This document shows, piece after piece, positions 1 to 56,164 of a DNA stretch of 56,164 bases. Both the position numbers and the translations under genes were made by a program. Within the stretch, counting starts at the first letter, position 1, and each line of letters opens with the position of its first letter. The notes beneath the pieces were generated by a model, which saw only the letters and a list, made by a program, of their open reading frames with translations, was not told where the DNA came from and searched no databases. The stretch is from a virus (Duplodnaviria; Caudoviricetes): positions 1 through 56,164 of IMG/VR virus record IMGVR_UViG_3300005918_000026; one strand, 5' to 3'.

Positions 1-2988
1 TATTACACTTTCATCAGCATTAATGTGGTTTATCGTGTTTAGGCTACCACCAATAATAGCGCAATCTGTAGCAGCAGCATTTATAACTTGACTATCCGTT
101 GTTATATTCCCGTGAACATCTAATTTATTTGTTGGTGTTGCTGTTCCAATACCTACATTACCACCAGCAGGATTTAAGGCTAAATCTTGAACACCACCTA
201 ATGGTGTTAAAGCCAAAATAGATGGTATAGCATAACTATCATAATCCATTCTTAATCTATCTGTTGTGCCAGCAGCACCAGCACTTTGAATAGTTCCATC
301 AACGTGTAATGATACTTCTGCACCTACTTTAATACCTAAATTACCACCAATATAATGAGTACCTGTGCCCCATGCTTCAAAATGGTCTGATTTAACTGAA
401 AATATACCAGTGTTATTACCGTGACCATTTGGTCTTAAAAATATACATTTACCGACAGCACCAGAATGAATATATATATTACCAGACGAATTACTAAACG
501 AATTACCAACAGCAGCATATTCTGTTGCTACAAAATAATCTCCTCTAACAACACCATCTACATCTAATTTATATGATGGTGTTTTTCCAATACCAACTTT
601 ACCACTCGTTCCTCCATCACCAACAACACTCATTATTGTATTACCATCAGTCTGGAACTTATGTATACCACCATTAAAAGTATCTTCTATATCATAAAAT
701 TGCGTGTAAGCTCCAGTATATTCAAAATATACATTACCACGTGTGCCAGAAGAGCCATACATTGAAATACCAGCCTTTTCTGTAGTTACTGCGCTATTCA
801 ATTTTAACCACACTTCATCAGTATCACCTATAAGTGTTAAATCTGTACCATCCCAAGTCAACCCGCTTGAACCAGTTAATGTGTTACCAGTACTACCATA
901 ACCAATATATGTTGATGTTAAACCTACACCATATATTTCTCCTTGAACTTCTAAATCACCTTCAATTAATAAATCTTTATATGTGTTTAAATCATAATAA
1001 GTTGTTAACTCACTTGAAGTTCCGATAGCATTTGAGTACTTTTCTATGCCAGCATAACTACCTTCATTTTCAGTACCAGTTCCGCTTTCATATATTGCTG
1101 CCATATCATCAGCACTTATAACAGCATTATGTATTCTTACATCATCAAATGATGTATTTGCATATCCACTTGCCGCATACCTTGTACCTATACCATCATT
1201 ATAACTACCTTCTTGATATGAAAAAGCGCCAGAATTATCTAATACATTATCTACATATAATTTTGCCGTTGTACCATCAAATGTTACAGCTATCCAATAC
1301 CAAATACCACTATTCAAAACCTTATTACCTGTTACAGATTTTGTTACGCCATCCCAACCAACAAGGTATAATTTAGAACTTACTAATTGTATATTTCTTC
1401 TACCACCAGCATTTCCTATCCAATCTTGGTTAGTAGTTGTATTTAACTTAACCCAAGTAGTATAAGTAAATGAAGCATTATCACTAAAACCCCAATTATC
1501 ACCACAATTTATATATTGAGGATATGTATTTAAGTCTAACGCTTCATTTATTTTACCAGCAACACTGTGGTCTTCTGTGTTAGCACCAACTAAAGTACCA
1601 TTATTACTACCATAATTATCTAATACTGTTGTACTAGCTAAATCATCATTCATTAAGTAATGAGATACTAAATAAGTTGAAAGATTTCCACCTTCTGTTC
1701 CTACAATACTATCCACACCGCCAACTAGATATCTACCATTAACACTTAAATCACTACCATCCCAAGTCAATTCTGTTGAACCTGTTAATAGATTAGAAGT
1801 ATTACCATATCCAATATAAGTATCGGTTAATGTTGTACCTGTTAATATATCATCAACTTGTAATGTACTATCAACCAATCTACCATTAGTAGTAGCAACA
1901 GGAATATAAGTATCAGTTAAGTTAGCACCATCATTAAGTATTACACCTTTTCTATAATTGGTAGAACCATATTGAAGTTCAATATGCCTTATACCCATGT
2001 AACTACCATTTCCCCAATCATTTTCAAATTTGAAAGCATAAAATTGATATGCTGTTGAGTTTGAAAATGTTATGTATTTCGGGTCAACTTGGTCTAAAGC
2101 AATATGTTCTTCCATTTGACCAGCTGCAATATAAACCCAAGTTCCATCATTAACATAAACTTGGTCATCATAATCTGCTTGTGTATTTGAACCCCAAATA
2201 GTAAAATCTTTTACACCAGCATTTGTAGTACCACCGAGTGAATGTGAATTTTCATAATATATTCTATTTGCTAATACAGGAGTATTATATTTAATATGAA
2301 ATCTTTGATTTATTGGAGAACCATTCGCACTATACCAAGCTCGATTAACTGGTGTACCAGTTAAGATTTGTGCTGGATTTGTTGCTCTATACGACCAATA
2401 CTGTGTACTAAATTTTGTTGTTGCAATAGTATATAAACTTGAAAATGTTGGTGGATAAAATGGTGTATAAACTGCCGCACTTGGTGTAGTAATACCAACA
2501 TAATAATCATCACTCATAAATTCAACAACACCAGTTTCACTATCAGTATTCAAATCTCCACTATTAAATTGTAATGGTGCTTCATCAGTTGTTCCAGCTG
2601 GAAGTATTAATCTACCAGTCATTGTATCACCAGTTATATGGACAAAATTGCCGTGGACAAAAGGAGATGCTGCAAAAATGTTTTCAATGTTAGTATTTCC
2701 AGAATATATTGTCCCCCCAGAGAGACTTGCGGCATATAATGTATTAAACGTAGAATTCCCTGTTACCACAAAATCCCCATTAACGGTTCCACCTGTCAGA
2801 CCTAAGAATGAATTAGAACCAATTTCAAATACATTAGTACCATCAAAAGAATATAATTTTCTATCTGAGGTATTTAGAGCAAGTTCACCCTGTATGATAT
2901 AGTTTAATTCTGTACCAGTAGTTCCCGTAGGTGCCTTATTAGGCACAGCAGTCCTCTTTGGCAAAAGTCTTACATTTCTTGTAGCCAT
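1..2988 (-). CDS. Large modular tail fibre / receptor-binding protein (partial, runs off window start): fibre N-terminal motif, F5/8-like domain, LamG domain, GNVGIGT repeats
   Basis: ATG at 2988 (MATRNVRLLPKRTAVPNKAPTG...QGELALNTSDRKLY). Frame read by eye in several segments without stops. It is absent from the ORF track, consistent with having no stop inside the window. It shares the TGDTMTG and RIYYEN...GVKDFTIWGSNT modules with 5999..9853. Confidence 0.85.
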   Translation of the reverse strand, partial: MATRNVRLLPKRTAVPNKAPTGTTGTELNYIIQGELALNTSDRKLYSFDGTNVFEIGSNSFLGLTGGTVNGDFVVTGNSTFNTLYAASLSGGTIYSGNTNIENIFAASPFVHGNFVHITGDTMTGRLILPAGTTDEAPLQFNSGDLNTDSETGVVEFMSDDYYVGITTPSAAVYTPFYPPTFSSLYTIATTKFSTQYWSYRATNPAQILTGTPVNRAWYSANGSPINQRFHIKYNTPVLANRIYYENSHSLGGTTNAGVKDFTIWGSNTQADYDDQVYVNDGTWVYIAAGQMEEHIALDQVDPKYITFSNSTAYQFYAFKFENDWGNGSYMGIRHIELQYGSTNYRKGVILNDGANLTDTYIPVATTNGRLVDSTLQVDDILTGTTLTDTYIGYGNTSNLLTGSTELTWDGSDLSVNGRYLVGGVDSIVGTEGGNLSTYLVSHYLMNDDLASTTVLDNYGSNNGTLVGANTEDHSVAGKINEALDLNTYPQYINCGDNWGFSDNASFTYTTWVKLNTTTNQDWIGNAGGRRNIQLVSSKLYLVGWDGVTKSVTGNKVLNSGIWYWIAVTFDGTTAKLYVDNVLDNSGAFSYQEGSYNDGIGTRYAASGYANTSFDDVRIHNAVISADDMAAIYESGTGTENEGSYAGIEKYSNAIGTSSELTTYYDLNTYKDLLIEGDLEVQGEIYGVGLTSTYIGYGSTGNTLTGSSGLTWDGTDLTLIGDTDEVWLKLNSAVTTEKAGISMYGSSGTRGNVYFEYTGAYTQFYDIEDTFNGGIHKFQTDGNTIMSVVGDGGTSGKVGIGKTPSYKLDVDGVVRGDYFVATEYAAVGNSFSNSSGNIYIHSGAVGKCIFLRPNGHGNNTGIFSVKSDHFEAWGTGTHYIGGNLGIKVGAEVSLHVDGTIQSAGAAGTTDRLRMDYDSYAIPSILALTPLGGVQDLALNPAGGNVGIGTATPTNKLDVHGNITTDSQVINAAATDCAIIGGSLNTINHINADESVI

Positions 2989-2993
2989 ATTTC

Positions 2994-3057
2994 GAAATTA
3001 TCTAATTTCTATTTCAACAGCCTATAGAGGCCTAAATTTCAAAAACTATATAGTTTT
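2994..3057 (-). promoter_or_regulatory. Three tandem small hairpins (T-NNAT-A loops) in the 5' leader of the fibre gene
   Basis: Minus strand: AAAACT-ATAT-AGTTTT (3042-3057), GGCCT-CTAT-AGGCT (3019-3032), GAAATT-AGAT-AATTTC (2994-3009). Confidence 0.5.
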
Positions 3058-3058
3058 C

Positions 3059-3121
3059 TATAAATAGCTTAAAAATTTATACTGAAAAAGATTTAATAAT
3101 TTTTTTTCTCCCCTATTTATA
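3059..3121. promoter_or_regulatory. Divergent pair of putative late promoter motifs (TATTTATA on each coding strand)
   Basis: TATAAATA on + at 3059-3066 (TATTTATA for the minus-strand gene) and TATTTATA at 3114-3121 upstream of the tail tube gene; the same motif precedes about 20 genes in the window. Confidence 0.65.
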
Positions 3122-3143
3122 ATAAAATTAAAACTATATTGAT

Positions 3144-3632
3144 ATGGCAGATATGTTTAGACCAGTTCCTGTAGAACAGGAACCCAAACGAAAAAACAGG
3201 TTCACACTTGAATTCCCAACAGAATTGGGTATCGATTCTTATTTGGTGCAAACATCTGGTAAGCCGAAAATTGAGATTAACAATGTAGAAATCCAATACA
3301 TGAACACAAGCACATTTGTTGCAGGTCGTTATAAGTGGGGTACGCTTGATATTGAATTTATCGACGTAATAGGCCCTTCTACGACTCAAAAGGTTATGGA
3401 ATGGGTTAGACTACATGCTGAATCTGCAACTGGACGCATGGGTTATGCTATTGGATACAAGAAAAATCTTGTACTAAAAGCTCTTGACCCTGTTGGAATA
3501 GAAGTAGAGAAGTGGACGATGGTTGGTTGTTTCATCACGAATGCTGAATTCGATGACTATGACTATGGTGCAGACGACTTAAGTAAAGTTAAAATCACTA
3601 TCCAGCCAGACAGATGCTTGTTAGCAGCGTAA
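3144..3632 (+). CDS. gp19: Tail tube protein (T4 gp19-like)
   Basis: 162 aa with EPKRKNRF, AGRYKW, MEWVRLHAESATGRMGYA, YKKNL, EKWTM.GCF motifs typical of T4-like tail tubes. Confidence 0.9.
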   Translation: MADMFRPVPVEQEPKRKNRFTLEFPTELGIDSYLVQTSGKPKIEINNVEIQYMNTSTFVAGRYKWGTLDIEFIDVIGPSTTQKVMEWVRLHAESATGRMGYAIGYKKNLVLKALDPVGIEVEKWTMVGCFITNAEFDDYDYGADDLSKVKITIQPDRCLLAA

Positions 3633-3641
3633 GCTTAACAG

Positions 3642-3950
3642 TTATAAACCAACATAGACAGTCATATTGGCTTCGCTGTCTGGTACCACAATATATACAT
3701 TAGACATATACAAAAGGTCTGTAACTTCATTTTTTACATATAATTGATAATCTCCGTAAGTGGAGGCTGACCAAGAAAATGCAAATGCGGCTCTTTCCGC
3801 ATTTGTTAACGTTTCGCTTATTGTTAATCCTGTATATAGAGAGCCATCTTTAAACATTTGAGCATCGAAAGTTGCAGCCGATACTGGGTTGTTTAAATAA
3901 TCAAAAGATAAAACATTTTCATATATTGTGCGTCCTGTTGTTATTTTCAT
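3642..3950 (-). CDS. Hypothetical virion structural protein (Ig-like)
   Basis: 102-aa beta-rich ORF with a TATTTATA motif at 3961-3968. Confidence 0.6.
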   Translation of the reverse strand: MKITTGRTIYENVLSFDYLNNPVSAATFDAQMFKDGSLYTGLTISETLTNAERAAFAFSWSASTYGDYQLYVKNEVTDLLYMSNVYIVVPDSEANMTVYVGL

Positions 3951-3973
3951 GACTTTTTGTTATAAATAGTTAT

Positions 3974-4612
3974 TTATATAAATTTATTTTTCATTGCATT
4001 GAAATTTTGTGTAACTTCTGGCTGCAATAATTCTTTATTATAGATTTTTATGTTCGCTAAATTACCATGTAGACGATAAAAAGTTACACTACTATACCTC
4101 CCCAAATAAAAAGCCGAATTCCAACTATTAGTTCCAATATATTGACTATCATACACACCATTAATATATGTTTTTGATAGTAACCCAGCCGAATTATACG
4201 TATATGTATAATATGTCCATATATTATCTGGTATAACACCAGTTGTAAAATAATTACCAGCAAATTGTTGTAACACATAACCACTAGTTGAAATTAGAAT
4301 CCTACGCAAACCAGAATAACCCATAAATGCTCTATAATTACCCGTATTAATTAAATACATCCAACCACATATTGAAAAATCTGTCGATGTTAAATTTAAA
4401 CTAGGTACAATACCATAATCATCATCAAAAGGACCTCTAAAATATAAACTCCCACCATTGGACGAATCAAATGCTGGACTATTAATTAGTGTAGCGTAAT
4501 TACTATCAACTAAATTAGTCCATGTATCACCACTTTTCGGATAAGATTTTTTGTTAGCTGCATCTAAATACAACACCAAATCATCTGTTACTATTTTTGG
4601 GCCTATTTTCAT
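3974..4612 (-). CDS. LamG / concanavalin A-like lectin domain protein (paralogue 3)
   Basis: VTDDLVLYLDAANKKSYP N-terminus, YINGV, KIYNKEL..EVTQNFNA C-terminus. Confidence 0.8.
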   Translation of the reverse strand: MKIGPKIVTDDLVLYLDAANKKSYPKSGDTWTNLVDSNYATLINSPAFDSSNGGSLYFRGPFDDDYGIVPSLNLTSTDFSICGWMYLINTGNYRAFMGYSGLRRILISTSGYVLQQFAGNYFTTGVIPDNIWTYYTYTYNSAGLLSKTYINGVYDSQYIGTNSWNSAFYLGRYSSVTFYRLHGNLANIKIYNKELLQPEVTQNFNAMKNKFI

Positions 4613-5301
4613 AATCCAAACCTTCCTCTAACAGCATTAAAATTTTGTGTTACTTCTGGTTGTAATAATTCTTTTTGGTGAACCATTATGTATGCTATTT
4701 TACATTCTAATTCAACAGTACTTCTACTAGCTATACTAAAATCTTGCCTAGTTCCTTGCGTATCTAAATTGCCCTGTGTAAAACCTGTAACAGAATCTAC
4801 AAATGAACCATTCCTATAAATTGATATAGAATTAGTACCATTAAAAGTTCCCACATCCATATACCAAATATTTGCTGTTGGAAAATCCCACGACAAACCC
4901 AATCTATTACCCGCATCTATATCGCTAGATACTGTGAAACCCCAATTAGCAGAACCACTTTGACCCAGAGATATGCCATTGTACGGACTTGTTGTTTTTC
5001 TTTCAAAAATACCGCCTCTTAAAGTTGAATTGCCTGGGAGTTGATATATAATTGTAACACTAAAAGGTCCTGTAGGTGGAATAACATGAGTCGGAACTTC
5101 TGCTTTATCATCTACACCGCTAAAATAAAAATAACCACCATCGCCAGTATTAAAAACTGGACTATCTATTAAATTTGCATCATTCCTATTTCCGCTCAAA
5201 TCTTTCCAAACATCACCTGTTCTTGGATATGACTTTTTATTTGCAGCATCCAAATATAATGTTAATTCATCTCTTATAATATATGGTCCTCTTACTATCA
5301 T
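4609..5301 (-). CDS. LamG / concanavalin A-like lectin domain protein (paralogue 2)
   Basis: LYLDAANKKSYP, WKDLSGN, IYRNG, EVTQNFNA.RGRFGL; 4-nt overlaps with neighbours. Confidence 0.8.
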   Translation of the reverse strand: MIVRGPYIIRDELTLYLDAANKKSYPRTGDVWKDLSGNRNDANLIDSPVFNTGDGGYFYFSGVDDKAEVPTHVIPPTGPFSVTIIYQLPGNSTLRGGIFERKTTSPYNGISLGQSGSANWGFTVSSDIDAGNRLGLSWDFPTANIWYMDVGTFNGTNSISIYRNGSFVDSVTGFTQGNLDTQGTRQDFSIASRSTVELECKIAYIMVHQKELLQPEVTQNFNAVRGRFGL

Positions 5302-5999
5302 AATCCAAATCTCCTTCTTAAAACATTAAAATTTTGTATAACTTCTGGTTGTGATAAACTTCTGTTATACATTTGTGTTATGGCATTTTTACCATAAAAT
5401 TGATACAAGTTTCTATTTATATCCCTACCTATTCCTGTTAACAATGTAGTTGAATTGATTGCGCCAGATGGGATAGAACCCATTTGATTACATGATACAA
5501 TATTGCCATTTTTATAAAGTGCTAAAACACCTGTATTTTCATCATATGTTGCAACAATATAATACCAATTGCCGACTGCAACTTCACTAGAGATTGACCG
5601 TAAATTAGTGAATGATGCTGCGGCTGTTTTTACATAAAAATCTAATTGTCCACTATTAGCATGATTTGTTAAGTAATATGAATAAGCAGACGCACTCCAA
5701 CGAGCCATAATTGTATTATATCCTAATAAAGAATCCCAATTAACCCAAACACAAATTGACATTGATGTTGGGTTTAACGATGTATTGTTTCCGAATGACA
5801 CATAATCTCCATCTTGTGAAAATTGCATAACACCACTATTTATAGCCTCAAAGTCAATATTTACCATCGCCCCATCGTTTCTATGCCCACTCATGTCAGT
5901 CCACACCGCTCCGCTACCTGGATAAGACTTTTTATTTGCCGAGTCTATATATAACACCAGACCATCTGTTACCATTCTATACCTTGAAAATACTGCCAT
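5298..5999 (-). CDS. LamG / concanavalin A-like lectin domain protein (paralogue 1)
   Basis: VTDGLVLYIDSANKKSYPGSG, WYYIVATYD, LYKNG, MYNRSLS..EVIQNFN. Confidence 0.8.
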   Translation of the reverse strand: MAVFSRYRMVTDGLVLYIDSANKKSYPGSGAVWTDMSGHRNDGAMVNIDFEAINSGVMQFSQDGDYVSFGNNTSLNPTSMSICVWVNWDSLLGYNTIMARWSASAYSYYLTNHANSGQLDFYVKTAAASFTNLRSISSEVAVGNWYYIVATYDENTGVLALYKNGNIVSCNQMGSIPSGAINSTTLLTGIGRDINRNLYQFYGKNAITQMYNRSLSQPEVIQNFNVLRRRFGL

Positions 6000-8900
6000 T
6001 ATAATAACCTCGCTCCTAGTTTAAAATCCCAAGTACCACTTACGATATCTGTTAATAATCTCACATTACCACCAGAGATATCCATACTAAATGTTACTCC
6101 AGTTGTTGAACCACCTAAATCAGATGTGCTTGATTCGGTATATTCTACATTTGTACCATCCCAAACTGACATAATAGTACCAGCCCTAAGCGTTGTTCCA
6201 CTCTGAACAAAGTAATCAAAATATCCAGCTGTTGCTGTGGTTGAACTAAATGAATATAATAAAATTCCTGTATCTGCTGTTAAACTATATGATTCTGATG
6301 AATTCAATATTGAATAACCGTCAGAATGAACACCAAATATTGGTAAACCAGAAATATCATTTATTGATAATAATTCACCATCTAAATCATCAGTTACACT
6401 AAATAATTGTCCATTAGTCCCATATAAATTTAATACAGATGAACCAGAGGTGTTTGTTGTTATATCTAAAGATTTTTCTATTGATGCGCCTCCTGTTACT
6501 GTTAGGCCACTATAAATATAAGTTTCAGCCGATGTTGCCCTAAGAGCTTCAACTCCGTTTGCTATTAGAGAAACTTCTAAAGGATTTCCCCCAATGCCAG
6601 TATTCATAAACGACCTATCTGGAATTATATTTGGATTTACAAAAGATGACTGTTCATTTAATATAGCCCAATAAGATGCAGATGCATATTGAAAAGCTGT
6701 GTCTAAAAAAGAAAATTGTTTATCATTTCCCGTACCAACATTAAATTGACTAGCAGACACATCTGAAATAAAAGTACCACCTGTAAAAGTAATTAAAGTT
6801 CCAAGACTAAGATTACCAGTCATTGTATCACCAGTGATATTTACATATCTAGCATCTCCTATTGTTTCTGTTATAATATCAGCAACCTGTAACGAACTAT
6901 CAATTAATCTACCATTAGTTGTTGCAACGGGAATATAACTATCAGTTAGGTTTGAACCATCAGATAATATAATTCCTTTTCTAGGATTACCACCCAAAGC
7001 GCCAGTTTGTAACTCAATGTGTCGTATTGACATATAAATTTCCGATGCATCCGCCCAATTATCAGCAATTTTAAACGCATAATATTGATATGCAGTAGTA
7101 TTGGTAACATATACAAATTTAGGGTCAGCTATATCTGAACCTGAGTGTTTTTCAAATTGATTAACATCACAAGTCAATTCAACCCAAGTGCCATCATTAG
7201 CATAAGTTAAATCAGTGAAATCGCCAGCAGTATTAGAACCCCACAGAGTAAAATTCTTAACACCTGTATCAGTGAACCCACCAGATGAATGTCCATTCTC
7301 ATAATAAATCCTTGTAATTGCCTTACTAGAGCCTAAATCAATGTGCAATCTTTGGTTTGTGTTTGTTCCATTAACACTAATCCAACTAATATATTTCCAA
7401 TTTCCCGTTAATGGTAACGTTGGGTCAGTTGCAAACCAAGGTGAATATGTTGTACTAAACGTAGTTGTTGCCTTTACATAACTAGTAGTTTGTGTTGGTG
7501 GATACTCTCCATTATAATCAGCAACCCTAATTGTACCATAATAATCGTCATCAACAAATTCAATTGCTCCTTGCTCTTTGGTTGTTAATAAAACGCCAGA
7601 TACAAATTTCAGTGGTGCAACTGTAGTTGAACCAGAAGTTAAGGTAAGATTACCAGTCATTGTATCACCAGTGATATTTACATACCTAGCATCAAGTTCT
7701 TCGCCTCTATAATCAAACGATGTTGCACTTAACGCTGTGGTTGTATCAAATCTATATAAACTATCATTCCAATAAGCAAAACCATTCACTATTGGCGAAT
7801 TCTCTCTTGTTGCCACAGCCTGTGTATCACCCGATACACCAACTCTAAAATCATCGGTGGATTCATTAAATAAAAATAAATAATTTTGCCATCCACCTCT
7901 ATCTATTTCAATGCCCGCTGTACCTTTAGTAACGCCAGAAATATCAGTTCTACCAGAAAGATAATTAAGTGTTAATAAATTATCAGATATTAATACATTT
8001 TCGGTTGTTGCACTGATAACAGGACCACTAACTATTAAACTGCCAGAAATTCTTGCATCACCGTCAATTTCTAAATTTCCCGTCATTGTGTCACCAGTAA
8101 CATTTACATATCTAGCGTCACCAATAGTTGGTGTTATTATATCAGCAACCTGTAACGAACTATCAATTAATCTACCGTTAGTAGTTGCTACTGGTATGTA
8201 ATCTTCTGTTAAATTAGTTCCGTCATTTAATATAATACCTTTTCTTGGACTAGAGCCACCTGATTGCAACCCTACTCTTCTTAAACCTATGGCCATACCG
8301 CTCCCATAGTTAGCTGCACATTTAAACGCATAATATTTATATGCAACTGTATTAGTAACATAAATATATTTAGGGTCAGCTTGATTCGCGTCAACATGTC
8401 GCGTCATTACAGAAACATCGGTAGTTAATTGAACCCATGTACCGTCATTATTATAAACTAAATCATCAAAGTCTGACTGAGTATTAGAGCCCCATAATGT
8501 AAAATTTTGCACACCAGCATCAGTTAAAGAACCATCCTGGTGTAAATTTTCATAATAAACTTTTGTTATTACCTGAGCAATATGTAAATTAATATGTAAA
8601 CGTTGATTTGCTGTTGCGCCTACAGAAACCCACGCATTCCAATTTGCAGCGCCTATTAAACTTGTACTTGGATTGGCAACATATGGTGCTTCATATTGAA
8701 CCGTCTCACTTGTTGCTTTTATGTATGTAGAAGTATACGCTGGTGGATTTTGACTTACGTAAGGGTCTAAACCAATATTTGCATAATAATCATCGGTTAA
8801 ATATTCTATAGCGCCAGAAATTTCCGTGGTTAATAATGGACCACTTTGAAATTGTAATGGAGCAGTTATTGTTGTTCCAGGTGTTAATATAAGACTACCC

Positions 8901-9853
8901 GTCATTGTGTCACCGCTTACATTAACATAAACATCATTTACATCAACAAACATCAAACTATCACCAGATAATTTTAAAAAATCACCCGTAGAACCCGCTG
9001 TTGTAGGAAATGTATAAGCATTATTAAATTTAATTTGACCATCTATAACAGCAAACCTTGTTGGTGTACTTGTTTCACCATTTGCAGCCGTTTTTAATTC
9101 GAAAGTTACACCATGACCAGTAGATGACCAATTTTCACTAGCTTTAACTTTAATATTAACACCTAAGGAATCAAAGTTGGCACTAGGGTTACCATCTGAA
9201 CCTCTAAATTGAATGGTACCTATACCATTATTAATTAATAGCCCACTATTACCACTTAGTCTTTTTGTAAACCTAAATTGTGGTGTACTAGTATTATATG
9301 TTAACAAAGAAGCATATGGTACACTAGAACCAGAATAAGTTGTAGTGCAAAATGCTGCGTTGGCACCAAAATCTAAACCATCATAATTTATACTGTATGG
9401 TCCAGCTGGAAATACCGTAGAACCTGATGAACCGTTGCTCATAATTAAATCACCCGTCATTGTATCACCAGTAACATTAACATATCTAGCATTATTTTGA
9501 GCTATTGTTTGGTGAATATCAGTATTTCCAGTATGCGTATTAAATATAGAATCTAGTGTAAAAGCTGATAAATTAACAAAGTAAGCTGATAAACCATCTG
9601 TTCTATCAAAATATAATATTGATGAATTTAATGTAGCAGCCGTTGTATAAAAATTATCACTAGAAATACCGCTTAAGTTTGAACCATCTCCATAAAATGT
9701 TGTTGCTGATATTACTGTTCCATATATTGTCTCTGCACTTAATACTGTTGTGTAAATTGTGTTTGCAGTAACCCCAGCAAGAAAATCAGTTTCACCATAA
9801 ACAGTTCCACCTGAAAATGTATCGCTTGGTATTGGCTTAATATAAGTTCCCAT
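5999..9853 (-). CDS. Large modular tail fibre protein with two F5/8 (discoidin)-like domains
   Basis: 1284 aa, G/S/T-rich; five YVN.[TS]GDTMTG repeats; duplicated NQRLHI...YYEN...GV.NFTLWGSNT...DPK...YYAFK module. Confidence 0.8.
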   Translation of the reverse strand: MGTYIKPIPSDTFSGGTVYGETDFLAGVTANTIYTTVLSAETIYGTVISATTFYGDGSNLSGISSDNFYTTAATLNSSILYFDRTDGLSAYFVNLSAFTLDSIFNTHTGNTDIHQTIAQNNARYVNVTGDTMTGDLIMSNGSSGSTVFPAGPYSINYDGLDFGANAAFCTTTYSGSSVPYASLLTYNTSTPQFRFTKRLSGNSGLLINNGIGTIQFRGSDGNPSANFDSLGVNIKVKASENWSSTGHGVTFELKTAANGETSTPTRFAVIDGQIKFNNAYTFPTTAGSTGDFLKLSGDSLMFVDVNDVYVNVSGDTMTGSLILTPGTTITAPLQFQSGPLLTTEISGAIEYLTDDYYANIGLDPYVSQNPPAYTSTYIKATSETVQYEAPYVANPSTSLIGAANWNAWVSVGATANQRLHINLHIAQVITKVYYENLHQDGSLTDAGVQNFTLWGSNTQSDFDDLVYNNDGTWVQLTTDVSVMTRHVDANQADPKYIYVTNTVAYKYYAFKCAANYGSGMAIGLRRVGLQSGGSSPRKGIILNDGTNLTEDYIPVATTNGRLIDSSLQVADIITPTIGDARYVNVTGDTMTGNLEIDGDARISGSLIVSGPVISATTENVLISDNLLTLNYLSGRTDISGVTKGTAGIEIDRGGWQNYLFLFNESTDDFRVGVSGDTQAVATRENSPIVNGFAYWNDSLYRFDTTTALSATSFDYRGEELDARYVNITGDTMTGNLTLTSGSTTVAPLKFVSGVLLTTKEQGAIEFVDDDYYGTIRVADYNGEYPPTQTTSYVKATTTFSTTYSPWFATDPTLPLTGNWKYISWISVNGTNTNQRLHIDLGSSKAITRIYYENGHSSGGFTDTGVKNFTLWGSNTAGDFTDLTYANDGTWVELTCDVNQFEKHSGSDIADPKFVYVTNTTAYQYYAFKIADNWADASEIYMSIRHIELQTGALGGNPRKGIILSDGSNLTDSYIPVATTNGRLIDSSLQVADIITETIGDARYVNITGDTMTGNLSLGTLITFTGGTFISDVSASQFNVGTGNDKQFSFLDTAFQYASASYWAILNEQSSFVNPNIIPDRSFMNTGIGGNPLEVSLIANGVEALRATSAETYIYSGLTVTGGASIEKSLDITTNTSGSSVLNLYGTNGQLFSVTDDLDGELLSINDISGLPIFGVHSDGYSILNSSESYSLTADTGILLYSFSSTTATAGYFDYFVQSGTTLRAGTIMSVWDGTNVEYTESSTSDLGGSTTGVTFSMDISGGNVRLLTDIVSGTWDFKLGARLL

Positions 9854-9937
9854 GTAATTGTTTTTTTATAAATAGTTTAAAATTTATTGGTCATGTAATC
9901 ATTTTTTAAACTATTTATAAAAGAATAAAAGTATTTT

Positions 9938-10327
9938 ATGGGCGCTACAATTAGACTATATAGGAGATTTTACCAAATAAGCTCTACAGGCAGTGAAGAC
10001 ACCTATAGTTTATTCACTCCAAGTGAAATAGTAAGTACAAATGTTTACCTTAAAAATACTAGCACATTAATTGAAAACGTATCTGTACAAACAGAGGAAT
10101 CCACAGGGGTTTATTATGTTGATTTAAATGCAGCATTGTACTCTTTTGACAATACATATGATTTAAAATGGACTGTTAAATACGTTACAGGGGGAGAAAA
10201 CAAAGTATTAACTACTTCATTTAAATTACACCCAATTAATATAGCAAACAGTATCGATATTGAAATAGTAACTGAGAAATTTGAAATTGAACTGGAACCA
10301 AATGAATTTGAAGTAATAATTATATAA
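9938..10327 (+). CDS. Hypothetical virion structural protein
   Basis: 129-aa beta-rich ORF with TATTTATA at 9912-9919. Confidence 0.65.
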   Translation: MGATIRLYRRFYQISSTGSEDTYSLFTPSEIVSTNVYLKNTSTLIENVSVQTEESTGVYYVDLNAALYSFDNTYDLKWTVKYVTGGENKVLTTSFKLHPINIANSIDIEIVTEKFEIELEPNEFEVIII

Positions 10328-10328
10328 T

Positions 10329-10685
10329 ATGAGTAACCAGATTTTTAAAATAAAAAGGAACGACACGTTACCAGCTTTACAGTTAAATATTGTATCTAAA
10401 GGGAATTTAGGCCAAAAAATAGATTATAATCTTAGCGGAGTAAGTTCTATTTCTTTTTCTATGGCAGATGAGTGTAACAATCTAAAAGTGTATCAACAAT
10501 CCGCACAAACCATTTGTCACTCAGAAGGAACAATACAATACAACTGGCAAGATGGAGATACAGATACATCGGGTACTTATCGAGGAGAATTTGAATTAAC
10601 TTATGCTACGGGACAAAGAATGTCTCTCCCTCAAATGGGAAGTATAAAAATAGAAATCTTCGACGATATAAATTCTTTCGATTAA
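10329..10685 (+). CDS. BppU N-terminal-like (Ig-fold) baseplate/fibre-attachment protein
   Basis: IKRNDTLPAL...GTIQYNWQDGDTDTSGTYRGEFELTY pattern. Confidence 0.65.
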   Translation: MSNQIFKIKRNDTLPALQLNIVSKGNLGQKIDYNLSGVSSISFSMADECNNLKVYQQSAQTICHSEGTIQYNWQDGDTDTSGTYRGEFELTYATGQRMSLPQMGSIKIEIFDDINSFD

Positions 10686-10733
10686 ATAGGTTTTCTGGCA
10701 CTCTTTTTGCCTTATTTATAAGTAAAAAAAGCT

Positions 10734-11801
10734 ATGAAAAAATTACTACTTCTAATCACAATTTTAATTACGTCAATCTTCTCATATTCACAAGTAGATG
10801 ATTATGATGATGTTTATTATTCACCCCCTAAAGATACAATATATATTGTTGATACCGTTTACGCGGATGCCGCTGTAGAGGAAAATACGTATATTACCAA
10901 CAATTATTATGATGAGTATGATTATAATGATTATGAGGACTACGGATACACAAAAAGAATCCATAGGTTTCACAGAGGTTATTCTCATGGATATTATTCA
11001 AATTACTATTCAAACTACTATTTCTTATTTTCTGTAGGTGGAGCTGATTGTTATTTCTCAAATTATTACTACCCATATTACTACGGACATTATTACCGTC
11101 CACATCACTATTGGGGATATAGACCATACTATTATGGTTACAGTTCACACCACTATTGGGGATACAGTCACTACTATTCTCACAATAACCACGGATATTG
11201 GAATGGGTATAATGACGGCTATAACGATGGAAATTATAATAACTGGAATTATACCACATCAAACAATAATAACATTTATTATGGTCACAGAGAAAATGGT
11301 TCAACAAGCGGAACTGGTCACAGAACTCCTGCGATTACTTCTACTTCCACTAGACCGTCTGCTACCACAACCAAACCTGTTACATACACTAGACCATCAA
11401 ATTATACATCTAGCAAAACCAATAAACCATCTACATATAAAAAGCCGAATACTTATACAAGACCGACTTCAACATATAAAAAGCCGAATACTTATACAAG
11501 ACCGACTTCAACATATAAAAAGCCGAATACTTATACAAGACCAACTTCAACATATAAAAAGCCGAATACCTATACAAGACCGACTTCAACATATAAAAAG
11601 CCGAATACATACACAAGGCCGACTTCAACATATAAAAAGCCGAATACTTATACTAAGCCTAGCAGTTCAAGTAGGGCTAATTATAGTAGACCAAGCAGCT
11701 CGCCTAGCAGGTCAAATAGTTCTTATAGTAGACCAAGCTCTTCGAGCAATAAATCACACTCTCGAAGTTCATCTAGCTCATCTTCTTCAAGAAGAAGATA
11801 A
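10734..11801 (+). CDS. Secreted Bacteroidota-like Tyr/His-rich protein with Ser/Thr/Arg-rich repetitive tail
   Basis: Signal peptide MKKLLLLITILITSIFSYS followed by Q; DDVYY, Y..RI.RFHR and YYGHR motifs; low-complexity C-terminus. Confidence 0.8.
   Translation: MKKLLLLITILITSIFSYSQVDDYDDVYYSPPKDTIYIVDTVYADAAVEENTYITNNYYDEYDYNDYEDYGYTKRIHRFHRGYSHGYYSNYYSNYYFLFSVGGADCYFSNYYYPYYYGHYYRPHHYWGYRPYYYGYSSHHYWGYSHYYSHNNHGYWNGYNDGYNDGNYNNWNYTTSNNNNIYYGHRENGSTSGTGHRTPAITSTSTRPSATTTKPVTYTRPSNYTSSKTNKPSTYKKPNTYTRPTSTYKKPNTYTRPTSTYKKPNTYTRPTSTYKKPNTYTRPTSTYKKPNTYTRPTSTYKKPNTYTKPSSSSRANYSRPSSSPSRSNSSYSRPSSSSNKSHSRSSSSSSSSRRR
11430..11660 (+). repeat. 39-bp coding tandem repeat, about 6 copies (STYKKPNTYTRPT)
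   Basis: Unit ACATATAAAAAGCCGAATACTTATACAAGACCGACTTCA, head to tail without spacers, with synonymous variation. Confidence 0.95.
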
Positions 11802-11832
11802 AAAAAAAGGGAGGCTATCATGTCTCCCTTTT
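11801..11832. terminator. Bidirectional intrinsic terminator
   Basis: AAAAGGGAGGC-TATCAT-GTCTCCCTTTT between convergent genes. Confidence 0.85.
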
Positions 11833-11855
11833 ATATTTTTAAAAAATTTCTCAGT

Positions 11856-12974
11856 CTAATACGCTCCTCCATCAAGCACATCCAGCTCCGTCAACACTCT
11901 CACTCCATTCGGACTAACAGTTGTTCCGCTTTCTCGAATTCGAATATCATATAAATTTGTAGCGAATGAGCGATTGTTAGCGCCTATACCAGTCCCTCTA
12001 ATATCAAAGTATGCAGTAGTTCCACTTACCCCCAACCCATCCTGGACTTCCCACCCAGCTCCCAAAGAGGTCACTGATGTATCACCAGTAGGATTAAAGT
12101 TCATAGTAATTCTATTATCTTCAATATAAAGCTGTCCAGTATATGCGCTAATAGCTGCTCCATACACAGTTAAATTCCCGTGAATAACCAAATCTCCCAC
12201 GCCTGGACTAGCTATTGAACCCCCTGAGCCTATCTCTCCATTTGTAACATACATGGTACTTGTAGATTCATTATACTGAAACCCTGTTTCTCCTGTAAGA
12301 GAACCATCACTAGCAATGTAAACTATTTGGCTTGGTGTTAAATTTGTTGTAATTCCAGAAACGGCTAAATTATAAGCGTATACGTTTTGCCAATAAGCAG
12401 AGGGTGAACCTAAATTATAAGCACCATCTACACTTGGCACAATGTTGCCGCCAGCTGTTGTTGCACTTCCAAGAATTGTGTTTGCAAGTACATTTAAATT
12501 ATCAATTGTGAGTGATGATGCAGATATAGAAGGTACAAAAAGTGTACTTGAAGATGCGACATAAGAAAATTGAGAACTTGCAGAAAACTCTCCTCCATAA
12601 TTATACTGAACATTATAATCACTTCCAGCTGCAGATGAACTAATATCAGCAATATTCGCCAATATCATTCCAGCACTTGTTGTACCACTTAAAAATTGGC
12701 CAGCCATATTAGTTACGCCAGCATATTCAGTAATAGTTCCACCAGAACCAATTATAAAATTATTGTTAATATTTAAGCTAGTTAGTTTTGAGCCAACTTC
12801 AAATACTGTCGGTTGCCCGCCTGCTGGAATAAAACTACCGCCTGTATACCCAGAAAAATATAAGATACCATCAAAAACGTTTACAAACGGCTCTCCATAA
12901 AAAGCATTAATAGGAACACTTCCACCAGTAGAGATTTTTTTTCTTAATTTATATCTAATATCTTTTAACGCCAC
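11856..12974 (-). CDS. Tail fibre-like structural protein
   Basis: 372 aa, GTG start, GEPFVN..DGILY N-terminal fibre motif; IEDNRITMN...AGWEVQDG module resembles ISDNLLTLN...AGIEIDRG in 5999..9853; ends LDGGAY. Confidence 0.7.
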   Translation of the reverse strand: MALKDIRYKLRKKISTGGSVPINAFYGEPFVNVFDGILYFSGYTGGSFIPAGGQPTVFEVGSKLTSLNINNNFIIGSGGTITEYAGVTNMAGQFLSGTTSAGMILANIADISSSAAGSDYNVQYNYGGEFSASSQFSYVASSSTLFVPSISASSLTIDNLNVLANTILGSATTAGGNIVPSVDGAYNLGSPSAYWQNVYAYNLAVSGITTNLTPSQIVYIASDGSLTGETGFQYNESTSTMYVTNGEIGSGGSIASPGVGDLVIHGNLTVYGAAISAYTGQLYIEDNRITMNFNPTGDTSVTSLGAGWEVQDGLGVSGTTAYFDIRGTGIGANNRSFATNLYDIRIRESGTTVSPNGVRVLTELDVLDGGAY

Positions 12975-13032
12975 AATACACCATTTATTATAAATAGTAT
13001 TTTTTTGTTAATTTTCAAGCTAAATTATAACC

Positions 13033-13063
13033 AAAAAAAAAGAGGGAATTTTTATCCCTCTTT
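13033..13063 (-). terminator. Intrinsic terminator after tail sheath
   Basis: AAAGAGGGA...TCCCTCTTT hairpin with an A9 tract (U-tract on the minus strand). Confidence 0.8.
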
Positions 13064-13086
13064 AATTTTTTTATGTTTGAGACCTT

Positions 13087-15504
13087 TTAAAAGTCTTCGA
13101 AGTTTGCGCCAGCTGGAAGCACTTGGAAAGTAAGGTCAATGTATTCTACAGTTCTTGTAGGTTTCAATTGAATCTTTCCTACCAATGTGTTTCTATCAAT
13201 TGTATCATTGTTATTGTTTGAATCGTCCATTACAACCTTAAAGGAATATAATCCTCTTTGATTTTGGATTTGTAACAATATTGGTTCAACTTTAGCTAAG
13301 AATTGGTCACGAATCGTTTGGTCATTTTGCTCGAACAATAATGTTAATGAAGCTGCTGCAACAAGCCTTCTAACTTGAAGAAGAAGTCTTCTAACATTAA
13401 TTCTATCAAGAGCTGATTGACGTTGTTGTAAAGTTTTTTGTCCTAAAATTACGATTCCTTGTTGTACAAAAGAAGCAATTGGATTAACTCTACCTCTATA
13501 AAGAGTATCTCTACTGTTTTTATTTAATTTAACATCAGTTTTCTTAATACTTGAACCAGCGATACCTCTATTAAAACCTGCAGGTGCGTACCATGGGTTC
13601 GCTACACTATCTGTCAAAGCGATTGCTTTAATTGCAAGCAATGTAGCAGGCTGATAAGTATATTTACCTGTATTGTTGTCCACAATTTGAATCCATGGCC
13701 AGAATGTTGTTGCATAATTAGAATCCACTCCTGTTGACTCTAATAAATTTACAACTTCTTCTGGTGTTCCCTTGGTTTGTCCAACAGTTATCCTTGGAGC
13801 ATCAATTACATAAAGTGAATCAGCTCTTTCTTCGATTACATCAAGAGCATACTTGATAATATCATAGTTATGGCTGAAATCGATACCTGGAGTTGCGAAT
13901 AAGTTAATATCAACATCTTCTGGATTTTCAAACGTGTCAACCGCTGATTTAAATGCGTATACATTTGCTTGATAAGCATCTGTGAATAATGCGTAAGGGT
14001 CAGATGACATTTGATATTTGTCCCATCCATCAAATCCGCCGTAAGGAGATACGGTAAATTTCAATTTATTTTTATCAATTAAAGTCCCAGCCACATTTGT
14101 ATATGCAGTAAGAGAATTTAAACTTCCACTTTCAAACTGAGTAGAGTTTGCAGTATTCTCAAGGTGAAAACCTTTAATTGTTGTTTTTCCTGTTGCTACA
14201 CCACCTTCATACTCAAACATATCTGCTTCTAAACTCTTAACTTGATTAGAAGTTGAAGCCGCTGCGTTTGTGTTTGTATATCCTTTTTCAGAAAGTCCAA
14301 GATATGTTTTGAAAATTGAATCTCCTGATAAGTATCCAGTTTTATAATAAAATACTGGAGGTGTTGCCTCACTAACCGTTGTGCCTCCTCTAAGCTCATA
14401 TCCTCTAAATCCAGAAGGAACAGCATTAGAAGGAATTGCATCAGCCAACTCTAAAGCTATAAAGCTAGATTTGATTGGGAATTCTTCATCATAAGTTCCA
14501 ATTACCTTAGCAATATAATTCTCAGCTGTGTCATCAAGAGTCATATTTGAAAATCTCTCAAGAGCCGTTGCGCCAACCTCAGCATCTGTATCAGAGAATC
14601 TTCTAACAATAACATCAAAAGTATAATTAACAATATCAATATTTGATATCGAAATTTTCAATTCTGTGTTTGCCGCGTCACCATCAGAAATAGTTCTGAA
14701 CTTAAACAAATTTCTTACTTGTCCACCAATAACTCTGGATACAATCCAAGGAGTTGTTGCATGTGTATATTCATTCTCAAAATCTGTATAGTTAACATCT
14801 GTTTTATAAACTGGCGTTGCTTGTACATTTACAATATCACCTCTTGATGTTGCTTCTCTAATAAAATGAGGATAGATTTTTTCCACATAGAAATTAGGAA
14901 CCTCATCTAAAATTTCTGTTGTTTTTCCAAGAATCTTAACAATGTAATTATCTTTTGTTTCATCTAAGGAAACTGTATAACTATTTCCAGATTCAGCCCC
15001 CACGAATGGACCTGTACTTCCACTTATTGTGAAGTCTCCCAGCGGAGATGTTGGAGCGGTCAATATTTCGATATCACTTTCCAAAGTATAATAGAAAGCT
15101 CCACTGATTTGATTTCTCTTACTTCTCAGTATTGCAAGTGTTGCACCTGAATATTGTCCATTTGCCTCGGCCGTATAATCAGCTACAAGTAACCATCCAT
15201 TTGAATTTTCAAAACCTGCGTCAGAACCGTCTTCTTTCCCTGTTCCAAGTACTCTTGTCACTGTTAAATCATTAGCCTGCGCCAAAAACGAACTCGCTAC
15301 ATAAGGTAAAGGCAAGTCTGGAGACGTACCACCGAATCTTAACAGAAATTCATCTGATGTTGCAATTTTTATTGGTTCAAAAGCTGGTCCTTTTTCTGTA
15401 AGTCCAGCTAATCCCAATCTTGTTATTCCAATCCTAGAAGCGAAAACGCTAAAATCTTGTTCTTTAGTATAAACGCCTGGGGATACAAAGATAGTCGTTG
15501 CCAT
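13087..15504 (-). CDS. gp18: Tail sheath protein (T4 gp18-like)
   Basis: FVSPGVYTKEQD, KGPAFEP, PWYAPAGFNRG, RDTLY..RVNPI, GQKTLQ, SALDRINVRRLL. Confidence 0.97.
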   Translation of the reverse strand: MATTIFVSPGVYTKEQDFSVFASRIGITRLGLAGLTEKGPAFEPIKIATSDEFLLRFGGTSPDLPLPYVASSFLAQANDLTVTRVLGTGKEDGSDAGFENSNGWLLVADYTAEANGQYSGATLAILRSKRNQISGAFYYTLESDIEILTAPTSPLGDFTISGSTGPFVGAESGNSYTVSLDETKDNYIVKILGKTTEILDEVPNFYVEKIYPHFIREATSRGDIVNVQATPVYKTDVNYTDFENEYTHATTPWIVSRVIGGQVRNLFKFRTISDGDAANTELKISISNIDIVNYTFDVIVRRFSDTDAEVGATALERFSNMTLDDTAENYIAKVIGTYDEEFPIKSSFIALELADAIPSNAVPSGFRGYELRGGTTVSEATPPVFYYKTGYLSGDSIFKTYLGLSEKGYTNTNAAASTSNQVKSLEADMFEYEGGVATGKTTIKGFHLENTANSTQFESGSLNSLTAYTNVAGTLIDKNKLKFTVSPYGGFDGWDKYQMSSDPYALFTDAYQANVYAFKSAVDTFENPEDVDINLFATPGIDFSHNYDIIKYALDVIEERADSLYVIDAPRITVGQTKGTPEEVVNLLESTGVDSNYATTFWPWIQIVDNNTGKYTYQPATLLAIKAIALTDSVANPWYAPAGFNRGIAGSSIKKTDVKLNKNSRDTLYRGRVNPIASFVQQGIVILGQKTLQQRQSALDRINVRRLLLQVRRLVAAASLTLLFEQNDQTIRDQFLAKVEPILLQIQNQRGLYSFKVVMDDSNNNNDTIDRNTLVGKIQLKPTRTVEYIDLTFQVLPAGANFEDF

Positions 15505-15569
15505 ATTTTATCAATTTTTTGTATATTCTATAACTTTTTTATAAATAGATAAAAAAAGTGTTAATTAAT

Positions 15570-16280
15570 TTATTTCTCTGAAATTTTAATAGAAATTTTA
15601 GTAATTGTATTTACACGCTCAAACTTTGTAGGGTCAATCAACTTTCCATGTACTGTTATTGGAAAAATAATCTGATACACACGTTCACTCGCAATATCCT
15701 CAATACTATTTTCTTCCGAAGGTTCTTCAATGATAGAAGTTACATCATATCCATTTATTTTAAGATACCCCTGACCATCTGAATAAGCTTGATACATCAT
15801 CATCTCATAAAAATCATCTACATCTTCGGTATAATGTGCAACAAATCTTATCTCATAAAAAATATCAACATATACTGGTTGTGGTATTTTATAAATATCA
15901 AACCCTTTAAGAGTTCCATCAAAAACAGGAACCTTTACAAATTTAAAAGGCTTGTGTTTTGGAACAGTATATCTAAAAGGAGCAGTTCCTCTTTTCACTG
16001 CAGTTCTATACATTGAAATATATGGACGACTCACCTCTTCCCCATTCTCATTCCTCATATCTTTCCAGTTCATCTTCCTCTCAGCCCACAATTCATGCAT
16101 TGTATGAATAACAGGAACTTTCTTCATTTTCCCGTTTTCATCCATCACACTAAAATTAAAATCTTTTAAAAATCCCATGAGCCCAAGCCCAAAATCTTCT
16201 AACTCTAATTTTTGTGGTAAATAAGCGCTGTTTTCAAACTGTCTATCAAGGTTTGCATCAATGTTATCTAATACCGACAT
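15570..16280 (-). CDS. Tail terminator / sheath stabiliser (T4 gp15-like)
   Basis: KVPVI...E.W, RPYISM.R, IPQPVYVDIFYEI motifs; position between neck and sheath genes. Confidence 0.65.
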   Translation of the reverse strand: MSVLDNIDANLDRQFENSAYLPQKLELEDFGLGLMGFLKDFNFSVMDENGKMKKVPVIHTMHELWAERKMNWKDMRNENGEEVSRPYISMYRTAVKRGTAPFRYTVPKHKPFKFVKVPVFDGTLKGFDIYKIPQPVYVDIFYEIRFVAHYTEDVDDFYEMMMYQAYSDGQGYLKINGYDVTSIIEEPSEENSIEDIASERVYQIIFPITVHGKLIDPTKFERVNTITKISIKISEK

Positions 16281-16311
16281 ACTCTTTTTAATATAAATAG
16301 TTTAAAAATTA

Positions 16312-16343
16312 CTTGATTTCTTGAATAATATTTCCTAATATTG
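16312..16343 (+). promoter_or_regulatory. Bacteroidota-type promoter (CTTG-N20-TAATATTG) pointing into the intergenic structured region
   Basis: Same architecture as the element upstream of the A1-like gene (49259-49290): TTGATT...TAnTATTGCAnTG. Confidence 0.55.
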
Positions 16344-16346
16344 CAG

Positions 16347-16630
16347 TGACTGTTTTATCCTGTGACTCTTTTATTTCAGGGGCGTTGGTTTTCGAACACA
16401 GGAGTTTTGTGCACTGGTATGCTGATACACAGAGACTTATAAAACAAACAACCTATCTCCAAATTGTCGAAAGACAAGGAAGGGGGTAGGGGGTTGGTTT
16501 TTCCAGATTTTGTCCCTAATTTGCTGAATGAGATATAGACCTAACTTTTAAATTAGACATAGAAGTATACATTAGATAAAAGTTAAAGATTAGATAGAAG
16601 TATCCTATCATATAGAATTTTTTTTCAGCA
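16347..16630 (+). ncRNA. Candidate structured non-coding RNA (about 280 nt), family not recognised
   Basis: Nested helices with G-U pairs on +: 16351-58/16439-46, 16359-64/16397-402, 16403-11/16428-37, 16452-60/16482-90, 16522-28/16624-30, 16542-50/16577-85; UUCG and GAAA tetraloops; no ORF. Confidence 0.6.
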
Positions 16631-16637
16631 GCGCGTT

Positions 16638-17204
16638 TTATCTTGCTTTGAAAATATCTTCATCAATTTCGACAGCTTCTATTGAAATAAAGAATTTTCT
16701 ATCACCACCCCACGAATGTTGATTGCTAAACTGGGAATGTCCATCATCAATGATTTTATAAAATTGACCTTTAAATTCAAGAAAATCGCCCATACGCATT
16801 GATGAGATTATTTCATTATCACTTTTGCGCCATATCAATTTAAGTTCTTCTAAGTGTTCAATATAAATGTGAGCGGTGAAATTACCCATTCCTTTCTTTA
16901 TAGGTCCACCCTTAGATTGAAAACTAGGTTTATCTACTGTTACATTTATTCTTCCAAAGACTTCTATTTCTGGCATCCAAACTTTTTGTTTAGCTTCGCC
17001 ATAAAGTTTGTGAGTTTTTGTTTTCTTAAGGTCAATACGATATAGGAGGAAACTTTCTAAGAGAATTTTCTCTGTAATTTCCCTGCCAGCTTGGTGAAAG
17101 AATTCAGCTTCTTTTTCACCAAAAAACAACTTAATACCTTTTTTGTTGTTTTCGTGCTCTTTTACCTTTTCAGGTTGCTTTCCTATTTCGTCTATATTTG
17201 ACAT
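16638..17204 (-). CDS. Neck / head-closure protein (T4 gp14-like)
   Basis: LYRID...H.LYGEA, GDFLEF...YKI motifs; gene order. Confidence 0.65.
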   Translation of the reverse strand: MSNIDEIGKQPEKVKEHENNKKGIKLFFGEKEAEFFHQAGREITEKILLESFLLYRIDLKKTKTHKLYGEAKQKVWMPEIEVFGRINVTVDKPSFQSKGGPIKKGMGNFTAHIYIEHLEELKLIWRKSDNEIISSMRMGDFLEFKGQFYKIIDDGHSQFSNQHSWGGDRKFFISIEAVEIDEDIFKAR

Positions 17205-17208
17205 ATTA

Positions 17209-18126
17209 TTAATTTGTAAATCTTACATCACTAGGAATCAAAGAGTTTCTATGAACCCTAAAAATGAAAGATAGTGTTTTTTCATTGTTCGATAAATAAT
17301 CAATTGATACTTCGTTATTAAATTTCATAGCAGATACAACATCTATTAAACCGTTGGTTAATTTGAATATTTTATTATCAACATAAATCCATTCGTCGAA
17401 TTTCATAAGACCATCTTTGAATATTTTTTTAGCTTTATATGCATTTTCAAACCTTGGGGCTTCTGTTAAAAGATTTATTTGTTCTTTAATCGTAGCTCTT
17501 ATTTTATTTTCATGTGATTCGTCTAACATTTTATGCCTTTTATTTATAGCAGTTTCTAATAATTTTTCTAACCATATCCAGGCCTCTTTTTTACCTTGGT
17601 CAGTAATTTGCACATCTTTATAGTCAACTCCATCTTCACTGTCTTGCCATGCTCGATATCCCTTTTCTGTTTTTTTGAGTTGGTTGCCAGCTTCTACAGG
17701 AGGAATTAATACATATTTACGATGCATATTTATAAATCCTTTTCTTTCTAAATCCCAAACATATTTTTTTTCAGAGTAATAATCACTACTTATTAGACTA
17801 TAAGCACGAGTTATTTCAACTTTAAAATACATTACAGGACATTCCCAATCGCCACCAGCCATATACATCTCTGCTTTAACTTCATATTTAACTGGTTGGT
17901 CTTTTCGAAGATTCTTCTTTATGTAGAAAGCTTTCTTTTCATTGGTTGAATCATTGTTTTCTAGGTCAAAATTTATTTTTTGAAAATCTTGAGCTTCTTT
18001 TATAACATCTATCCATGCACCATCCACAAGACTGTGATAATTGAAAATTTCTTTTTTCTTATCTTGTTTTCTGGAGGAAATTGATTCTCGTACCAGTTTT
18101 CTTATATGTTTTTCATTTTCTACCAC
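17209..18126 (-). CDS. Hypothetical protein (possible internal head protein)
   Basis: 305 aa, GTG overlapping the neck gene stop; IRKLVRESI and IRATIKEQI motifs. Confidence 0.65.
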   Translation of the reverse strand: MVENEKHIRKLVRESISSRKQDKKKEIFNYHSLVDGAWIDVIKEAQDFQKINFDLENNDSTNEKKAFYIKKNLRKDQPVKYEVKAEMYMAGGDWECPVMYFKVEITRAYSLISSDYYSEKKYVWDLERKGFINMHRKYVLIPPVEAGNQLKKTEKGYRAWQDSEDGVDYKDVQITDQGKKEAWIWLEKLLETAINKRHKMLDESHENKIRATIKEQINLLTEAPRFENAYKAKKIFKDGLMKFDEWIYVDNKIFKLTNGLIDVVSAMKFNNEVSIDYLSNNEKTLSFIFRVHRNSLIPSDVRFTN

Positions 18127-19316
18127 AAATATAATCCCATTGGTCCATAACTTAAGCTTGTATTTACAGCATCTTGAATAGCCGCATTTCTTTCCATGAT
18201 TTTATCATAATTAAGCTCTGTTAATTGTTCTTTAAGTTCGTCTCTGAGCATTTTTTGGTCTTCTCTACTAGTAGCGATTAAATCATCTTTATTTAGAGTT
18301 AATACAGCATCTGGAATTGGCAATTCTCCATTAAACTTACCTCTTATACCAATACCTAAAACTTCTTTTGCTAACGCTTGGGCGTATTTTTTAACCCATG
18401 TTTGAGCTACAGAATTTAATTGATTATATGCAATATAATTAAGTTGAGCATCTCCAGGAGAAGAAACTAATCCATTTCCTTGATATCCTGCGTCAATTTG
18501 TTCTTGTGTATGGCCAGTAAATCCAGGATTAGCTGTATTTCCAGAATATTCTGGATTTCCATAATTCCCGTATCTATCGTAATATCTGTAAAATAATCGC
18601 CCAGGAGTACCTGCACCACCACCAATTCCAGGGGCGGCATTACCAGCTTCTGACCCTGGCCTTGGAATAGGAAATAAAGTAATAACTTTTTTACCCTCGG
18701 CTCCAGGTCTGATTAGATATGAATATTCTGAACCTCTTACTCTGTTTCTCATTTCAGCGGCTTGAGCTGTCATAATAACATCGTATACAGGCATAACATG
18801 ATAAAGAGTGTGTCCCGCAAAAGATGCTCCAAATTCTGAGAATGCGATATTAGTATTTGCAAATGGGTCAAGTCCATATAAATTAATAAAACTAGGAGTA
18901 AACCATAATACCTCATTTATTTCTCTTTCAGTAGGTATTTCATAATGTTGTGTTCCAGCAGTAAGGATAATTGAATCAGTTTTTATTTCTCTGGTACCTT
19001 CTGCTCCTAATCCCGTTTGCTCTGCAATAGATTTCCCAAAAGATTTTTCAAAATATAAACTATTAGAAACATATTTGAGAGTAAAATCTACCTCAGATGG
19101 TAAACCTAACATTTCTCCTAACCTATTTGTCATTACCCAGTTATTTATATATGTAGAATACTCTTCTATTGCTTCACAAATACATTCTTCAATGTTTTCA
19201 TCAAGCAATTCTACACCCATCACAGGTGCACCAAGTTTTCTTCGTATACGACTGTATATTTTGACTATTTCGGTGCTGGTCATTCCTGACAGACAACCAT
19301 CTGTGCAAAAACTCAT
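18120..19316 (-). CDS. gp13: Neck / head-tail adaptor protein (T4 gp13-like)
   Basis: RRKLGAPVMGVEL, WVKKYAQALAKEVLG..RGKF..LPIP..VLTLN. Confidence 0.85.
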   Translation of the reverse strand: MSFCTDGCLSGMTSTEIVKIYSRIRRKLGAPVMGVELLDENIEECICEAIEEYSTYINNWVMTNRLGEMLGLPSEVDFTLKYVSNSLYFEKSFGKSIAEQTGLGAEGTREIKTDSIILTAGTQHYEIPTEREINEVLWFTPSFINLYGLDPFANTNIAFSEFGASFAGHTLYHVMPVYDVIMTAQAAEMRNRVRGSEYSYLIRPGAEGKKVITLFPIPRPGSEAGNAAPGIGGGAGTPGRLFYRYYDRYGNYGNPEYSGNTANPGFTGHTQEQIDAGYQGNGLVSSPGDAQLNYIAYNQLNSVAQTWVKKYAQALAKEVLGIGIRGKFNGELPIPDAVLTLNKDDLIATSREDQKMLRDELKEQLTELNYDKIMERNAAIQDAVNTSLSYGPMGLYLW

Positions 19317-19331
19317 AATATTCTATTTTTA

Positions 19332-19598
19332 TTATTTATAATAAGGAGGTTGTTGTGTCTGTTGATGATGAGACTTAAACCCCACGAAAGAACCACTTGA
19401 TACGGTACATTTACCAATAAGAACATCTATAGTTTGACCAGACGTTGCCGTCCAGGTGAAGTTGCCACCACCCTGCGGTTTTACTATAATGGCACCATTA
19501 GTTAAACATAAAATTTGATGAACTACTGATGTTTCCGTGTTTGCAGTATAACCCGCATCTAATGATACACTTTCAAAATTTTGATTGTAAAAAGCCAT
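19332..19598 (-). CDS. Small hypothetical virion protein
   Basis: 88-aa beta-rich ORF directly after MCP, with TATTTATA at 19614-19621. Confidence 0.65.
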   Translation of the reverse strand: MAFYNQNFESVSLDAGYTANTETSVVHQILCLTNGAIIVKPQGGGNFTWTATSGQTIDVLIGKCTVSSGSFVGFKSHHQQTQQPPYYK

Positions 19599-19663
19599 TG
19601 TTTTAAGTTTTTTTATAAATAGTGAAAAAAATTACAATGGTTTCTAATCTGGGAGGTATAGAC

Positions 19664-19694
19664 AAAAAAAAAGAGGAACAATGTTCCTCTTTTT
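19664..19694 (-). terminator. Intrinsic terminator after major capsid gene
   Basis: AAAAAGAGGAACA-A-TGTTCCTCTTTTT inverted repeat with A-tract. Confidence 0.85.
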
Positions 19695-19716
19695 AATATG
19701 GTAGTTAATCTTACTA

Positions 19717-21375
19717 CTAGTAAGTATTAATATTGTCAATAATGATAACAGCATAAAATCTGTTATTAACCATTTTCTTCGCATAACGAGTCATGATTCC
19801 TTTACGAGGTGTGAAGTCATTAGGGTCAGTGATTGTTTGTGTTAATTGAAGAGGAATATACGGCGCGTAGATGTAACCTGCTTCTAAGAATGTGTTACCT
19901 TTGTGACCTAAAATTACAAGCTGTGCTGGTAAATAAGGGTCTTTGTAAACTACATATCTTGAACCTAAGTTTCCAATTTTTTCAACACCAAGGTTATATT
20001 TTTCGCTTTCTGGAGCTGCGCTACCGTCAACGTGGAAATATTCAAGGTCATCAAAAATTGCACCTGCTTCTGCTGAACAGATTACCCAGTTAGCTCCACC
20101 TCTCAATGTTGCTTTATGAATTTGAGCTGAAAGTTCATTAATACGAGTGATTAATGTTTGATTCCAGTCCTTCTGTGTTCCGAAGAAGTTTGCGTTATTT
20201 GCAAGCCCTTTATAATCCCAACGTGCGCGGAACGGAGCTTGGTTTGCAAGGTCAATGATGATTTCACGGTCAATCTCAGCCGCAACGTGCTCTGACAGTA
20301 ATGCTGTCAATTCCGCTTCTGCGTCAATTGAATGGTATGCTTCAAGGTCTTGCGCCAATTCAGGAGTCCAGTGAGCTCTAAGCTTACGAGTAATCGTAGT
20401 TACAGTTACACTAGAGAATCTGATTGTAATTTCTGCCATCTCTGACTTACCTTCTAGGTCATTATAAATTTCATAGATAGGTTTGATTTGAATTTCACAT
20501 GCGGTACCGAAGTTGCCAGCGTTGTCATTCAATTTAGTGTAGTCAAAATCACTACCTTGTACAGATGCAGGACGTGCGTCAAAAACAACTTTAGCGATGT
20601 TATTTGCAAACATGTCTGATGTCCAAGTTTGAATTTGTGAGAAGAATGGCCAGTTTTGTTCAGTTGCATCAATAATTTTGATGTTTTGTGAACCTGCACT
20701 GTAATATAAAGATGTTACAGCAGAGAAACGTACAGTTGCACTAGATTGCTGTCTGCTAACATCAAAAGATGTTCCCAAAGTAGCGTCCGTAGCGTACAAA
20801 CCGTTGGATAAACTGTCAGCTGAGAAAGTAAGTAAGGTTGCATCTAGTACAGTTTCACCAGTACCAAAAGAAAGGTCGAAACCTTTGTTTCCATAAAATC
20901 TTTCATAAGCTGTTGTGTCAGCAAATTGAGGACCTGCATTGCCATTGGCAGTGTTTGAAGGTGCTACTTTCTGACTGTTTTCACCATCAAACTGTGTTTC
21001 ATGGGAAATTGGGCTTTGTTGTGTGTTGTCACTACCGTCAAATGATACTCTTGCGTCCATATAGAACAAAAGTCCAGAAGGTAATGCTAAAGGTTGAACA
21101 GATACCAATTCGTTTGCTAGTAAACGTGAAAATACACGTCTAACGATTGGAAATGCTACAGTGTCAAAACGACCTGCAGAGCTATCAAGTGTCACCTCAT
21201 TTAACATGTGGTGAGCTTGGTTTTCAAGCAACTGAGCTGTGTTTGATTTGCGCATTCCGTCCAAATCTTCAAGTAATCCTGAATTTTCCCAGTTATTAAT
21301 AATTGATTGACGTTGTTCGGCCAAATCTTTAAATACTGTCAGACCTACTTTTCCTGATTTTAAAAGTTCGCTCAT
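19717..21375 (-). CDS. gp23: Major capsid protein (T4 gp23-like)
   Basis: VSVQP..LPSGLLFY, TRKLRA.WTPELAQDL.AYHSIDAEAELT, YAPYIPL, FTPRKGIMTRYA. Confidence 0.97.
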   Translation of the reverse strand: MSELLKSGKVGLTVFKDLAEQRQSIINNWENSGLLEDLDGMRKSNTAQLLENQAHHMLNEVTLDSSAGRFDTVAFPIVRRVFSRLLANELVSVQPLALPSGLLFYMDARVSFDGSDNTQQSPISHETQFDGENSQKVAPSNTANGNAGPQFADTTAYERFYGNKGFDLSFGTGETVLDATLLTFSADSLSNGLYATDATLGTSFDVSRQQSSATVRFSAVTSLYYSAGSQNIKIIDATEQNWPFFSQIQTWTSDMFANNIAKVVFDARPASVQGSDFDYTKLNDNAGNFGTACEIQIKPIYEIYNDLEGKSEMAEITIRFSSVTVTTITRKLRAHWTPELAQDLEAYHSIDAEAELTALLSEHVAAEIDREIIIDLANQAPFRARWDYKGLANNANFFGTQKDWNQTLITRINELSAQIHKATLRGGANWVICSAEAGAIFDDLEYFHVDGSAAPESEKYNLGVEKIGNLGSRYVVYKDPYLPAQLVILGHKGNTFLEAGYIYAPYIPLQLTQTITDPNDFTPRKGIMTRYAKKMVNNRFYAVIIIDNINTY

Positions 21376-21433
21376 TGTTTTGTGTTTTAAAAGTTTTTTA
21401 GTAAATAGGTTAATTTTTTTAAAAAATTAATTT

Positions 21434-22765
21434 TTACTGATTTGTTTTTTTGATTCCTGCTAGTTCTTGGTTCCTTTTTATCTCGGACATTTCCCTACTT
21501 TCATAAAGAGGCTGTGCTTTTTGAGGAGCGCTAACCGTCTTAGTGTTAGATGCTTTGATTTTCTTTTCAGGTTGTGCATTAGTTGCAGGAGTAATTTTAT
21601 GTTCGGAAATTATTTCCTTATAAACTTTTTCTGCTTCATTTGCATTTTTTGCCTGGTCGAATTTCTCCGCGATGGTTTCTTTCTGTTTGCGAGTTAACCC
21701 ACTTTCAGAAAAGATTTTGTTTGCCCATGCTAATTTGGCATTGAACGTTTGCATTTCATCAAATTGTTTTCTTACGTCAGTGAACGCTTCTTCGTATTCT
21801 TTAATAATACTTGATAGTTCACCTACCGATTTTTTTAAACTCTCATTTTCCTTAATAAGCTCGCCTGTACCAGACTCTTTTTGAGCTGTTTTATTTTCGG
21901 CTACATTTTTTCTACTGGTTCTATAATCTGCAGTAGGTTCTTTGTAGGCTGTTGTTCTTTTTACTGTCTCAGAATTTCCAAGCATTTCTTCTAAAGGCTC
22001 TTCGTCTTCTTCGGAAATAGTAGTATCACATTCCTTTTGAAGCATTTCTTCGAGTTCTAATTCTGTAAATTCGAATTCATCCTCTTCTGGATGTTCTTGA
22101 TTGTTTGGTTCAAATTGTATCATAGTTTCTTCCTCGTCTTCATAAAGTTCATTCATATCAAATTCTAATATACCATCCTCTTGAACAGGTGCAGGTGCTG
22201 CAGGTGGCATTTCTGCTGGTGCTGGCGGCGCAACTTCACCCTCAGGTGGCATTTCTGCTGTCTCGTCGTCAATAACGTCAACTGCTTCTGCTTCTCCAGT
22301 TTCTTGTCCAGTTACTTTTTTCACAAGTTTTATAATGTCTTGAGAAAGCTCTTGGGCTATTTGTGAAATTTCTGGGTCTTCTTCTGTTTCATCAGTTACC
22401 ATAATTTCTTCTTCTGGAGGCATTTCATCCATCGGAACCTCTTCTACAGGTGCTTCTACTGGAGGCGCTTCTGCACCTGGAACTGTAGGAGCCGCTGGAG
22501 CAGCAGGGTCTTCAAGAGGGGGCACTTGTTCTTCCAACTCTCCTTTAGGAAGATTTTCTCCACCCAAATCAATATTTTCTACATCAGCATCATCACTTTT
22601 TATAGTAATTTCAACATCCTCGTTAAGAACTTTGTCCAAAAAATTATCAACTTTTTGGTCTATTTCTTGACGAAGTTCGTCTATTGCTCCATCCGTAGCA
22701 TATTTTTTAATTTCATCGAAGTTACTCTTCGCTTCTTCTAAAGCTGATTTTTTGACTTTGCTCAT
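21434..22765 (-). CDS. Prohead core / scaffold protein (T4 gp22-like)
   Basis: Acidic, Pro-rich, coiled coil; FNAKLAWANKIF...LT..QK..I.EKFD; C-terminal RNQELAGI; directly upstream of MCP. Confidence 0.8.
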   Translation of the reverse strand: MSKVKKSALEEAKSNFDEIKKYATDGAIDELRQEIDQKVDNFLDKVLNEDVEITIKSDDADVENIDLGGENLPKGELEEQVPPLEDPAAPAAPTVPGAEAPPVEAPVEEVPMDEMPPEEEIMVTDETEEDPEISQIAQELSQDIIKLVKKVTGQETGEAEAVDVIDDETAEMPPEGEVAPPAPAEMPPAAPAPVQEDGILEFDMNELYEDEEETMIQFEPNNQEHPEEDEFEFTELELEEMLQKECDTTISEEDEEPLEEMLGNSETVKRTTAYKEPTADYRTSRKNVAENKTAQKESGTGELIKENESLKKSVGELSSIIKEYEEAFTDVRKQFDEMQTFNAKLAWANKIFSESGLTRKQKETIAEKFDQAKNANEAEKVYKEIISEHKITPATNAQPEKKIKASNTKTVSAPQKAQPLYESREMSEIKRNQELAGIKKTNQ

Positions 22766-22826
22766 GTTTTTTATATTTTAAGCTTTTTAAATAAATATCT
22801 AAAAAAATGCAAAATTTTATTTTTTT

Positions 22827-23498
22827 TTAAAATTTCCAGAAATCATTACTCGCTAATTGATAAAGTTTCTGATATTTCTTAGCTTGTTCATCAATATTAT
22901 ATGTTCTTATTACATTGTTCATTGCTTCTGGAAGAGGTGTCATGCCCCATTGTCTGCCCTCTTTGAATAGGTAGGCTCCTGGCGTACTTGGAGACGATAC
23001 AAAATCAAAAGCTATAAGTTCAAAATCTTCTTGAACTACGTCTTGTCCATTAACACTTTTTACAGAGCCAACTCCACGAGAAGATATTCCTAATTTAATT
23101 CCACTTTTTAATAAACCTTTTAAAATTTTTCCTGCGGGACATCCCTCATCTACAATTTGTACTTTTCCGTATAAATCTTCACCTTGCCACCACATATCAA
23201 TTACCTTGTGTGAAACATTAGCCAAACTTACAACAGCGGAGTCAGGGTGGTCTAATTCTCCCATAGCAGAATTAGATTCAACTAGCTCCATATATTTTTC
23301 AACTTCTCTTTTGAGAATCTCATATGGATATACTCTACCGTTTCTATTTAAAGTGTTTGCTTTTTGTAATATACCACTCAATACAATTTCTTTATGAGCA
23401 GTTTCCGCCTCTTTAATAAGGTTTACATCTGCTTCGAATGTATAATATTCAGAAATGATATACTTGTCTCCTGGTAATATAAGTGTTGAATTATTCAT
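22827..23498 (-). CDS. gp21: Prohead protease (T4 gp21-like)
   Basis: NRNGRVYP, GELDHP, VSH, GISSRGVGS, DFVSSPSTPGA. Confidence 0.95.
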   Translation of the reverse strand: MNNSTLILPGDKYIISEYYTFEADVNLIKEAETAHKEIVLSGILQKANTLNRNGRVYPYEILKREVEKYMELVESNSAMGELDHPDSAVVSLANVSHKVIDMWWQGEDLYGKVQIVDEGCPAGKILKGLLKSGIKLGISSRGVGSVKSVNGQDVVQEDFELIAFDFVSSPSTPGAYLFKEGRQWGMTPLPEAMNNVIRTYNIDEQAKKYQKLYQLASNDFWKF

Positions 23499-23621
23499 TT
23501 TTAATTTTTTTTATAAATATTTGGAAAAAACCAAAAAAGCCCTTGCATTATAATTTTATCACTCTGGCTATTGATTTTTGTGCAAAATCTTATTATTATT
23601 TATAAAAATTAGAAATTTTCT

Positions 23622-24140
23622 ATGAAGAGAACAGCAAGAGAAATCGAAGTGACTCCATCCGAACTATCAAACAAAAATATTAGTGTGAAAATAGGTGCTT
23701 CTGAAAATAGAGATGCTCCAGAGACAGTATATATTTATACCAGTTTTTGGGTAAAACCTCGATGGCGGGAAGATGACATTGAGAAGCATTTTAAAACTAT
23801 ATTACTTGAATCGCTCAGGTCTTTTTATAAGCCAGGGAGCGGAGGTAAGATTATGGATACTATTATAACGAGTGAGGTGTTTATGAATGAAAAAGATAAT
23901 ATATACATTGTTAATGTTCCAGAAAATTTTAATTATAACGAAAAAAGTAATTTTATATCGTTGGAATTGTATTTACACACATCTAATATAGACCCAGAAA
24001 TAAATCTTCCATTAAATCACAAAAAAAATACTCGATTGTATGATGAATTGCTGGGAGTTGCAAATTCTCTTGGAGAATTAATAAATAAGTTAGGGGAAAT
24101 ATATGAAGTAAAAAAGAAATTAAAAAAAGCTGCAATTTAG
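23622..24140 (+). CDS. Hypothetical protein
   Basis: 172-aa ORF with upstream TATTTATA (23597-23604) and a downstream terminator. Confidence 0.7.
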   Translation: MKRTAREIEVTPSELSNKNISVKIGASENRDAPETVYIYTSFWVKPRWREDDIEKHFKTILLESLRSFYKPGSGGKIMDTIITSEVFMNEKDNIYIVNVPENFNYNEKSNFISLELYLHTSNIDPEINLPLNHKKNTRLYDELLGVANSLGELINKLGEIYEVKKKLKKAAI

Positions 24141-24149
24141 CAGCTTTTT
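24122..24149. terminator. Bidirectional intrinsic terminator
   Basis: AAAAAGCTGC-AATTTA-GCAGCTTTTT between convergent genes. Confidence 0.85.
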
Positions 24150-24152
24150 ATT

Positions 24153-24965
24153 TTATTCTTCGTTTAATGTTTGTTGTAGTTCCATAAAAGAGAGCAGATG
24201 TTCATCTAATTTAATAGTGTCCACATCAGTAGATGTTTCTAATTTGTTTTTAAACTGTTCCAATAATTTTAGTTTCTCATCATTTTTACACTCATTAATG
24301 GCAATTGTAACCTTAGAAAGAGTTTTAACTCTTAAGTCTTCAATATAGTTTCTTTTTTTACTTGCCTCTGAAATCATTATTTTGAAGACTTTCTTTTCTT
24401 CTTCATTTAAATGGTCGTATCTCTTATTAAAATTATTTACAGCAAGCTTAGTGATAGTTTTCCAATTTGTCAAAGAAGGGTTGTCAGCAGTTTCTTTTGA
24501 TTGTTCACCTTCGTTAACTTCTCTGGTAATATATTCTAAAATATATTCATAGGCGTTTTGACCTCTTTCTACATTTGTAAAAACAGAGTTTGTTTCAGAT
24601 TCAATCAAAACATCAATACTTTCAAACAATTTGTTTTTTTCACTTTTATTAGATTCGATATGAAACCCTTCTAACATGGATGTTTTTACAGCTTTGTTTT
24701 CAGCTACTATTTCTCTCCAATTCATTCCTCTTACGATATTTAGGTTTTGAGCAATAAATCTTTCAGCTAGTCTTTCTTTTGTAAATGGCTTACAATTTTC
24801 AATGTTTTTATATATAAAATACTGTTTTTGTAAGGCAGAACTCTTTTTTAATTTTGTTGCAAACTCCCTTAGAGTTTCACTATTTTCAGTACGGTGAATT
24901 TCTGCAGCTCCTTTTCTATTAACAGATTCCTTAAGAGCGCCAAAGTTTAAAGTGATATCTTCCAT
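24153..24965 (-). CDS. Hypothetical helical protein, probably head assembly
   Basis: 270 aa; NNFNKRYDHLNEEEKKV motif; next to the protease gene; late-type motif at 25030-25037. Confidence 0.65.
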   Translation of the reverse strand: MEDITLNFGALKESVNRKGAAEIHRTENSETLREFATKLKKSSALQKQYFIYKNIENCKPFTKERLAERFIAQNLNIVRGMNWREIVAENKAVKTSMLEGFHIESNKSEKNKLFESIDVLIESETNSVFTNVERGQNAYEYILEYITREVNEGEQSKETADNPSLTNWKTITKLAVNNFNKRYDHLNEEEKKVFKIMISEASKKRNYIEDLRVKTLSKVTIAINECKNDEKLKLLEQFKNKLETSTDVDTIKLDEHLLSFMELQQTLNEE

Positions 24966-25051
24966 AGTCTTAATTTTGTTGTAAAGATAAAAGTTTTTGT
25001 AAAGTTATAAAATTTATCTGTAATTTTTCTATAAATATCAAAAAATTTTTA

Positions 25052-25059
25052 TATATTTG
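25052..25059 (+). promoter_or_regulatory. Bacteroidota -7 box TATATTTG upstream of the VWA gene
   Basis: Exact TAnnTTTG match 36 nt before the ATG. Confidence 0.5.
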
Positions 25060-25095
25060 TACCTACGCGAATTATACATTTAAAACTTTCGAAAA

Positions 25096-27402
25096 ATGAC
25101 TTCTTATTTAAAATTAAAAAATGACCTATTTTTTGTAATGCAAAAAGTAGAGACTGAAAAAATTGAACATAAGGTTATTAATTCTGGTGTACATCACGTT
25201 TTTATTTTGGATTGTTCTGGTTCTATGTGGGACCAACTGCCTATAATGAGAAAAGATTTGTATAACAAAATTGCAACTGGTGTTCTAAAGCCAAATGATT
25301 CTATATCGTTAATATGGTTTTCTGGTCGCGGTGAGTATGGGGTAATCCTAGAAAACTTTTCAATCAAAAGCGGACAAAGCCTTAATAAGGTGCGTGAGTT
25401 GATTGACCATTATCTAAGACCCGTTTGCCTAACAGCGTTCAAAGAGCCTCTTGAAGAGGCTGGTAGAGTTATTGAGCGTGTTATAGAAACTGACCCTAAT
25501 GCATTTCATTCCCTTTTCTTCTTAACGGATGGTTATGATAATAGTTGGAGTACAAATGAAATCTTAAAAGCTGTAACTAGTATTAAAGAAAAGTTAAACA
25601 GTGCTACCGTTGTTGAATATGGTTGGTATTGCAATCGTAAATTGTTAGACCAAATGGCAACTGAGTTTGGCGGAGCGCATAAGTTCAGTCAAGACTTACA
25701 AGACTACGAGCCAATTATGGAAAAACAATTTTCCTTAGAAAATAGAGTTGAGAGAAAACAGGTACAGCTTGATAATTCTGCTGATTTTGATTTGGTATAC
25801 ACTTTACAAAATGATGAGTTTATTGCATATGCGCCTGACGAAGAAAATAAAATTCTAATTGGAGCAACTGATGATACTACTATTTGCTACTTTACAAAGT
25901 ATGAGCCTAATGGTGCTGGCTATTATAATGACGGAGATTCCCTAGTTTCAAATTATCTTTCTGAAAAATCACATAGTGACACTATATCTAATTTATATGC
26001 TGCACTTTTCGGTTTCAGTAGAAAAAATAATTACAGTATGGTATCTGAGATTCTTTCTGTGTTAGGAGACGCTGATTTAATTATTAGAAAAGCAAATACA
26101 TTTGGAACACAAAAAATAACCGAGCTTGAAGATAAGTTTTTGACAGCGGCTCTTGATGATTCTAAAAGATTTACTCTTGGGTATGACCCAAATTTAGAAC
26201 CCCCAGCTGATGCATATAATGTATTAGACATGCTTGAAGACCTTATGGAAAGCGATGAAAATAAATTTTATCCACGTCATAAACTTTTTGAATACAAGAG
26301 AATTGGCAGCAAACAAGTTAACAAGAGCAAGGCAGATGATGGAGATAAAAAACTTTTAGAAGAGCTTTCTAAAAAAGGAGACCTTGATGCTATCGTGAAA
26401 AAAATAACTGAAATTAAGCAAGCTTCTGCGGACGTTAAGTTTTCATACGCTGAGCCAAATCCTGGAATACCTTTTACTGATTTAGTTTGGAATGAAAAAA
26501 GAGCTAATCTTTCTGTGAGAGCTATGTATAAGGGTACTGTAAATATCCCTAAGAATAGTTTTGGAGTTCCAGAGATTTTCTCAACTAAAATTTTCAGAAA
26601 TTATACACTCGTTAAAGACGGCGTTATCAACATGTATAAGATTCCTATTTCTCTTTCTGTGGAAACTTTTGCTAAATTGCAAAAAAATGGTCTATTGAAA
26701 AATGAAGTTTATGTTTCAGGTGTTGTTTATTTACTTGATTTTTCTGAGCTGCCAGTGGCAAATCGTGAAATGATTGACTCGCTTTCTGCCGAGGAATTAT
26801 TTAGAAACTCATATGAACTTCTCACCCTACAAGCACAAAATACTGTGTTTAATCACTTCCGTAAAATGAGATTTTCAGGTCTTGGTGTTAAGTTTATGGA
26901 ACAATATACGGAAGACGGTGCGAAATGGCTTAAAGAGATTGGTGTAACTGAATCTGGATTTAATCCCCCTAAAGAAGTTGAAAGAACTAATGAGGAAATT
27001 TTTGTAAATACTTTAGTTGTTAAAACTAAGGGGTTAACATTAATGACTTCTAAAAAAGATTTTGAAAAAGTTCTTGGTAAATTTGAAGAGGGCGCAGACC
27101 TAACAGAAAGAGAATCTTTATTAATTCCTGCAATTAAAGAGTTTAAAGACTTTGAAAGATTGAATGAGGGGTTATCAGATGATACTATCTTTAACGGTTG
27201 GCTTGACCAAAAATCAAAATTGTTTAGAAAAAGAAAAACTGAGCTTATGAATAATATCTCAAGAAGTAAATTTTTAACAATTGTTGGAAAAGCATGGTTT
27301 AAAGAATTTGAAAGCCGCGAGGAAAAATCCTTAACCTTGGATATTAATGGCGAAGAAATTGTTTTCGAAATCGAAGATAAAGAATCTAAAATTAAACTAT
27401 AA
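25096..27402 (+). CDS. von Willebrand factor A (VWA) domain protein
   Basis: MIDAS motif ILDCSGSM, T (CLTAF) and FLTDGY in the N-terminal 220 aa; long unrecognised C-terminal part. Confidence 0.85.
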   Translation: MTSYLKLKNDLFFVMQKVETEKIEHKVINSGVHHVFILDCSGSMWDQLPIMRKDLYNKIATGVLKPNDSISLIWFSGRGEYGVILENFSIKSGQSLNKVRELIDHYLRPVCLTAFKEPLEEAGRVIERVIETDPNAFHSLFFLTDGYDNSWSTNEILKAVTSIKEKLNSATVVEYGWYCNRKLLDQMATEFGGAHKFSQDLQDYEPIMEKQFSLENRVERKQVQLDNSADFDLVYTLQNDEFIAYAPDEENKILIGATDDTTICYFTKYEPNGAGYYNDGDSLVSNYLSEKSHSDTISNLYAALFGFSRKNNYSMVSEILSVLGDADLIIRKANTFGTQKITELEDKFLTAALDDSKRFTLGYDPNLEPPADAYNVLDMLEDLMESDENKFYPRHKLFEYKRIGSKQVNKSKADDGDKKLLEELSKKGDLDAIVKKITEIKQASADVKFSYAEPNPGIPFTDLVWNEKRANLSVRAMYKGTVNIPKNSFGVPEIFSTKIFRNYTLVKDGVINMYKIPISLSVETFAKLQKNGLLKNEVYVSGVVYLLDFSELPVANREMIDSLSAEELFRNSYELLTLQAQNTVFNHFRKMRFSGLGVKFMEQYTEDGAKWLKEIGVTESGFNPPKEVERTNEEIFVNTLVVKTKGLTLMTSKKDFEKVLGKFEEGADLTERESLLIPAIKEFKDFERLNEGLSDDTIFNGWLDQKSKLFRKRKTELMNNISRSKFLTIVGKAWFKEFESREEKSLTLDINGEEIVFEIEDKESKIKL

Positions 27403-27425
27403 AAAAGAATCTAAAATTTAATTAT

Positions 27426-27452
27426 AAAAAAAGCGGCGCAATTGCCGCTTTT
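27426..27452. terminator. Bidirectional intrinsic terminator
   Basis: AAAAGCGGC-GCAATT-GCCGCTTTT. Confidence 0.85.
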
Positions 27453-27453
27453 C

Positions 27454-28842
27454 TTATTTCCTAATAATACTCTTAACCACTTTTTGATTAGTGTTTTTAT
27501 TGCTAAATATATCCAAAAGAACTTCTTTGTTTTTCCTAGGAATAGAAAGTTTATTATCTTTTTTCTCTTGCATTACTCTTTTATAGAATTCAACTCTTTG
27601 AGCTGTAACATTCTGTAATTCGTATTTATCTTTGACAAACTCGTGAAGATTTTCTGCAAGACTTTTTCTAAGCCCCTTATCTGTTATTACAGATTTCATC
27701 GCTTTATACCATCCTTGTTTGTTATCTTCTACTAGAAGTCCAGTTTCCCCATGTTTTAAGAGGTCTTTATATACTCCAAAATCTTGAGCAATAAGAACTT
27801 TATTCATCATTCCTGCTTCTATAATTTTAAGTTCTGATTTAACTTCGTTAAAATAATGAGGTTTTGTCATAATAGTTCCTGGCCTCTGGTCTGTATCAGC
27901 CACTATTTCCCCTCCCTTAAGTTTTTTATATCTTTCGTGTTCTAACAATGGGGCGAGGCAGATATCACAATAATTATAATGATTTCCGTATTGAGTAAGA
28001 GGAAGAGTCCATCTTCTGATATATGATTGTTCTTCTTGTGATGGATATTGTTCTTTTTTCACTTTGAGAAGCCACTTTTTATATTTTTCGTCTTTTATAA
28101 GAGTATAGTTAGATGTAAATATCCTTTCAAAGTCATTCCACACCGTTTCGTGGGGTTTTATTTTACGAGTTTTCCTTTGACCGTTTTGGGTAATTTCTGT
28201 TATTGTCCCCCTAGTGTCAAATCCACACATTGTAATTTGGAACTTATCTCTTAGGTTTACATCTGCCACAAGCATGTTGAAGGAGCTTTCTAAGAGTTTT
28301 AAATCATGTAAGTGAGAAGAACCCCCTATCCAGGTAATTCTAGCTCTATCTTTTGAGTCGGGTTCTGTAACACCATTCCACATTGGATGTTGCATATTGA
28401 GAGCATTAGGAATAACTTCAACATTGGTGTTGTATTTTTGAATATGTCTTTTAAACACATTTGTTGTTGTGGTTATATAATGAGCATTATTGAGATTGTT
28501 TAAGATTTTTTCTGTAATATTATCTTTTTTCACAAGCTCATATAGTGGATGAGTAGTAGGTGGGTCCCAATAATCATCAATATCCATTATCAATACAACA
28601 CCAGCTTCGGATAATGTTTTCGACACTTCGCTCATTTTCTCATAAGGACCTAATACTCTGTGAAAATGAATAATATCAAATTTCTTCAAATATTCAATGT
28701 TGGTTATATTAGCATTAGTATTTATTTCAACTTCTATTTCATCTCTAAAATTTTTTTTAATTGCTTGAGCTGGCCATATTGACCTAAAATGACCAACGCC
28801 CATTACATCTGAGGGGCAAATAAGAATTTTTATTTTTTCCAT
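27454..28842 (-). CDS. GT-B fold glycosyltransferase (GT4-like)
   Basis: GVGHFRS, DIDDYW, IPNA, WIGGSSHLHDL, DICLAPL, FN..KSELKIIEAG. Confidence 0.85.
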   Translation of the reverse strand: MEKIKILICPSDVMGVGHFRSIWPAQAIKKNFRDEIEVEINTNANITNIEYLKKFDIIHFHRVLGPYEKMSEVSKTLSEAGVVLIMDIDDYWDPPTTHPLYELVKKDNITEKILNNLNNAHYITTTTNVFKRHIQKYNTNVEVIPNALNMQHPMWNGVTEPDSKDRARITWIGGSSHLHDLKLLESSFNMLVADVNLRDKFQITMCGFDTRGTITEITQNGQRKTRKIKPHETVWNDFERIFTSNYTLIKDEKYKKWLLKVKKEQYPSQEEQSYIRRWTLPLTQYGNHYNYCDICLAPLLEHERYKKLKGGEIVADTDQRPGTIMTKPHYFNEVKSELKIIEAGMMNKVLIAQDFGVYKDLLKHGETGLLVEDNKQGWYKAMKSVITDKGLRKSLAENLHEFVKDKYELQNVTAQRVEFYKRVMQEKKDNKLSIPRKNKEVLLDIFSNKNTNQKVVKSIIRK

Positions 28843-28900
28843 TCTATGTGTTTTTTACAAAATATAGTTTGTTGTTTTAGAAAAGTAAATGTTTTTCATA

Positions 28901-28928
28901 AAAAAACCCTCCCATATTGGGAAGGTTT
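28901..28928 (-). terminator. Intrinsic terminator
   Basis: AAACCCTCCC-ATATT-GGGAAGGTTT with A-tract. Confidence 0.65.
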
Positions 28929-28960
28929 CTTGAGGTAATCTATCTTAAATTAAAAATAAT

Positions 28961-29239
28961 CTATTTTGCCATATATCCTCTAAGTTCTATAATAGCTTCA
29001 TCGAGACGAGAGTTTTTAAAAATTTTCCCAAGAGGGAACTTGTACTTACTATTATCGAAATTTTCAATAATGATAAAACCTCTTTTTGATTGTACGTCCA
29101 GTGGGCGCGTCATTTGTTCTAAACTTAAGCAACACTCTCCAGGTTGTAATATAAGTCCAGGTGCAGTTGTGCTTGATAAAGCTACAGAAATTTTAATAGG
29201 CGTTTTTGACGTATTTGTTATTTTCCAAATTCCTTTCAT
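28961..29239 (-). CDS. Hypothetical protein
   Basis: 92-aa ORF co-oriented with neighbours, followed by a terminator. Confidence 0.65.
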   Translation of the reverse strand: MKGIWKITNTSKTPIKISVALSSTTAPGLILQPGECCLSLEQMTRPLDVQSKRGFIIIENFDNSKYKFPLGKIFKNSRLDEAIIELRGYMAK

Positions 29240-29291
29240 AATCTTTTTATTTAAATATAATGTTTACTATTGTGAAAATAAATAGTAAAAA

Positions 29292-30314
29292 TTATTTAGT
29301 TTTCGAATAACATTTTTTATGCGAGATTGGTTTTGCTAAAAAATAGTATTCTTTATCTTCATGCATCCACGTTGAAACTTCGTCGTTTTCTGCCACTAAT
29401 TTAGCAGTGGTATTTTTTCCGCTTACAGCTTCTAAAATTGCATTTGGAGTGTCAATTTTTACGTATCCCCCAGATGATTTTGTAATATCTTTTCTTGTTA
29501 TAGAGTTTTCCTTGATAGGTTTTTTAGACTCTTGCACAGGAGCGCTTTGTGCTAATGGGTTTGTTAGTGGATTAGATAGCACTGCTTGTTTGAGCAATTC
29601 CAAAGCAGCATCCTTAACAGCTTTTTCAACATCAACAGCATTCTCAATTGCTTTAGGGCTAGCATCAACAGTATATGGATTTTCTTTGTATGCGGCCTGA
29701 ACATCAAAGTCAGGGTCTAATCTTTTTTCGCCAAACCTTGCTGTACCACTTAAATAATCAAAATCAATTTCTCCTAATTTTTCAAATTTAGCTACATATA
29801 CTTCTGCTTTTGTTTTGCCATCCTCAGCCCACAAATCTCTCATTGACCTTCTAATTTCTGGGTCTGCCATTGTTTTGAAAGGTTTTGCTGCTAAGTTTTC
29901 ACCACCCTCGCTAAGCTCATTCATATCAAAAATTATTATTTTCTCAGGCTCAACATCTTTGAGCATATCTGGAAGAGGGGCTCTATAAGCAGTAGGCTCT
30001 GATAGGGTTTCTGTTGGAAATTGCTCTCCTGGAACAAAACTTGTTTTTTCTGTTTCGGGCGCTGGAGGTGGAGGTGGAGCGTTATCATCCAATGTAGCAT
30101 CTTCGACAGCTTCTTCTTCATCTGGTCTTGGAAACTGAGTTGGACTTTGGGCTAAATTGGGGGTCTCCATTTCTTGCATCCCCTGTGGCTGGTTTAGTTT
30201 TTCTAATACTTTCTCTCTTACAGCTTCTAGGCTTAAAATTTCATTTAGACCTTTATCTCTAATTTCTTGAGCTATTATATTAGTCAACTTTTCAATATTT
30301 AGTTCTTCATTCAT
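29292..30314 (-). CDS. Acidic Pro-rich hypothetical protein (possible internal head protein)
   Basis: 340 aa; late-type motif at 30331-30338; several L/I/V-x-E sites. Confidence 0.65.
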   Translation of the reverse strand: MNEELNIEKLTNIIAQEIRDKGLNEILSLEAVREKVLEKLNQPQGMQEMETPNLAQSPTQFPRPDEEEAVEDATLDDNAPPPPPAPETEKTSFVPGEQFPTETLSEPTAYRAPLPDMLKDVEPEKIIIFDMNELSEGGENLAAKPFKTMADPEIRRSMRDLWAEDGKTKAEVYVAKFEKLGEIDFDYLSGTARFGEKRLDPDFDVQAAYKENPYTVDASPKAIENAVDVEKAVKDAALELLKQAVLSNPLTNPLAQSAPVQESKKPIKENSITRKDITKSSGGYVKIDTPNAILEAVSGKNTTAKLVAENDEVSTWMHEDKEYYFLAKPISHKKCYSKTK

Positions 30315-30396
30315 AACGACGCAATTTTTATATAAATATTTTATTTTTTTGCTTTTTTCATTAGATTTAAATATAAGAGAAAAAATAAAATAGATT

Positions 30397-31176
30397 ATGG
30401 CAGAAAAAAAAGGACAATCTACTAGCAGGTCTCATAATAAAGAGGCATTAAAAAAGGAGACAGACCAATACAATTCCAAACAAAAAAAAACAAATATGTC
30501 AAAAAAAATTAGCATTACAAAAAAAGACTTACAAAAAGGCGGAATAGAACTTACAAAAAAACAACATGAGTTATATAAAGCCATAAGAAACAACACTATT
30601 ACAATTGTGCAGGGTCCTGCTGGAACAGCTAAAACTTTTACAGCTTGTTATACAGCACTAGCTCTTCTTGCTGACAAAAAGATTGATAATATAATCCTTA
30701 CCAAGCCAATAAAAGAAAGCGGGGAGGAGCTTGGTCATCTTCCAGGAGATATTTCTGAAAAGACCGAGCCGTTCATGGAAAGTTATTTTACAAACTTTAC
30801 TAAAATATTAGGCAATGAGACTATTGGAAACCTTCGAAGGATAGATGATATACAAGTAAGACCTTTCGCGTATATGAGAGGTGCAACCTATGATAATTCA
30901 ATCATATTGTTGGATGAGGCTCAAAATGCAACGATTAAGCAAATAATGTTGTGGATAACTAGATTAGGAAAAAATTCAAAGGCTGTAATGATGGGAGACC
31001 TTAGTCAATATGATATAAATAAAAAAGATTCTAGGATGTTAGAGTTTATAGATATGGTCGAAGGAGTGGACTCTGTGGCAAATTTTAAGTTTGATTCTGT
31101 GGATATTATGAGAAATAAGGTGTTAATAGAGATTGTTGACCGTTATGAGAAACGTAAAGCGGAAAACAAGTTTTAA
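30397..31176 (+). CDS. phoH: PhoH-like ATPase
   Basis: GPAGTAKT Walker A variant, LGHLPGD, YMRGAT, LDEAQN, TRLG, GDLSQYD. Confidence 0.95.
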   Translation: MAEKKGQSTSRSHNKEALKKETDQYNSKQKKTNMSKKISITKKDLQKGGIELTKKQHELYKAIRNNTITIVQGPAGTAKTFTACYTALALLADKKIDNIILTKPIKESGEELGHLPGDISEKTEPFMESYFTNFTKILGNETIGNLRRIDDIQVRPFAYMRGATYDNSIILLDEAQNATIKQIMLWITRLGKNSKAVMMGDLSQYDINKKDSRMLEFIDMVEGVDSVANFKFDSVDIMRNKVLIEIVDRYEKRKAENKF

Positions 31177-31210
31177 TTACTATTTATATAAAACTTTAAA
31201 ATAAATTATT

Positions 31211-31369
31211 ATGAGCAAATCAAAAAGAGGAAATGGAATGGTTAATCCTGACGAGGCTCCAAAAGAAAAAAGAAAAAAGAAAATAAAAGTTAGAAATCCT
31301 AATGAACTTATTGAGCGTGAAGAGGAACAAATTCTTACTGAAGACGGCAGAGAGCTGTTAAAAGATTAA
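31211..31369 (+). CDS. Small hypothetical protein (52 aa, below ORF-track cutoff)
   Basis: MSKSKRGNGMVNPDEAPKEKRKKKIKVRNPNELIEREEEQILTEDGRELLKD; TATTTATA at 31181-31188; followed by a terminator. Confidence 0.7.
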   Translation: MSKSKRGNGMVNPDEAPKEKRKKKIKVRNPNELIEREEEQILTEDGRELLKD

Positions 31370-31390
31370 ACATTTTAAATTAAAACAAAC

Positions 31391-31419
31391 AAAAAAGCCG
31401 CTAAATTAGCGGCTTTTTT
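31391..31419. terminator. Bidirectional intrinsic terminator
   Basis: AAAAAAGCCGCTAA-A-TTAGCGGCTTTTTT. Confidence 0.9.
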
Positions 31420-31437
31420 GTTTTATGTGTTATGGAC

Positions 31438-32313
31438 TTAGTTTACAAGTTTCTTTTTTGAGAATCCTGTAAGTTGTCTCATTCTTTGCATTTCTATATA
31501 AAGTTCTGTACCTTCTTTGATAACTAATTTTGTGTCATCTTTTTTAGCACCTTCGTCCAACTTGTCTGTTTCAGCTGGTTCTGTTTCATCTTCTTCTTGC
31601 AAAGTTCCAGCATTAGTTGATTTTTCTGGATTACCTTCAACACCTTCTTTTCCATTGTCAAATGGAACAGCGTTTTTAGGTTCTTGCTTATTAACAATAG
31701 GGTCTCCCTCTTGTTCTTGAGTAATTTCAATATCAGTTTCGTCTCCACCTTCTGGCGTATTAACTACATCTGTTACTTCAATGTCATCTCCAGGAATTTC
31801 TTCCCCAGGCATATCGTCTCCAGAGATTTCTTCTCCAGGAGCTTCACCTCCAACAGCTGCACCTACTTCGGTCTCAATTGTTGCTTGGATTTTGTCAGCA
31901 ACCATTCCCATTAACTGGTCTAGGTCTAAATCTTCTAATGCGTCGTTATCAGCAGGGCCTTCCATATCAGCAGCAATATCTGTTTCCATGTCATTTCCTG
32001 GCATTTCATCTGTGATTTCGTCGCCTACTGGCATTTCATCTGTGATTTCTTCATCTTCTAAAAGGTGAGAACCTTTTTTCTCGAATTGGGGTGCCCATTT
32101 TTTAGCATCCTTTGATAAACCATCAGGGCTTGTTGTAGACGTTTCTCCGCCAGCAGTTACTTCTTCTAGGTCATCTTCTTGAAGTCTTGTAAGTTCTTCA
32201 TTGACGAGAGATAGTTTTTTCTTGAGTTGGATTTCTTTCATTTTTTTACTCCACTCTTCTTTGATTATTTGAGTAACTCTCTGTTCTGTGATTTTGTATT
32301 TTTTTTCTGCCAT
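31438..32313 (-). CDS. Highly acidic scaffold-like / internal head protein
   Basis: KITEQRVTQIIKEE N-terminus, many LxE sites, C-terminal EMQRMRQLTGF resembling the scaffold C-terminus. Confidence 0.7.
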   Translation of the reverse strand: MAEKKYKITEQRVTQIIKEEWSKKMKEIQLKKKLSLVNEELTRLQEDDLEEVTAGGETSTTSPDGLSKDAKKWAPQFEKKGSHLLEDEEITDEMPVGDEITDEMPGNDMETDIAADMEGPADNDALEDLDLDQLMGMVADKIQATIETEVGAAVGGEAPGEEISGDDMPGEEIPGDDIEVTDVVNTPEGGDETDIEITQEQEGDPIVNKQEPKNAVPFDNGKEGVEGNPEKSTNAGTLQEEDETEPAETDKLDEGAKKDDTKLVIKEGTELYIEMQRMRQLTGFSKKKLVN

Positions 32314-32379
32314 AACAAATGCATTTTAATTTTTTAATAAATAGTGAAAATTTTTGAAAAAATATTTTTTTTAGTTTGT

Positions 32380-32733
32380 TTACAAATTATTTCTAGTTTG
32401 TGTTAGTTTACTTATTAAATTATTTATTAGAGGAGCGTTTGCTCTAGCTACCTCTTTTTCCTTTTCTTTTTCTATTTGTCTTTCATCATATATTTGCGTT
32501 CCCTGGCTATATGATTTTGCAACTTTGTTCAACATAGAAGTTAAACCTTCATAAAGTTCAGTCAATTCATCGTCCTCAGGTTCGCCCTCTTGCACTATAA
32601 TCACTTGTTTGTTCTTATACCCTATTCCATACCTTTTAAGAATAGGAGCAATGTCTCTAGCCCAATTTACGTGTTTTTTTTGACTTGCCGCATCTCGGTT
32701 TAAACCTTTAAGGTCTTTAATCGCTAGACTTAT
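32380..32733 (-). CDS. Start-less open frame continuing 32730..33314 in the -1 frame (frameshift extension); includes ORF 32380..32604
   Basis: Open from the A10 run (ISLAIKDLKGLNRDAASQKKHVNWARDIAPILKRYGIGYKNKQVIIVQEG...) to the stop at 32380; first GTG only at 32604. Confidence 0.6.
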   Translation of the reverse strand: MSLAIKDLKGLNRDAASQKKHVNWARDIAPILKRYGIGYKNKQVIIVQEGEPEDDELTELYEGLTSMLNKVAKSYSQGTQIYDERQIEKEKEKEVARANAPLINNLISKLTQTRNNL

Positions 32734-33314
32734 TTTTTTTTTGCGTCAGAACTGGCTGTTTTTGAAAAACTTTCGCTAATAGCAGTGTAAGCTTCTTCGA
32801 ATTTAGCTATTTTTTCTTTTAACATGTCGTTTTCAGCTTGCATTTCATCCAAAGTATTTACTCCTTCACCCTCTGATGCAGTGTCGATTCCAAGATTTGT
32901 CATCTCTTCTTCAAGTCCGTATAATTCTTCGAATTTATAAATTCTACCACCTTGTCCATCGTTTGAACCTATTTGAGCACCCTCTTCCCCCTCGGTTTCT
33001 TTGATAGCTTCTCTGCTTGCTTGACCAAATTCTACGTCGCTTGCAGTTGCGCTTCTTCCAGTAACAGCACCTTTTCCACCAACAATGTGTTCATGAGAAT
33101 CTCTTTGGTTGCCTTGCGCATCAACTCTGTTTTTAAATCCAGGACCAGCCATAAATCCACGGCCAATAGTATTAACTTCATTAAGTTGTTTAAGCTCGTC
33201 ATTGATTTTCTTTGCCTCGTTGTATAATTCAATCTTTCTTTTTAAGACAAGAGCTCTTTGCTTAATAGCCTCTTCGATTTGCTTTTTGCTAACCTTATTC
33301 TTTTTTTGTTCCAT
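32730..33314 (-). CDS. Hypothetical coiled-coil protein (possible internal head protein) ending in GCA AAA AAA AAA TAA
   Basis: 194 aa; late-type motif TATTTATT at 33332-33339. Confidence 0.75.
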   Translation of the reverse strand: MEQKKNKVSKKQIEEAIKQRALVLKRKIELYNEAKKINDELKQLNEVNTIGRGFMAGPGFKNRVDAQGNQRDSHEHIVGGKGAVTGRSATASDVEFGQASREAIKETEGEEGAQIGSNDGQGGRIYKFEELYGLEEEMTNLGIDTASEGEGVNTLDEMQAENDMLKEKIAKFEEAYTAISESFSKTASSDAKKK

Positions 33315-33339
33315 AATATCATATGTTTTTCAATAAATA

Positions 33340-33371
33340 TTTGAAAATTTTTGTTTTTTTTCTTATTTTTG
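33340..33371 (+). promoter_or_regulatory. Bacteroidota consensus promoter TTTG-N20-TATTTTTG driving the glycan operon
   Basis: TTTG at 33340-33343 and TAnnTTTG at 33364-33371, 20-nt spacer. Confidence 0.6.
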
Positions 33372-33406
33372 TATTAAACAAACAAATTTAAGAAAATTTT
33401 TACTCT

Positions 33407-34195
33407 ATGAACGTAATTATATTCAGCTATAACAGGTACTCACAGTTAGAATTGCTACTAACGTCTCTTAATAAACATTCTCGAGATAATTTAAATATTT
33501 CAATCTTATATCAAGAAAGAGAAGATATTTTACCAGTAAAAAAGACTCAAGATAAAATAGTCAAAAAATTTTCCAAATTAAAAAATATAAGTTCTATAAA
33601 AACAGAATCATCAATAGATTTTAAAAAAGATGTTATTAGACTATTAGATTCTGGGTCAGAACATATATTATTTTGCAGCGACTCCAATATAATATATAGA
33701 CCAATAGATTTTGGGTTGGCAGAAAAATCTTTACAGGAAAATAAAAACGTTGTGTGTTTCTCACTTCGACTTGGGAGAAACATTACACATTGTTATAATA
33801 CACATACTGACAACAATTTGTACGGAGTTGAAGATGATGGGGAAGAGCTTATAAAATGGTTTTGGAACAAAGCTTATTTAGATTTTGGATATCCATTTAG
33901 TTTTGATGGTCATATTTTTAGAACTAAGGAAATAAAACAACTTATAAAAAACGCTAGAGGAAAAACCCCCGTAGAACTAGAAGATGGATTGCAAATTTTT
34001 GACACTTTTCCTAAAGGCGAAATGATGGCCTTTAAAGAAAGTGTATTAGTAAGTAGAGCTGATGTATTAGAAGGTGCTGGGGAGATGCGAGAACTTACTA
34101 TTAGATATGCAGGAGGGGCAAGATTGGTATATACAAACAGCTACTTCAAAGATGTAGACGCCGTAATTAAAGAAATTAATTTAAAATTTAAGTAA
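33407..34195 (+). CDS. GT-A fold glycosyltransferase-like protein
   Basis: IIFSYNR..QL..LL.SL N-terminus, FSLRLG, FGYPFSFDGHIFR; DxD region degenerate (CSDSN). Confidence 0.6.
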   Translation: MNVIIFSYNRYSQLELLLTSLNKHSRDNLNISILYQEREDILPVKKTQDKIVKKFSKLKNISSIKTESSIDFKKDVIRLLDSGSEHILFCSDSNIIYRPIDFGLAEKSLQENKNVVCFSLRLGRNITHCYNTHTDNNLYGVEDDGEELIKWFWNKAYLDFGYPFSFDGHIFRTKEIKQLIKNARGKTPVELEDGLQIFDTFPKGEMMAFKESVLVSRADVLEGAGEMRELTIRYAGGARLVYTNSYFKDVDAVIKEINLKFK

Positions 34196-34196
34196 A

Positions 34197-34511
34197 ATGG
34201 AAGATAGGTACTATATGGGTGAAAAAAAAGAAAAAATTAAAGATAAGGTAATTATGATTTTTTATATTAATATAGGAAATGTGTCCGATGTAGATGTTAA
34301 GCCGTATGTGGAGAAAACAAAAAATGCGCTCAGCTCAAATCATTTATTTGAAGACGTTGTGGAATATTTCATACCAGTGAGAGACCATGAAAGCAAATTG
34401 GAAATTATCGTTCCTGGACAAGATATTCAAAACGAAGAGGCTGTTCTAGAGAAATTAGAAAATATCCAAGAAATGTATAAACAAATTTTAGAAAAATATG
34501 AAACAAAATAA
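34197..34511 (+). CDS. Hypothetical protein
   Basis: 104-aa ORF in operon. Confidence 0.65.
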   Translation: MEDRYYMGEKKEKIKDKVIMIFYINIGNVSDVDVKPYVEKTKNALSSNHLFEDVVEYFIPVRDHESKLEIIVPGQDIQNEEAVLEKLENIQEMYKQILEKYETK

Positions 34512-35337
34512 AATTAAATCGATATCTCCGTTCTATAACGCAGAAAAATTCATTGATAAATGTGTAAGTTCTGTGTTGACACAAAGTTATGAAAATTTCG
34601 ATGCTCTTTTTATTGATGATTGTTCAAGTGATGGAAGTTTCGAAGTAATGAAGGCAATGTTTGCAGAAGTTTCGAAAGAAAGGGAGTTTATAGGATACAA
34701 TGGCGTTCTTATTACAGAATATATTTGTACCCCAAAGAGAAAAACCAACGCAAAGTCAATTAAGATATGGCAACGTGCTGAGAGAACATCTGCAGCAGAA
34801 AACTGGTCAGATGCAATATTGAGAGATTGCGAAAAAGAAGACATTGTAGCGTCTCTTGATGGTGACGATTGGCTGTACGACAGAAATGTGCTTAAATATA
34901 TAAATGAACAGTTTCAAGATGAAAACTTGTGGTTTATGTATGGAGGTTGTGCCTGGACAGATGGTCGCAATTGCTGCTCAATACCATATGATAAAAAAGA
35001 TTTTGATAACCTAAGAAAGATTCAAAGGTTTAAGATTTCTCAAATGAGAAACTTTAGAGCAGGATTATTTCAAAAAATACATGAGCTTGACCCAGAACTT
35101 TCTAATTTTAAAAACAAGAAAGGCGAGTTTTATACCATGGCTGGCGATGTAGCTTTAACATATCCCATGTTGGAGATGGCTGGTTTTGACAGAATAAAAC
35201 ATAATACTAAACATTTGTATGTGTACAACCGTCATTCTCCAATCAATAATGATAAAGTTGACCAAAGCTTACAGTGGAATAACCATGCTGAAATTTTAAA
35301 TAAGAAAGCTTTTAAAAAAATTGACACTTACTTGTAA
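34498..35337 (+). CDS. Glycosyltransferase family 2
   Basis: PFYNAEKFI..CV.SVL.Q, IDDCSSDGS, LDGDDW. Confidence 0.9.
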   Translation: MKQNKIKSISPFYNAEKFIDKCVSSVLTQSYENFDALFIDDCSSDGSFEVMKAMFAEVSKEREFIGYNGVLITEYICTPKRKTNAKSIKIWQRAERTSAAENWSDAILRDCEKEDIVASLDGDDWLYDRNVLKYINEQFQDENLWFMYGGCAWTDGRNCCSIPYDKKDFDNLRKIQRFKISQMRNFRAGLFQKIHELDPELSNFKNKKGEFYTMAGDVALTYPMLEMAGFDRIKHNTKHLYVYNRHSPINNDKVDQSLQWNNHAEILNKKAFKKIDTYL

Positions 35338-35348
35338 AACATAAATAT

Positions 35349-36074
35349 ATGATTTCAGTAATATTAAACGTATACAAAAGACCTTATAGTCTAGAAAGCC
35401 AGATTGAAGCTATTAAAGCCCAATCAATCTTTATTAAGAGTGAAAATATTCATGTTTGGTATAATCTTCCAGAAGATGGCACTGCTCAGATTCTGCCCAA
35501 GGATAAAAAGATTAAAACTTATAGGTGTAATCACAATACAAAATTCTTTGGCAGGTTCACAATACCTCTAATGTGCAGAACTCCGTACATAGCAATGTTT
35601 GATGATGATGTTATCCCAGGTAAAAAATGGTTTAAAAACTGCATTGACACTATGGATAAACATAATGGCATAATGGGAAGCAGTGGTGTTATTACCAATG
35701 GGAAGACGTATATGCCTCACCAAAAAGTAGGTTGGAACGGTCTTCATTTTGACACAGCTAAAAAAGTGGACTTGGTAGGTCACGGCTGGTTTTTTAGACA
35801 AGAGTGGGCTAAATTTATGTGGCAAGAAGAGCCGCCGTCGTGGCACAACGGAGAGGATATGTTGTTTTCATATGCAGCGCAAAAAAACGATGTTGACACA
35901 TTTGTTCCACCACACCCAAACGAAGATAAAGAATTGTGGGGAAATATTCCAGGAAGAGACCATAATTGGGGCTCAGATAACAATGCAAACTTTCTAACAG
36001 TTAAAGACCATTTTTCCGTTAGAGACCAAATAGTTATAGATTTGAAAGAAAGAGGCTGGAAAACAATTAGATAA
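35349..36074 (+). CDS. GT-A fold glycosyltransferase (GT2-like)
   Basis: ISVILNVYKRP, FDDDVIPG, GEDM. Confidence 0.8.
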   Translation: MISVILNVYKRPYSLESQIEAIKAQSIFIKSENIHVWYNLPEDGTAQILPKDKKIKTYRCNHNTKFFGRFTIPLMCRTPYIAMFDDDVIPGKKWFKNCIDTMDKHNGIMGSSGVITNGKTYMPHQKVGWNGLHFDTAKKVDLVGHGWFFRQEWAKFMWQEEPPSWHNGEDMLFSYAAQKNDVDTFVPPHPNEDKELWGNIPGRDHNWGSDNNANFLTVKDHFSVRDQIVIDLKERGWKTIR

Positions 36075-36084
36075 AATATATGAT

Positions 36085-36840
36085 ATGAAAACATTTAGAG
36101 GTCATTTTGAAATGCTATTAAAAAAATTAGAAGATGGTGAACACATTGCTTATTCTAGATTCTCTGATGGCGAGCTTAGAATTATGCAGAATGTAGAATT
36201 GGTATTAGCAAGCGGTCATTGTAAGATAGGAAAAAAAGTTTCACCCAATCAATATAAAAAAGAAGACCATAAACATTTTATACCATCAGAGCACGCGTTT
36301 TATAGAGAAAAATTAATGGAGGCTTACAGATTCAAGAAAGAAAAATATTTTGTTGGATTAAGCTGCAGGTGTTGTGTTGGAAATTCTGATTTTAAGCAGA
36401 TGTTGGAATGGTACGACGGAGACTCTGAATCAGACAATCTAACCTGGGCTAATCTATTTTTAAATGGCAATTATCCTTTGTTTATGGAAAAAATAGTTCC
36501 GTTGTTTTCTAAGAAAAAAATTGTATATATTTTAAATGAAAATGCAAATACGAAAAATCTTCCATTTGAAGTAGTTAAAGAATTTAAGGTAGGATTCAAC
36601 TGTTTTGTCAATAATTATGATATGATAGAAGAGATTAAAGAATGGATAAAGAAAAATGATATTGAAGACCATATATTTTTATTTTCAGCGTCGTCGCTGA
36701 GCAATCTTATGATTCATCAATTATTTGATTTTTGTGACAAAAATGCCTATCTTGATATAGGAACAACATTAAACCCGATGCTTGGAATGCAAGCTAAAAG
36801 AGGATATCATACTGGAAATAAAAAAATGTGTATATGGTAA
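36085..36840 (+). CDS. GT-D fold-like glycosyltransferase
   Basis: SRFSDGEL N-terminal and LDIGT.L.P C-terminal motifs. Confidence 0.6.
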   Translation: MKTFRGHFEMLLKKLEDGEHIAYSRFSDGELRIMQNVELVLASGHCKIGKKVSPNQYKKEDHKHFIPSEHAFYREKLMEAYRFKKEKYFVGLSCRCCVGNSDFKQMLEWYDGDSESDNLTWANLFLNGNYPLFMEKIVPLFSKKKIVYILNENANTKNLPFEVVKEFKVGFNCFVNNYDMIEEIKEWIKKNDIEDHIFLFSASSLSNLMIHQLFDFCDKNAYLDIGTTLNPMLGMQAKRGYHTGNKKMCIW

Positions 36841-37250
36841 TGAAATTAATAAAAAACGAAGAGAAACACTATGAGTTTATCAGAAAATTAAGAACTGATA
36901 AAAGAAATGCTAGCGGTTTTTTTGAACAGGTGGATATTACAACCGAACAGCAAAAAAAATATATGGAAAAATATAGTGATTGTTATTACATTTGTATCCA
37001 AGACGATATTCCTGTTGGATTTATTGGGGCAGTTGATAATGATGTTAGATTAGCTACTTTACCAGAATTAAAAGGAACAGGTATAGGAAAATTCATGCTA
37101 ACCGAGTTTATGAAAACACATCCAAACGCATCAGCAAAAGTAATGCTTGAAAACGAAGTTAGTAACAACCTATTTCAAAAATATGGGTTTATAGGTTTTA
37201 AAAAGGACGAAAATTTTATATATTATAAATATGACACAAAAGAAAATTAA
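36828..37250 (+). CDS. GNAT N-acetyltransferase (PseH-like)
   Basis: PVGFIG, KGTGIGK, N..S..LFQKYGF; real start may be ATG 36840. Confidence 0.85.
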   Translation: MYMVMKLIKNEEKHYEFIRKLRTDKRNASGFFEQVDITTEQQKKYMEKYSDCYYICIQDDIPVGFIGAVDNDVRLATLPELKGTGIGKFMLTEFMKTHPNASAKVMLENEVSNNLFQKYGFIGFKKDENFIYYKYDTKEN

Positions 37251-37896
37251 ACACAATCCGTATTCCATAGTAAAACATTTTGAAGAGGAGGTTGCGGAGT
37301 ATACAGGAGCTCCTTATGCGGTGTCTGTTGACAGTTGTACAAATGCCATATTTTTATGTATGAGATACTTTAAAGATGTCATTATGACTAAGCATGAAGA
37401 TTTTGAAATTACCATACCTTCAAAAACTTACTTATCGGTTCCGCAGTCTATAAAACACGCAGGTTTTGATGTTACATTTGACGCGAGAGAGGAAATAAAT
37501 AACTGGAAAGGGATTTATCAACTAAAGCCACTTCCTGTATATGATGCAGCAAAAAGGTTTACTTCAGATATGTATGTGCCCGATACGTTTATGTGCTTGT
37601 CTTTTCACATAAAAAAACAACTTGCACTGGGAAAGGGCGGCATGATTTTGACCGATAATGAAGAGGCTGTAAAATGGTTTAAACAGGCTCGCTACGAAGG
37701 TAGGGGCGAAAAACTGTACCATGAAGATGATATCACAATGTTAGGGTGGAATATGTATATGACACCACAGGAAGCTGCTCACGGATTAGCATTGATGCAG
37801 AACTATCCAGTGGACGTTCCAGACCTAGAGGAAAACAATGGCTATAGAGACTTAACAGAATTTACAGTTTTTAAAGAATATAAAAAAATATTATGA
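37231..37896 (+). CDS. DegT/DnrJ/EryC1/StrS sugar aminotransferase (short form)
   Basis: FEEEVAEYTGAPYAVSVDSCTNAI, YDAA, SFHIKKQL..GKGGMI, GWNMYM. Confidence 0.85.
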   Translation: MTQKKIKHNPYSIVKHFEEEVAEYTGAPYAVSVDSCTNAIFLCMRYFKDVIMTKHEDFEITIPSKTYLSVPQSIKHAGFDVTFDAREEINNWKGIYQLKPLPVYDAAKRFTSDMYVPDTFMCLSFHIKKQLALGKGGMILTDNEEAVKWFKQARYEGRGEKLYHEDDITMLGWNMYMTPQEAAHGLALMQNYPVDVPDLEENNGYRDLTEFTVFKEYKKIL

Positions 37897-38831
37897 AAAA
37901 AGTTTTAATTACTGGGGGTGCTGGATATATAGGTTCTGTACTTACTAGAACTCTTTTAAAAGAAGGATACAGTGTAACAGTTATAGATAGTTTGATGTAT
38001 AATCAATTGTCTTTATTAGGTGAATGTCAAAATGAAAATTTTAATTTAACTGTTCACAATATAACAGATTTTGAATTTTTAAAAGAAGAGTTGAAAAAAT
38101 ACGATATCATTATCCCCTTAGCTGCAATTGTGGGAGCACCCGCTTGTGATGAAAATAAAGAGCTGGCTACAAAAATAAATTTTGAACAAATAAAGGTTAT
38201 AGTTGATAATTTGACAGAAAATCAAAAGATAATTATGCCTAACACTAATAGTCAATATGGAAGTTCAAAAAACATAATAACCGAGGAAAGCCCTTTTAAC
38301 CCTCTGTCTCATTATGCAGTTACAAAGTGTAAAGCAGAGGATTATGTATTAGAGCATAGCAATGGAATATGTTTGAGGCTTGCAACTGTTTTTGGAACTT
38401 CCCCTCGAATGAGAACAGATTTACTCGTCAACGATTTTGTTTACAAGTCTATTGTAGATGGTTATCTAATTTTATTTGAACCCAATTTTAATCGTAATTA
38501 TATCCACATACAGGATATAGCAAACACTTTTTTGTTTTGCATAGAGCATTATAGTTCTATGAAAAAAGATGTATATAACGTAGGACTTTCAGATGCTAAT
38601 TTAACCAAGGCTGAGTTAGCAAGTGCTATAAAAAAACAAATACCAAACCTTGTAATTAAAGAAGATGATTATAAAAGTGATGCTGACCAGCGCAATTACA
38701 TAGTTTCTAATGAAAAATTAGAGTCTTGCGTATGGAGGCCAAACCACAGTATTGACGAAGGTATTCAAGAATTGCTAAAAGGTTATAAAATGGTCATAAA
38801 ATTCAACAATAAAAATTTCACAAACTTATGA
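37893..38831 (+). CDS. NAD-dependent epimerase/dehydratase
   Basis: TGGAGYIGS, LAAIVG.PAC, YAVTK, RLATVFG.SPRMR.DLLVNDF. Confidence 0.92.
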   Translation: MKKVLITGGAGYIGSVLTRTLLKEGYSVTVIDSLMYNQLSLLGECQNENFNLTVHNITDFEFLKEELKKYDIIIPLAAIVGAPACDENKELATKINFEQIKVIVDNLTENQKIIMPNTNSQYGSSKNIITEESPFNPLSHYAVTKCKAEDYVLEHSNGICLRLATVFGTSPRMRTDLLVNDFVYKSIVDGYLILFEPNFNRNYIHIQDIANTFLFCIEHYSSMKKDVYNVGLSDANLTKAELASAIKKQIPNLVIKEDDYKSDADQRNYIVSNEKLESCVWRPNHSIDEGIQELLKGYKMVIKFNNKNFTNL

Positions 38832-39703
38832 TAACTTTTACTAAAATAGGCTCGCTAGGAAGATTGGGAAACCAAATGTTCCAATACGCTGCGCTAAGAG
38901 GGTTATCTTTAAAAAATGGGTATGAGGTGAAAATTCCAAACCCAAAATCAAGGGCGTGGCAAGGGCAAAAATGTTTATTAGGAGAATTTAATATAGAAGC
39001 TTCTTATTTAGAATCCTCCGATTTAAAAAATATTGTTAAACGATACAATGAGCCGTCTTGGAAAACAATTGATAAAAACTTTTTTGACATACTTGATAAT
39101 ACTGATATTAGCGGATTTTTTCAAAGCACGTTTTATTTTGAAGAGTTTGCTGAAAATATAAAAAAAGAGTTGAGACCAAAAGAACACCATATTCAAAAAA
39201 ACAAGATGTTTATAGATGAAATAAAAAATAAATATCCAGAATATGAGTTGGTGTCGGTTCATATTAGAAGAGGGGATAATACGCAGGGGCTAAATAATGG
39301 AGTAGCAAGTCAGATATATCCTAAAATATATGATAAAGGGGGGCTCTATTTTCAATATTTTGAGAAAGCCAAAAAAATATTTGAGAAAAAAAAGGTGAAA
39401 TATATTGTTTTTTCTGGAGGTGCTAGAGGAAGCGAGGATAATAAAAGCGATATAGATTGGTGCAAATCTACTTTTAAGGGAAACGATTATATATTTTCAG
39501 ACGGGTGCGAACCGCTCGATGATTTTTGCAGGATTATGTTGTGCGACCATAACATAATGTGTCATATTAGTAGTTTTGGTTGGTGGGCAGCTTTTCTTAA
39601 TGAGAACGAAAATAAAATTGTTACCGCTCCAAAATTTTATCATCCAGAAGACCAATCTTTAATAAGAACAAAATTTTATCCAAAAGAATTTAAAATAATT
39701 TAA
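38828..39703 (+). CDS. Alpha-1,2-fucosyltransferase family (GT11)
   Basis: GRLGNQMFQYA, GFFQS..YF, HIRRGD, SSFGWWAA. Confidence 0.92.
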   Translation: MITFTKIGSLGRLGNQMFQYAALRGLSLKNGYEVKIPNPKSRAWQGQKCLLGEFNIEASYLESSDLKNIVKRYNEPSWKTIDKNFFDILDNTDISGFFQSTFYFEEFAENIKKELRPKEHHIQKNKMFIDEIKNKYPEYELVSVHIRRGDNTQGLNNGVASQIYPKIYDKGGLYFQYFEKAKKIFEKKKVKYIVFSGGARGSEDNKSDIDWCKSTFKGNDYIFSDGCEPLDDFCRIMLCDHNIMCHISSFGWWAAFLNENENKIVTAPKFYHPEDQSLIRTKFYPKEFKII

Positions 39704-39715
39704 AACAATTGAACA

Positions 39716-40405
39716 ATGAAATTAGTATTTGATATCGGATATAACAACGGGGATTTTACAAAAGAATGTTTAAAAAGATTTCCTGACAGCAAGGTTACTG
39801 CTGTGGAGGCTAATCCGAACTTATGTTTAAGAAAAAACCCTCCAAATTGCACTTTACTAAATAGGCTTGCTGCTGAAACAAGTGAAGAGTTAGTCGATTT
39901 TTATATCGCACCACATCAATCAGGAATCTCGACTGCATCCGTAGAGTTTATGCAAAATTCTCGATTCACCAAAGGTAGTAAGAATTTGCCTAAGAAATCT
40001 GGACGTTGGAATAAAATCCCTATAAAAATAAAATCAATCACGCTTGATAAAATGATTGAAATTTATGGAACCCCAGATTTGATGAAAATAGATGTGGAAG
40101 GATATGAATTTAATGTTTTAAAAGGATTGACTAAGAAAGCAAAAGATATTTGTTTTGAATGGCATGAAGAAGAATATGATAACCTGCTTAAGATTGTTGA
40201 ACATTTACAAAAAATAGGCTATGAGCAGTTCGGAGTTATCGGATGGTTTGATGAAAGAGACGTTTTCGAAAAAGCAACTTTCTCAAAAAAAGGAGACCCT
40301 TATATGGAATATCCAAAGAATTTTTACACCTGGGAGGAGTTAGACATGCCTAAGCTTGTAAACCCAGAAAGAAGAGTTAATTACGGAATGTTTTTTGCTA
40401 AATAA
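39716..40405 (+). CDS. FkbM family methyltransferase
   Basis: FDIGYNNG, VEANP, ITLD, KIDVEGYE..VLKG. Confidence 0.9.
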   Translation: MKLVFDIGYNNGDFTKECLKRFPDSKVTAVEANPNLCLRKNPPNCTLLNRLAAETSEELVDFYIAPHQSGISTASVEFMQNSRFTKGSKNLPKKSGRWNKIPIKIKSITLDKMIEIYGTPDLMKIDVEGYEFNVLKGLTKKAKDICFEWHEEEYDNLLKIVEHLQKIGYEQFGVIGWFDERDVFEKATFSKKGDPYMEYPKNFYTWEELDMPKLVNPERRVNYGMFFAK

Positions 40406-40414
40406 TTATAAAAT

Positions 40415-41323
40415 ATGAAAATAGTTGTAGATAGCGGCGGCGAGTATAAAGATATGATAAATAGTTATTATGACCTGGAAAGGTATAATGACGATTCAGA
40501 AGAGTGTGTTTTATTTTTAGGTTATAAAACGTCAAATGATGAACAATTAAAAAAGAAATTTGCTCATATACCCAAGAGAATTTATATTAATTTAGAGGCC
40601 CCATGTTCTTTTACTGGCACCAAAACAGCTGTAAGTAGCCAAAATTATTTTACACATGTATACACAATTTGTCCCTATACGGCAGAGTGGCTTAAAGATA
40701 AATCGGACACTAAGTATATTCCAATACCATTTCCTTTTAATGCTGACAGTTTTAAACATTTAGATTATAGTATAGATAAAGAATATGATGTTATGTACAT
40801 GGGCACCATTATGGATAACGCCCATAAGAACATGCTCTTTACAATGAAAAAACATAAATATATATTAACCTCACTGTTCCAATATCCAGGTGTCACACAT
40901 GTTAATATTAACAGTGCTAAAAAATGGGAGTTACTTAGCAAGTCTAAAGCCTCTATTGCAATGAATGTTGCTCCGATTGCTGGACAACACAAAAATTTTA
41001 TAAAACAATATAACAAATGGGATGAAAATGAAGCATTTAAACATTTAGATGTTAATTATATTCCTCAATTTAAACCAAGAGTAATTGAGTCTATGATGTG
41101 CAAAACTCTTGTTTTGGTTAAAAAAGACCCTTGGAATGTTATTGAAAAATGGTTTGAGCCCGATAAACATTTTATCTATTGGGACAACCTTCAAGAGCTA
41201 AATACATTGTTAGAACATATCAAACACAACCTTGACACATATCAAGATATTGTAGATGCTGCTTATAGTAAAGTCCAAGAATATGAAATACATTATTTAT
41301 ATAAAAATCTGATACATGATTAA
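40415..41323 (+). CDS. Glycosyltransferase-like protein (GT-B C-terminal signature)
   Basis: K.YDVMYMG, KPRVIES...KTLVL, IEKWFEPDKHFIY; operon context. Confidence 0.6.
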   Translation: MKIVVDSGGEYKDMINSYYDLERYNDDSEECVLFLGYKTSNDEQLKKKFAHIPKRIYINLEAPCSFTGTKTAVSSQNYFTHVYTICPYTAEWLKDKSDTKYIPIPFPFNADSFKHLDYSIDKEYDVMYMGTIMDNAHKNMLFTMKKHKYILTSLFQYPGVTHVNINSAKKWELLSKSKASIAMNVAPIAGQHKNFIKQYNKWDENEAFKHLDVNYIPQFKPRVIESMMCKTLVLVKKDPWNVIEKWFEPDKHFIYWDNLQELNTLLEHIKHNLDTYQDIVDAAYSKVQEYEIHYLYKNLIHD

Positions 41324-42035
41324 TGCAACGTTTATTAACAAAAGGCACATTAAGTTGTCTGATAGAGTACGTCAAGTAATGGGCTCTTCCAGAAATGGTC
41401 AAATTTATGAACTAGGAATGGTGCAAGCATTTTTTAATAAAATGGTTGCTATTCCAAGAGATAAATATGTTTATTTAGATATTGGAGCTAATACAGGAAG
41501 TTATGCCTTGTTGCCAATAATAAAAGATAATATAACTTGTCATGCATTTGAGCCTAATCCTGTTGCCTATGATGTACTAAAAGAAAACGTTGAATTGAAC
41601 AATTTAAAAAATACTCATATTCACAATATGGGTTTTTGGAAAGAAGATAAAGAGCTAGAACTTAAGACTCCAAAAGATTTATCCGATAGTGGACTATCAA
41701 CACTTGGAGAAAATCCAACAAGATTTAAATATTCTAATAAAACAGGGGAGTATACTACTCAAAAGGTTGAGTGTAAGAAAATTGATACTATTGTTGAAGA
41801 GCTTAAATTAGAAGAAGTTCACGCTATTAAAATTGATACAGAAGGGGCTGAATTGCTCATACTACAAGGGGGCGAAAAAACATTGAAGTCTCAAAAGCCT
41901 TTATTGTTATTGGAATACGACGATAAAAACACAAAACAGTTTGGATATCTAAGAGAAGATATTAAAAATTTGCTAATTTTATATGGATATGATAATTTTG
42001 TTATGTATGGAAAAAGTGATATATTTGTTTTTTAA
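41316..42035 (+). CDS. FkbM family methyltransferase
   Basis: LDIGANTG, AFEPNP, IKIDTEGAEL.ILQG. Confidence 0.92.
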   Translation: MINATFINKRHIKLSDRVRQVMGSSRNGQIYELGMVQAFFNKMVAIPRDKYVYLDIGANTGSYALLPIIKDNITCHAFEPNPVAYDVLKENVELNNLKNTHIHNMGFWKEDKELELKTPKDLSDSGLSTLGENPTRFKYSNKTGEYTTQKVECKKIDTIVEELKLEEVHAIKIDTEGAELLILQGGEKTLKSQKPLLLLEYDDKNTKQFGYLREDIKNLLILYGYDNFVMYGKSDIFVF

Positions 42036-42037
42036 TT

Positions 42038-42751
42038 ATGGAAAAAAAATATGCTAAAATTGTTGCCGCTAGTTTTGCCAAAGTGGGTACTCAAACGGTA
42101 GATAGGTCATTAAAAGAAAAATGTGAACACGCACAGTCAATTGTTCGACTTAAAAAATATTTTGAGAATGGGAATACATTATTTATTTGTGGTGTTCGAG
42201 AATTTGTTGGCAGGAATATGTCTTATTTTTTCCAAACAATAAGCGATAAGACGCATAATGATGTAAAACACAAAGGAAATGATTATAAAGGAGAGCTTTG
42301 TTTTCTAGGAGAGCAGCAAGCGGTTCAAAAAATGGACATAGATTTTTTAATCGACACTTTCTATAAAAGAAAATAGATGCACGAAACACCCGTTGTGTGG
42401 TTTGAAGAGTTCTTTGAAACAGTTGGGTTTAATTACAAAACAGAAGCATTTAACAAAGAAAAAGGATATCAGTTTTACAATTTAAAAAACAATAATAATT
42501 TACTGTTATATAGGCTTGACGATATTGTCGCTATGATAAAAAATGTTGATATATTCAAAAATAAAGTCATTAGCACAAATATTGGAGCGAAAAAATGGTA
42601 TAAAAGTCAATATAAAAATTTCAAAGATGAGATAAGTTTTTCTGATGAGTATTTAGAAAAACAACTTAATAATGATGTTATGAAATTTTTTTATCTTGAC
42701 AAAGAAAAAGATACATTTATAAAAAAATATAGAGTTGGTGGTAAAATATAA
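42038..42751 (+). pseudogene. Sulfotransferase-fold / putative capsular polysaccharide synthesis (NKWYS-like) protein, split by an in-frame TAG at 42374-42376
   Basis: AKVGTQT, R...RNMSYFFQ and NIGAKKWY motifs; both ORFs share one frame; the TAG aligns with TGG (Trp) in the adjacent paralogue. Confidence 0.7.
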
Positions 42752-43446
42752 TAAAACTATAAGAATTGCAAATTTTGCTAAAGTGGGAACGCACACTGTT
42801 ACCAAGTCGCTAAAAAAGGGGTATATAAAGAAAAGTGCTCACTCTACGCATGTTTTAAAACTTTGGAATAATGGTCAAAAAAATGATTTGATTATTGTCG
42901 GGTTTAGAGAATTTGTTGGCAGAAACATGTCTTAATTTTTTCAAACATTTTGCAGTAAAATTTATAATGATGTAAAACACAAAGGGAATAATTATAAGGG
43001 AGAGCGTGGTTTCGTAGGTACGTCAAAAGTTTTGCAAAAAATGGAAACCATATCTTTAGCTGAAATTTTTTTTAAAAGAGGCTGGATGCATGAAACACCG
43101 TTAATATGGATGCAAGAAGCTTTTGATGTCTTGAAATTTGATTGTAAAAAAAGAAACATTTGACAAAGAAAGAAAATATCAGCTTTATGAATTAAAAAGC
43201 GGTAATTATTTATTATTATATCGAGTAGATGGTGTGGATGATATGATTAATGAGTTGGATATTTTTGGCGAAATAAAATATGACAACATAGGGAGTGAAA
43301 AACATTATGGCAATAAGTATAAAGAGTTTAAAGATAACATTTGTTTTACAGATAATTATTTGGAAACTCAATTAAATAATGATATTATGAAATTCTTTTA
43401 TACTGAGAGTGAAATTAATAATTTTATAAAAAAATACAAAAGATGA
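42735..43446 (+). pseudogene. Second NKWYS-like/sulfotransferase-fold paralogue, broken by TAA (42933-42935) and an extra A in the A7 run (43146-43152)
   Basis: Read-through gives RNMS*FFQTF...NDVKHKGNNYKGE...KRGWMHETP, collinear with copy 1; the TAA aligns with TAT (Tyr). Confidence 0.75.
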
Positions 43447-44378
43447 AATTTTGGAAAAACAAAAAAGTTTTAATCACTGGAGCTAGCGGATTTGTTGGCC
43501 AAAACCTAGTTAAAAAACTCAAAGAAATTGGTGTGAAAAATTTATTAACACCTAGTAGCAGTGAACTTGATTTGACAAGTGAAGCTTCTGTTAAAAAATA
43601 TTTTGAATCTAACAAGCCTGGGATTGTATTTCACATGGCAGGTAAAGTAGGCGGGATAGGAATTAATAAAGAGAAACCAGCTGAGTTTTACTATGACAAT
43701 GCTATTATGGGTTTGTTAATAACACATTACGCGTACAAAACAGGCGTTGAGAAACTAGTTTCCGTTGCCGCTGGATGTGGATACCCACTTGGTCTTGAAA
43801 CTCCATATGCAGAGGAGGATTTTTGGAAAGGCCTCCCTGATGAAAACTCTCTAGGATATTCAATGGCGAAAAAGAATTTAATTTTACAATCATGGACATA
43901 TAGAAAACAATATGGATTCAATTCAACCGTTTTATTGCCAGCCAATATTTATGGACCTCATGACAACTTCAATTTAGATACTTCCCATGTAGTTCCTGCT
44001 CTAATTAAGAAGTTTATAGAGGCTAAGAAAAATAATGATAACTCTGTTGTTGTATGGGGGAGCGGTATTGCCTCTCGAGAATTTCTATATGTAGAAGATA
44101 TGGTCAATGTTTTAGTTGATATTGCAGAAAAATATGATGAAAGTGGACCACTTAATCTTGGAACTGGAGTTGAAACTACTATTAAAGAGCTGATAGAAAC
44201 TATTAAGGAGATAACAGAGTTTGAAGGTGAAATCGTATGGGACTCTTCAAAGCCTGATGGTCAAATAAAGCGTTATTATGATATGAGCAAGCTTGAAAAA
44301 ACTCTTGGGTATGTTCCTTCTACGAAGGTTAAAGATGGATTGATTAAAACTATTAAATGGTATAAAAATGAATATTAA
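43443..44378 (+). CDS. fcl: GDP-L-fucose synthase-like epimerase/reductase
   Basis: TGASGFVG, ELDLT, AGKVGGIG.N...PAEF, YSMAK, NIYGPHDNF...SHVVPALIKKF, WGSG..SREFLYV. Confidence 0.88.
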   Translation: MKFWKNKKVLITGASGFVGQNLVKKLKEIGVKNLLTPSSSELDLTSEASVKKYFESNKPGIVFHMAGKVGGIGINKEKPAEFYYDNAIMGLLITHYAYKTGVEKLVSVAAGCGYPLGLETPYAEEDFWKGLPDENSLGYSMAKKNLILQSWTYRKQYGFNSTVLLPANIYGPHDNFNLDTSHVVPALIKKFIEAKKNNDNSVVVWGSGIASREFLYVEDMVNVLVDIAEKYDESGPLNLGTGVETTIKELIETIKEITEFEGEIVWDSSKPDGQIKRYYDMSKLEKTLGYVPSTKVKDGLIKTIKWYKNEY

Positions 44379-45078
44379 CGGTCTTAGATTGGATAATAAT
44401 GGAAAATTAGATATTCCAGCCCATATTGAAAATATCAAAATAGATGTTGGCTTATCATGGTGTGCCCCAAACTCTGCCAGATGGTTGTTCGGAGAGGATA
44501 AATTGTTTGTTATTGGGGTAGAGCCAAATGACCAAGCTATTAAAAGTATCAAAGATAAAGGCATGGTTTGGCACAAAACAACAGAAGTTGTTTATAATGA
44601 AGATAATTATATGTTACTTGAATGTGCTCTCGATAATGTTGACGAGTTACAAATGGTTGATTTTTATCACATGGAGGGAGACCCAGGCACATCTAGTTTA
44701 ATGAAGCCGTCTCCAAAGCTTGTAAAAAAACAGAAGATTGATTTTGTAAAAAAAGTTCCCGTTATATCTCTTTCTGATATTTTAGAAAAAATACCTTGGG
44801 ATAGATTTGAATATATCGAACATATTAAAACTGACGCTCAGGGAAAAGATTTATGTGTGTTTATGAGCGCTGGAGACTATATTGAAAAAGTTGTTTACTT
44901 AGATGTTGAAGTGTCTACAGCAGGACACTATATGAATGAGATAAATGAGAACCATGTAGTCCAAATAATCAAAGAAAAAGGATTTAAAGTTCTTAAAAGG
45001 GGCATGAACACTACTTTTTTAAATACGAGATATGAAAATATTCACAAAAACATTAAACATTTAATAATAGGATGTTAA
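44368..45078 (+). CDS. FkbM-like methyltransferase
   Basis: KIDVGL, GVEPN, GTSSL, IKTDAQGKDL. Confidence 0.75.
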   Translation: MNINGLRLDNNGKLDIPAHIENIKIDVGLSWCAPNSARWLFGEDKLFVIGVEPNDQAIKSIKDKGMVWHKTTEVVYNEDNYMLLECALDNVDELQMVDFYHMEGDPGTSSLMKPSPKLVKKQKIDFVKKVPVISLSDILEKIPWDRFEYIEHIKTDAQGKDLCVFMSAGDYIEKVVYLDVEVSTAGHYMNEINENHVVQIIKEKGFKVLKRGMNTTFLNTRYENIHKNIKHLIIGC

Positions 45079-45093
45079 AAATTTAAAACAATT

Positions 45094-46080
45094 ATGAAAA
45101 AAATATTAATCACAGGAGGAGCTGGTTTTATAGGTTCTCATTTAGCAAAAAGACTTGTTAAGCAAGGTCATGAAGTTACAGTTGTAGATAATTTTGAAAG
45201 AGGTAAAATTGAATATCTAAAAGACTGTGAGGGTTTTCCTAATTTGCGAATTGTCCATTCGGATTTGCGAGAAATTAGTGAGAATGATAGCGAATCTTTA
45301 TTTGAGGATGTTGATACGGTAATTCACATGGCGTCAAAAGTTGGTGGCATTAACACATATCTTTCAAAACCGTATGAGGTGATGGCGGCTAACATTAAAA
45401 TAGACTCTAATGTTCTTAATGCAGTTATAAAAAATGGAATACCAAGATATTATTATGCATCAAGCGCTCATGTATATCCCAAAAATTTACAAGGCGATAA
45501 AGACTCTCCAAAAATATCGGAGAACGAGGTTATTCCTGCAGACCCAGAGCTTTCTTATGGGTGGGGTAAACTAATTGGAGAAAAAATGGTTGAATACGCA
45601 TGTCAAGAAAACTCTACTTTGCGAGCTGCGGTTGGTCGATTTATAGGTATTTATGGAGAAAATCAAGATTTTGACCTTGAAACAGGTTCTGTAATTCCAG
45701 TTTTTTCACACAGAGCGGTTAAACATCCTGAAATTCCTTTTATTGTTAAAGGTACAGGAGAGGAAACTAGGTCTTATTGTTTTATAGAGGATGCTTTAGA
45801 TTGTATTGAGTTAATGTTGGATAAATTAGACAACCAGCAGATAATAGGCCCTCTTAACGTTGGAAAGGAAGAAAGAATATCAATTAAGAATATTGCTGAA
45901 AAAATCATTGACATTTCTGGTAAAAATGTTTATATTGATTTTGATAGGAGTTGTAAGACTGTTATTTGGGGGCAATGGTGTGATTTATCAAAAACAAAGA
46001 AAGTTCTTGACTGGGAGGCAAAAACCACCATGGAGCAAGGGTTAAAAAAAGTTTACGAAGATATTAAAAAAAGATTATAA
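45094..46080 (+). CDS. NAD-dependent epimerase (GDP-mannose 3,5-epimerase-like)
   Basis: TGGAGFIGSHL, MASKVGGI, YASSA.VYP..LQ, YGWGK, ETRSYCFI. Confidence 0.85.
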   Translation: MKKILITGGAGFIGSHLAKRLVKQGHEVTVVDNFERGKIEYLKDCEGFPNLRIVHSDLREISENDSESLFEDVDTVIHMASKVGGINTYLSKPYEVMAANIKIDSNVLNAVIKNGIPRYYYASSAHVYPKNLQGDKDSPKISENEVIPADPELSYGWGKLIGEKMVEYACQENSTLRAAVGRFIGIYGENQDFDLETGSVIPVFSHRAVKHPEIPFIVKGTGEETRSYCFIEDALDCIELMLDKLDNQQIIGPLNVGKEERISIKNIAEKIIDISGKNVYIDFDRSCKTVIWGQWCDLSKTKKVLDWEAKTTMEQGLKKVYEDIKKRL

Positions 46081-46508
46081 TGAAAGAAAGAAAATACTTA
46101 CCAACGCTATCCGAACTTGTAGATAGATTGTCTATTGCACAATTAAAAGAAGTTTTCATCACAGAACATAAAGAGGAATATGGAGATGAAATTAAAGATA
46201 TTCTTCACGATATTGACCTGCTTTTAATAGAACAGGCCGAGCTAAATGGTGATGAGAAACCAACTATTAATGCTGAAACAATTAGAGCGATAGTTGTATT
46301 ATCTCAAATGAATTTGCACATCTGGCACAATGAGTCAAATTATAGAAAAGGTATTAAAGATGGTAATGACTTAGAATTGACACATGGTCTCAACGGAATA
46401 AGAAATGTTGCAAAAAACAAAATTCAAGAGCGTGTTGGCGGTCGTAAAGATTATAAAATAGATTGCTTAGCTGCTGATTTTAAAGACTGGGAGATTAGCT
46501 GGAATTAA
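46080..46508 (+). CDS. Conserved helical hypothetical protein of sugar-biosynthesis loci
   Basis: LSELVDRLSIAQLK, N..IWH.E, N..RN..KN.I. Confidence 0.65.
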   Translation: MKERKYLPTLSELVDRLSIAQLKEVFITEHKEEYGDEIKDILHDIDLLLIEQAELNGDEKPTINAETIRAIVVLSQMNLHIWHNESNYRKGIKDGNDLELTHGLNGIRNVAKNKIQERVGGRKDYKIDCLAADFKDWEISWN

Positions 46509-46519
46509 AAACTGATTTA

Positions 46520-47266
46520 ATGAAAAAAATTTTAGTAATTGGCGACAGTTGCCAAGATATATACATTTATGGAAAGTGTGAAAGACTTTGTCCTGATGCG
46601 CCCGTTCCCGTTTTTACTCCAAAACATAAAACTGAAACAGGCGGCATGGCAAAAAATGTATACAATAATCTGGTGAGCCTGGAAAGTGATTGTCATCTGT
46701 TAACTAATCAGACAGAAATTACAAAAACGAGATATGTTGACGACAAAACAAATCAGATGTTGGTACGTGTAGATGTTGGCGAAGACGATGTTGACGAAAT
46801 TGATTTACATGACGTAGAGTTGGGAAAATATGATGCAATTGTTATATCAGACTATGTAAAAGGATTCTTAAATCAAAAAACAATTCAACTGTTGTGTGAG
46901 TCGCACGATACTGTTATCATCGACACAAAAAGACTTCTTGGAAAATACATTGAGAAAGCTGCTTTTATTAAATTGAATGGTCAAGAATATAAACAATCGA
47001 AACACATCTTAGAAACTCTTCCTCATTTAGAAGATAAGATTTTAATTACTCTTGGCAATGGTGGTTGTACTTATCAAGGATGTAATTATCCTGTAGAAAA
47101 AGTTGATATTAAAGACCAGACTGGGGCTGGCGATACTTTTACAGCTGCCTTTATCTTAAAATTTTTAGAAGAAAAAGACATTTCAAAATCTATTATATAT
47201 GCTAACGATTGTGCAACTCAAGTAGTTCAAAAACGAGGAGTTGCTACAGTTAAAAAAACTAAATAA
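46520..47266 (+). CDS. PfkB-family sugar kinase (RfaE/HldE heptose-kinase domain-like)
   Basis: LVIGD...D.YIYG.CERL.PDAPVPV, ISDY.KG, D.TGAGDTF. Confidence 0.88.
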   Translation: MKKILVIGDSCQDIYIYGKCERLCPDAPVPVFTPKHKTETGGMAKNVYNNLVSLESDCHLLTNQTEITKTRYVDDKTNQMLVRVDVGEDDVDEIDLHDVELGKYDAIVISDYVKGFLNQKTIQLLCESHDTVIIDTKRLLGKYIEKAAFIKLNGQEYKQSKHILETLPHLEDKILITLGNGGCTYQGCNYPVEKVDIKDQTGAGDTFTAAFILKFLEEKDISKSIIYANDCATQVVQKRGVATVKKTK

Positions 47267-47271
47267 CACTT

Positions 47272-48249
47272 ATGAAACCAATAGATTACAAAACAACAGA
47301 CGATAAATCATATTATAAAAGAAAAGATTATTCAGTAAAGATTAATGCAGTTGATAATATTGTGAAAAGCCTACAAGGTGTAAATAAAATTTTTGATTGT
47401 GGTTGTAACAATGGTAATGTATCATATCCTTTACAAAAAAAATATAATAAAACGGTTATAGGTATGGATTTATCTACCGATTTAAACCCGCCTAAAGATT
47501 ATAGTTTTATTAATGGAGATATTGCTAAAATCAATCATAATTTATCTAGTGATTGTACAATTTTTTTAAGCCTATACCACCATATGTTAGGCAAATACGG
47601 TTTAGATGTTGCAGACGATATATTTTATAAGCTATTGTTTAATAGTAAATATTTAATATTTGATACTGGAAATGTATCAGAAAGCCAAAGAAGAGACCAT
47701 TATTGGTATAAAAAACAAAAGGAACATTTTAAAAATGAAGATGAATTATTAAATCATTTTGGCGTTAAATATGAAAGGTATAATTCTTATAATGTGGGGG
47801 GCGGTGCTAGAAGCATTGTTCTTTTTAAAAATGATAAAACTACCGATTTTAAAGTATTACAAACACTTAAAAGAAAACATGGGTCTGAAAAACAAAATAA
47901 AGGACTGTTTGGCATTAATACTCCTGGGACTAATTTTTATGATAGTAAAGTTGCAACGGTTTTTACTCAATTAAAATTAGGAAATAAAACTATGTTTGGG
48001 AAAAAAGTAGTTATACCAAATCGACATGATACAGAAATGGAAAATATCAACCTAGCTTATCAACATATCAGTTCTGATAAATTAATTAAATTTTATGGTT
48101 ATCATGAAACATATGGATTTTTATTTGAATGGGTTGATGATTTTAAATATTTAAATAGAACTAAATTAACAGTGGGCAGCGTAGAGCTTGTTGATGTTGA
48201 TGTGATAGAAATAAATGGTGTAAAAAAATATATTGATTTTGAAAGATAA
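47272..48249 (+). CDS. Class I SAM methyltransferase with a C-terminal kinase-like region
   Basis: FDCGCNNG, IGMD, FLSLYHH; C-terminus has FGKK...E...LIKFYG...LFEWV, resembling a kinase N-lobe/hinge. Confidence 0.6.
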   Translation: MKPIDYKTTDDKSYYKRKDYSVKINAVDNIVKSLQGVNKIFDCGCNNGNVSYPLQKKYNKTVIGMDLSTDLNPPKDYSFINGDIAKINHNLSSDCTIFLSLYHHMLGKYGLDVADDIFYKLLFNSKYLIFDTGNVSESQRRDHYWYKKQKEHFKNEDELLNHFGVKYERYNSYNVGGGARSIVLFKNDKTTDFKVLQTLKRKHGSEKQNKGLFGINTPGTNFYDSKVATVFTQLKLGNKTMFGKKVVIPNRHDTEMENINLAYQHISSDKLIKFYGYHETYGFLFEWVDDFKYLNRTKLTVGSVELVDVDVIEINGVKKYIDFER

Positions 48250-49249
48250 ACAGATATTAGTAACTTACGGCACTAGACCAGAATATATAAAAATTCTACC
48301 TCTTATTAAGGAGATGGAAAAAAGACAAATGCGATTTAAAACTTTGTTTACAGGGCAACATAAAGATATTGTTCCTGATGGGGCAGATTTCAACTTAGAA
48401 ATGAAAGATTTCGGCGGCAACAGATTAGACTCTGTTTTGAAAAACTGCCTGTCAACCCCTGAGGTATGTTTTGAGGGTATTAAATATGTTTTGGTACAAG
48501 GAGATACTACGTCGGTAGTTGGTCTAGCTATGGCCGCAATGCACAGACAAATCAAGGTGATTCACCTAGAGGCTGGACTTAGAACTTATGATAAGAAGAA
48601 TCCATACCCAGAAGAGACAAACAGGAGAATAGTATCATCAATTGCTGATATTCACCTGTGTCCAACAGTTTTAAATAAAGAGAATTTGAAAAATGAAAAA
48701 GTGGGGGGTGATATATATATTGTAGGAAACACTGTGTTAGATAATTTGCTGGAATATAAAAAAGATTGTGAATATACAAATAAAGTTTTGGTCACAATGC
48801 ACAGGCGAGAAAATCATTGGAACATGCATAAATGGTTTGCGGAAATAAATCTACTTGCTAAAACACACTCTCATTTGGAGTTTATTATACCATTGCATCC
48901 AAATCCAAACGTGCAAAAACATAAACATTTGTTAGAAAATGTTAAAATTGTTAATCCTCTTTCTCACGATGAGCTTATTAAAATCTTAGTTAAATGTCGA
49001 TTTGTAATAACGGATAGTGGAGGCTTGCAAGAAGAGTGCAGTTACTTCAATAAGAAGTGTCTAGTTTGCCGAAAAGTTACCGAGAGGCCAGAGTCAGTGG
49101 GCTCTACAAGTTTTATGGTAGAAGACCCTTTCGATTTAAGTATATTATTTAATATTTATATATATGATTATAAGACAGATACAGTTTCTCCATATGGAGA
49201 TGGAAAAAGCGCAAAAAAGATTTGTGACATTTTTCAAGATAACTATTAG
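48233..49249 (+). CDS. wecB: UDP-N-acetylglucosamine 2-epimerase (non-hydrolysing)
   Basis: GTRPEYIK, TGQH, VQGDTTS, HLEAGLRT, PYPEE.NR, HRREN, TDSGGLQEE, ERPE, YGDG. Confidence 0.95.
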   Translation: MILKDKQILVTYGTRPEYIKILPLIKEMEKRQMRFKTLFTGQHKDIVPDGADFNLEMKDFGGNRLDSVLKNCLSTPEVCFEGIKYVLVQGDTTSVVGLAMAAMHRQIKVIHLEAGLRTYDKKNPYPEETNRRIVSSIADIHLCPTVLNKENLKNEKVGGDIYIVGNTVLDNLLEYKKDCEYTNKVLVTMHRRENHWNMHKWFAEINLLAKTHSHLEFIIPLHPNPNVQKHKHLLENVKIVNPLSHDELIKILVKCRFVITDSGGLQEECSYFNKKCLVCRKVTERPESVGSTSFMVEDPFDLSILFNIYIYDYKTDTVSPYGDGKSAKKICDIFQDNY

Positions 49250-49258
49250 TAAGAAAAA

Positions 49259-49290
49259 TTTGATTATATCAAAATAATTTCTTATTATTG
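49259..49290 (+). promoter_or_regulatory. Bacteroidota-type promoter TTTG-N20-TATTATTG
   Basis: One mismatch to TAnnTTTG, correct spacing, 23 nt before the ATG at 49314. Confidence 0.5.
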
Positions 49291-49313
49291 CACTGTATGG
49301 AAAATTTTAAAGT

Positions 49314-50873
49314 ATGAGATTCAAAGATTTAACATCTAAACAAATCTCCTATGCTAAAGAAGTCTACTATAATAAAGACTTATCTTGGGACGAGCGCATG
49401 GGGATTCTACAAAAACTTTTTGAAAAATGTGAGCGAACCACAAGAAAGTGGCTTATTACGCTTGGGATTGTCACCAATCAAAAGAAGGACTCTGAGGATT
49501 CGGAGCAATATGAGGAGGCGAAAAAAAAGACTCATGATAAAACTAAAAAAAGGTTTTTGATAACGTGGGCTCAAAACAACACGCCTGTACATAAACCGTT
49601 TTTTGATAATATGAAGGCGTATGCTGAATTTATTGATGCCGACATTCATGTTATCGCTGGTCGATATAAAAATCCAACATCTGTATTTTCTGATTACGCT
49701 CATGATTACTGGGTTGATGATGTACTTCCGTTTTTGGATGCAAATCGACATGATATTCATAAGTATGTGTCGGTAATGTCAGATGTGAAGATTCAACCAA
49801 CAGCCGTTAATCCACTTAGCGGTTTAGAGGGAATGAGTGGAATTAATTCTTGCGTATTTGGTTCTCCCCGTGTCCACCTCAAGGTGATTGCGGCTATGGA
49901 GGGTCACAAGCCGAAGATAATGATGACAACTGGGTCTGTTACTAAGAAGAATTATACAGATTCTAAAGTAGGCAAAAAAGGTGAATTTCATCATACACTT
50001 GGATTTGTAATTGTAGAAATAAGTAGTGAAGACAAATTCTTTGCTCGTCAGGTAACTGCAAAGCAAAACGGGAGTTTCTGTGATTTAATATTCGAAGTTA
50101 AAGACGGAGATGTGGAAGAAATTGACAGAGTAGCTGCAGCTGTACTTGGAGATATTCATCTACATAACATAGACAAAGATGTTATTGATACAACTGTTGA
50201 TTTTTTAGATAGAATAAAACCTAAACATACTATACTTCATGATTTATTTGATGGGTGGTCAATTAGTCACTGGCATACTAAAAATCCAATAAAACTTTAT
50301 CAAAAACAATTAGATGGTTCCGATTCTTTAAAGAAGGAAATAAGTCAGATGGTTGATTGGCTAGAAGACATGAGAAGGTATAATCTTGTTATAGTTCGAA
50401 GTAATCATGATGATTTTGTTGATAGGTGGGTAGTTAATAGTGACTGGAAGAAAAATATTATAAATTCGGTTGAATATATGGAATATGCTAAAGTTCTGTT
50501 ACAGGGCGAGGCTCCTAATGGAATTATCCCATATGTAATAAATAAGAATTTTAATGATATTAAAACTCTTAGTCGAACAGATAGTTACATTGTTAAAGGT
50601 TGGGAACTTGGAGCTCATGGAGACTATGGTCAAAATGGAAGTCGAGGCAGTATAGGACAATTTAGAAGGTTAAATACAAAGGTGGTTACAGCCCATTCGC
50701 ACACTCCCGCTAGACAAGATGGTGCATTAACCGTTGGAACTACAACTAAGCTGAAAATGGATTATAATGAAGGAGGTCCTAGCACTTGGTTACATTCTCA
50801 TGTAATCATTCATGAGAGCGGAAAAGCTCAACATATAATTATTATTGGGGGGGAATTTACAACCTTGATATAA
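49314..50873 (+). CDS. Metallophosphoesterase with N-terminal HTH-like region (T5 A1-like)
   Basis: AQNNTPVH, PTAVNPLSG, GDIH, HDLFDG, SNHD, HGD.GQNGSRG, HSHTP, GPSTW. Confidence 0.75.
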   Translation: MRFKDLTSKQISYAKEVYYNKDLSWDERMGILQKLFEKCERTTRKWLITLGIVTNQKKDSEDSEQYEEAKKKTHDKTKKRFLITWAQNNTPVHKPFFDNMKAYAEFIDADIHVIAGRYKNPTSVFSDYAHDYWVDDVLPFLDANRHDIHKYVSVMSDVKIQPTAVNPLSGLEGMSGINSCVFGSPRVHLKVIAAMEGHKPKIMMTTGSVTKKNYTDSKVGKKGEFHHTLGFVIVEISSEDKFFARQVTAKQNGSFCDLIFEVKDGDVEEIDRVAAAVLGDIHLHNIDKDVIDTTVDFLDRIKPKHTILHDLFDGWSISHWHTKNPIKLYQKQLDGSDSLKKEISQMVDWLEDMRRYNLVIVRSNHDDFVDRWVVNSDWKKNIINSVEYMEYAKVLLQGEAPNGIIPYVINKNFNDIKTLSRTDSYIVKGWELGAHGDYGQNGSRGSIGQFRRLNTKVVTAHSHTPARQDGALTVGTTTKLKMDYNEGGPSTWLHSHVIIHESGKAQHIIIIGGEFTTLI

Positions 50874-50892
50874 AATTTTTATAACTCAAAAT

Positions 50893-50925
50893 AAAAAAGC
50901 CTTTACTTTCGTAGGGGCTTTTTTT
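50893..50925 (+). terminator. Intrinsic terminator
   Basis: GCCTTTAC-TTTC-GTAGGGGC followed by T7. Confidence 0.8.
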
Positions 50926-50947
50926 ATTTTATAAGAAATATTGAGTT

Positions 50948-51433
50948 ATGAAAAAATTGCCAGAATTATTATATCGATTTCCAAGAGACCCTGATTTTAC
51001 TGATGAAGAGTATTTAAAATGGTGGGATGACTTTGGGTTTCTAGATGTTAATGATGGTGCAAGACTGAAACAAGATGTGGCAAATGCTTTGACAATGGTT
51101 GCAAAAATAATTATTAAAGATACTGATGAAGATGGGGATTTAAAAGAGAATGTTAATGCTATAATTTTTGCAATGACCGTGAGAGTTTTTCGTAAACCAG
51201 AGGTATATGTGAAAATGGATGGAGAATACCACCTTTCAAAGCGTTATTATACAATACATGAAAATTTTAGATTTGATGAAGAAAAGGCGAAAAATTTTGT
51301 CAAATTTGCAAGTGACTGTTATGACTACTCTGCAATCTCAAAACATTTAAATAAAGTTGATTTAGAAGCTGAATATTGTGCTTTTTTAACAAACTTATAT
51401 ATAGCAGAACAAAACGAACTAAATAGACAATAA
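50948..51433 (+). CDS. Miniature major-capsid-protein paralogue
   Basis: Aligns by eye with the MCP N-terminus (W...G.L...DG.R.K...A..L, F....RVF) and the MCP DAEAELTALL helix (DLEAEYCAFL). Confidence 0.7.
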   Translation: MKKLPELLYRFPRDPDFTDEEYLKWWDDFGFLDVNDGARLKQDVANALTMVAKIIIKDTDEDGDLKENVNAIIFAMTVRVFRKPEVYVKMDGEYHLSKRYYTIHENFRFDEEKAKNFVKFASDCYDYSAISKHLNKVDLEAEYCAFLTNLYIAEQNELNRQ

Positions 51434-51437
51434 AATT

Positions 51438-52238
51438 ATGAAAAAATTAGGAATTTCCATTGACGGAATACTTAGAGACTTTCACGGTCAATTTGATAAA
51501 CAATACAAAAAAGTTTTTGTGCACAATCCAAACTTAGTTGGAATGACAAAAGACTTTCAGGTTAGTGAACTTTCAGAAGAACAATCTAGAGAATTAGCTG
51601 AAAAAATGGAGGATGCTATTAAGGAAAGAATTTCTTATCCAATAGACACTTTCAACATGCTAAATCATTATAAGTTTGAAGATTTGAAAATGTTTGAGAA
51701 TGAAAATTCATTCAGTTCGGAGGGTGGACAGTTTGAAGAATTTCTAAAAGAGAACGAATTCAAGCTTGATGAAATTGTTTTAGAAGACAAAAATACAGAT
51801 TTTACCCCAGAGGAGGCACTTGATTATTTTATGTATGACAAATATCCATTTCAAATATTTGGAGATGCTGATGTATTTAAAAGAGCTGGAGAGAAGTTTA
51901 ATCAACTTCAGGCATATGGTCTTGAAAATAATCTTTTCGAAACAGTGTTACTAACAAATCTTAAAGGTCAAGCTATATCTGCAACTTATTTCTTTTTACA
52001 TAAAGCTGGTTGTAGAGCTAGGAATATAAAAGTTGTTAACGAAAACGTTGACAAATGGAAAGAGTGTGATGTGCTTATAGATGTTGACCCAGAAGTTTTG
52101 CAAAATAAACCAGACGGGAAAACTATAATAAAAATCAATAGAGATTATAATAAATGGGACAAAGTAGATTATAGCTATGACGAGCTATTTGATGTAGTCC
52201 AAGCGAGACAAATATTTGAAAAGTTATTTAAAAAATAG
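51438..52238 (+). CDS. HAD-superfamily 5'(3')-nucleotidase-like protein
   Basis: ISIDGILRDF (first Asp of DxDG replaced by Ser), KW..CDVLID, R.YN. Confidence 0.6.
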   Translation: MKKLGISIDGILRDFHGQFDKQYKKVFVHNPNLVGMTKDFQVSELSEEQSRELAEKMEDAIKERISYPIDTFNMLNHYKFEDLKMFENENSFSSEGGQFEEFLKENEFKLDEIVLEDKNTDFTPEEALDYFMYDKYPFQIFGDADVFKRAGEKFNQLQAYGLENNLFETVLLTNLKGQAISATYFFLHKAGCRARNIKVVNENVDKWKECDVLIDVDPEVLQNKPDGKTIIKINRDYNKWDKVDYSYDELFDVVQARQIFEKLFKK

Positions 52239-52293
52239 AAATAAGTATTTGTTTTAAAGTTTTTTGATTCTATATTTAAAAAAAATGTAAAAA

Positions 52294-53565
52294 ATGAAAG
52301 AAGACGTTCAAAAATCAGTAGAAGAGGTTGACGCTAAAGCGGCAGCTGAGGCTGTAAAAAAAGAAATTGAAAAATCATTAACCGTGGATGTTGATGCCGA
52401 GGCAATACAACATAATGAGATGATTGATGGCATTATAGGGAAAATAAAAGAAAATCAATTTAAATTTTATTTTTTCGCCCCGAACATGAATACTCCTAGT
52501 GGAGGCGTTGCTGTTTTGTTAAAATTAGCAAGAATATTATCAGACCAAGGGATGAATACAATAATTCTTTATGAGCCAAAAATAAACCAGCAAGCTTCAT
52601 ATCAAAAATCTCAAGAAAAAAAGAAACAAATTGAGGTTTATGACAAATTTAATCCAGCCTGGATAGATTTTAGCCTTGAAGGAATTGAATTTGAGCCTAT
52701 GGGTGATGGAAAAAAAGTATTAACATTTTCTGACGACACTAAACAAGTTGCAGAAGTAGTTCAAGTTATGCCTGAGGATTTCATCATTATCCCAGAGGGG
52801 TTTCCTAATGTTATGAAAAAGTTCGCACAAATCAATTGTCAAAAAATTGTATTAGCGCAGAGTTGGTTCTATATATTAAATGCGTTGAATTCTGGTGAAA
52901 CTTGGCAACAATTTGGCATTTCTGATGTTATTACTGTTTCAGATGCTATCACAGAATACCTTATGGCTATTATGCCTGGGTTAAACATCAAGCAGTTTTC
53001 ACAATCAATCGACAGGGGTTTATTTAAGCCACCTGCGAAGCTAACTGAGAAATTCCCTATAGTGGGGTTCATGGCATCAAGAGGTCCTGAAAATAAACTT
53101 AAGACGTACAATATCATAAAAACGTTCCAATCTTTCTATCCTCACTTGAGGTGGGTAAGGTTTGTAGAATTAGCTGGATTGTCAAAAGAAGAGTTTGCAG
53201 ATAGGTTAGCTAGCTGTGCTTTTATTTTATATACGGATGATATTGCAGGTTTTGGAACATTACCTTTAGAAGCTATGGCGTGTAATACTCATGTTGTAGG
53301 GTGGAATGTTTATGGAGGAAAAGAATATGTTACACCTACAAATGGAAATTGGACTGTGAACAATGATTTATTCCAAACGGCAGAAGTTCTAGGAGTTGTT
53401 ATTGACAAGTGGTTGAATGGAGAATTTGACCATCCAGCAATAACTGAGGAGTATGAAAAAACACTTTCAAGATATACGGTTGAAGGTGAAAAAACAGATT
53501 TCTTAAAAATTATTAATGAATATAAAAACAAAAGAATAAATGAACTGGAAAAATTTAAAAAATAG
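52294..53565 (+). CDS. GT-B fold glycosyltransferase (GT4-like)
   Basis: PSGGV, DFIIIPE, AGFGTLPLEAMAC. Confidence 0.8.
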   Translation: MKEDVQKSVEEVDAKAAAEAVKKEIEKSLTVDVDAEAIQHNEMIDGIIGKIKENQFKFYFFAPNMNTPSGGVAVLLKLARILSDQGMNTIILYEPKINQQASYQKSQEKKKQIEVYDKFNPAWIDFSLEGIEFEPMGDGKKVLTFSDDTKQVAEVVQVMPEDFIIIPEGFPNVMKKFAQINCQKIVLAQSWFYILNALNSGETWQQFGISDVITVSDAITEYLMAIMPGLNIKQFSQSIDRGLFKPPAKLTEKFPIVGFMASRGPENKLKTYNIIKTFQSFYPHLRWVRFVELAGLSKEEFADRLASCAFILYTDDIAGFGTLPLEAMACNTHVVGWNVYGGKEYVTPTNGNWTVNNDLFQTAEVLGVVIDKWLNGEFDHPAITEEYEKTLSRYTVEGEKTDFLKIINEYKNKRINELEKFKK

Positions 53566-54490
53566 CAATACACTGATATCTATTTTCATCGATAATATCG
53601 AAGAGCATGCAACTGCTCTTGAGGAAACATTATACAGTGTTTCAAAACAAACTGTCGCTCCAGATTTGTTAGTTTTGACCAAAAATTTATCGGACGAGAG
53701 TAAAAAAACTCTTGAAGAGCTTTTGAATAAACCAAAAATAATCATTAGAACAAAAGAAAAAAATGAAGAGTCTGGTGAGGAAAAAATGGTGGAAATAGAG
53801 CAGGAAACCGATGGTAAAATAAATTATATCATAGTTGATAGCGATGCGAAAAATTTCGCTCAGGTTTATAATCAAGGGTTTAATTTAGCTATCGAAGGTG
53901 ATTACGAGTGGTTCATGCAAATTGAAAGAGAGGATATTGTTGCTCTTCATTGGACAGAAAACCTAAATAAATATTCTGCTGGAGAAGAAGAGGTTAGCTT
54001 ATTTTTCCCACTTATCAGAAATTCTGATAATGGAGTGTTTGCTGGCCTTATGAATGAAGCTGTATGGGTAGACGGTATGGTGGATGAAGCAGGAAAAATG
54101 GATGCGCAACTTTTAATGAAATATAATTGTATGTTTCTTCTTGGTGCTGCGATTAGACCAAAATCTATTCTTGAATATGTTGAAGAGGTGGACGGTAAAT
54201 ATAAACCATTAAAAGAAAGTTTTAGAGTGAGTCATTATTATGAATTTTTATTGAGGTTGGCTTATAATGGAATTAATTCTTTTGCGATTCCAAGACTTGG
54301 ATACGAACTCAGAACATTTGTAAAACCTAATTTTAATCCAACATCTACTAAAATTCCTCGAAATCTTTCCCAATTACCTGCTGAAAATGGAGGAATAGAA
54401 CAGGAAGAGGCAACTTTTTGGGTGGAAGAGGCAAAGAAACAGTATTTCTATAAAGAAGATGAACATATCCGATTTACAAAAAATGGGTAA
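53540..54490 (+). CDS. GT-A fold glycosyltransferase-like protein
   Basis: L.SVSKQTV.P, NFAQVYN.G, WFMQIE.ED, YEFLLRL, IPRLGY. Confidence 0.6.
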   Translation: MNWKNLKNSNTLISIFIDNIEEHATALEETLYSVSKQTVAPDLLVLTKNLSDESKKTLEELLNKPKIIIRTKEKNEESGEEKMVEIEQETDGKINYIIVDSDAKNFAQVYNQGFNLAIEGDYEWFMQIEREDIVALHWTENLNKYSAGEEEVSLFFPLIRNSDNGVFAGLMNEAVWVDGMVDEAGKMDAQLLMKYNCMFLLGAAIRPKSILEYVEEVDGKYKPLKESFRVSHYYEFLLRLAYNGINSFAIPRLGYELRTFVKPNFNPTSTKIPRNLSQLPAENGGIEQEEATFWVEEAKKQYFYKEDEHIRFTKNG

Positions 54491-55433
54491 CGAAGAGGGA
54501 GCATATAGAGAAAATCTAGAACGTCTTAAGTCTGAGGAGGAAATTTCGGTAAAGAAAAAATCCCCCTTAGAGTTAGAGATGGAATCTTCTATTGATAAAG
54601 CTATTGAATCTGCCAAGAAAACATATTGGACGGATGATACAGAAGCTGCTGTGGTAGAATTTTTAGCTCTAGATGAAAACTTTTATTCTCAGAGAATAAA
54701 AGAGGAAATAGACAATGCTAAAAAAGCAAAGCCGTCAAGAAAGCCTGATGAAAAATATATAGACAGGATGGCCAAAATGAGAGCCGAGCTTTTATTAGAT
54801 GAAAGTAGAATAGAGGAAAGAGATAAGGTTTTCAGAGAAAGAATTAGAAAACCTTTTAACAGACTTGTTGAAAACATTATATTTAACTATAAATTGTTTA
54901 GACCAGATATAGACGTTAAAACACTGCATGATGATTGCGAGGGATTCGTTTATCAAAAATTTGTAAATTTCAATCCTTGGATGCGAACAAAATCTTATTC
55001 TTTTTATGGGACAATTGCCAAAAATTATCTTATGGGAGAGAAAAAAAGTTTTGATGTGAAACTACAATCTGACCTAGATTATGAAAACAATAGAGACGAG
55101 GCAGACTCAAGAGAAATCATGGAAATTGATATAGAAGAGGTGGACGATAAAATATATCAATACTTTCAACATGTTATTAAAGAAGTAGAAGGACAGGTCA
55201 ACAAAGAAATGTTGAAAGAAAATCCTTCTGAAAATGATATAAAAGTTGGAGATGCTATAGTTGACATATTTAAAAATCATGAGCTTATAGGAGCTTATAC
55301 AAAAAGTCAAGTATATCATCTTATTAAAGAGTATACAAACTTACAAACAAAAGACATCACTTATTCACTTAGCCGATTCAAAGTATTTTATCGACTTTTA
55401 AAGCAGGAGTTCATTAAGAAAGATGAAACGTAA
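54459..55433 (+). CDS. Phage RNA polymerase sigma factor (gp55-like late sigma)
   Basis: YWT..TEAAV, F.RLVENII..YK, KF..FNP...KSYSFYGTIAKNYL resembling sigma region 2 of T4-like late sigma factors. Confidence 0.7.
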   Translation: MNISDLQKMGNEEGAYRENLERLKSEEEISVKKKSPLELEMESSIDKAIESAKKTYWTDDTEAAVVEFLALDENFYSQRIKEEIDNAKKAKPSRKPDEKYIDRMAKMRAELLLDESRIEERDKVFRERIRKPFNRLVENIIFNYKLFRPDIDVKTLHDDCEGFVYQKFVNFNPWMRTKSYSFYGTIAKNYLMGEKKSFDVKLQSDLDYENNRDEADSREIMEIDIEEVDDKIYQYFQHVIKEVEGQVNKEMLKENPSENDIKVGDAIVDIFKNHELIGAYTKSQVYHLIKEYTNLQTKDITYSLSRFKVFYRLLKQEFIKKDET

Positions 55434-55466
55434 TTTTTTTGCTCTATATTTATAAGAAAAAAAATT

Positions 55467-55853
55467 ATGGCAAAAAATATTAAAATTGACAAAGACGGTT
55501 ATCTTGAAATTCTTGATAAAGTTCTTGACAATCTAAAAGAAGAGCGTGAGCTAGCTTTAGATAGATATAGAAAAGCTGATGATTTAATGGTAACTATTGA
55601 CCAATTTGCTTTACTGGGAAAAAATGCTGTATCATTTTTAACACTAGCTTCAACTACTACTAGTTCTATGGCACTGCTTGCTAAAGAGATAAAATCTATT
55701 GTGTATAAAGAAGATGCTCCTCAAGACATCGATTCAACAATTAGCAACGATTTCAAAAATAAAGTATCAAGACTTAAGGAAGATGAGGATAGAGCTGCTC
55801 CAAATTCTCCAAATGCTCCAAATGTTTCAGACAAACCAAAAACAGAAGAGTAG
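55467..55853 (+). CDS. Hypothetical helical protein
   Basis: 128 aa; TATTTATA at 55447-55454. Confidence 0.7.
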   Translation: MAKNIKIDKDGYLEILDKVLDNLKEERELALDRYRKADDLMVTIDQFALLGKNAVSFLTLASTTTSSMALLAKEIKSIVYKEDAPQDIDSTISNDFKNKVSRLKEDEDRAAPNSPNAPNVSDKPKTEE

Positions 55854-55856
55854 AAT

Positions 55857-56164
55857 ATGGCGTACACACCTCCCATAAAACCACCTTTGACTCAATCACA
55901 ATCAGAGCTTATAGCACAAATGTCTGCTATGAGAAGTCTTATATCTATACCTAGAAAAGTAAGATTGAAGATTCCAAAGAATGAACAGGTTTCAATATAT
56001 GAATATATATTGCAACTTCTAGCACCTATGGGGATAGACCCAGAATTTTTATTTACAGCTTTTTTAAAACAATATTTGACTCCACAAAAAATTAATGAAA
56101 TTATTATTAGAGTTTCGGCTAAACTGGCTGCAAAAAATAAGAAATATTTACCGCCAGGAACCGT
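55857..56164 (+). CDS. Hypothetical protein (partial, runs off window end)
   Basis: ATG at 55857, MAYTPPIKPPLTQSQSELIAQMSAMRSL..., open to the window end. Confidence 0.7.
   Translation, partial: MAYTPPIKPPLTQSQSELIAQMSAMRSLISIPRKVRLKIPKNEQVSIYEYILQLLAPMGIDPEFLFTAFLKQYLTPQKINEIIIRVSAKLAAKNKKYLPPGT

Follow-up and report, generated by a model that had tools for sequence, protein, structure and literature searches.

A short motif in excess in the particle proteins

The window analysed here is a 56,164-nucleotide stretch of the genome of an uncultured giant phage. The 18 open reading frames (ORFs) at or below base 21375 were pooled as its particle proteins. On the reverse strand lie the genes for a 996-aa fibre read from the window edge and carrying a Laminin_G_3 domain (1..2988; 12 matches to [ST][GA]x[ST] against 7.2 expected), a 102-aa protein of no known family (3642..3950; 4 against 0.5), a 1284-aa fibre (5999..9853; 33 against 11.4), a 372-aa fibre-like protein (11856..12974; 15 against 3.6), the 805-aa tail sheath (13087..15504; 8 against 3.4), a 398-aa neck or adaptor protein (18120..19316; 4 against 1.1), an 88-aa protein beside the capsid gene (19332..19598; 3 against 0.6) and a 552-aa major capsid protein (MCP) of the T4 gp23 type (19717..21375; 4 against 2.0). 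A 118-aa clade-conserved protein (10329..10685; 2 against 0.4) is encoded on the forward strand.

Pooled, the particle ORFs hold 89 matches where 500 within-protein shuffles give 35.7 (sd 6.0, z 8.9). No comparable surplus occurs in the remaining 41 ORFs (15 against 12.8 expected), and with the three fibres removed the particle proteins still hold 29 matches against about 13.9. The original prediction, that unrelated structural proteins carry the motif repeatedly, is borne out by this count, and all 41 peptides that it listed are present in the genes it named (11 in the 1284-aa fibre, eight in the 372-aa, three in the 102-aa and two in the 118-aa protein, four each in the sheath, neck and MCP, and two in the 88-aa protein). 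It also judged the motif to be scarce in the enzymes and VWA protein; scarce it is, but composition suffices to account for this (one match in the VWA protein against 1.2 expected), and special avoidance is not indicated. The general O-glycosylation sequon of Bacteroidota is D(S/T)(A/I/L/V/M/T), from which the motif was correctly said to differ, and this sequon shows no surplus in the particle proteins (31 against 27.8). No published report of the motif was found in the literature searched.

The excess is real, ordered and sharply specific. Six same-residue reordered motifs and spacing variants give ratios of 0.80-1.27 across the 18 particle ORFs, and shuffles that keep local composition leave a surplus of 2.8-2.95x. 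Synonymous codons within the motif match the background of the same genes, which places the signal at the protein level. S, T and G are abundant in the window's particle proteins, none of which contains a collagen-like tract.

The motif can be given a sharper form, hydrophobic-[S>T]-[G>A]-x-[T>>S]-hydrophobic, and hydrophobic-Ser/Thr-Gly/Ala-x-Thr occurs at about 2.5x expectation in outward-facing particle proteins. Position -1 favours L, F, I, V, Y and W (3.7-7.9x); at position 2 the surplus is limited to G (2.8x) and A (2.0x); position 3 often holds turn formers (D, N, G, S, T); and at position 4 T (3.4x) is much preferred to S (1.4x). Motif sites have G:A ratios at position 2 of 205:138 in the capsid and 56:40 in the sheath, against 1003:35 and 311:16 in ordinary Gly columns, suggesting that position 2 acts as a 'small residue', unlike a turn glycine.

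Matches lie in outward-facing domains

The excess is confined to outward-facing parts of the particle proteins. All eight sheath matches lie at residues 119-466, leaving the conserved C-terminal sheath domains free of them; over 11 sheath sequences, the N-terminal and insertion part holds 127 matches against 45.1 expected and the inner C-terminal part 10 against 7.3. The four MCP matches had been placed in an inserted region, and all of them indeed lie at residues 172-229, ahead of the Gp23 Pfam match at 252-541. Across 69 capsid sequences the insertion holds 373 against 126.7 and the core 7 against 38.0, in a set where, counted over the full-length protein, one permuted control is itself at 2.08x. 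The window's tail tube has no match, and the tube, protease, scaffold-like and two small proteins of six genomes, pooled, have 13 against about 11.3. In AlphaFold2 secondary structure, from low-confidence models (mean pLDDT 61.2 and 48.5), all eight mappable matches appear at a beta-strand boundary, where a folded domain would be accessible.

Within the fibres, six matches coincide with a conserved tail-fibre motif of the ..Y(V/L)x(V/L)(S/T)G(G/D)TMTGxL type. Tail-fibre PHROG families match exactly these six stretches, one in the 996-aa fibre (residue 119) and five in the 1284-aa fibre, where they form a repeated ..YVN[VI][ST]GDTMTG.L element at residues 128, 313, 586, 728 and 1007. This conserved motif accounts for 6 of the 89 matches and for none outside fibres. 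About five matches of the 1284-aa fibre lie within N-terminal repeats of ~10 residues, and those of the 372-aa protein recur every ~20-35 residues with no broader repeat consensus around them. Exposed lectin-like domains show no excess in three Laminin_G_3 proteins (3 against about 2.8), the domain in the 996-aa fibre (residues 501-628) having no match at all, and neither does the F5/8-C region.

The excess runs through one clade of phages

The excess extends across a clade of Bacteroidota-type jumbo T4-like phages. Eleven orthologous non-fibre proteins are enriched 2.1-2.8x in the window and in five large related records (G001-G005), with controls at 1.1-1.5. All four sites of the neck protein are kept in G001, G002 and G003, in which orthologues of the 118-aa protein carry two to four matches each. 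In the sheath, nine motif columns are common to at least three genomes (controls 0-2). Lineage-specific single sites are no commoner than controls (26 against 20-28); with the surplus in conserved columns and none in new singletons, sequon turnover is not seen. In the relatives, tracts of the collagen-like type (G-S/T-S/T)n inevitably contain the motif, and collagen-like G-(S/T)-(S/T) fibres are saturated with it in G003, G004 and G007, the last a record of a second lineage described below. With the tracts masked, the excess stays in G001 (1.85), G002 (1.76) and G005 (2.15) and is weaker in G003 (1.44) and G004 (1.52). Proteins of G003 bear type IX secretion C-terminal sorting domains, and the account in PMC12619734 gives Flavobacteriia as predicted hosts of similar phages; the host phylum is likely Bacteroidota.

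Phage particles in general do not have this excess. T4 has 57 matches against 52.7 in 29 structural proteins, and its beta-rich fibres, sheath, Hoc and capsid are not enriched. There is no specific excess in Flavobacterium phage immuto (ratio 1.25, controls 0.91-1.89), LR756511 (1.27, controls 0.89-1.52) or phi92 (1.33x, controls up to 1.37), and none in RM378 (0.58) or over 100 kb of LR756508 (53 against 54.9).

A phage glycosyltransferase family accompanies the motif

The candidate reader of the motif is a soluble GT-B glycosyltransferase (GT) of 462 aa, encoded on the reverse strand at 27454..28842. It is kept in four of the five large related records (G001, 57%; G002, 53%; G004, 41%; G005, 42%), belongs to a family that is almost entirely viral, and has no PDB match beyond generic GT-B/GT4 enzymes. 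Searches of T4, immuto, RM378 and LR756508 did not recover it; LR756511 has a weak 81-residue match to a generic C-terminal GT1 domain (E 1.5e-4) and no clear orthologue, and phi92 has a remote, split homologue. A promoter-like sequence found before structural genes, TATTTATA, is absent ahead of the GT gene.

A homologue with 30-34% identity occurs in the unrelated LR756501 lineage, where no window-like capsid protein was detectable in any of the 12 records searched. The motif is enriched there too: the 100-kb LR756501 region holds 74 matches against 34.3 (z 7.0), its positional preferences being those seen in the window, 16 pooled loci of the lineage hold 147 against 81.3, and its complete 243-kb record, G007, holds 231 against 94.7 (z 14.3), with the sheath and fibres among the top motif proteins. 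The GT family is the sole non-structural gene found in common between the window and the 100-kb region. Motif excess and GT family thus co-occur in two separate phage lineages, and the comparison comprises these two GT-positive independent lineages and five negative ones.

The expectation that enrichment would be missing where the GT is missing holds for T4, immuto, RM378 and LR756508 but may fail for G003. This 222-kb record, 87% complete by CheckV, has no homologue of the 462-aa GT and nothing homologous to window positions 24153-56162, PhoH included. Despite this, its core particle proteins are enriched 2.55x and its capsid has five lineage-specific sites. Either the GT block lies in the missing part of the genome, or the link between motif and GT fails.

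Further sugar genes lie on the forward strand. A GT2-type glycosyltransferase of 279 aa (34498..35337), conserved in G001, G002 and G004, stands at the edge of a hypervariable 14-kb sugar-biosynthesis island (35349..49249) that encodes a GT2, a GNAT, a DegT, three NAD epimerase/dehydratases, a GT11, three FkbM methyltransferases, a GT1-like protein, two NKWYS proteins, a PfkB kinase and a UDP-GlcNAc 2-epimerase. In G001, the closest complete relative, BLAST finds nothing homologous to the island at the syntenic place, and there are few homologues, almost none, anywhere in the relatives. Beyond it lies a conserved block of four genes (51438..55433) for proteins of 266 aa, 423 aa (GT1-type), 316 aa and 324 aa; the order of the 266-, 423- and 324-aa genes is kept in G001, G002, G004 and G005, and the 316-aa gene lacks a BLAST hit in G001. 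The original prediction had named the window's glycosyltransferases as a set; the link found here is with the one conserved GT-B gene and does not extend to the whole set. No membrane-spanning segment occurs in any island or transferase protein of the window, in keeping with an acceptor in the cytoplasm.

A candidate glycosylation site

We read hydrophobic-[S/T]-[G/A]-x-T-hydrophobic as a candidate O-glycosylation acceptor on folded particle proteins in the cytoplasm, a tentative reading that we hold at a little under even confidence. The GT-B enzyme would recognize the site at the end of a beta strand or in a turn, in outward domains of sheath, capsid, neck and fibres, and would place the first sugar on the position-4 Thr (or the position-1 Ser/Thr). 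The conserved transferases at 34498..35337 and 52294..53565, together with the strain-specific island, could then lengthen the glycan and supply the nucleotide sugars for it, probably unusual ones (amino, acetylated, methylated, deoxy). The excess, its specificity, its place in outer domains, its conservation and its co-occurrence with the GT family are observed; protein as the enzyme's substrate, the modified residue and the nature of the glycan are points that we infer. The earlier interpretation, an acceptor sequon giving a glycan-coated virion, is partly supported.

Several observations weaken this reading. Six matches belong to the conserved fibre motif and several more to fibre repeats; exposed lectin-like domains are unenriched; the excess sits mainly in conserved rather than newly gained sites; G003 keeps its excess with the GT absent from 87% of the genome; and phi92 combines a split homologue with a ratio of 1.33x. 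The permuted control at 2.08x in the capsid set, the lack of the promoter-like sequence ahead of the GT gene, the generic nature of the enzyme's PDB matches, the low confidence of both structure models and the number of GT-positive independent lineages, two, also count against it.

Bacteroidota O-glycosylation is periplasmic, and phage particles assemble in the cytoplasm; the two cases share a short Ser/Thr sequon and likely the host phylum, and differ in that the Bacteroidota sequon is unenriched here. The TibC/AAH autotransporter heptosyltransferases are cytoplasmic and act on Ser/Thr at many strand-loop-strand sites of TibA and AIDA-I. The proposed enzyme likewise would be a cytoplasmic transferase acting on Ser/Thr of beta-rich surface protein, but enzyme family, sugar and substrate repeats are different. 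For mycobacteriophages, virion O-glycosylation by the phages' own glycosyltransferases is described (Freeman et al. 2023, Cell Host Microbe, via PMC12619734), with glycans at the C-termini of capsid and tail-tube subunits as summarized in PMC12619734. On that summary, both systems have phage-encoded soluble glycosyltransferases near structural genes and a proposed decoration of particle proteins with cytoplasm-made glycans. Unlike those C-terminal sites, the window's tube has no match, its capsid matches are internal, within the insertion domain, and many proteins carry the candidate site, a defined tetrapeptide. In Clostridioides difficile, SgtA is described as a soluble transferase that adds O-GlcNAc to Thr within the collagen-like repeats of the spore-surface protein BclA3 (PMC7157674), a G-x-T context resembling the motif-saturated fibres of G003, G004 and G007. 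As far as that description goes, the window differs in carrying the motif in globular beta domains free of collagen-like tracts, in requiring S/T ahead of G/A, and in tolerating Ala. The conserved tail-fibre motif coincides at six sites; the other 83 of the 89 matches lie outside it.

The main rival to glycosylation is a lineage-specific structural motif, a strand-end or tight-turn cap in beta-rich outer domains and fibre repeats that is kept for folding or assembly, while the glycosyltransferases have a different target, for example DNA or the host surface. We regard this as possible but rather doubtful. The modelled strand boundaries, the turn formers at position 3, the positionally conserved surplus, the PHROG-covered fibre stretches, the repeat-like spacing in the fibres and the excess in G003, whose available sequence lacks this GT, all agree with it; the unenriched beta-rich proteins of T4, the unenriched immuto, RM378 and LR756508, a G/A exchange that does not suit a positive-phi turn glycine, and the recurrence of the motif in proteins and lineages without detectable homology that have the GT in common argue against it. 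It is improbable that the reader makes another Ser/Thr modification (phosphate, acyl, ADP-ribose), or that the motif is a docking site for decoration or chaperone proteins, with GT co-occurrence reflecting common descent or gene flow between aquatic jumbo phages: the sharp preference for certain residues by position and the placement in outer domains are compatible with any reader, and the GT link is drawn from two positive and five negative lineages, but the 59 scanned ORFs include no kinase, protein acyltransferase or ADP-ribosyltransferase, and the GT family is what the two lineages' regions share beyond structural genes. A by-product of S/T/G-rich segments, codon bias or a nucleotide motif, suggested by particle-protein composition and by the relatives' collagen-like tracts, is largely refuted and very improbable, given the permuted motifs, local shuffles, codon usage, tract masking and tract-free window proteins.

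On the glycosylation reading, the outcome would be a sugar coat that varies by strain. Because the motif excess travels with one phage-only sugar-transferase gene, the motif may mark where the phage sugar-coats itself.

Gene content of the window and its relatives

The window comprises an entire IMG/VR virus record, linear, 56,164 bases long, with a G+C content of ~33% and an estimated completeness of 18% (CheckV). A T4-like structural module occupies bases 1 to ~23,500, where profile matches identify a gp23-type major capsid protein (PF07068, 3.4e-74), an S77 prohead protease (PF03420, 4.1e-33), a tail sheath (phrog_23 tail sheath, 9.1e-69), and a tail tube and neck protein (Pfam/PHROG), accompanied by two long fibres and three Laminin_G_3 proteins. 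The predicted gp23 capsid protein, S77 prohead protease and contractile sheath together identify a T4-like (gp23-type) myovirus. Located 3' of this module are a VWA protein, a 462-aa GT-B glycosyltransferase (27454-28842, minus strand) and PhoH, in that order. A plus-strand block of sugar genes then runs from 33.4 kb to the window end, encoding two GT2, one GT11 and two further GT1-like transferases, along with three FkbM methyltransferases, three NAD epimerase/dehydratases, DegT, GNAT, PfkB, UDP-GlcNAc 2-epimerase and two NKWYS proteins. No membrane-spanning segments were predicted in any protein of this block.

Several other genes of the window deserve mention. Three tandem paralogous genes at 3974-5999 (minus strand) encode proteins of 212, 230 and 233 aa that match the same PHROG families, with Laminin_G_3 (Pfam) found in the 212- and 233-aa products; the genes overlap by 4 bases or share one base with the long fibre gene. 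These are likely exchangeable fibre-tip proteins, and they carry no motif excess. A 355-aa protein (10734-11801, plus strand) is 28% Ser+Thr with a mucin-like stretch. It alone in the window shows a clear hydrophobic segment at the N-terminus (residues 3-23), and in the relative G001 the homologue sits far from the structural genes. A 519-aa protein (49314-50873) matches phrog_1745 ('DNA transfer protein', 2e-154) and contains the window's only run of at least five G-x-y triplets, 18 residues long. Among five large relatives (IMG/VR records G001-G005), this protein and the 768-aa VWA-like protein (25096-27402; phrog_2426, 1.5e-136) are conserved in G001 only.

Among cultured phages, Flavobacterium phage immuto comes closest, with a capsid identity of 32%. 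IMG/VR holds at least 598 capsid matches, 80 of which were kept for analysis, and the near-complete records among these relatives span 222-519 kb. In one relative, G003 (L083-L094, e.g. L085:109-2514, L086:6746-7291 and L084:6018-7439), type IX secretion C-terminal sorting domains were predicted in two proteins, of which one is an M12 metalloprotease that also has PKD-like domains; these sorting domains point to Bacteroidota hosts. Other products of G003 are an OmpA-like protein, a PAS histidine kinase, a superoxide dismutase, two aminoacyl-tRNA synthetase-like proteins and a sulfotransferase, and two sheath paralogues lie in tandem (L093:8406-10763 and L093:10820-13456). Large phages from aquatic settings with T4-like structural genes, four core glycosyltransferase groups and predicted Flavobacteriia hosts form a lineage described in a 2025 paper (PMC12619734).

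A tetrapeptide motif is in excess in the particle proteins

The original prediction held that unrelated exterior proteins of the particle repeatedly carry [ST][GA]x[ST], and all of the peptides it listed are present in the window. The 18 ORFs at or below position 21375 hold 89 motif matches, whereas 500 within-protein shuffles predict 35.7 (z 8.9). The predicted difference between structural and other genes was also borne out, as the remaining 41 ORFs hold 15 matches against 12.8 expected. In the same 18 ORFs, six permutations of the identical residue classes occur at 0.80-1.27 times expectation, and the component dipeptide-type patterns of the motif reach at most 1.23 times. With the three fibres removed, 29 matches remain against ~13.9. 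Permuted motifs and shuffles that preserve local composition rule out composition or low complexity as the origin of the excess. Codons within the motif are used as in the remainder of the same genes, which places the signal at the protein level and rules out a DNA-level origin.

A minority of the 89 matches is explained by a known fibre element and by repeats. The element ..YVN[VI][ST]GDTMTG.L accounts for six matches, of which the 1284-aa fibre holds five and the 996-aa fibre one, and PHROG tail-fibre families align to exactly these six stretches. In the N-terminal part of the long fibre, about five further matches fall within repeats of ten residues.

With the excess confirmed, the motif can be put more sharply than it was originally, as hydrophobic-[S>T]-[G>A]-x-[T>>S]-hydrophobic. 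A position scan found enrichment of L (7.9x), F (4.8x), W (4.8x), V (4.5x), Y (3.9x) and I (3.7x) at position -1, of S (3.2x) over T (1.9x) at position 1, and of T (3.4x) over S (1.4x) at position 4. At position 2, G (2.8x) and A (2.0x) lead, followed among the other 18 residues by R (1.6x) and S (1.4x). Position 3 prefers D, N, G, S, T and E, and position 5 is hydrophobic again. The Bacteroidota sequon D(S/T)(A/I/L/V/M/T) is indeed distinct, as had been proposed: it is unenriched in the 18 particle-region ORFs (31 vs 27.8, sd 5.3) and in the other ORFs (25 vs 26.0), ruling out a host-type sequon as the source of the signal.

The excess is shared by the clade and is not general to particle proteins

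Phages outside the clade show no comparable excess. T4 has 57 matches against 52.7 in 29 structural proteins, a set that covers capsid, Hoc, sheath and every fibre. Across 53 kb of immuto structural genes the ratio is 1.25x, within the permuted-control range of 0.91-1.89, and RM378 stands at 0.58x. LR756508 is an uncultured phage of 484 kb with a sheath and capsid 32-44% identical to those of the window; it has 53 matches against 54.9 in a 100-kb stretch containing its capsid, sheath and fibre genes. LR756511 reaches 1.27x (controls 0.89-1.52), and 27 structural proteins of phi92 reach 1.33x, with one control at 1.37. T4, immuto, RM378, LR756508 and LR756511 rule out the excess as a general beta-hairpin trait of particle proteins.

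The five large relatives reach 1.71-2.15x genome-wide, with controls mostly near 1.1. Collagen-like fibres are present in G003, G004, G005 and G007 (a complete 243-kb record of another lineage), and the (G-S/T-S/T)n fibres of G003 and G004 generate many motif matches. With such tracts masked, the ratios are 1.85 for G001, 1.76 for G002 and 2.15 for G005, and drop to 1.44 for G003 and 1.52 for G004, so the tracts account for part of the excess in these last two only. Fibres of G-(S/T)-(S/T) triplets lie at 168011-172273 and 219288-222068 in G003, 140255-142681 in G004 and L267:17134-19365 in G007; their tracts run up to 720 residues and are motif-saturated by construction, and the window has none.

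Eleven orthologous non-fibre proteins show 2.1-2.8x in all six genomes (controls 1.1-1.5). Among these proteins the excess resides in the sheath, the capsid, the neck and two small proteins, whereas the tube, the protease and three other proteins sum to 13 matches against ~11.3 across the six genomes. In 69 distinct capsid proteins we counted 382 matches against 154.5; one permuted control reached 2.08x because of the shared ancestry of these sequences, and within capsid residues 101-380 the motif stands at 3.00x and that control at 1.68x.

Motif sites concentrate in outer domains, at predicted strand ends, and are conserved

Within proteins the matches are unevenly placed, as measured against local-composition shuffles. 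In 11 sheath sequences the N-terminal and insertion part holds 127 matches against 45.1, and the conserved C-terminal domains hold 10 against 7.3. In the 69 capsid sequences, which are not independent of one another, the insertion region holds 373 against 126.7, the first 100 residues 2 against 11.8, and the core 7 against 38.0. From what is established for T4 gp18 and gp23, we take the enriched parts of sheath and capsid to be outward-facing. Exposed lectin-like domains show no such excess: the three Laminin_G_3 proteins have one match each against ~0.8-1.0 expected, and no matches fall in the F5/8-C region of the long fibre or the Laminin_G_3 domain of the 996-aa fibre.

AlphaFold2 models of the capsid protein and sheath were weak (mean pLDDT 61.2 and 48.5, respectively), and in segments of usable confidence 8 of the 12 matches could be mapped, all of them at a beta-strand boundary. 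In five, positions 1-2 (in one case position 1 alone) end a strand and the rest of the motif forms the turn. The other three mark a strand start, with position 4 the first strand residue in two and only position 1 preceding the strand in the third. Four of the eight sheath matches fall where pLDDT is <50 and were left unplaced.

Such placement would be expected if the tetrapeptide were a lineage-specific structural motif of strand ends, an alternative that we consider a serious one, if rather doubtful. The evolution of the sites bears on it in two ways. Alignment of six sheaths placed 71 motif instances in 42 columns, nine of them common to at least three genomes against 0-2 per control, while singleton sites numbered 26 for the motif and 20-28 for controls. 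The excess is therefore kept by conservation of sites and not by faster gain, a pattern that fits a structural and a functional site alike. At motif position 2, the G:A ratio is 205:138 in capsids and 56:40 in sheaths, whereas ordinary Gly columns of the same regions give 1003:35 and 311:16, where Gly gives way chiefly to Asn, together with Asp in capsids and with Ser in sheaths. This free exchange suggests that position 2 needs a small side chain rather than the backbone conformation of glycine, which argues against a simple turn-glycine explanation.

The 462-aa glycosyltransferase and its co-occurrence with the excess

The gene of the 462-aa glycosyltransferase, our candidate reader of the motif, lies 6 kb from the capsid gene. 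Its product matches phrog_7162 glycosyltransferase (E 4.6e-35) and, in the C-terminal domain only, PF00534 (27.5 bits, gathering cut-off 26.4); its nearest Atlas clusters are 96-100% viral. By sequence it matched generic GT4 enzymes in the PDB that act on small molecules or lipids, at E 5e-4 or weaker and with no protein-acting relative among them; for both GT1-type enzymes, PDB searches of this kind returned generic GT-B matches only.

The original prediction expected motif enrichment to accompany the glycosyltransferase genes across related phages, and this held in part. We found no homologue of the 462-aa enzyme in T4, immuto, RM378 or LR756508, and only a weak 81-residue match to its generic C-terminal GT1 domain in LR756511 (E 1.5e-4). 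By lineage, five lack both a clear orthologue and an excess, and phi92, where homology is remote and split across two genes, has no clear excess and tells little as an independent case with the enzyme. The 735-kb record LR756501 encodes a homologue with 30-34% identity over >90% of its length, and in the 100 kb examined this is the only protein shared with the window besides a weak sheath match. That region holds 74 motif matches against 34.3 (z 7.0; permuted controls 0.91-1.40) with the same preferences as the window, for G rather than A, for T rather than S at position 4, for S rather than T at position 1 and for a hydrophobic residue ahead of the motif. Six-frame sheath and glycosyltransferase C-terminal matches at 553937-554257 and 541498-541845 of this record contain in-frame stops (one TAG, two TAA); recoding is not evident in the 100-kb region, where coding density is equal under tables 15 and 11.

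Searching IMG/VR with the enzyme yielded 79 loci, which we counted over 10 kb on each side with collagen-like tracts masked. The 16 LR756501-type loci hold 147 matches against 81.3, the 24 window-type loci 493 against 268.3, and the 39 others 730 against 345.7. The window capsid protein was then used to search 50 of the records behind these loci. It matched 23 of the 38 that are not LR756501-type (20 at 56-63% core identity, one at 75%, one a partial 81-residue match at a contig end at 62%, and one weak, E 1.9e-7), so the 63 window-type and other loci are not independent of the window clade. None of the 12 LR756501-type records searched, one rated complete among them, gave a window-like capsid match. 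The complete LR756501-type record G007 has 231 matches against 94.7 genome-wide (z 14.3; controls 1.07-1.55), its top proteins including a 1288-aa sheath (15 vs 3.9) and two fibres. Enzyme and excess thus occur together in two lineages without detectable capsid homology.

As an apparent exception to this association, G003 keeps the excess, with five capsid sites of its own, and no copy of the enzyme was found in its 222 kb (rated 87% complete). Every gene of window 24153-56162, PhoH included, is absent from G003, so the glycosyltransferase block may sit in the missing part; the syntenic place holds fibre genes and a DNA polymerase instead. That something other than a glycosyltransferase reads the motif we regard as improbable.

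A variable sugar locus and a promoter-like octamer

In G001, the closest complete relative and syntenic with the window, as well as in G002, G004 and G005, the 462-aa glycosyltransferase and three of four block genes (266 aa - GT1 423 aa - 316 aa - 324 aa) are found in order; BLAST left the 279-aa GT2 without a match in G005 and the 316-aa gene without one in G001. The 14 kb at 35349-49249 have almost no counterpart in any relative and their flanks are largely conserved, the pattern of a putative hypervariable glycan locus. The corresponding position in G001 (~180-203 kb of that record) is occupied by a different island.

As a guide to expression timing, the T4-type late promoter TATAAATA was rejected, since the element that really precedes the structural genes, in gene orientation, is TATTTATA. 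This octamer precedes at least 14 genes, 10 of which belong to the structural module, and sits ~10-45 bases 5' of their start codons (examples at 3114-3121, 3961-3968, 9867-9874, 9912-9919, 12989-12996, 15540-15547, 16292-16299, 19614-19621 and 23512-23519), and near-matches precede the capsid and scaffold-like genes. Counting its complement, it occurs 31 times in the window against 11.3 expected, and it looks to be the phage's late-promoter element. It precedes 41316 and 55467 but neither the 462-aa glycosyltransferase nor the first island gene, so expression timing supports neither side.

Comparison with known systems and implications

To our knowledge, sugar coats on tailed-phage particles are established only for mycobacteriophages, and we know of no short acceptor motif for any phage; our literature search found no published phage sequon of this kind. 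As in the mycobacteriophage-type systems, glycosyltransferase genes lie near structural genes in the window. According to PMC12619734, the mycobacteriophage glycans are carried at the C-termini of capsid and tail-tube subunits, whereas the window's tube has no matches and its capsid has them at residues 172-229 of 552, a comparison that covers motif positions. BclA/BclA3-type glycosylation differs in using long (G-x-y)n tracts with acceptor Thr, and the particle proteins of the window have no run of at least five such triplets.

Of the original prediction, then, the excess itself stands, and its reading as an O-glycosylation acceptor site is the best single explanation; judged from sequence, we would put it just short of an even chance. 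We further propose, tentatively and thinking it somewhat likelier to fail than to hold, that hydrophobic-[S/T]-[G/A]-x-T, where it ends a strand on a folded outer domain, is recognised by a phage-only family of GT-B enzymes. These would prime a strain-variable glycan coat over the whole particle (capsid, neck, sheath and fibres) in two or more lineages of jumbo phages whose capsids show no detectable homology. If so, sequon-directed sugar coats would be common among aquatic jumbo phages.

If the motif proves structural, it would still serve as a marker for outer domains in this clade and warn against taking short Ser/Thr motifs for sequons. If instead the tetrapeptide is tied to one enzyme family, glycosylated particle proteins would be predictable from sequence alone, the large, fast-changing sugar-gene islands of these phages would be explained, and one enzyme, short peptides and nucleotide sugars would suffice for a simple in vitro test, although these phages are uncultured.

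What the first reader, a model, noticed from the sequence alone, without database searches (positions are those of the whole stretch)
16312..16630. Candidate novel structured ncRNA of about 280 nt with its own host-type promoter, antisense to the neck/tail genes
Seen: the longest intergenic gap in the window (357 bp) is locally G/C-richer and folds in an ordered way on +. TGTTTTAT/ATAAAACA (16351-58/16439-46) closes a junction holding CCTGTG/CACAGG, which encloses CTCTT/AGGGG and a GTT-TTCG-AAC hairpin, and AGTTTTGTG/CACAGAGACT capped by GTAT-GCTG-ATAC. A second domain has CCTATCTCC/GGGGGTAGG with TTGTC-GAAA-GACAA. A third has TGCTGAA/TTCAGCA enclosing TAACTTTTA/TAAAAGTTA and TAGA..AGT repeats. 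The G-U pairs and UUCG/GNRA loops only work on +. The upstream TTGATT...TAATATTGCAGTG mirrors TTGATT...TATTATTGCACTG upstream of the A1-like gene. Inference: an early-transcribed RNA (regulatory, protein sponge, primer or assembly RNA). I cannot assign it to a known family.
Basis: partly seen in the sequence, partly recalled or inferred. Interest (0 to 1): 0.8.

Follow-up and report, generated by a model that had tools for sequence, protein, structure and literature searches.

The report
New folded RNA gene, jumbo phage
The gap between the neck and tail-terminator genes of this uncultured giant phage holds a separate gene for a folded, non-coding RNA of an uncatalogued family that related phages keep at the same spot, and what it does is still unknown.

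Summary
The finding is real. The 357-bp gap 16281-16637 carries a stand-alone RNA gene on the + strand, antisense to the late neck/tail genes. A conserved Bacteroidota-type promoter (TTG-N20-TAATATTG, 16313-16343) precedes a conserved core of about 180 nt (16348-16527) and a clade-specific tail.

Single-sequence folding is no better than shuffles (z about -1). The support is comparative. A covariance model finds the RNA in the same gap of 24 other phage contigs. On that 25-sequence alignment, 21 of 32 modelled pairs show compensatory changes, and 88% of cells pair against 43-55% for slid controls. There are 139 G-U cells against 9 A-C cells, which fixes the strand.

No Rfam family, tRNA or tmRNA matches. 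Two motif patterns found nothing in 185,579 cellular genomes. The tail domain could not be tested.

Function is unknown. My best guess is a trans-acting RNA that binds one partner through two look-alike motif pairs. The hexamer of each pair changes in parallel between clades. Expression is untested.

This scan had already noted the same or sister RNAs in four other genomes. I found no printed description.

The parts
15570..16280 (-). Flanking late gene, 236 aa, tail terminator (T4 gp15-like fold)
   Evidence: AlphaFold model, pLDDT 68. Foldseek against PDB: 9mkb_AB E 2.2e-10, 4hud/4huh gp15 E about 3e-8. No PHROG or Pfam hit.
16293..16300 (-). Late-type promoter motif of the 236-aa gene (gene-sense CTATTTAT, reads ATAAATAG on +)
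   Evidence: The same motif in the same orientation lies 12-37 nt upstream of the start of six minus-strand late genes (seven sites counting the 88-aa ORF ending at 19598) and two plus-strand genes, and 72 nt upstream of the fibre gene. It is nearly invariant across the gaps of relatives.
16313..16343 (+). Sigma-A-type (Bacteroidota) promoter: -33 TTG 16313-16315, 20-nt spacer, -7 box TAATATTG 16336-16343
   Evidence: 22 of 23 related gaps have TTG 19-21 nt upstream of the box, and 20 of 23 have exact TAnnTTTG. The box sits at -12 to -5 in Flavobacterium psychrophilum (PMC9723704, passages read). This is motif-level evidence only.
16348..16527 (+). Conserved RNA core (predicted start about 16348; covariance-model hit 16345-16527)
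   Evidence: cmsearch with R1: 37.9 bits, E 5e-7.
16358..16403 (+). P1 hairpin (UCCUGUG 16358-64 with CACAGGA 16397-403) enclosing the conserved loop L1
   Evidence: All 10 modelled P1 pairs show changes on both sides across the family. The window forms 7 of them.
16378..16388 (+). Motif pair 1, first half: AGGGGCGUUGG in loop L1. The G-run can pair with the U-rich 5' part of the loop.
   Evidence: G-run plus (C)GUUG is nearly invariant. The U-G pairs of helix 2 are present in 21-25 of 25 sequences.
16405..16425 (+). Conserved junction UUUUGUGCACUGG (16405-16417) and hexamer copy 1, UGCUGA (16420-16425), inside the window-specific P2 hairpin
   Evidence: UUUU(G/A)CACUG is conserved in most of the 21 sequences. 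The hexamer was read directly. P2 appears in the minimum-energy and centroid folds.
16447..16495 (+). P4 (AAC 16447-49 with GUU 16493-95) and P3 (CCUAUCUC 16452-59 with GGGGUAGG 16483-90), with the apical hairpin UUGUC-GAAA-GACAA (16464-16477)
   Evidence: All 8 P3 pairs show changes on both sides. In the adjoining 4 pairs only the pyrimidine strand varies, opposite invariant G. In relatives the apex holds inserts of tens to about 160 nt.
16489..16527 (+). Motif pair 2: GGGGGUUGG (16489-97), U-rich stretch, CCCUAA (16514-19) and hexamer copy 2, UGCUGA (16522-27)
16528..16637 (+). Clade-specific AT-rich tail: hairpin UAACUUUUA/UAAAAGUUA, two copies of AUUAGA(C)AUAGAAGUAU, a U8 run at 16618-16625, and UUCAGCA (16624-30) able to pair with 16522-28
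   Evidence: Fold (z -1.62). The tail is not alignable between clades. A strict hairpin-plus-U-run terminator was found in only 3 of 20 relatives, so the 3' end is undefined.
16638..17204 (-). Flanking late gene, 188 aa, probable neck protein
   Evidence: Model pLDDT 61. Foldseek gives only weak matches to phage neck chains: 8hdr_A E 3.5e-3, T4 gp14 complexes E about 2e-2.

Best explanation
The region is a stand-alone gene for a structured non-coding RNA of an uncatalogued, phage-specific family. Host RNA polymerase with sigma-A is inferred to start at about 16348 from a Bacteroidota-type promoter. It reads the + strand, opposite to the surrounding late genes. The product has a conserved core of about 180 nt plus a variable tail, about 270 nt in all if it ends at the U8 run.

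The core folds into three parts. The first is a 5' hairpin (P1) with a large conserved loop. The second is a small variable hairpin. The third is a long 3' hairpin (P3/P4) whose tip tolerates large inserts.

My preferred mechanism is inferred, not shown. The RNA acts in trans as a scaffold or decoy for one partner, a protein or another nucleic acid. It would present two copies of a bipartite site: a G-run followed by (C)GUU(G), then about 35-45 nt later a hexamer (UGGUAR in most phages, UGCUGA here). The hexamer copies change in parallel between clades. I put about 0.9 on a real structured RNA gene on the + strand, and about 0.5 on the trans-acting, two-site mechanism.
For: Homologues: the gap between the two flanking genes is 310-440 nt in about 25 related contigs. 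Model R1, built from 8 sequences, finds one hit in that gap, on the antisense strand, in 24 other distinct contigs and in the window. E-values run from 4e-58 to 2e-4.

Covariation on 25 sequences: 88.2% of 773 cells pair, against 74.6% in shuffles and 43-55% when partners are slid. 21 of 32 pairs and 119 cells change on both sides. No shuffle of 500 reaches the observed values (the same on 21 sequences).

Strand: 139 G-U cells against 9 A-C cells.

Promoter: conserved boxes with a variable spacer in 22 of 23 gaps.

Not coding: the 47-aa ORF is not conserved, and frame-shifting indels occur in all 24 relatives.

Discrete unit: one copy per record in the 3 of 5 longer records that have it.

Two-site idea: the hexamers are identical in 17 of 25 sequences by column. 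The divergent clades carry their own hexamer in both places, or nearly so: UGCUGA twice in the window, UGCAAA/UGCAAG in L028, and AGGUAA twice in L085. L053 matches less closely (UGCAUG/UGCAAU). L057 has GAGGGCGUU-AG in both copies. The G-runs stay G while only the opposite strand drifts between C and U (helix 5).
Against: There are no expression data of any kind. The promoter is a motif match only. The 3' end is undefined: a strict terminator was found in 3 of 20 relatives.

The hexamer concordance is imperfect. The last base differs in L003, L004, L079 and L092. It could also reflect common descent of an internal duplication. The permutation p of about 0.008 rests on only 7 distinct state pairs.

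No partner has been identified. The single-sequence fold is not more stable than shuffles.

Relatives lack this RNA. Twelve loci have a gap of 955-1020 nt; the one examined (L038) holds a 257-aa ORF. One distant relative has only a 104-nt gap. The RNA is therefore dispensable for this phage group as a whole.
Confidence: 0.5

Rival explanations
1. Replication-origin RNA. The transcript forms a persistent hybrid or primer, with its G-runs anchoring it to the C-rich template just before an AT-rich, repeat-bearing unwinding region. This would resemble ColE1 RNA II, T4 oriF/oriG R-loops or mitochondrial CSB II (all recalled).
For: The layout is promoter, then G5-7-N-G5-7 runs, then an AT-rich tail with clade-specific short direct repeats. 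An earlier scan note proposed priming for a different jumbo-phage RNA (e1-5618603, untested here).
Against: Relatives carry a different RNA, an ORF or nothing at this spot. There is one copy per record. The G-runs sit in a covarying hairpin. A quadruplex enters the minimum-energy fold in only 2 of 25 sequences. The locus is not at a switch of gene direction.
Confidence: 0.1
2. Cis-acting antisense unit. Transcription from the + strand promoter, or the RNA's overlap with read-through late transcripts, damps or times expression of the neighbouring neck and tail-terminator genes.
For: The RNA is antisense to late genes on both sides. Its promoter lies back to back with the late promoter of the 236-aa gene, about 12 nt apart. 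Its position is strictly conserved.
Against: Interference does not need a conserved fold or invariant motifs, and both are under selection. The conserved core does not overlap either coding region. The 236-aa gene has its own promoter.
Confidence: 0.15
3. Ribosome-directed RNA. The G-runs act as Shine-Dalgarno-like sites that pair with the 3' tail of host 16S rRNA.
For: Each RNA has three G-runs. L057 reads AAGGAGGG and GAGGG at two of them. Earlier scan notes proposed 16S-tail pairing for unrelated phiKZ-type RNAs (not tested here).
Against: In the 21-sequence table, the main members other than L057 keep G where a true Shine-Dalgarno site has A. The runs are paired inside the RNA. A 5-nt complementarity is weak evidence.
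Confidence: 0.05
4. Not an RNA gene. Instead it is an untranslated part of the minus-strand late mRNA, a DNA-level site, or a small protein gene (47-aa ORF 16346-16489).
For: The single-sequence fold is unremarkable on both strands. A 47-aa ORF exists.
Against: On the opposite strand only 68.2% of cells would pair, against 88.2%. The promoter is conserved on +. The ORF is not conserved and relatives shift frame.
Confidence: 0.04

Closest known systems
Orphan structured RNAs linked to phages and mobile DNA (GOLLD RF01998, ROOL RF03087)
   Same: They are non-coding and strongly supported by covariation. They are carried by phages or prophages, have their own transcription unit and have no known function. 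PMC12286853 (abstract seen) reports that they form RNA-only oligomers.
   Different: There is no Rfam match to them or to any other family. This RNA is much smaller, with a core of about 165-295 nt. It is tied to one gene neighbourhood in one phage group. Oligomerisation is untested.
phi29 pRNA (packaging RNA)
   Same: From recall: a phage-encoded structured RNA of about 170 nt, made from its own early promoter, that works with virion-assembly proteins. Here the gene sits among neck genes.
   Different: There is no sequence or model similarity. This is a contractile-tailed phage with a different packaging apparatus. Nothing here links the RNA to the capsid beyond gene position.
ColE1 RNA II and T4 origin R-loop transcripts
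   Same: From recall: a promoter-driven structured transcript whose G-rich part holds it on the template next to an AT-rich region.
   Different: No origin function is indicated. Relatives replace the element or lack it.
csRNA catalogue from IMG/VR (Fremin et al. 2023, PMC10690425)
   Same: The catalogue mined the same kind of data, intergenic regions of IMG/VR contigs, and lists 8495 novel candidates (passages read).
   Different: Those candidates are 29-151 nt long and unnamed.
The same or sister RNAs noted earlier in this scan (e1-5791422, e1-5689578, e1-5657503, e1-5378588)
   Same: Each note describes an antisense, promoter-driven folded RNA of 250-300 nt between the neck and tail-terminator genes of uncultured jumbo phages. 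Each reports an uncatalogued family with unknown function.
   Different: They are on other genomes. I cannot see their sequences, so identity with my family is inferred from the descriptions alone.

Membership tests
Any Rfam 15 family | Score at or above the family's gathering threshold | tested here: not met
   There were 0 hits in the whole window. In sensitive mode on 16200-16720 there were only 5 matches, with E 3.8-9.1 and scores of 11-19 bits against thresholds of 40-109. None fell in the gaps of 7 homologous loci.
tRNA / tmRNA / tRNA-like | Cloverleaf or tmRNA ends recognised by ARAGORN | tested here: not met
   ARAGORN found 0 genes in the window. My recalled likeness of GGGGCGUUG..UUUCGA to a tmRNA 5' end has no matching 3' half.
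6S RNA | Long closing stem formed by the 5' and 3' ends around a central open bubble | tested here: not met
The supported helices are two local domains. No 6S or 6S-Flavo match was found in Rfam.
CRISPR repeat mimic / mini-array | Two or more near-identical repeats of 28-48 nt | tested here: not met
   By eye, the two modules share only the G-run/CGUU, a U-run and the hexamer, with indels between them. No CRISPR-DR family hit lies inside the RNA.
   Window 16345-16527 on +, 37.9 bits, E 5e-7 to 8e-7.
   All 16 IMG/VR contigs matching the 5' motif pattern are contigs of this phage group: 15 had already been fetched through the flanking proteins, and the one new contig, L092, has the same gene order.
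   The window has TTG-N20-TAATATTG, one mismatch from the box consensus. 22 of 23 gaps have both elements.
Primer RNA of a replication origin (ColE1 RNA II type) | RNA:DNA hybrid and DNA synthesis starting at the locus | not testable with these tools
   Only anatomy is available.

The most novel reading that the evidence does not exclude
The RNA is the pre-primer of a jumbo-phage replication origin. Host polymerase transcribes it early. Its invariant G-runs lock the transcript onto the template next to the AT-rich, repeat-bearing tail, and phage DNA synthesis starts there. The covarying fold would control when the hybrid forms, as in ColE1.
Probability: 0.1. Interest if true: 0.8.

Novelty: new variant of a known kind. 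Interest (0 to 1): 0.65.

Why it matters
Few phage-encoded structured RNAs have a known role, and none is described for jumbo phages of Bacteroidota. This one has unusually clean comparative support, a fixed genomic address and a likely promoter. It also has a minimal natural version of about 165 nt (L085) and natural 'swap' variants: a second RNA type, or an ORF. Together these give ready-made controls for experiments.

The two motif pairs point to a specific partner that could be fished out. If that partner is a host machine or a defence protein, this would be a new RNA-based way for a phage to take over or protect itself. If the RNA primes replication, it would locate an origin in a phage group where none is known.

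Tried and rejected
Rfam: gathering mode on the window, and E-value mode on the gap and on 7 homologous loci, gave nothing usable. ARAGORN found nothing.

Cultured phages: blastn of 15500-17300 and tblastn of the 188-aa protein against 50,697 phage records gave no match, so there is no cultured relative to read annotation from.

First core pattern in IMG/VR: 23 stretches matched, but only 5 loci from 3 contigs were real. The rest were high-GC coding chance matches.

Cellular genomes: two motif patterns gave 0 matches in genome contigs. These are exact patterns fitted to the two main clades, so divergent copies would be missed.

Sequencing runs: no RNA holder was listed.

G-quadruplex as the main fold: it entered the minimum-energy fold in 2 of 25 sequences. 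Rejected.

Extra helices or pseudoknots: my scan of all column pairs was swamped by U-run/G-run complementarity. A loop-to-junction CCAG/CUGG pairing holds in one sub-clade only (by eye). The AU-rich extension of P3/P4 looks formable in most sequences by eye but was not counted.

Terminator: my strict hairpin-plus-U-run script found 3 of 20.

Model R1 did not detect the second RNA type (L037, L055) or the minimal member L085. L085 was recognised by eye.

The motif pattern for the second RNA type found only its own two contigs.

PDB sequence search with the flanking proteins gave nothing meaningful.

Literature: four searches found no description of this RNA. The supplements of PMC10690425 could hold a fragment of it and could not be opened.

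Full report
WHAT THE WINDOW IS

The window is a whole IMG/VR virus record of 56,164 bp that CheckV rates 18% complete. It is therefore a fragment of a phage of roughly 300 kb. A relative's record of 290,886 bp is rated 91% complete.

The finding lies in a run of minus-strand late genes. These include the tail sheath (13087-15504), the major capsid protein (19717-21375) and an adaptor-like protein (18120-19316).

The gene just left of the gap (15570-16280, 236 aa) folds like the T4 tail terminator gp15. The model has pLDDT 68, and Foldseek gives E 2e-10 to the T4 portal-neck-tail complex and 3e-8 to gp15 crystals. The gene on the right (16638-17204, 188 aa) gives only weak matches to phage neck chains (pLDDT 61, best E 3.5e-3).

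No cultured phage in the 50,697-record collection matches by DNA or by the 188-aa protein.

CHECK OF THE OBSERVATION

The gap 16281-16637 is the longest stretch without an ORF of 60 aa or more. It has a positive GC skew where the flanks are negative.

Between 14 and 31 of 200 shuffles fold as well. On this sequence alone the fold is not more than chance.

COMPARATIVE EVIDENCE

I searched IMG/VR and JGI metagenomes with alignments of the two flanking proteins. Related contigs have proteins 46-74% identical to the window's. In about 25 of them the two genes are separated by 310-440 nt.

A plain alignment already showed compensatory changes. CCUGUG/CACAGG in the window becomes CCUACA/UGUAGG or CUUAUAG/CUAUAAG in relatives.

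I built a covariance model (R1: 231 positions, 32 pairs) from eight sequences of one clade. It then found exactly one strong hit per contig. Each hit was in the gap and on the strand opposite to the genes. There were 24 further distinct contigs plus the window (37.9 bits, E 5e-7).

On the resulting 25-sequence alignment:
- 88.2% of 773 cells form standard pairs, against 74.6% in column shuffles and 43-55% when partners are slid by 1-3 columns.
- 21 of 32 pairs and 119 cells have changes on both sides.
- No shuffle of 500 reaches the observed values (the 21-sequence version gives the same picture).
- All modelled P1 pairs and all eight P3 pairs carry double changes.

One caution applies. The alignment was fitted to the model's structure, which favours it. 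However, the slid controls use the same alignment, and the first compensatory changes were seen in a structure-blind MAFFT alignment.

STRAND AND CODING

Of the 651 cells in the 21-sequence alignment, 435 are Watson-Crick, 139 are G-U and 9 are A-C. On the opposite strand only 68.2% would pair.

The 47-aa ORF at 16346-16489 is not conserved. Matches to relatives are short, fall in different frames, and all 24 relatives shift frame within the first 75 columns.

PROMOTERS

The motif that reads ATAAATAG on + at 16293-16300 is not the RNA's promoter. In gene sense (CTATTTAT, usually followed by A-runs) it lies 12-37 nt upstream of the start of six minus-strand late genes and two plus-strand genes, and 72 nt upstream of the fibre gene. 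It occurs as a divergent pair at 9854-9937. It belongs to the tail-terminator gene.

Twelve nucleotides further on begins TTG-N20-TAATATTG (16313-16343). 22 of 23 related gaps have TTG 19-21 nt upstream of a -7 box, including the two with a different RNA. 20 of 23 have the exact TAnnTTTG, while the spacer sequence varies freely.

TAnnTTTG is the sigma-A -7 box of Flavobacteria and sits at -12 to -5 (PMC9723704, passages read). That places the start near 16348.

In the window, intergenic matches to the same pattern with the same 20-nt spacing occur only at 16313, 33341 and 49260. The last two lie upstream of plus-strand gene blocks. The loose pattern as a whole is not enriched: 19 sites against 14.5 +/- 4 in shuffles.

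'Host-type' and 'early' are inferences from motifs. The host phylum, Bacteroidota, is inferred the same way.

ANATOMY IN THE WINDOW

- A leader of about 10 nt.
- P1: 16358-64 with 16397-403.
- A 32-nt loop holding AGGGGCGUUGG, whose G-run can pair with the U-rich start of the loop.
- The junction UUUUGUGCACUGG.
- A window-specific hairpin carrying UGCUGA (16420-25).
- An A-rich linker.
- P4: AAC with GUU.
- P3: 16452-59 with 16483-90, capped by a GAAA hairpin.
- GGGGGUUGG, U-runs, CCCUAA and a second UGCUGA (16522-27).

After the core comes a 110-nt AT-rich tail with hairpins, a 15-17-nt direct repeat and a U8 run (16618-25).

In relatives the tip of P3 carries inserts of tens to about 160 nt. 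One relative, L085, has a minimal form of about 165 nt that R1 missed and that I recognised by eye.

The tails cannot be aligned between clades. A strict terminator was found in 3 of 20 relatives, so the 3' end is open.

The closing helix UGUUUUAU/AUAAAACA is only a U-run facing an A-run: 74.8% paired against 73.2% in shuffles. The UUCG hairpin overlaps P1 and is absent from the relatives read.

TWO LOOK-ALIKE MODULES

The G-run plus (C)GUU(G), a U-run and a hexamer each occur twice, once after P1's loop and once after P3. The two hexamers are identical in 17 of 25 sequences by alignment column.

The divergent clades each have their own hexamer in both places, or nearly so. The window has UGCUGA twice (read directly, because the model misaligns copy 1). 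L028 has UGCAAA and UGCAAG. L085 has AGGUAA twice. L053 fits less well, with UGCAUG and UGCAAU. L057 alone reads GAGGGCGUU-AG, and does so in both copies.

The last base differs between copies in L003, L004, L079 and L092. A permutation over the seven distinct state pairs gives p of about 0.008.

Next to P3, four pairs vary only on the pyrimidine strand, between C and U opposite G that never changes. The G-runs are therefore kept for more than pairing.

A G-quadruplex is not the favoured fold: it appears in 2 of 25 minimum-energy folds.

DISTRIBUTION

- There is one copy per record in the three of five longer records that have it.
- All 16 IMG/VR contigs that match the 5' motif pattern are contigs of this phage group. 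Fifteen had already been fetched through the flanking proteins, and the new one, L092, has the same gene order.
- Neither of two motif patterns occurs in one genome each of 185,579 prokaryote species.
- Two relatives (L037, and L055 in the 291-kb record) have a different, larger structured sequence in the same slot. It has the same promoter and a shared GGGGGGGCGA and GGGG-A-UAGGGGG. A motif search found only those two.
- Twelve loci have a gap of 955-1020 nt. In the one I read (L038) it holds a 257-aa ORF in the RNA's orientation, with a sub-threshold NUMOD1 DNA-binding match (E 9e-4, 19.9 bits against a cutoff of 22.8). That suggests a homing-endonuclease-like insert.
- A distant relative (L052) has only 104 nt.

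The slot is thus an independent, swappable transcription unit inside the late block.

WHAT IT DOES

This is not known. The conserved fold, the invariant single-stranded motifs, the own promoter and the absence of overlap with coding sequence fit a trans-acting RNA best. The paired modules suggest two sites for one partner. I put about 0.5 on that.

I rate cis-antisense control at 0.15, because it needs neither the fold nor the motifs. I rate a replication pre-primer at 0.1. Its anatomy fits, but relatives replace the element and the G-runs are paired. I rate pairing with the 16S tail at 0.05, because in the 21-sequence table the main members other than L057 keep G where a true Shine-Dalgarno site has A.

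No RNA run holds the sequence. The DNA is found in salt-lake metagenomes.

NOVELTY

No Rfam family matches, and no paper was found in four searches.

Within this scan the same or sister RNAs were already reported from four other genomes, with the same conclusion. The family is therefore new to print as far as I can tell, but not new to this scan.

Noticed in passing
window 3060, 3113, 3962, 9868, 9911, 12990, 15541, 16293, 19615, 32337: A late-type promoter motif, gene-sense CTATTTAT followed by an A-run, sits 12-37 nt upstream of most structural gene starts. It forms a divergent pair at 9854-9937.
   Followed up: partly
window 33341-33371 and 49260-49290: These are two further intergenic TTG-N20-TAnn(T/A)TTG sites, upstream of the plus-strand glycan-synthesis block and of the gene at 49314. 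They are likely host-type promoters.
   Followed up: no
L037:3568-3930 and L055:2564-2920 (minus strand of the loci): A second, larger structured sequence occupies the same slot under the same promoter in two relatives. The two copies show 11 compensatory pairs between them. No Rfam match was found.
   Followed up: partly
L038:3596-4369 (minus strand of the locus): A 257-aa ORF with a sub-threshold NUMOD1 match replaces the RNA. Eleven other loci have a gap of similar length. This may be a free-standing homing-endonuclease-like gene.
   Followed up: partly
L085:1029-1404: A minimal version of the RNA of about 165 nt has almost no insert at the tip of P3. The covariance model missed it.
   Followed up: partly
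window 15570-17204: DNA near-identical to this stretch is held by runs labelled salt lake metagenome. Ten runs hold half or more of the sampled words, and four of those are flagged as possible sources.
   Followed up: no

Follow-up and report, generated by a model that had tools for sequence, protein, structure and literature searches.

The window, by which we mean the whole stretch of DNA analyzed here (56,164 nucleotides), is a 56-kb fragment, ~18% complete, of a virus record whose source is a gp23-type giant phage. Relatives of its major capsid protein (MCP) are found in records spanning 222-519 kb, and near-identical DNA is contained in salt-lake metagenome runs from 2017-2019. The head module lies on the minus strand and consists of genes for an S77 prohead protease, a scaffold, and the MCP (Table 1). 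Scaffold orthologues are located directly upstream of the MCP gene in most related loci. A gene for a small protein, P0002 (hereafter the mini-protein), is found 29.6 kb from the MCP gene, with sugar- and nucleotide-related genes around it. The initial annotation had placed an open reading frame for a "mini-capsid" protein at this position, approximately 30 kb from the head module, and we find both the frame and its remoteness as described.

Table 1. Features of the window that bear on the mini-protein. Residue numbers are those of the protein named in each row.
Feature	Position	Strand	Basis
MCP (major capsid protein, gp23 type), almost certain parent of the mini-protein	19717-21375	-	552 aa; Pfam Gp23, E 3.4e-74; phrog_138
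MCP residues 343-376 (helix + spine-helix start), apparently copied as block 3	20248-20349	-	hhalign; BLASTP with the long form
MCP residues 16-85, apparently copied as blocks 1 and 2	21121-21330	-	match of the A1 HMM, E 4.6e-9
Scaffold, acidic, Pro/Ala/Glu-rich, with conserved helical C-terminus; proposed partner	21434-22765	-	gp22-like by position
S77 prohead protease	22827-23498	-	head module
Intrinsic-terminator-like hairpin, putative end of the transcript of the upstream A1-like gene	50893-50924	+	terminator scan: 14-pair stem and T run
TATTTTATA, one base longer than TATTTATA; possible promoter, 23 nt before the ATG	50925-50933	+	motif comparison
Gene for the 161-aa mini-protein P0002, almost certainly MCP-derived	50948-51433	+	ORF list; translation; ATG start
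Mini-protein residues 19-83, apparent copy of the MCP N-terminal propeptide and N-arm start (blocks 1 and 2)	51002-51196	+	hhalign; HMM
Mini-protein residues 84-123, family-specific linker where ~264 MCP residues appear to have been lost	51197-51316	+	conservation in the family and the long form
Mini-protein residues 126-155, apparent copy of a short helix and the beginning of the MCP spine helix (block 3; motif D.EAE)	51323-51412	+	hhalign; long form
NT5C-like HAD-fold protein, Ser at the nucleophile position; probably co-transcribed	51438-52238	+	Atlas structure and feature matches; NT5C clusters

The upstream neighbor of the mini-protein gene is an A1-like gene (phrog_1745, E 2e-154), and the two are separated by a terminator-like hairpin. 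A similar hairpin lies upstream of the orthologue in G001, a complete relative of 372 kb with a 79% identical MCP. The exact motif TATTTATA was found 31 times against 10.8 expected, and it precedes many structural genes. The initial annotation had reported that this motif is lacking upstream of the mini-protein gene. It is indeed absent there in its exact form, where only the variant TATTTTATA is present, and this variant is not conserved upstream of the G001 orthologue. On the downstream side, an NT5C-like gene begins 4 nt beyond the mini-protein gene and is followed by a GT1 glycosyltransferase gene, while a 15-kb glycan-biosynthesis cluster (34.5-49.2 kb) lies just upstream of the mini-protein region.

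Relationship to the major capsid protein

A phmmer search of 1.84 billion representative proteins (E <= 1e-3) returned 15 matches to the mini-protein, with lengths of 106-160 aa. One is a fragment of P0002 itself, leaving 14 relatives that are 25-39% identical and have motifs and length in common; no MCP is among the 15. All ten relatives that were looked up are metagenomic, one of them named "hypothetical protein" and the rest nameless. The family is otherwise inconspicuous: tblastn of P0002 against 50,697 phage records gave no match, a word-indexed protein search returned only the fragment of P0002, IMG/VR scans with P0002 and with the proteins P0004 and P0009 found no relatives, and the Protein Atlas held nothing usable for P0002. 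The consensus of the family alignment (A1, 15 sequences) sharpens three blocks, W..SGLL..I....K.K...FELA..II, then IFP.IRR, then DVEAEL..FL...YV.EQN.

P0002 matches no Pfam family (E <= 0.01), and a search of NCBIfam was likewise empty. Pfam fails to match because its Gp23 model begins at the mature N-terminus, after the propeptide, with its profile positions 2-39 matching the FP.VRR region. Pfam PF07068 (Gp23) is nevertheless the parent family, one that the relatives of a longer form described below and a paralogue in another genome do match, whereas P0002 does not. The mini-protein shares common descent with gp23-type MCPs (PF07068) but is not recognized by the family model.

The initial annotation had aligned the first two blocks of the mini-protein (WWDDFGFLD... 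and IIFAMTVRVF) with the MCP N-terminus. For single sequences, the match is marginal. BLASTP pairs residues 26-83 with MCP 29-84 at E 0.031, and the observed Smith-Waterman score was reached by 50 of 2000 alignments with the query shuffled and 64 of 2000 with the MCP shuffled (p about 0.03), so that the proposed pairwise shuffle check is borderline. At the level of the family, the match is clear. Alignment A1 matches the window MCP alone with hhalign (probability 95%, E 2.9e-8). Against a 26-sequence MCP profile, residues 19-85 align with MCP 22-87 (probability 97.5%, E 8.7e-12), and hhalign with a 42-sequence MCP profile gives E 1.4e-11. The profile comparison on which the initial annotation had staked its claim is therefore significant.

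Searches with the A1 HMM give the same picture. Over the six-frame translation of the window, its sole match besides the gene itself is the N-terminal part of the MCP (Table 1), and in each of the ten other related records (G001-G010) it picks out the N-terminus of the MCP (E 4e-11 to 2.4e-6). The residues that are invariant in MCPs and common to the family are W29, G33, L35, F75, P76, R79, R80, D351, E353, A354, and E355. The FP.IRR motif has decayed to FAMTVR in the window copy.

The third block (VDLEAEY... in the window protein), which the initial annotation had assigned to the MCP backbone helix, also matches. We aligned the C-terminal part of the family, from residue 100 onward and with two G001 paralogues added, to the MCP using hhalign. 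The top local match is MCP 343-361 (score 30.0, P 5e-4), which reads DLEAYHS-IDAEAELTALLS. This score exceeds those of all 150 column shuffles (null mean 12.9, sd 2.2, maximum 21.6), and a reversed control scored 14.

Further evidence comes from L098, a 343-kb giant-phage metagenome contig found by scanning metagenome contigs with a smaller alignment (A3). It encodes a 297-aa long form (ORF 7953-8846) that matches the mini-protein family over its whole length (hhalign of A1, mini-protein 19-161 with long form 14-142, E 3.3e-16; extended mini-protein profile A7, database-wide E 6.9e-33). Past the mini-protein part, the long form runs into MCP A-domain sequence (...YDWNQTLITKINQISAQIHK...LINDLEFY). 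BLASTP aligns its residues 109-268 with window MCP 343-495 (E 2e-14), and this alignment begins at block 3. A second MCP is matched at two collinear segments, 16-39 with 24-47 (E 5e-5) and 109-280 with 420-583 (E 1e-20). Its further matches in a database of 5.8 billion proteins are Pfam-Gp23 proteins (about 1e-12). Because the long form matches both the family and the MCP, the homology of block 3 is also proven by transitivity. A search for further fused longer forms returned only that of L098, which is weak evidence of their absence.

Between the conserved blocks, the mini-protein has about 53 residues (83-136) in place of about 264 in the MCP (85-349), close to the roughly 60 and 270 estimated initially. 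MCP residues from about 376 to 552 have no counterpart in it, and the C-terminal part of the MCP is thus missing, as had been claimed. By the profile alignments, the MCP segments that lack an equivalent are 88-342 and 377-552. The linker contains a beta-hairpin (87-96), an FxFDxEKM motif, and a helix (111-124), and it has no significant counterpart in the MCP (best match, P 0.27).

Since the profile matches, block 3, and the long form all point to duplication and internal deletion, we conclude that the mini-protein gene almost certainly descends from the phage's own MCP gene. From sequence, we regard as settled a series that leads from the full MCP through the long form, an MCP with an internal deletion, to the mini-protein, with all three blocks homologous. 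The profile statistics and this evolutionary intermediate bear out the early description of the "mini-capsid" as the MCP N-terminus joined to its backbone (spine) helix. After the MCP gene was duplicated, a first loss took out the remainder of the N-arm together with the insertion domain and the strands of the E-loop and P-domain, and a second, later loss everything past the spine helix. The mini-protein retains the propeptide at the N-terminus, the N-arm start, and the beginning of the spine helix, joined by a new linker of ~40 residues.

Other genes built from capsid-protein pieces

The survey of homologues that the initial annotation had called for did find relatives, distributed patchily across related giant-phage records. 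Besides its orthologue of the mini-protein gene, G001 carries three further paralogues, two of them clear (E 2e-28 and 3.9e-22 under the extended profile) and one weak (E 0.0023). Motifs resembling SGLL, FP.(I/L)(R/Y)R, and ID.EAE are present in the orthologue and in all of these paralogues. G002 (519 kb, 100% complete) instead encodes a 134-aa N-terminal-only MCP paralogue, which reaches through VSVQPLAAPTG and matches Pfam Gp23 (E 5.5e-9). In G003, G004, and G005 (87%, 93%, and 76% complete), we find the MCP but no mini-type gene, and the same is true of the smaller fragments G006-G010 (11-30% complete). Because no mini-type gene was found in G003-G005, and G002 has the N-terminal-only paralogue alone, the mini-protein is not a core assembly factor.

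The C-terminal half of the long form defines a second family of "A-domain-only" proteins of 173-240 aa. G001 has one of these A-domain fragments joined to a dCMP deaminase domain (Pfam E 7.7e-26). The pieces of MCP seen so far are N-terminal-only, N-terminus with spine helix, N-terminus with spine helix and A-domain, A-domain-only, and enzyme-A-domain fusions. Judged by their sequences, MCP-fragment genes are a recurrent, lineage-specific, and accessory feature, of which the mini-protein gene is one kind among several. One could go further and suppose that giant gp23-type phages employ fragments of the MCP as a set of modular tools, namely tags for docking to scaffold or shell that would bring cargo into proheads or determine the geometry of very large heads, with the mini-protein as a scaffold-binding regulator of head assembly. 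We consider this broader idea doubtful.

The deaminase fusion also bears on a possible partnership between the mini-protein and its neighbors. The mini-protein might be a capsid-recognition or oligomerization module that works with the NT5C-like pseudo-enzyme and the glycosyltransferase, for example in glycosylation of the virion or its DNA. The order of mini-protein or long-form gene, NT5C-like gene, and GT1 gene is kept in both the window and L098, while in G001 only the NT5C-like gene is seen to follow. The gaps between mini-protein and NT5C-like genes are 3-5 nt, and the glycan cluster is directly upstream. However, a backbone of PhoH, NT5C-like, and GT genes occurs without any mini-protein gene in G004 and G005, as does an NT5C-like gene with a nearby GT-like gene in G002. 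The NT5C-like neighbor therefore does not need the mini-protein, and we dropped it as an obligatory partner. Phage gene order is, moreover, often kept regardless of function. We thus view an adaptor role of this kind as quite unlikely.

Predicted fold and possible functions

AlphaFold2, run with the 15-sequence alignment, predicts that the mini-protein forms one compact helical domain, and it does so with confidence (pLDDT 85.4, pTM 0.81). This is the structure prediction that the initial annotation had proposed as a check. The model has helices at residues 6-9, 19-28, 38-60, 69-80, 111-124, 127-131, and 139-155, together with the 87-96 hairpin. For the MCP itself, the AlphaFold model is of low confidence (pLDDT 55, pTM 0.31), and in this low-confidence model helices 9-30, 41-62, 70-87, 338-349, and 353-378 fall on the aligned blocks.

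Database comparisons of fold and sequence returned no relatives in the PDB or BFVD. Foldseek found nothing in the PDB at E <= 0.001, and its best match in BFVD, an uncharacterized 166-aa myovirus protein (E 0.06), is not above noise. PDB sequence searches gave 0 matches with P0002 alone and chance-level matches with the family profile (E >= 0.83). That no PDB or BFVD match stands out is to be expected, since the propeptide is missing from solved gp23-type shells. A wide VIA-align search peaked at Z 5.9, which is the noise level for helical proteins. Ten of its 50 rows were sigma-factor or transcription-initiation entries (Z 4.4-5.2), and we do not read these as a relationship.

Could the gene simply be a decaying, functionless piece of a duplicated MCP gene? 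The several MCP fragments of different extent in this lineage imply that partial duplications are frequent, and this would be in line with a remnant. But 14 relatives keep motifs and length at 25-39% identity, the family-specific linker is conserved and present in the long form too, and the predicted fold is confident and compact. The reading frame is also intact and unchanged in contigs from four DNA runs (2017-2019), which show three G>A differences in 1601 bases, none of them within the mini-protein gene. These contigs are too clonal and therefore unfit to measure selection. A functionless remnant is, in our view, scarcely credible.

The mini-protein lacks the complete HK97 core (E-loop, P-domain sheet, and A-domain). 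Because these parts are missing, it should be unable to build capsomers, and we judge it impossible that it forms the hexamers or pentamers of a shell. What it retains corresponds to the N-terminal region of T4 gp23 (65-residue propeptide and N-arm start), a homologous module in gp23-type MCPs. Unlike in T4 gp23, this module is free-standing and fused to a piece of the spine helix, and is not part of a shell subunit.

In T4, the N-terminal region of gp23 lies inside the prohead, where it is proposed to contact the gp22 core, and the head-length mutations A66D, A94V, and G97S cluster in it (accessible sections of PMC9546572). The 65 N-terminal residues are later removed by gp21 (accessible sections of PMC9958956). 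As the corresponding region of T4 gp23 faces the gp22 core, scaffold is the most likely partner of the mini-protein. We rate scaffold binding itself as possible, at somewhat less than an even chance. The mini-protein would bind the scaffold of the head module through the same surface as the MCP N-terminus. Bound in this way, it might be carried along into the prohead core and become one of its minor core or internal proteins. Alternatively, it might vie with the MCP for scaffold, thereby adjusting when, or in what geometry, a very large head is assembled. As a whole, we tentatively favor, at just under even, the reading that the mini-protein is a soluble, non-assembling MCP derivative that most likely binds scaffold.

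Co-folding of the mini-protein (alignment A1) with scaffold residues 285-443 (alignment A6) scored 0.39 (runs 0.37, 0.52, and 0.39), which falls in a weak class that is more often wrong than right unless the guess is likely beforehand. Scores of the three controls were 0.00, 0.01, and 0.01. Between runs, at least 45% of contacts agreed, and the pLDDT of the partner was at least 71. In calibration, 116 of 157 solved complexes and 2 of 215 mismatches scored high enough to pass; passes with scores <= 0.60 comprised 18 of the 157 solved complexes and both passing mismatches, counts that hold only roughly here given that custom alignments were used. We read the result as raising the odds of scaffold binding modestly, short of proof. 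The suggestion in the initial annotation of an assembly or size modulator thus stands insofar as the retained module faces the scaffold in T4 (accessible sections of PMC9546572), but the co-folding pass lends it only a weak-class result.

At the position aligned with L-N-E60, the likely maturation site of the MCP, the window protein reads I-K-D, and by our reading of the alignment Glu is present in 5 of the 15 family members and Asp in 4. The T4 motif is L/I-X-E, and in T4 an Asp at this site blocks processing but not targeting (accessible sections of PMC9026906). Processing like that of T4 core proteins is not supported, because the window protein has I-K-D and Glu occurs in only 5 of 15. This site, the distance of 30 kb from the head module, the absence from several related genomes, and the inexact late-like motif, not conserved in G001, are points against an assembly role.

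Known systems provide both likenesses and differences. The gp23 family is textbook knowledge, and MCP paralogues such as gp24 were already known: T4 gp24 is a paralogue of gp23 that goes back to a duplication of the phage's own major capsid gene, as the mini-protein gene almost certainly does. Satellites, in turn, encode accessory proteins (P4 Sid, SaPI CpmB, and Ccm) that reshape the MCP-scaffold assembly of their helper, and Ccm is itself an MCP homologue. These size-redirecting proteins act on the capsid of a helper, whereas the mini-protein gene resides in a phage that owns the MCP, and its product is much more reduced. T4 gp24 forms the vertex pentamer (accessible sections of PMC9546572). 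It keeps the complete HK97 fold and pentameric capsomers, whereas the mini-protein keeps about a quarter of the chain.

The mode proposed for the mini-protein is modeled on the core and internal proteins of T4. There, the small accessory proteins gp67, gp68, IPI-III, and Alt, which bear capsid-targeting sequences, enter the prohead via contacts with the core (accessible sections of PMC9026906 and PMC9958956). We see no sequence relation between them and the mini-protein. The genes of the T4 proteins also lie within or close to the head module, and their products are cleaved at L/I-X-E; the mini-protein gene lies elsewhere, and such cleavage is not supported for its product. In the parts of the literature accessible to us, we found no statement that T4 gp67 or gp22 shares sequence with gp23.

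The initial annotation had also considered a defense decoy. Such a protein would display the conserved N-terminal MCP surface and soak up or occupy without activating it, an immune sensor of the host that normally responds to nascent or free capsid protein. The accessory, patchy distribution among related giant phages, the multiple and fast-diverging paralogues (three clear and one weak in G001), and the location outside the head module in a terminator-bounded transcription unit of its own would all suit this function. However, of the N-terminal MCP stretch that is conserved most strongly (75-105), the mini-protein has only the initial ~10 residues. This stretch, which we take to be the T4 Gol peptide segment, otherwise includes LLANE.VSVQP...G.LF, and that part is lost; even the FP.IRR motif has decayed in the window copy. 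The first quarter of T4 gp23 binds EF-Tu and triggers Lit, and it has been called the most conserved part of gp23 (accessible sections of PMC3014915), which speaks for a decoy. No sensor is known for the host group, and the gene has no PADLOC-type context. A Lit-type decoy is weakened in particular by the lost residues, and we hold a decoy function in general to be unlikely. The N-terminal-only paralogue of G002 would be a better decoy candidate than the mini-protein.

The inhibition of competing phages was a further suggestion. As a dominant-negative MCP fragment, the mini-protein could poison the scaffold-MCP co-assembly of related co-infecting phages, while assembly of its own phage would be tolerant. 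The same sequence facts that underlie our preferred reading apply here, the accessory distribution and diverse paralogues agree with such a weapon, and the weak co-folding pass with the scaffold C-terminus fits it too. But the partner in that co-folding is the phage's own scaffold, and nothing points to early expression or to specificity for foreign scaffolds. This makes the weapon very unlikely, and we retain scaffold binding by a soluble MCP derivative as the preferred reading.

In a non-exhaustive search of literature that was accessible in part, we found no description of a truncated-MCP paralogue family or of a capsid decoy of this kind, and the accessible portion of PMC7824862 mentions none. 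Within the same limits, neither a conserved mini-protein of MCP propeptide, N-arm, and spine helix nor a set of MCP-fragment genes that includes an enzyme fusion was found described before.

Here, we present a mini-protein that appears to be a naturally excised module of a major capsid protein, predicted to fold with confidence. To our knowledge, no high-resolution view exists of how the gp23 N-terminus meets the scaffolding core, and we know of no good understanding of how very large phage heads are sized and loaded. The module offers a way into the MCP-scaffold interface for binding and structural work, and an evolutionary series from full MCP through long form to mini-protein is available to accompany it. 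Our results further indicate that capsid genes in giant phages have given rise to families of fragment paralogues, with a fusion to an enzyme of nucleotide metabolism in one case. If these fragments act as docking tags or decoys, they would represent a new class of phage accessory proteins, one that is invisible to standard annotation because it gives no Pfam hit.

Genomic surroundings of the mini-protein gene

The salt-lake phage population is near-clonal over years. Across window positions 50700-52300, contigs of four salt-lake DNA runs from 2017-2019 differ from the window at three sites only, and all three differences are G>A. Four nucleotides downstream of the mini-protein gene lies the gene of an NT5C-like HAD-fold protein in which the nucleophile Asp is replaced. 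The corresponding sequence reads ISIDG in the window and in G001 (a complete related phage record), ISLDG in G002 (another large related record), ISINE in L098 (the contig with the long form of the mini-protein), and IDING and IEVNG in the related records G004 and G005. This protein may be a pseudo-enzyme. It belongs to a conserved backbone common to G004, G005 and L098, in which the order is PhoH, NT5C-like, small ORF, GT1.

A large glycan-biosynthesis cluster in the window encodes two GT2 transferases, a GNAT, a DegT aminotransferase, a GT11, three FkbM methyltransferases and a GT1-like protein, as well as three NAD epimerase/dehydratases, a PfkB kinase and a UDP-GlcNAc 2-epimerase. Its target may be the virion, DNA or the host surface. 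Additional GT1 genes lie outside the cluster. In tblastn, the A1-like protein best matches phages of Cellulophaga, Maribacter and Flavobacterium (44-48% identity), which hints at a Bacteroidota host for the window phage.

Coordinates of features in the window and in related loci
Feature	Location	Strand	Annotation
G>A differences in salt-lake run contigs	window 50818, 51911, 52073		
NT5C-like HAD-fold protein	window 51438-52238; L082 1956-2720; L098 8850-9455; L109, L110, L111	+ (window)	
Glycan-biosynthesis cluster	window 34498-49249	+	
Additional GT1 genes	window 27454-28842, 52294-53565		
A1-like protein	window 49314-50873	+	phrog_1745, 'DNA transfer protein', E 2e-154
TATTTATA sites (examples)	window 3114, 9867, 9912, 10713, 12989, 16292, 23512, 23597, 30331, 55447		
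Scaffold and orthologues	window 21434-22765; upstream gene in L002-L081	- (window)	
Deaminase-MCP fusion, 291 aa	L100 1525-2400 (G001:C1 about 16.4-17.3 kb)	-	Pfam
Mini-type paralogue; sigma-factor-like gene	L112 728-1132; 1137-1601 (G001 about 98 kb)	-; -	
N-terminal-only MCP paralogue, 134 aa	L088 1474-1878 (G002)	+	Pfam Gp23, E 5.5e-9

Structural genes and a candidate late promoter

The motif TATTTATA occurs 31 times in the window against 10.8 expected. Many structural-gene starts carry it 19-43 nt upstream, mostly embedded in CTATTTATAAAA, and the variants TATTTACT and TATTTATT are found at the MCP and scaffold genes. TATTTATA is likely a late-promoter element. Among scaffold orthologues, the acidic middle part is highly variable and the helical C-terminal region is conserved, ending in LYES.E..R.K.LAGI in the close clade and in NLIESKTYENPQF.RMKDLM in the distant clade.

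Capsid-protein fragments across the lineage

Other proteins of this lineage also carry pieces of the MCP. In the deaminase fusion of G001, a dCMP/cytidine deaminase domain (Pfam E 7.7e-26) at the N-terminus is joined to a fragment of the MCP A-domain (...DWNQTLITKINQASAKVYK...); this capsid piece may be a docking or oligomerisation module. Fragments comprising the A-domain only form a family of 173-240-aa proteins (alignment A4: P0021, P0022, P0023, P0033, P0038, P0039, P0044 and P0057), some of which come from long contigs, the longest of 277 kb. Their profile matches MCP in all five records searched, and in the long form of L098 the C-terminal half is their counterpart.

The fourth mini-type paralogue of G001 is very divergent (134 aa, containing ...HIDAHAEMMVIFSRNYV...). 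Its direct upstream neighbour is a sigma-factor-like gene, whose product has a C-terminus resembling region 4. When the mini-protein model was searched with VIA-align, 10 of 50 rows were sigma-factor or related transcription-initiation entries, at Z scores of 4.4-5.2, which is noise level. The sigma-factor neighbor and these rows are probably a coincidence.

The 519-kb G002 record, which has terminal repeats, encodes an N-terminal-only paralogue that contains an insertion and keeps the most-conserved N-terminal MCP stretch (IPMVRRVFSQMIAQDLVSVQPLAAPTGTLFF) in its entirety. For the role of a decoy or of a Gol-like binder of EF-Tu, this paralogue is a stronger candidate than the mini-protein of the window.
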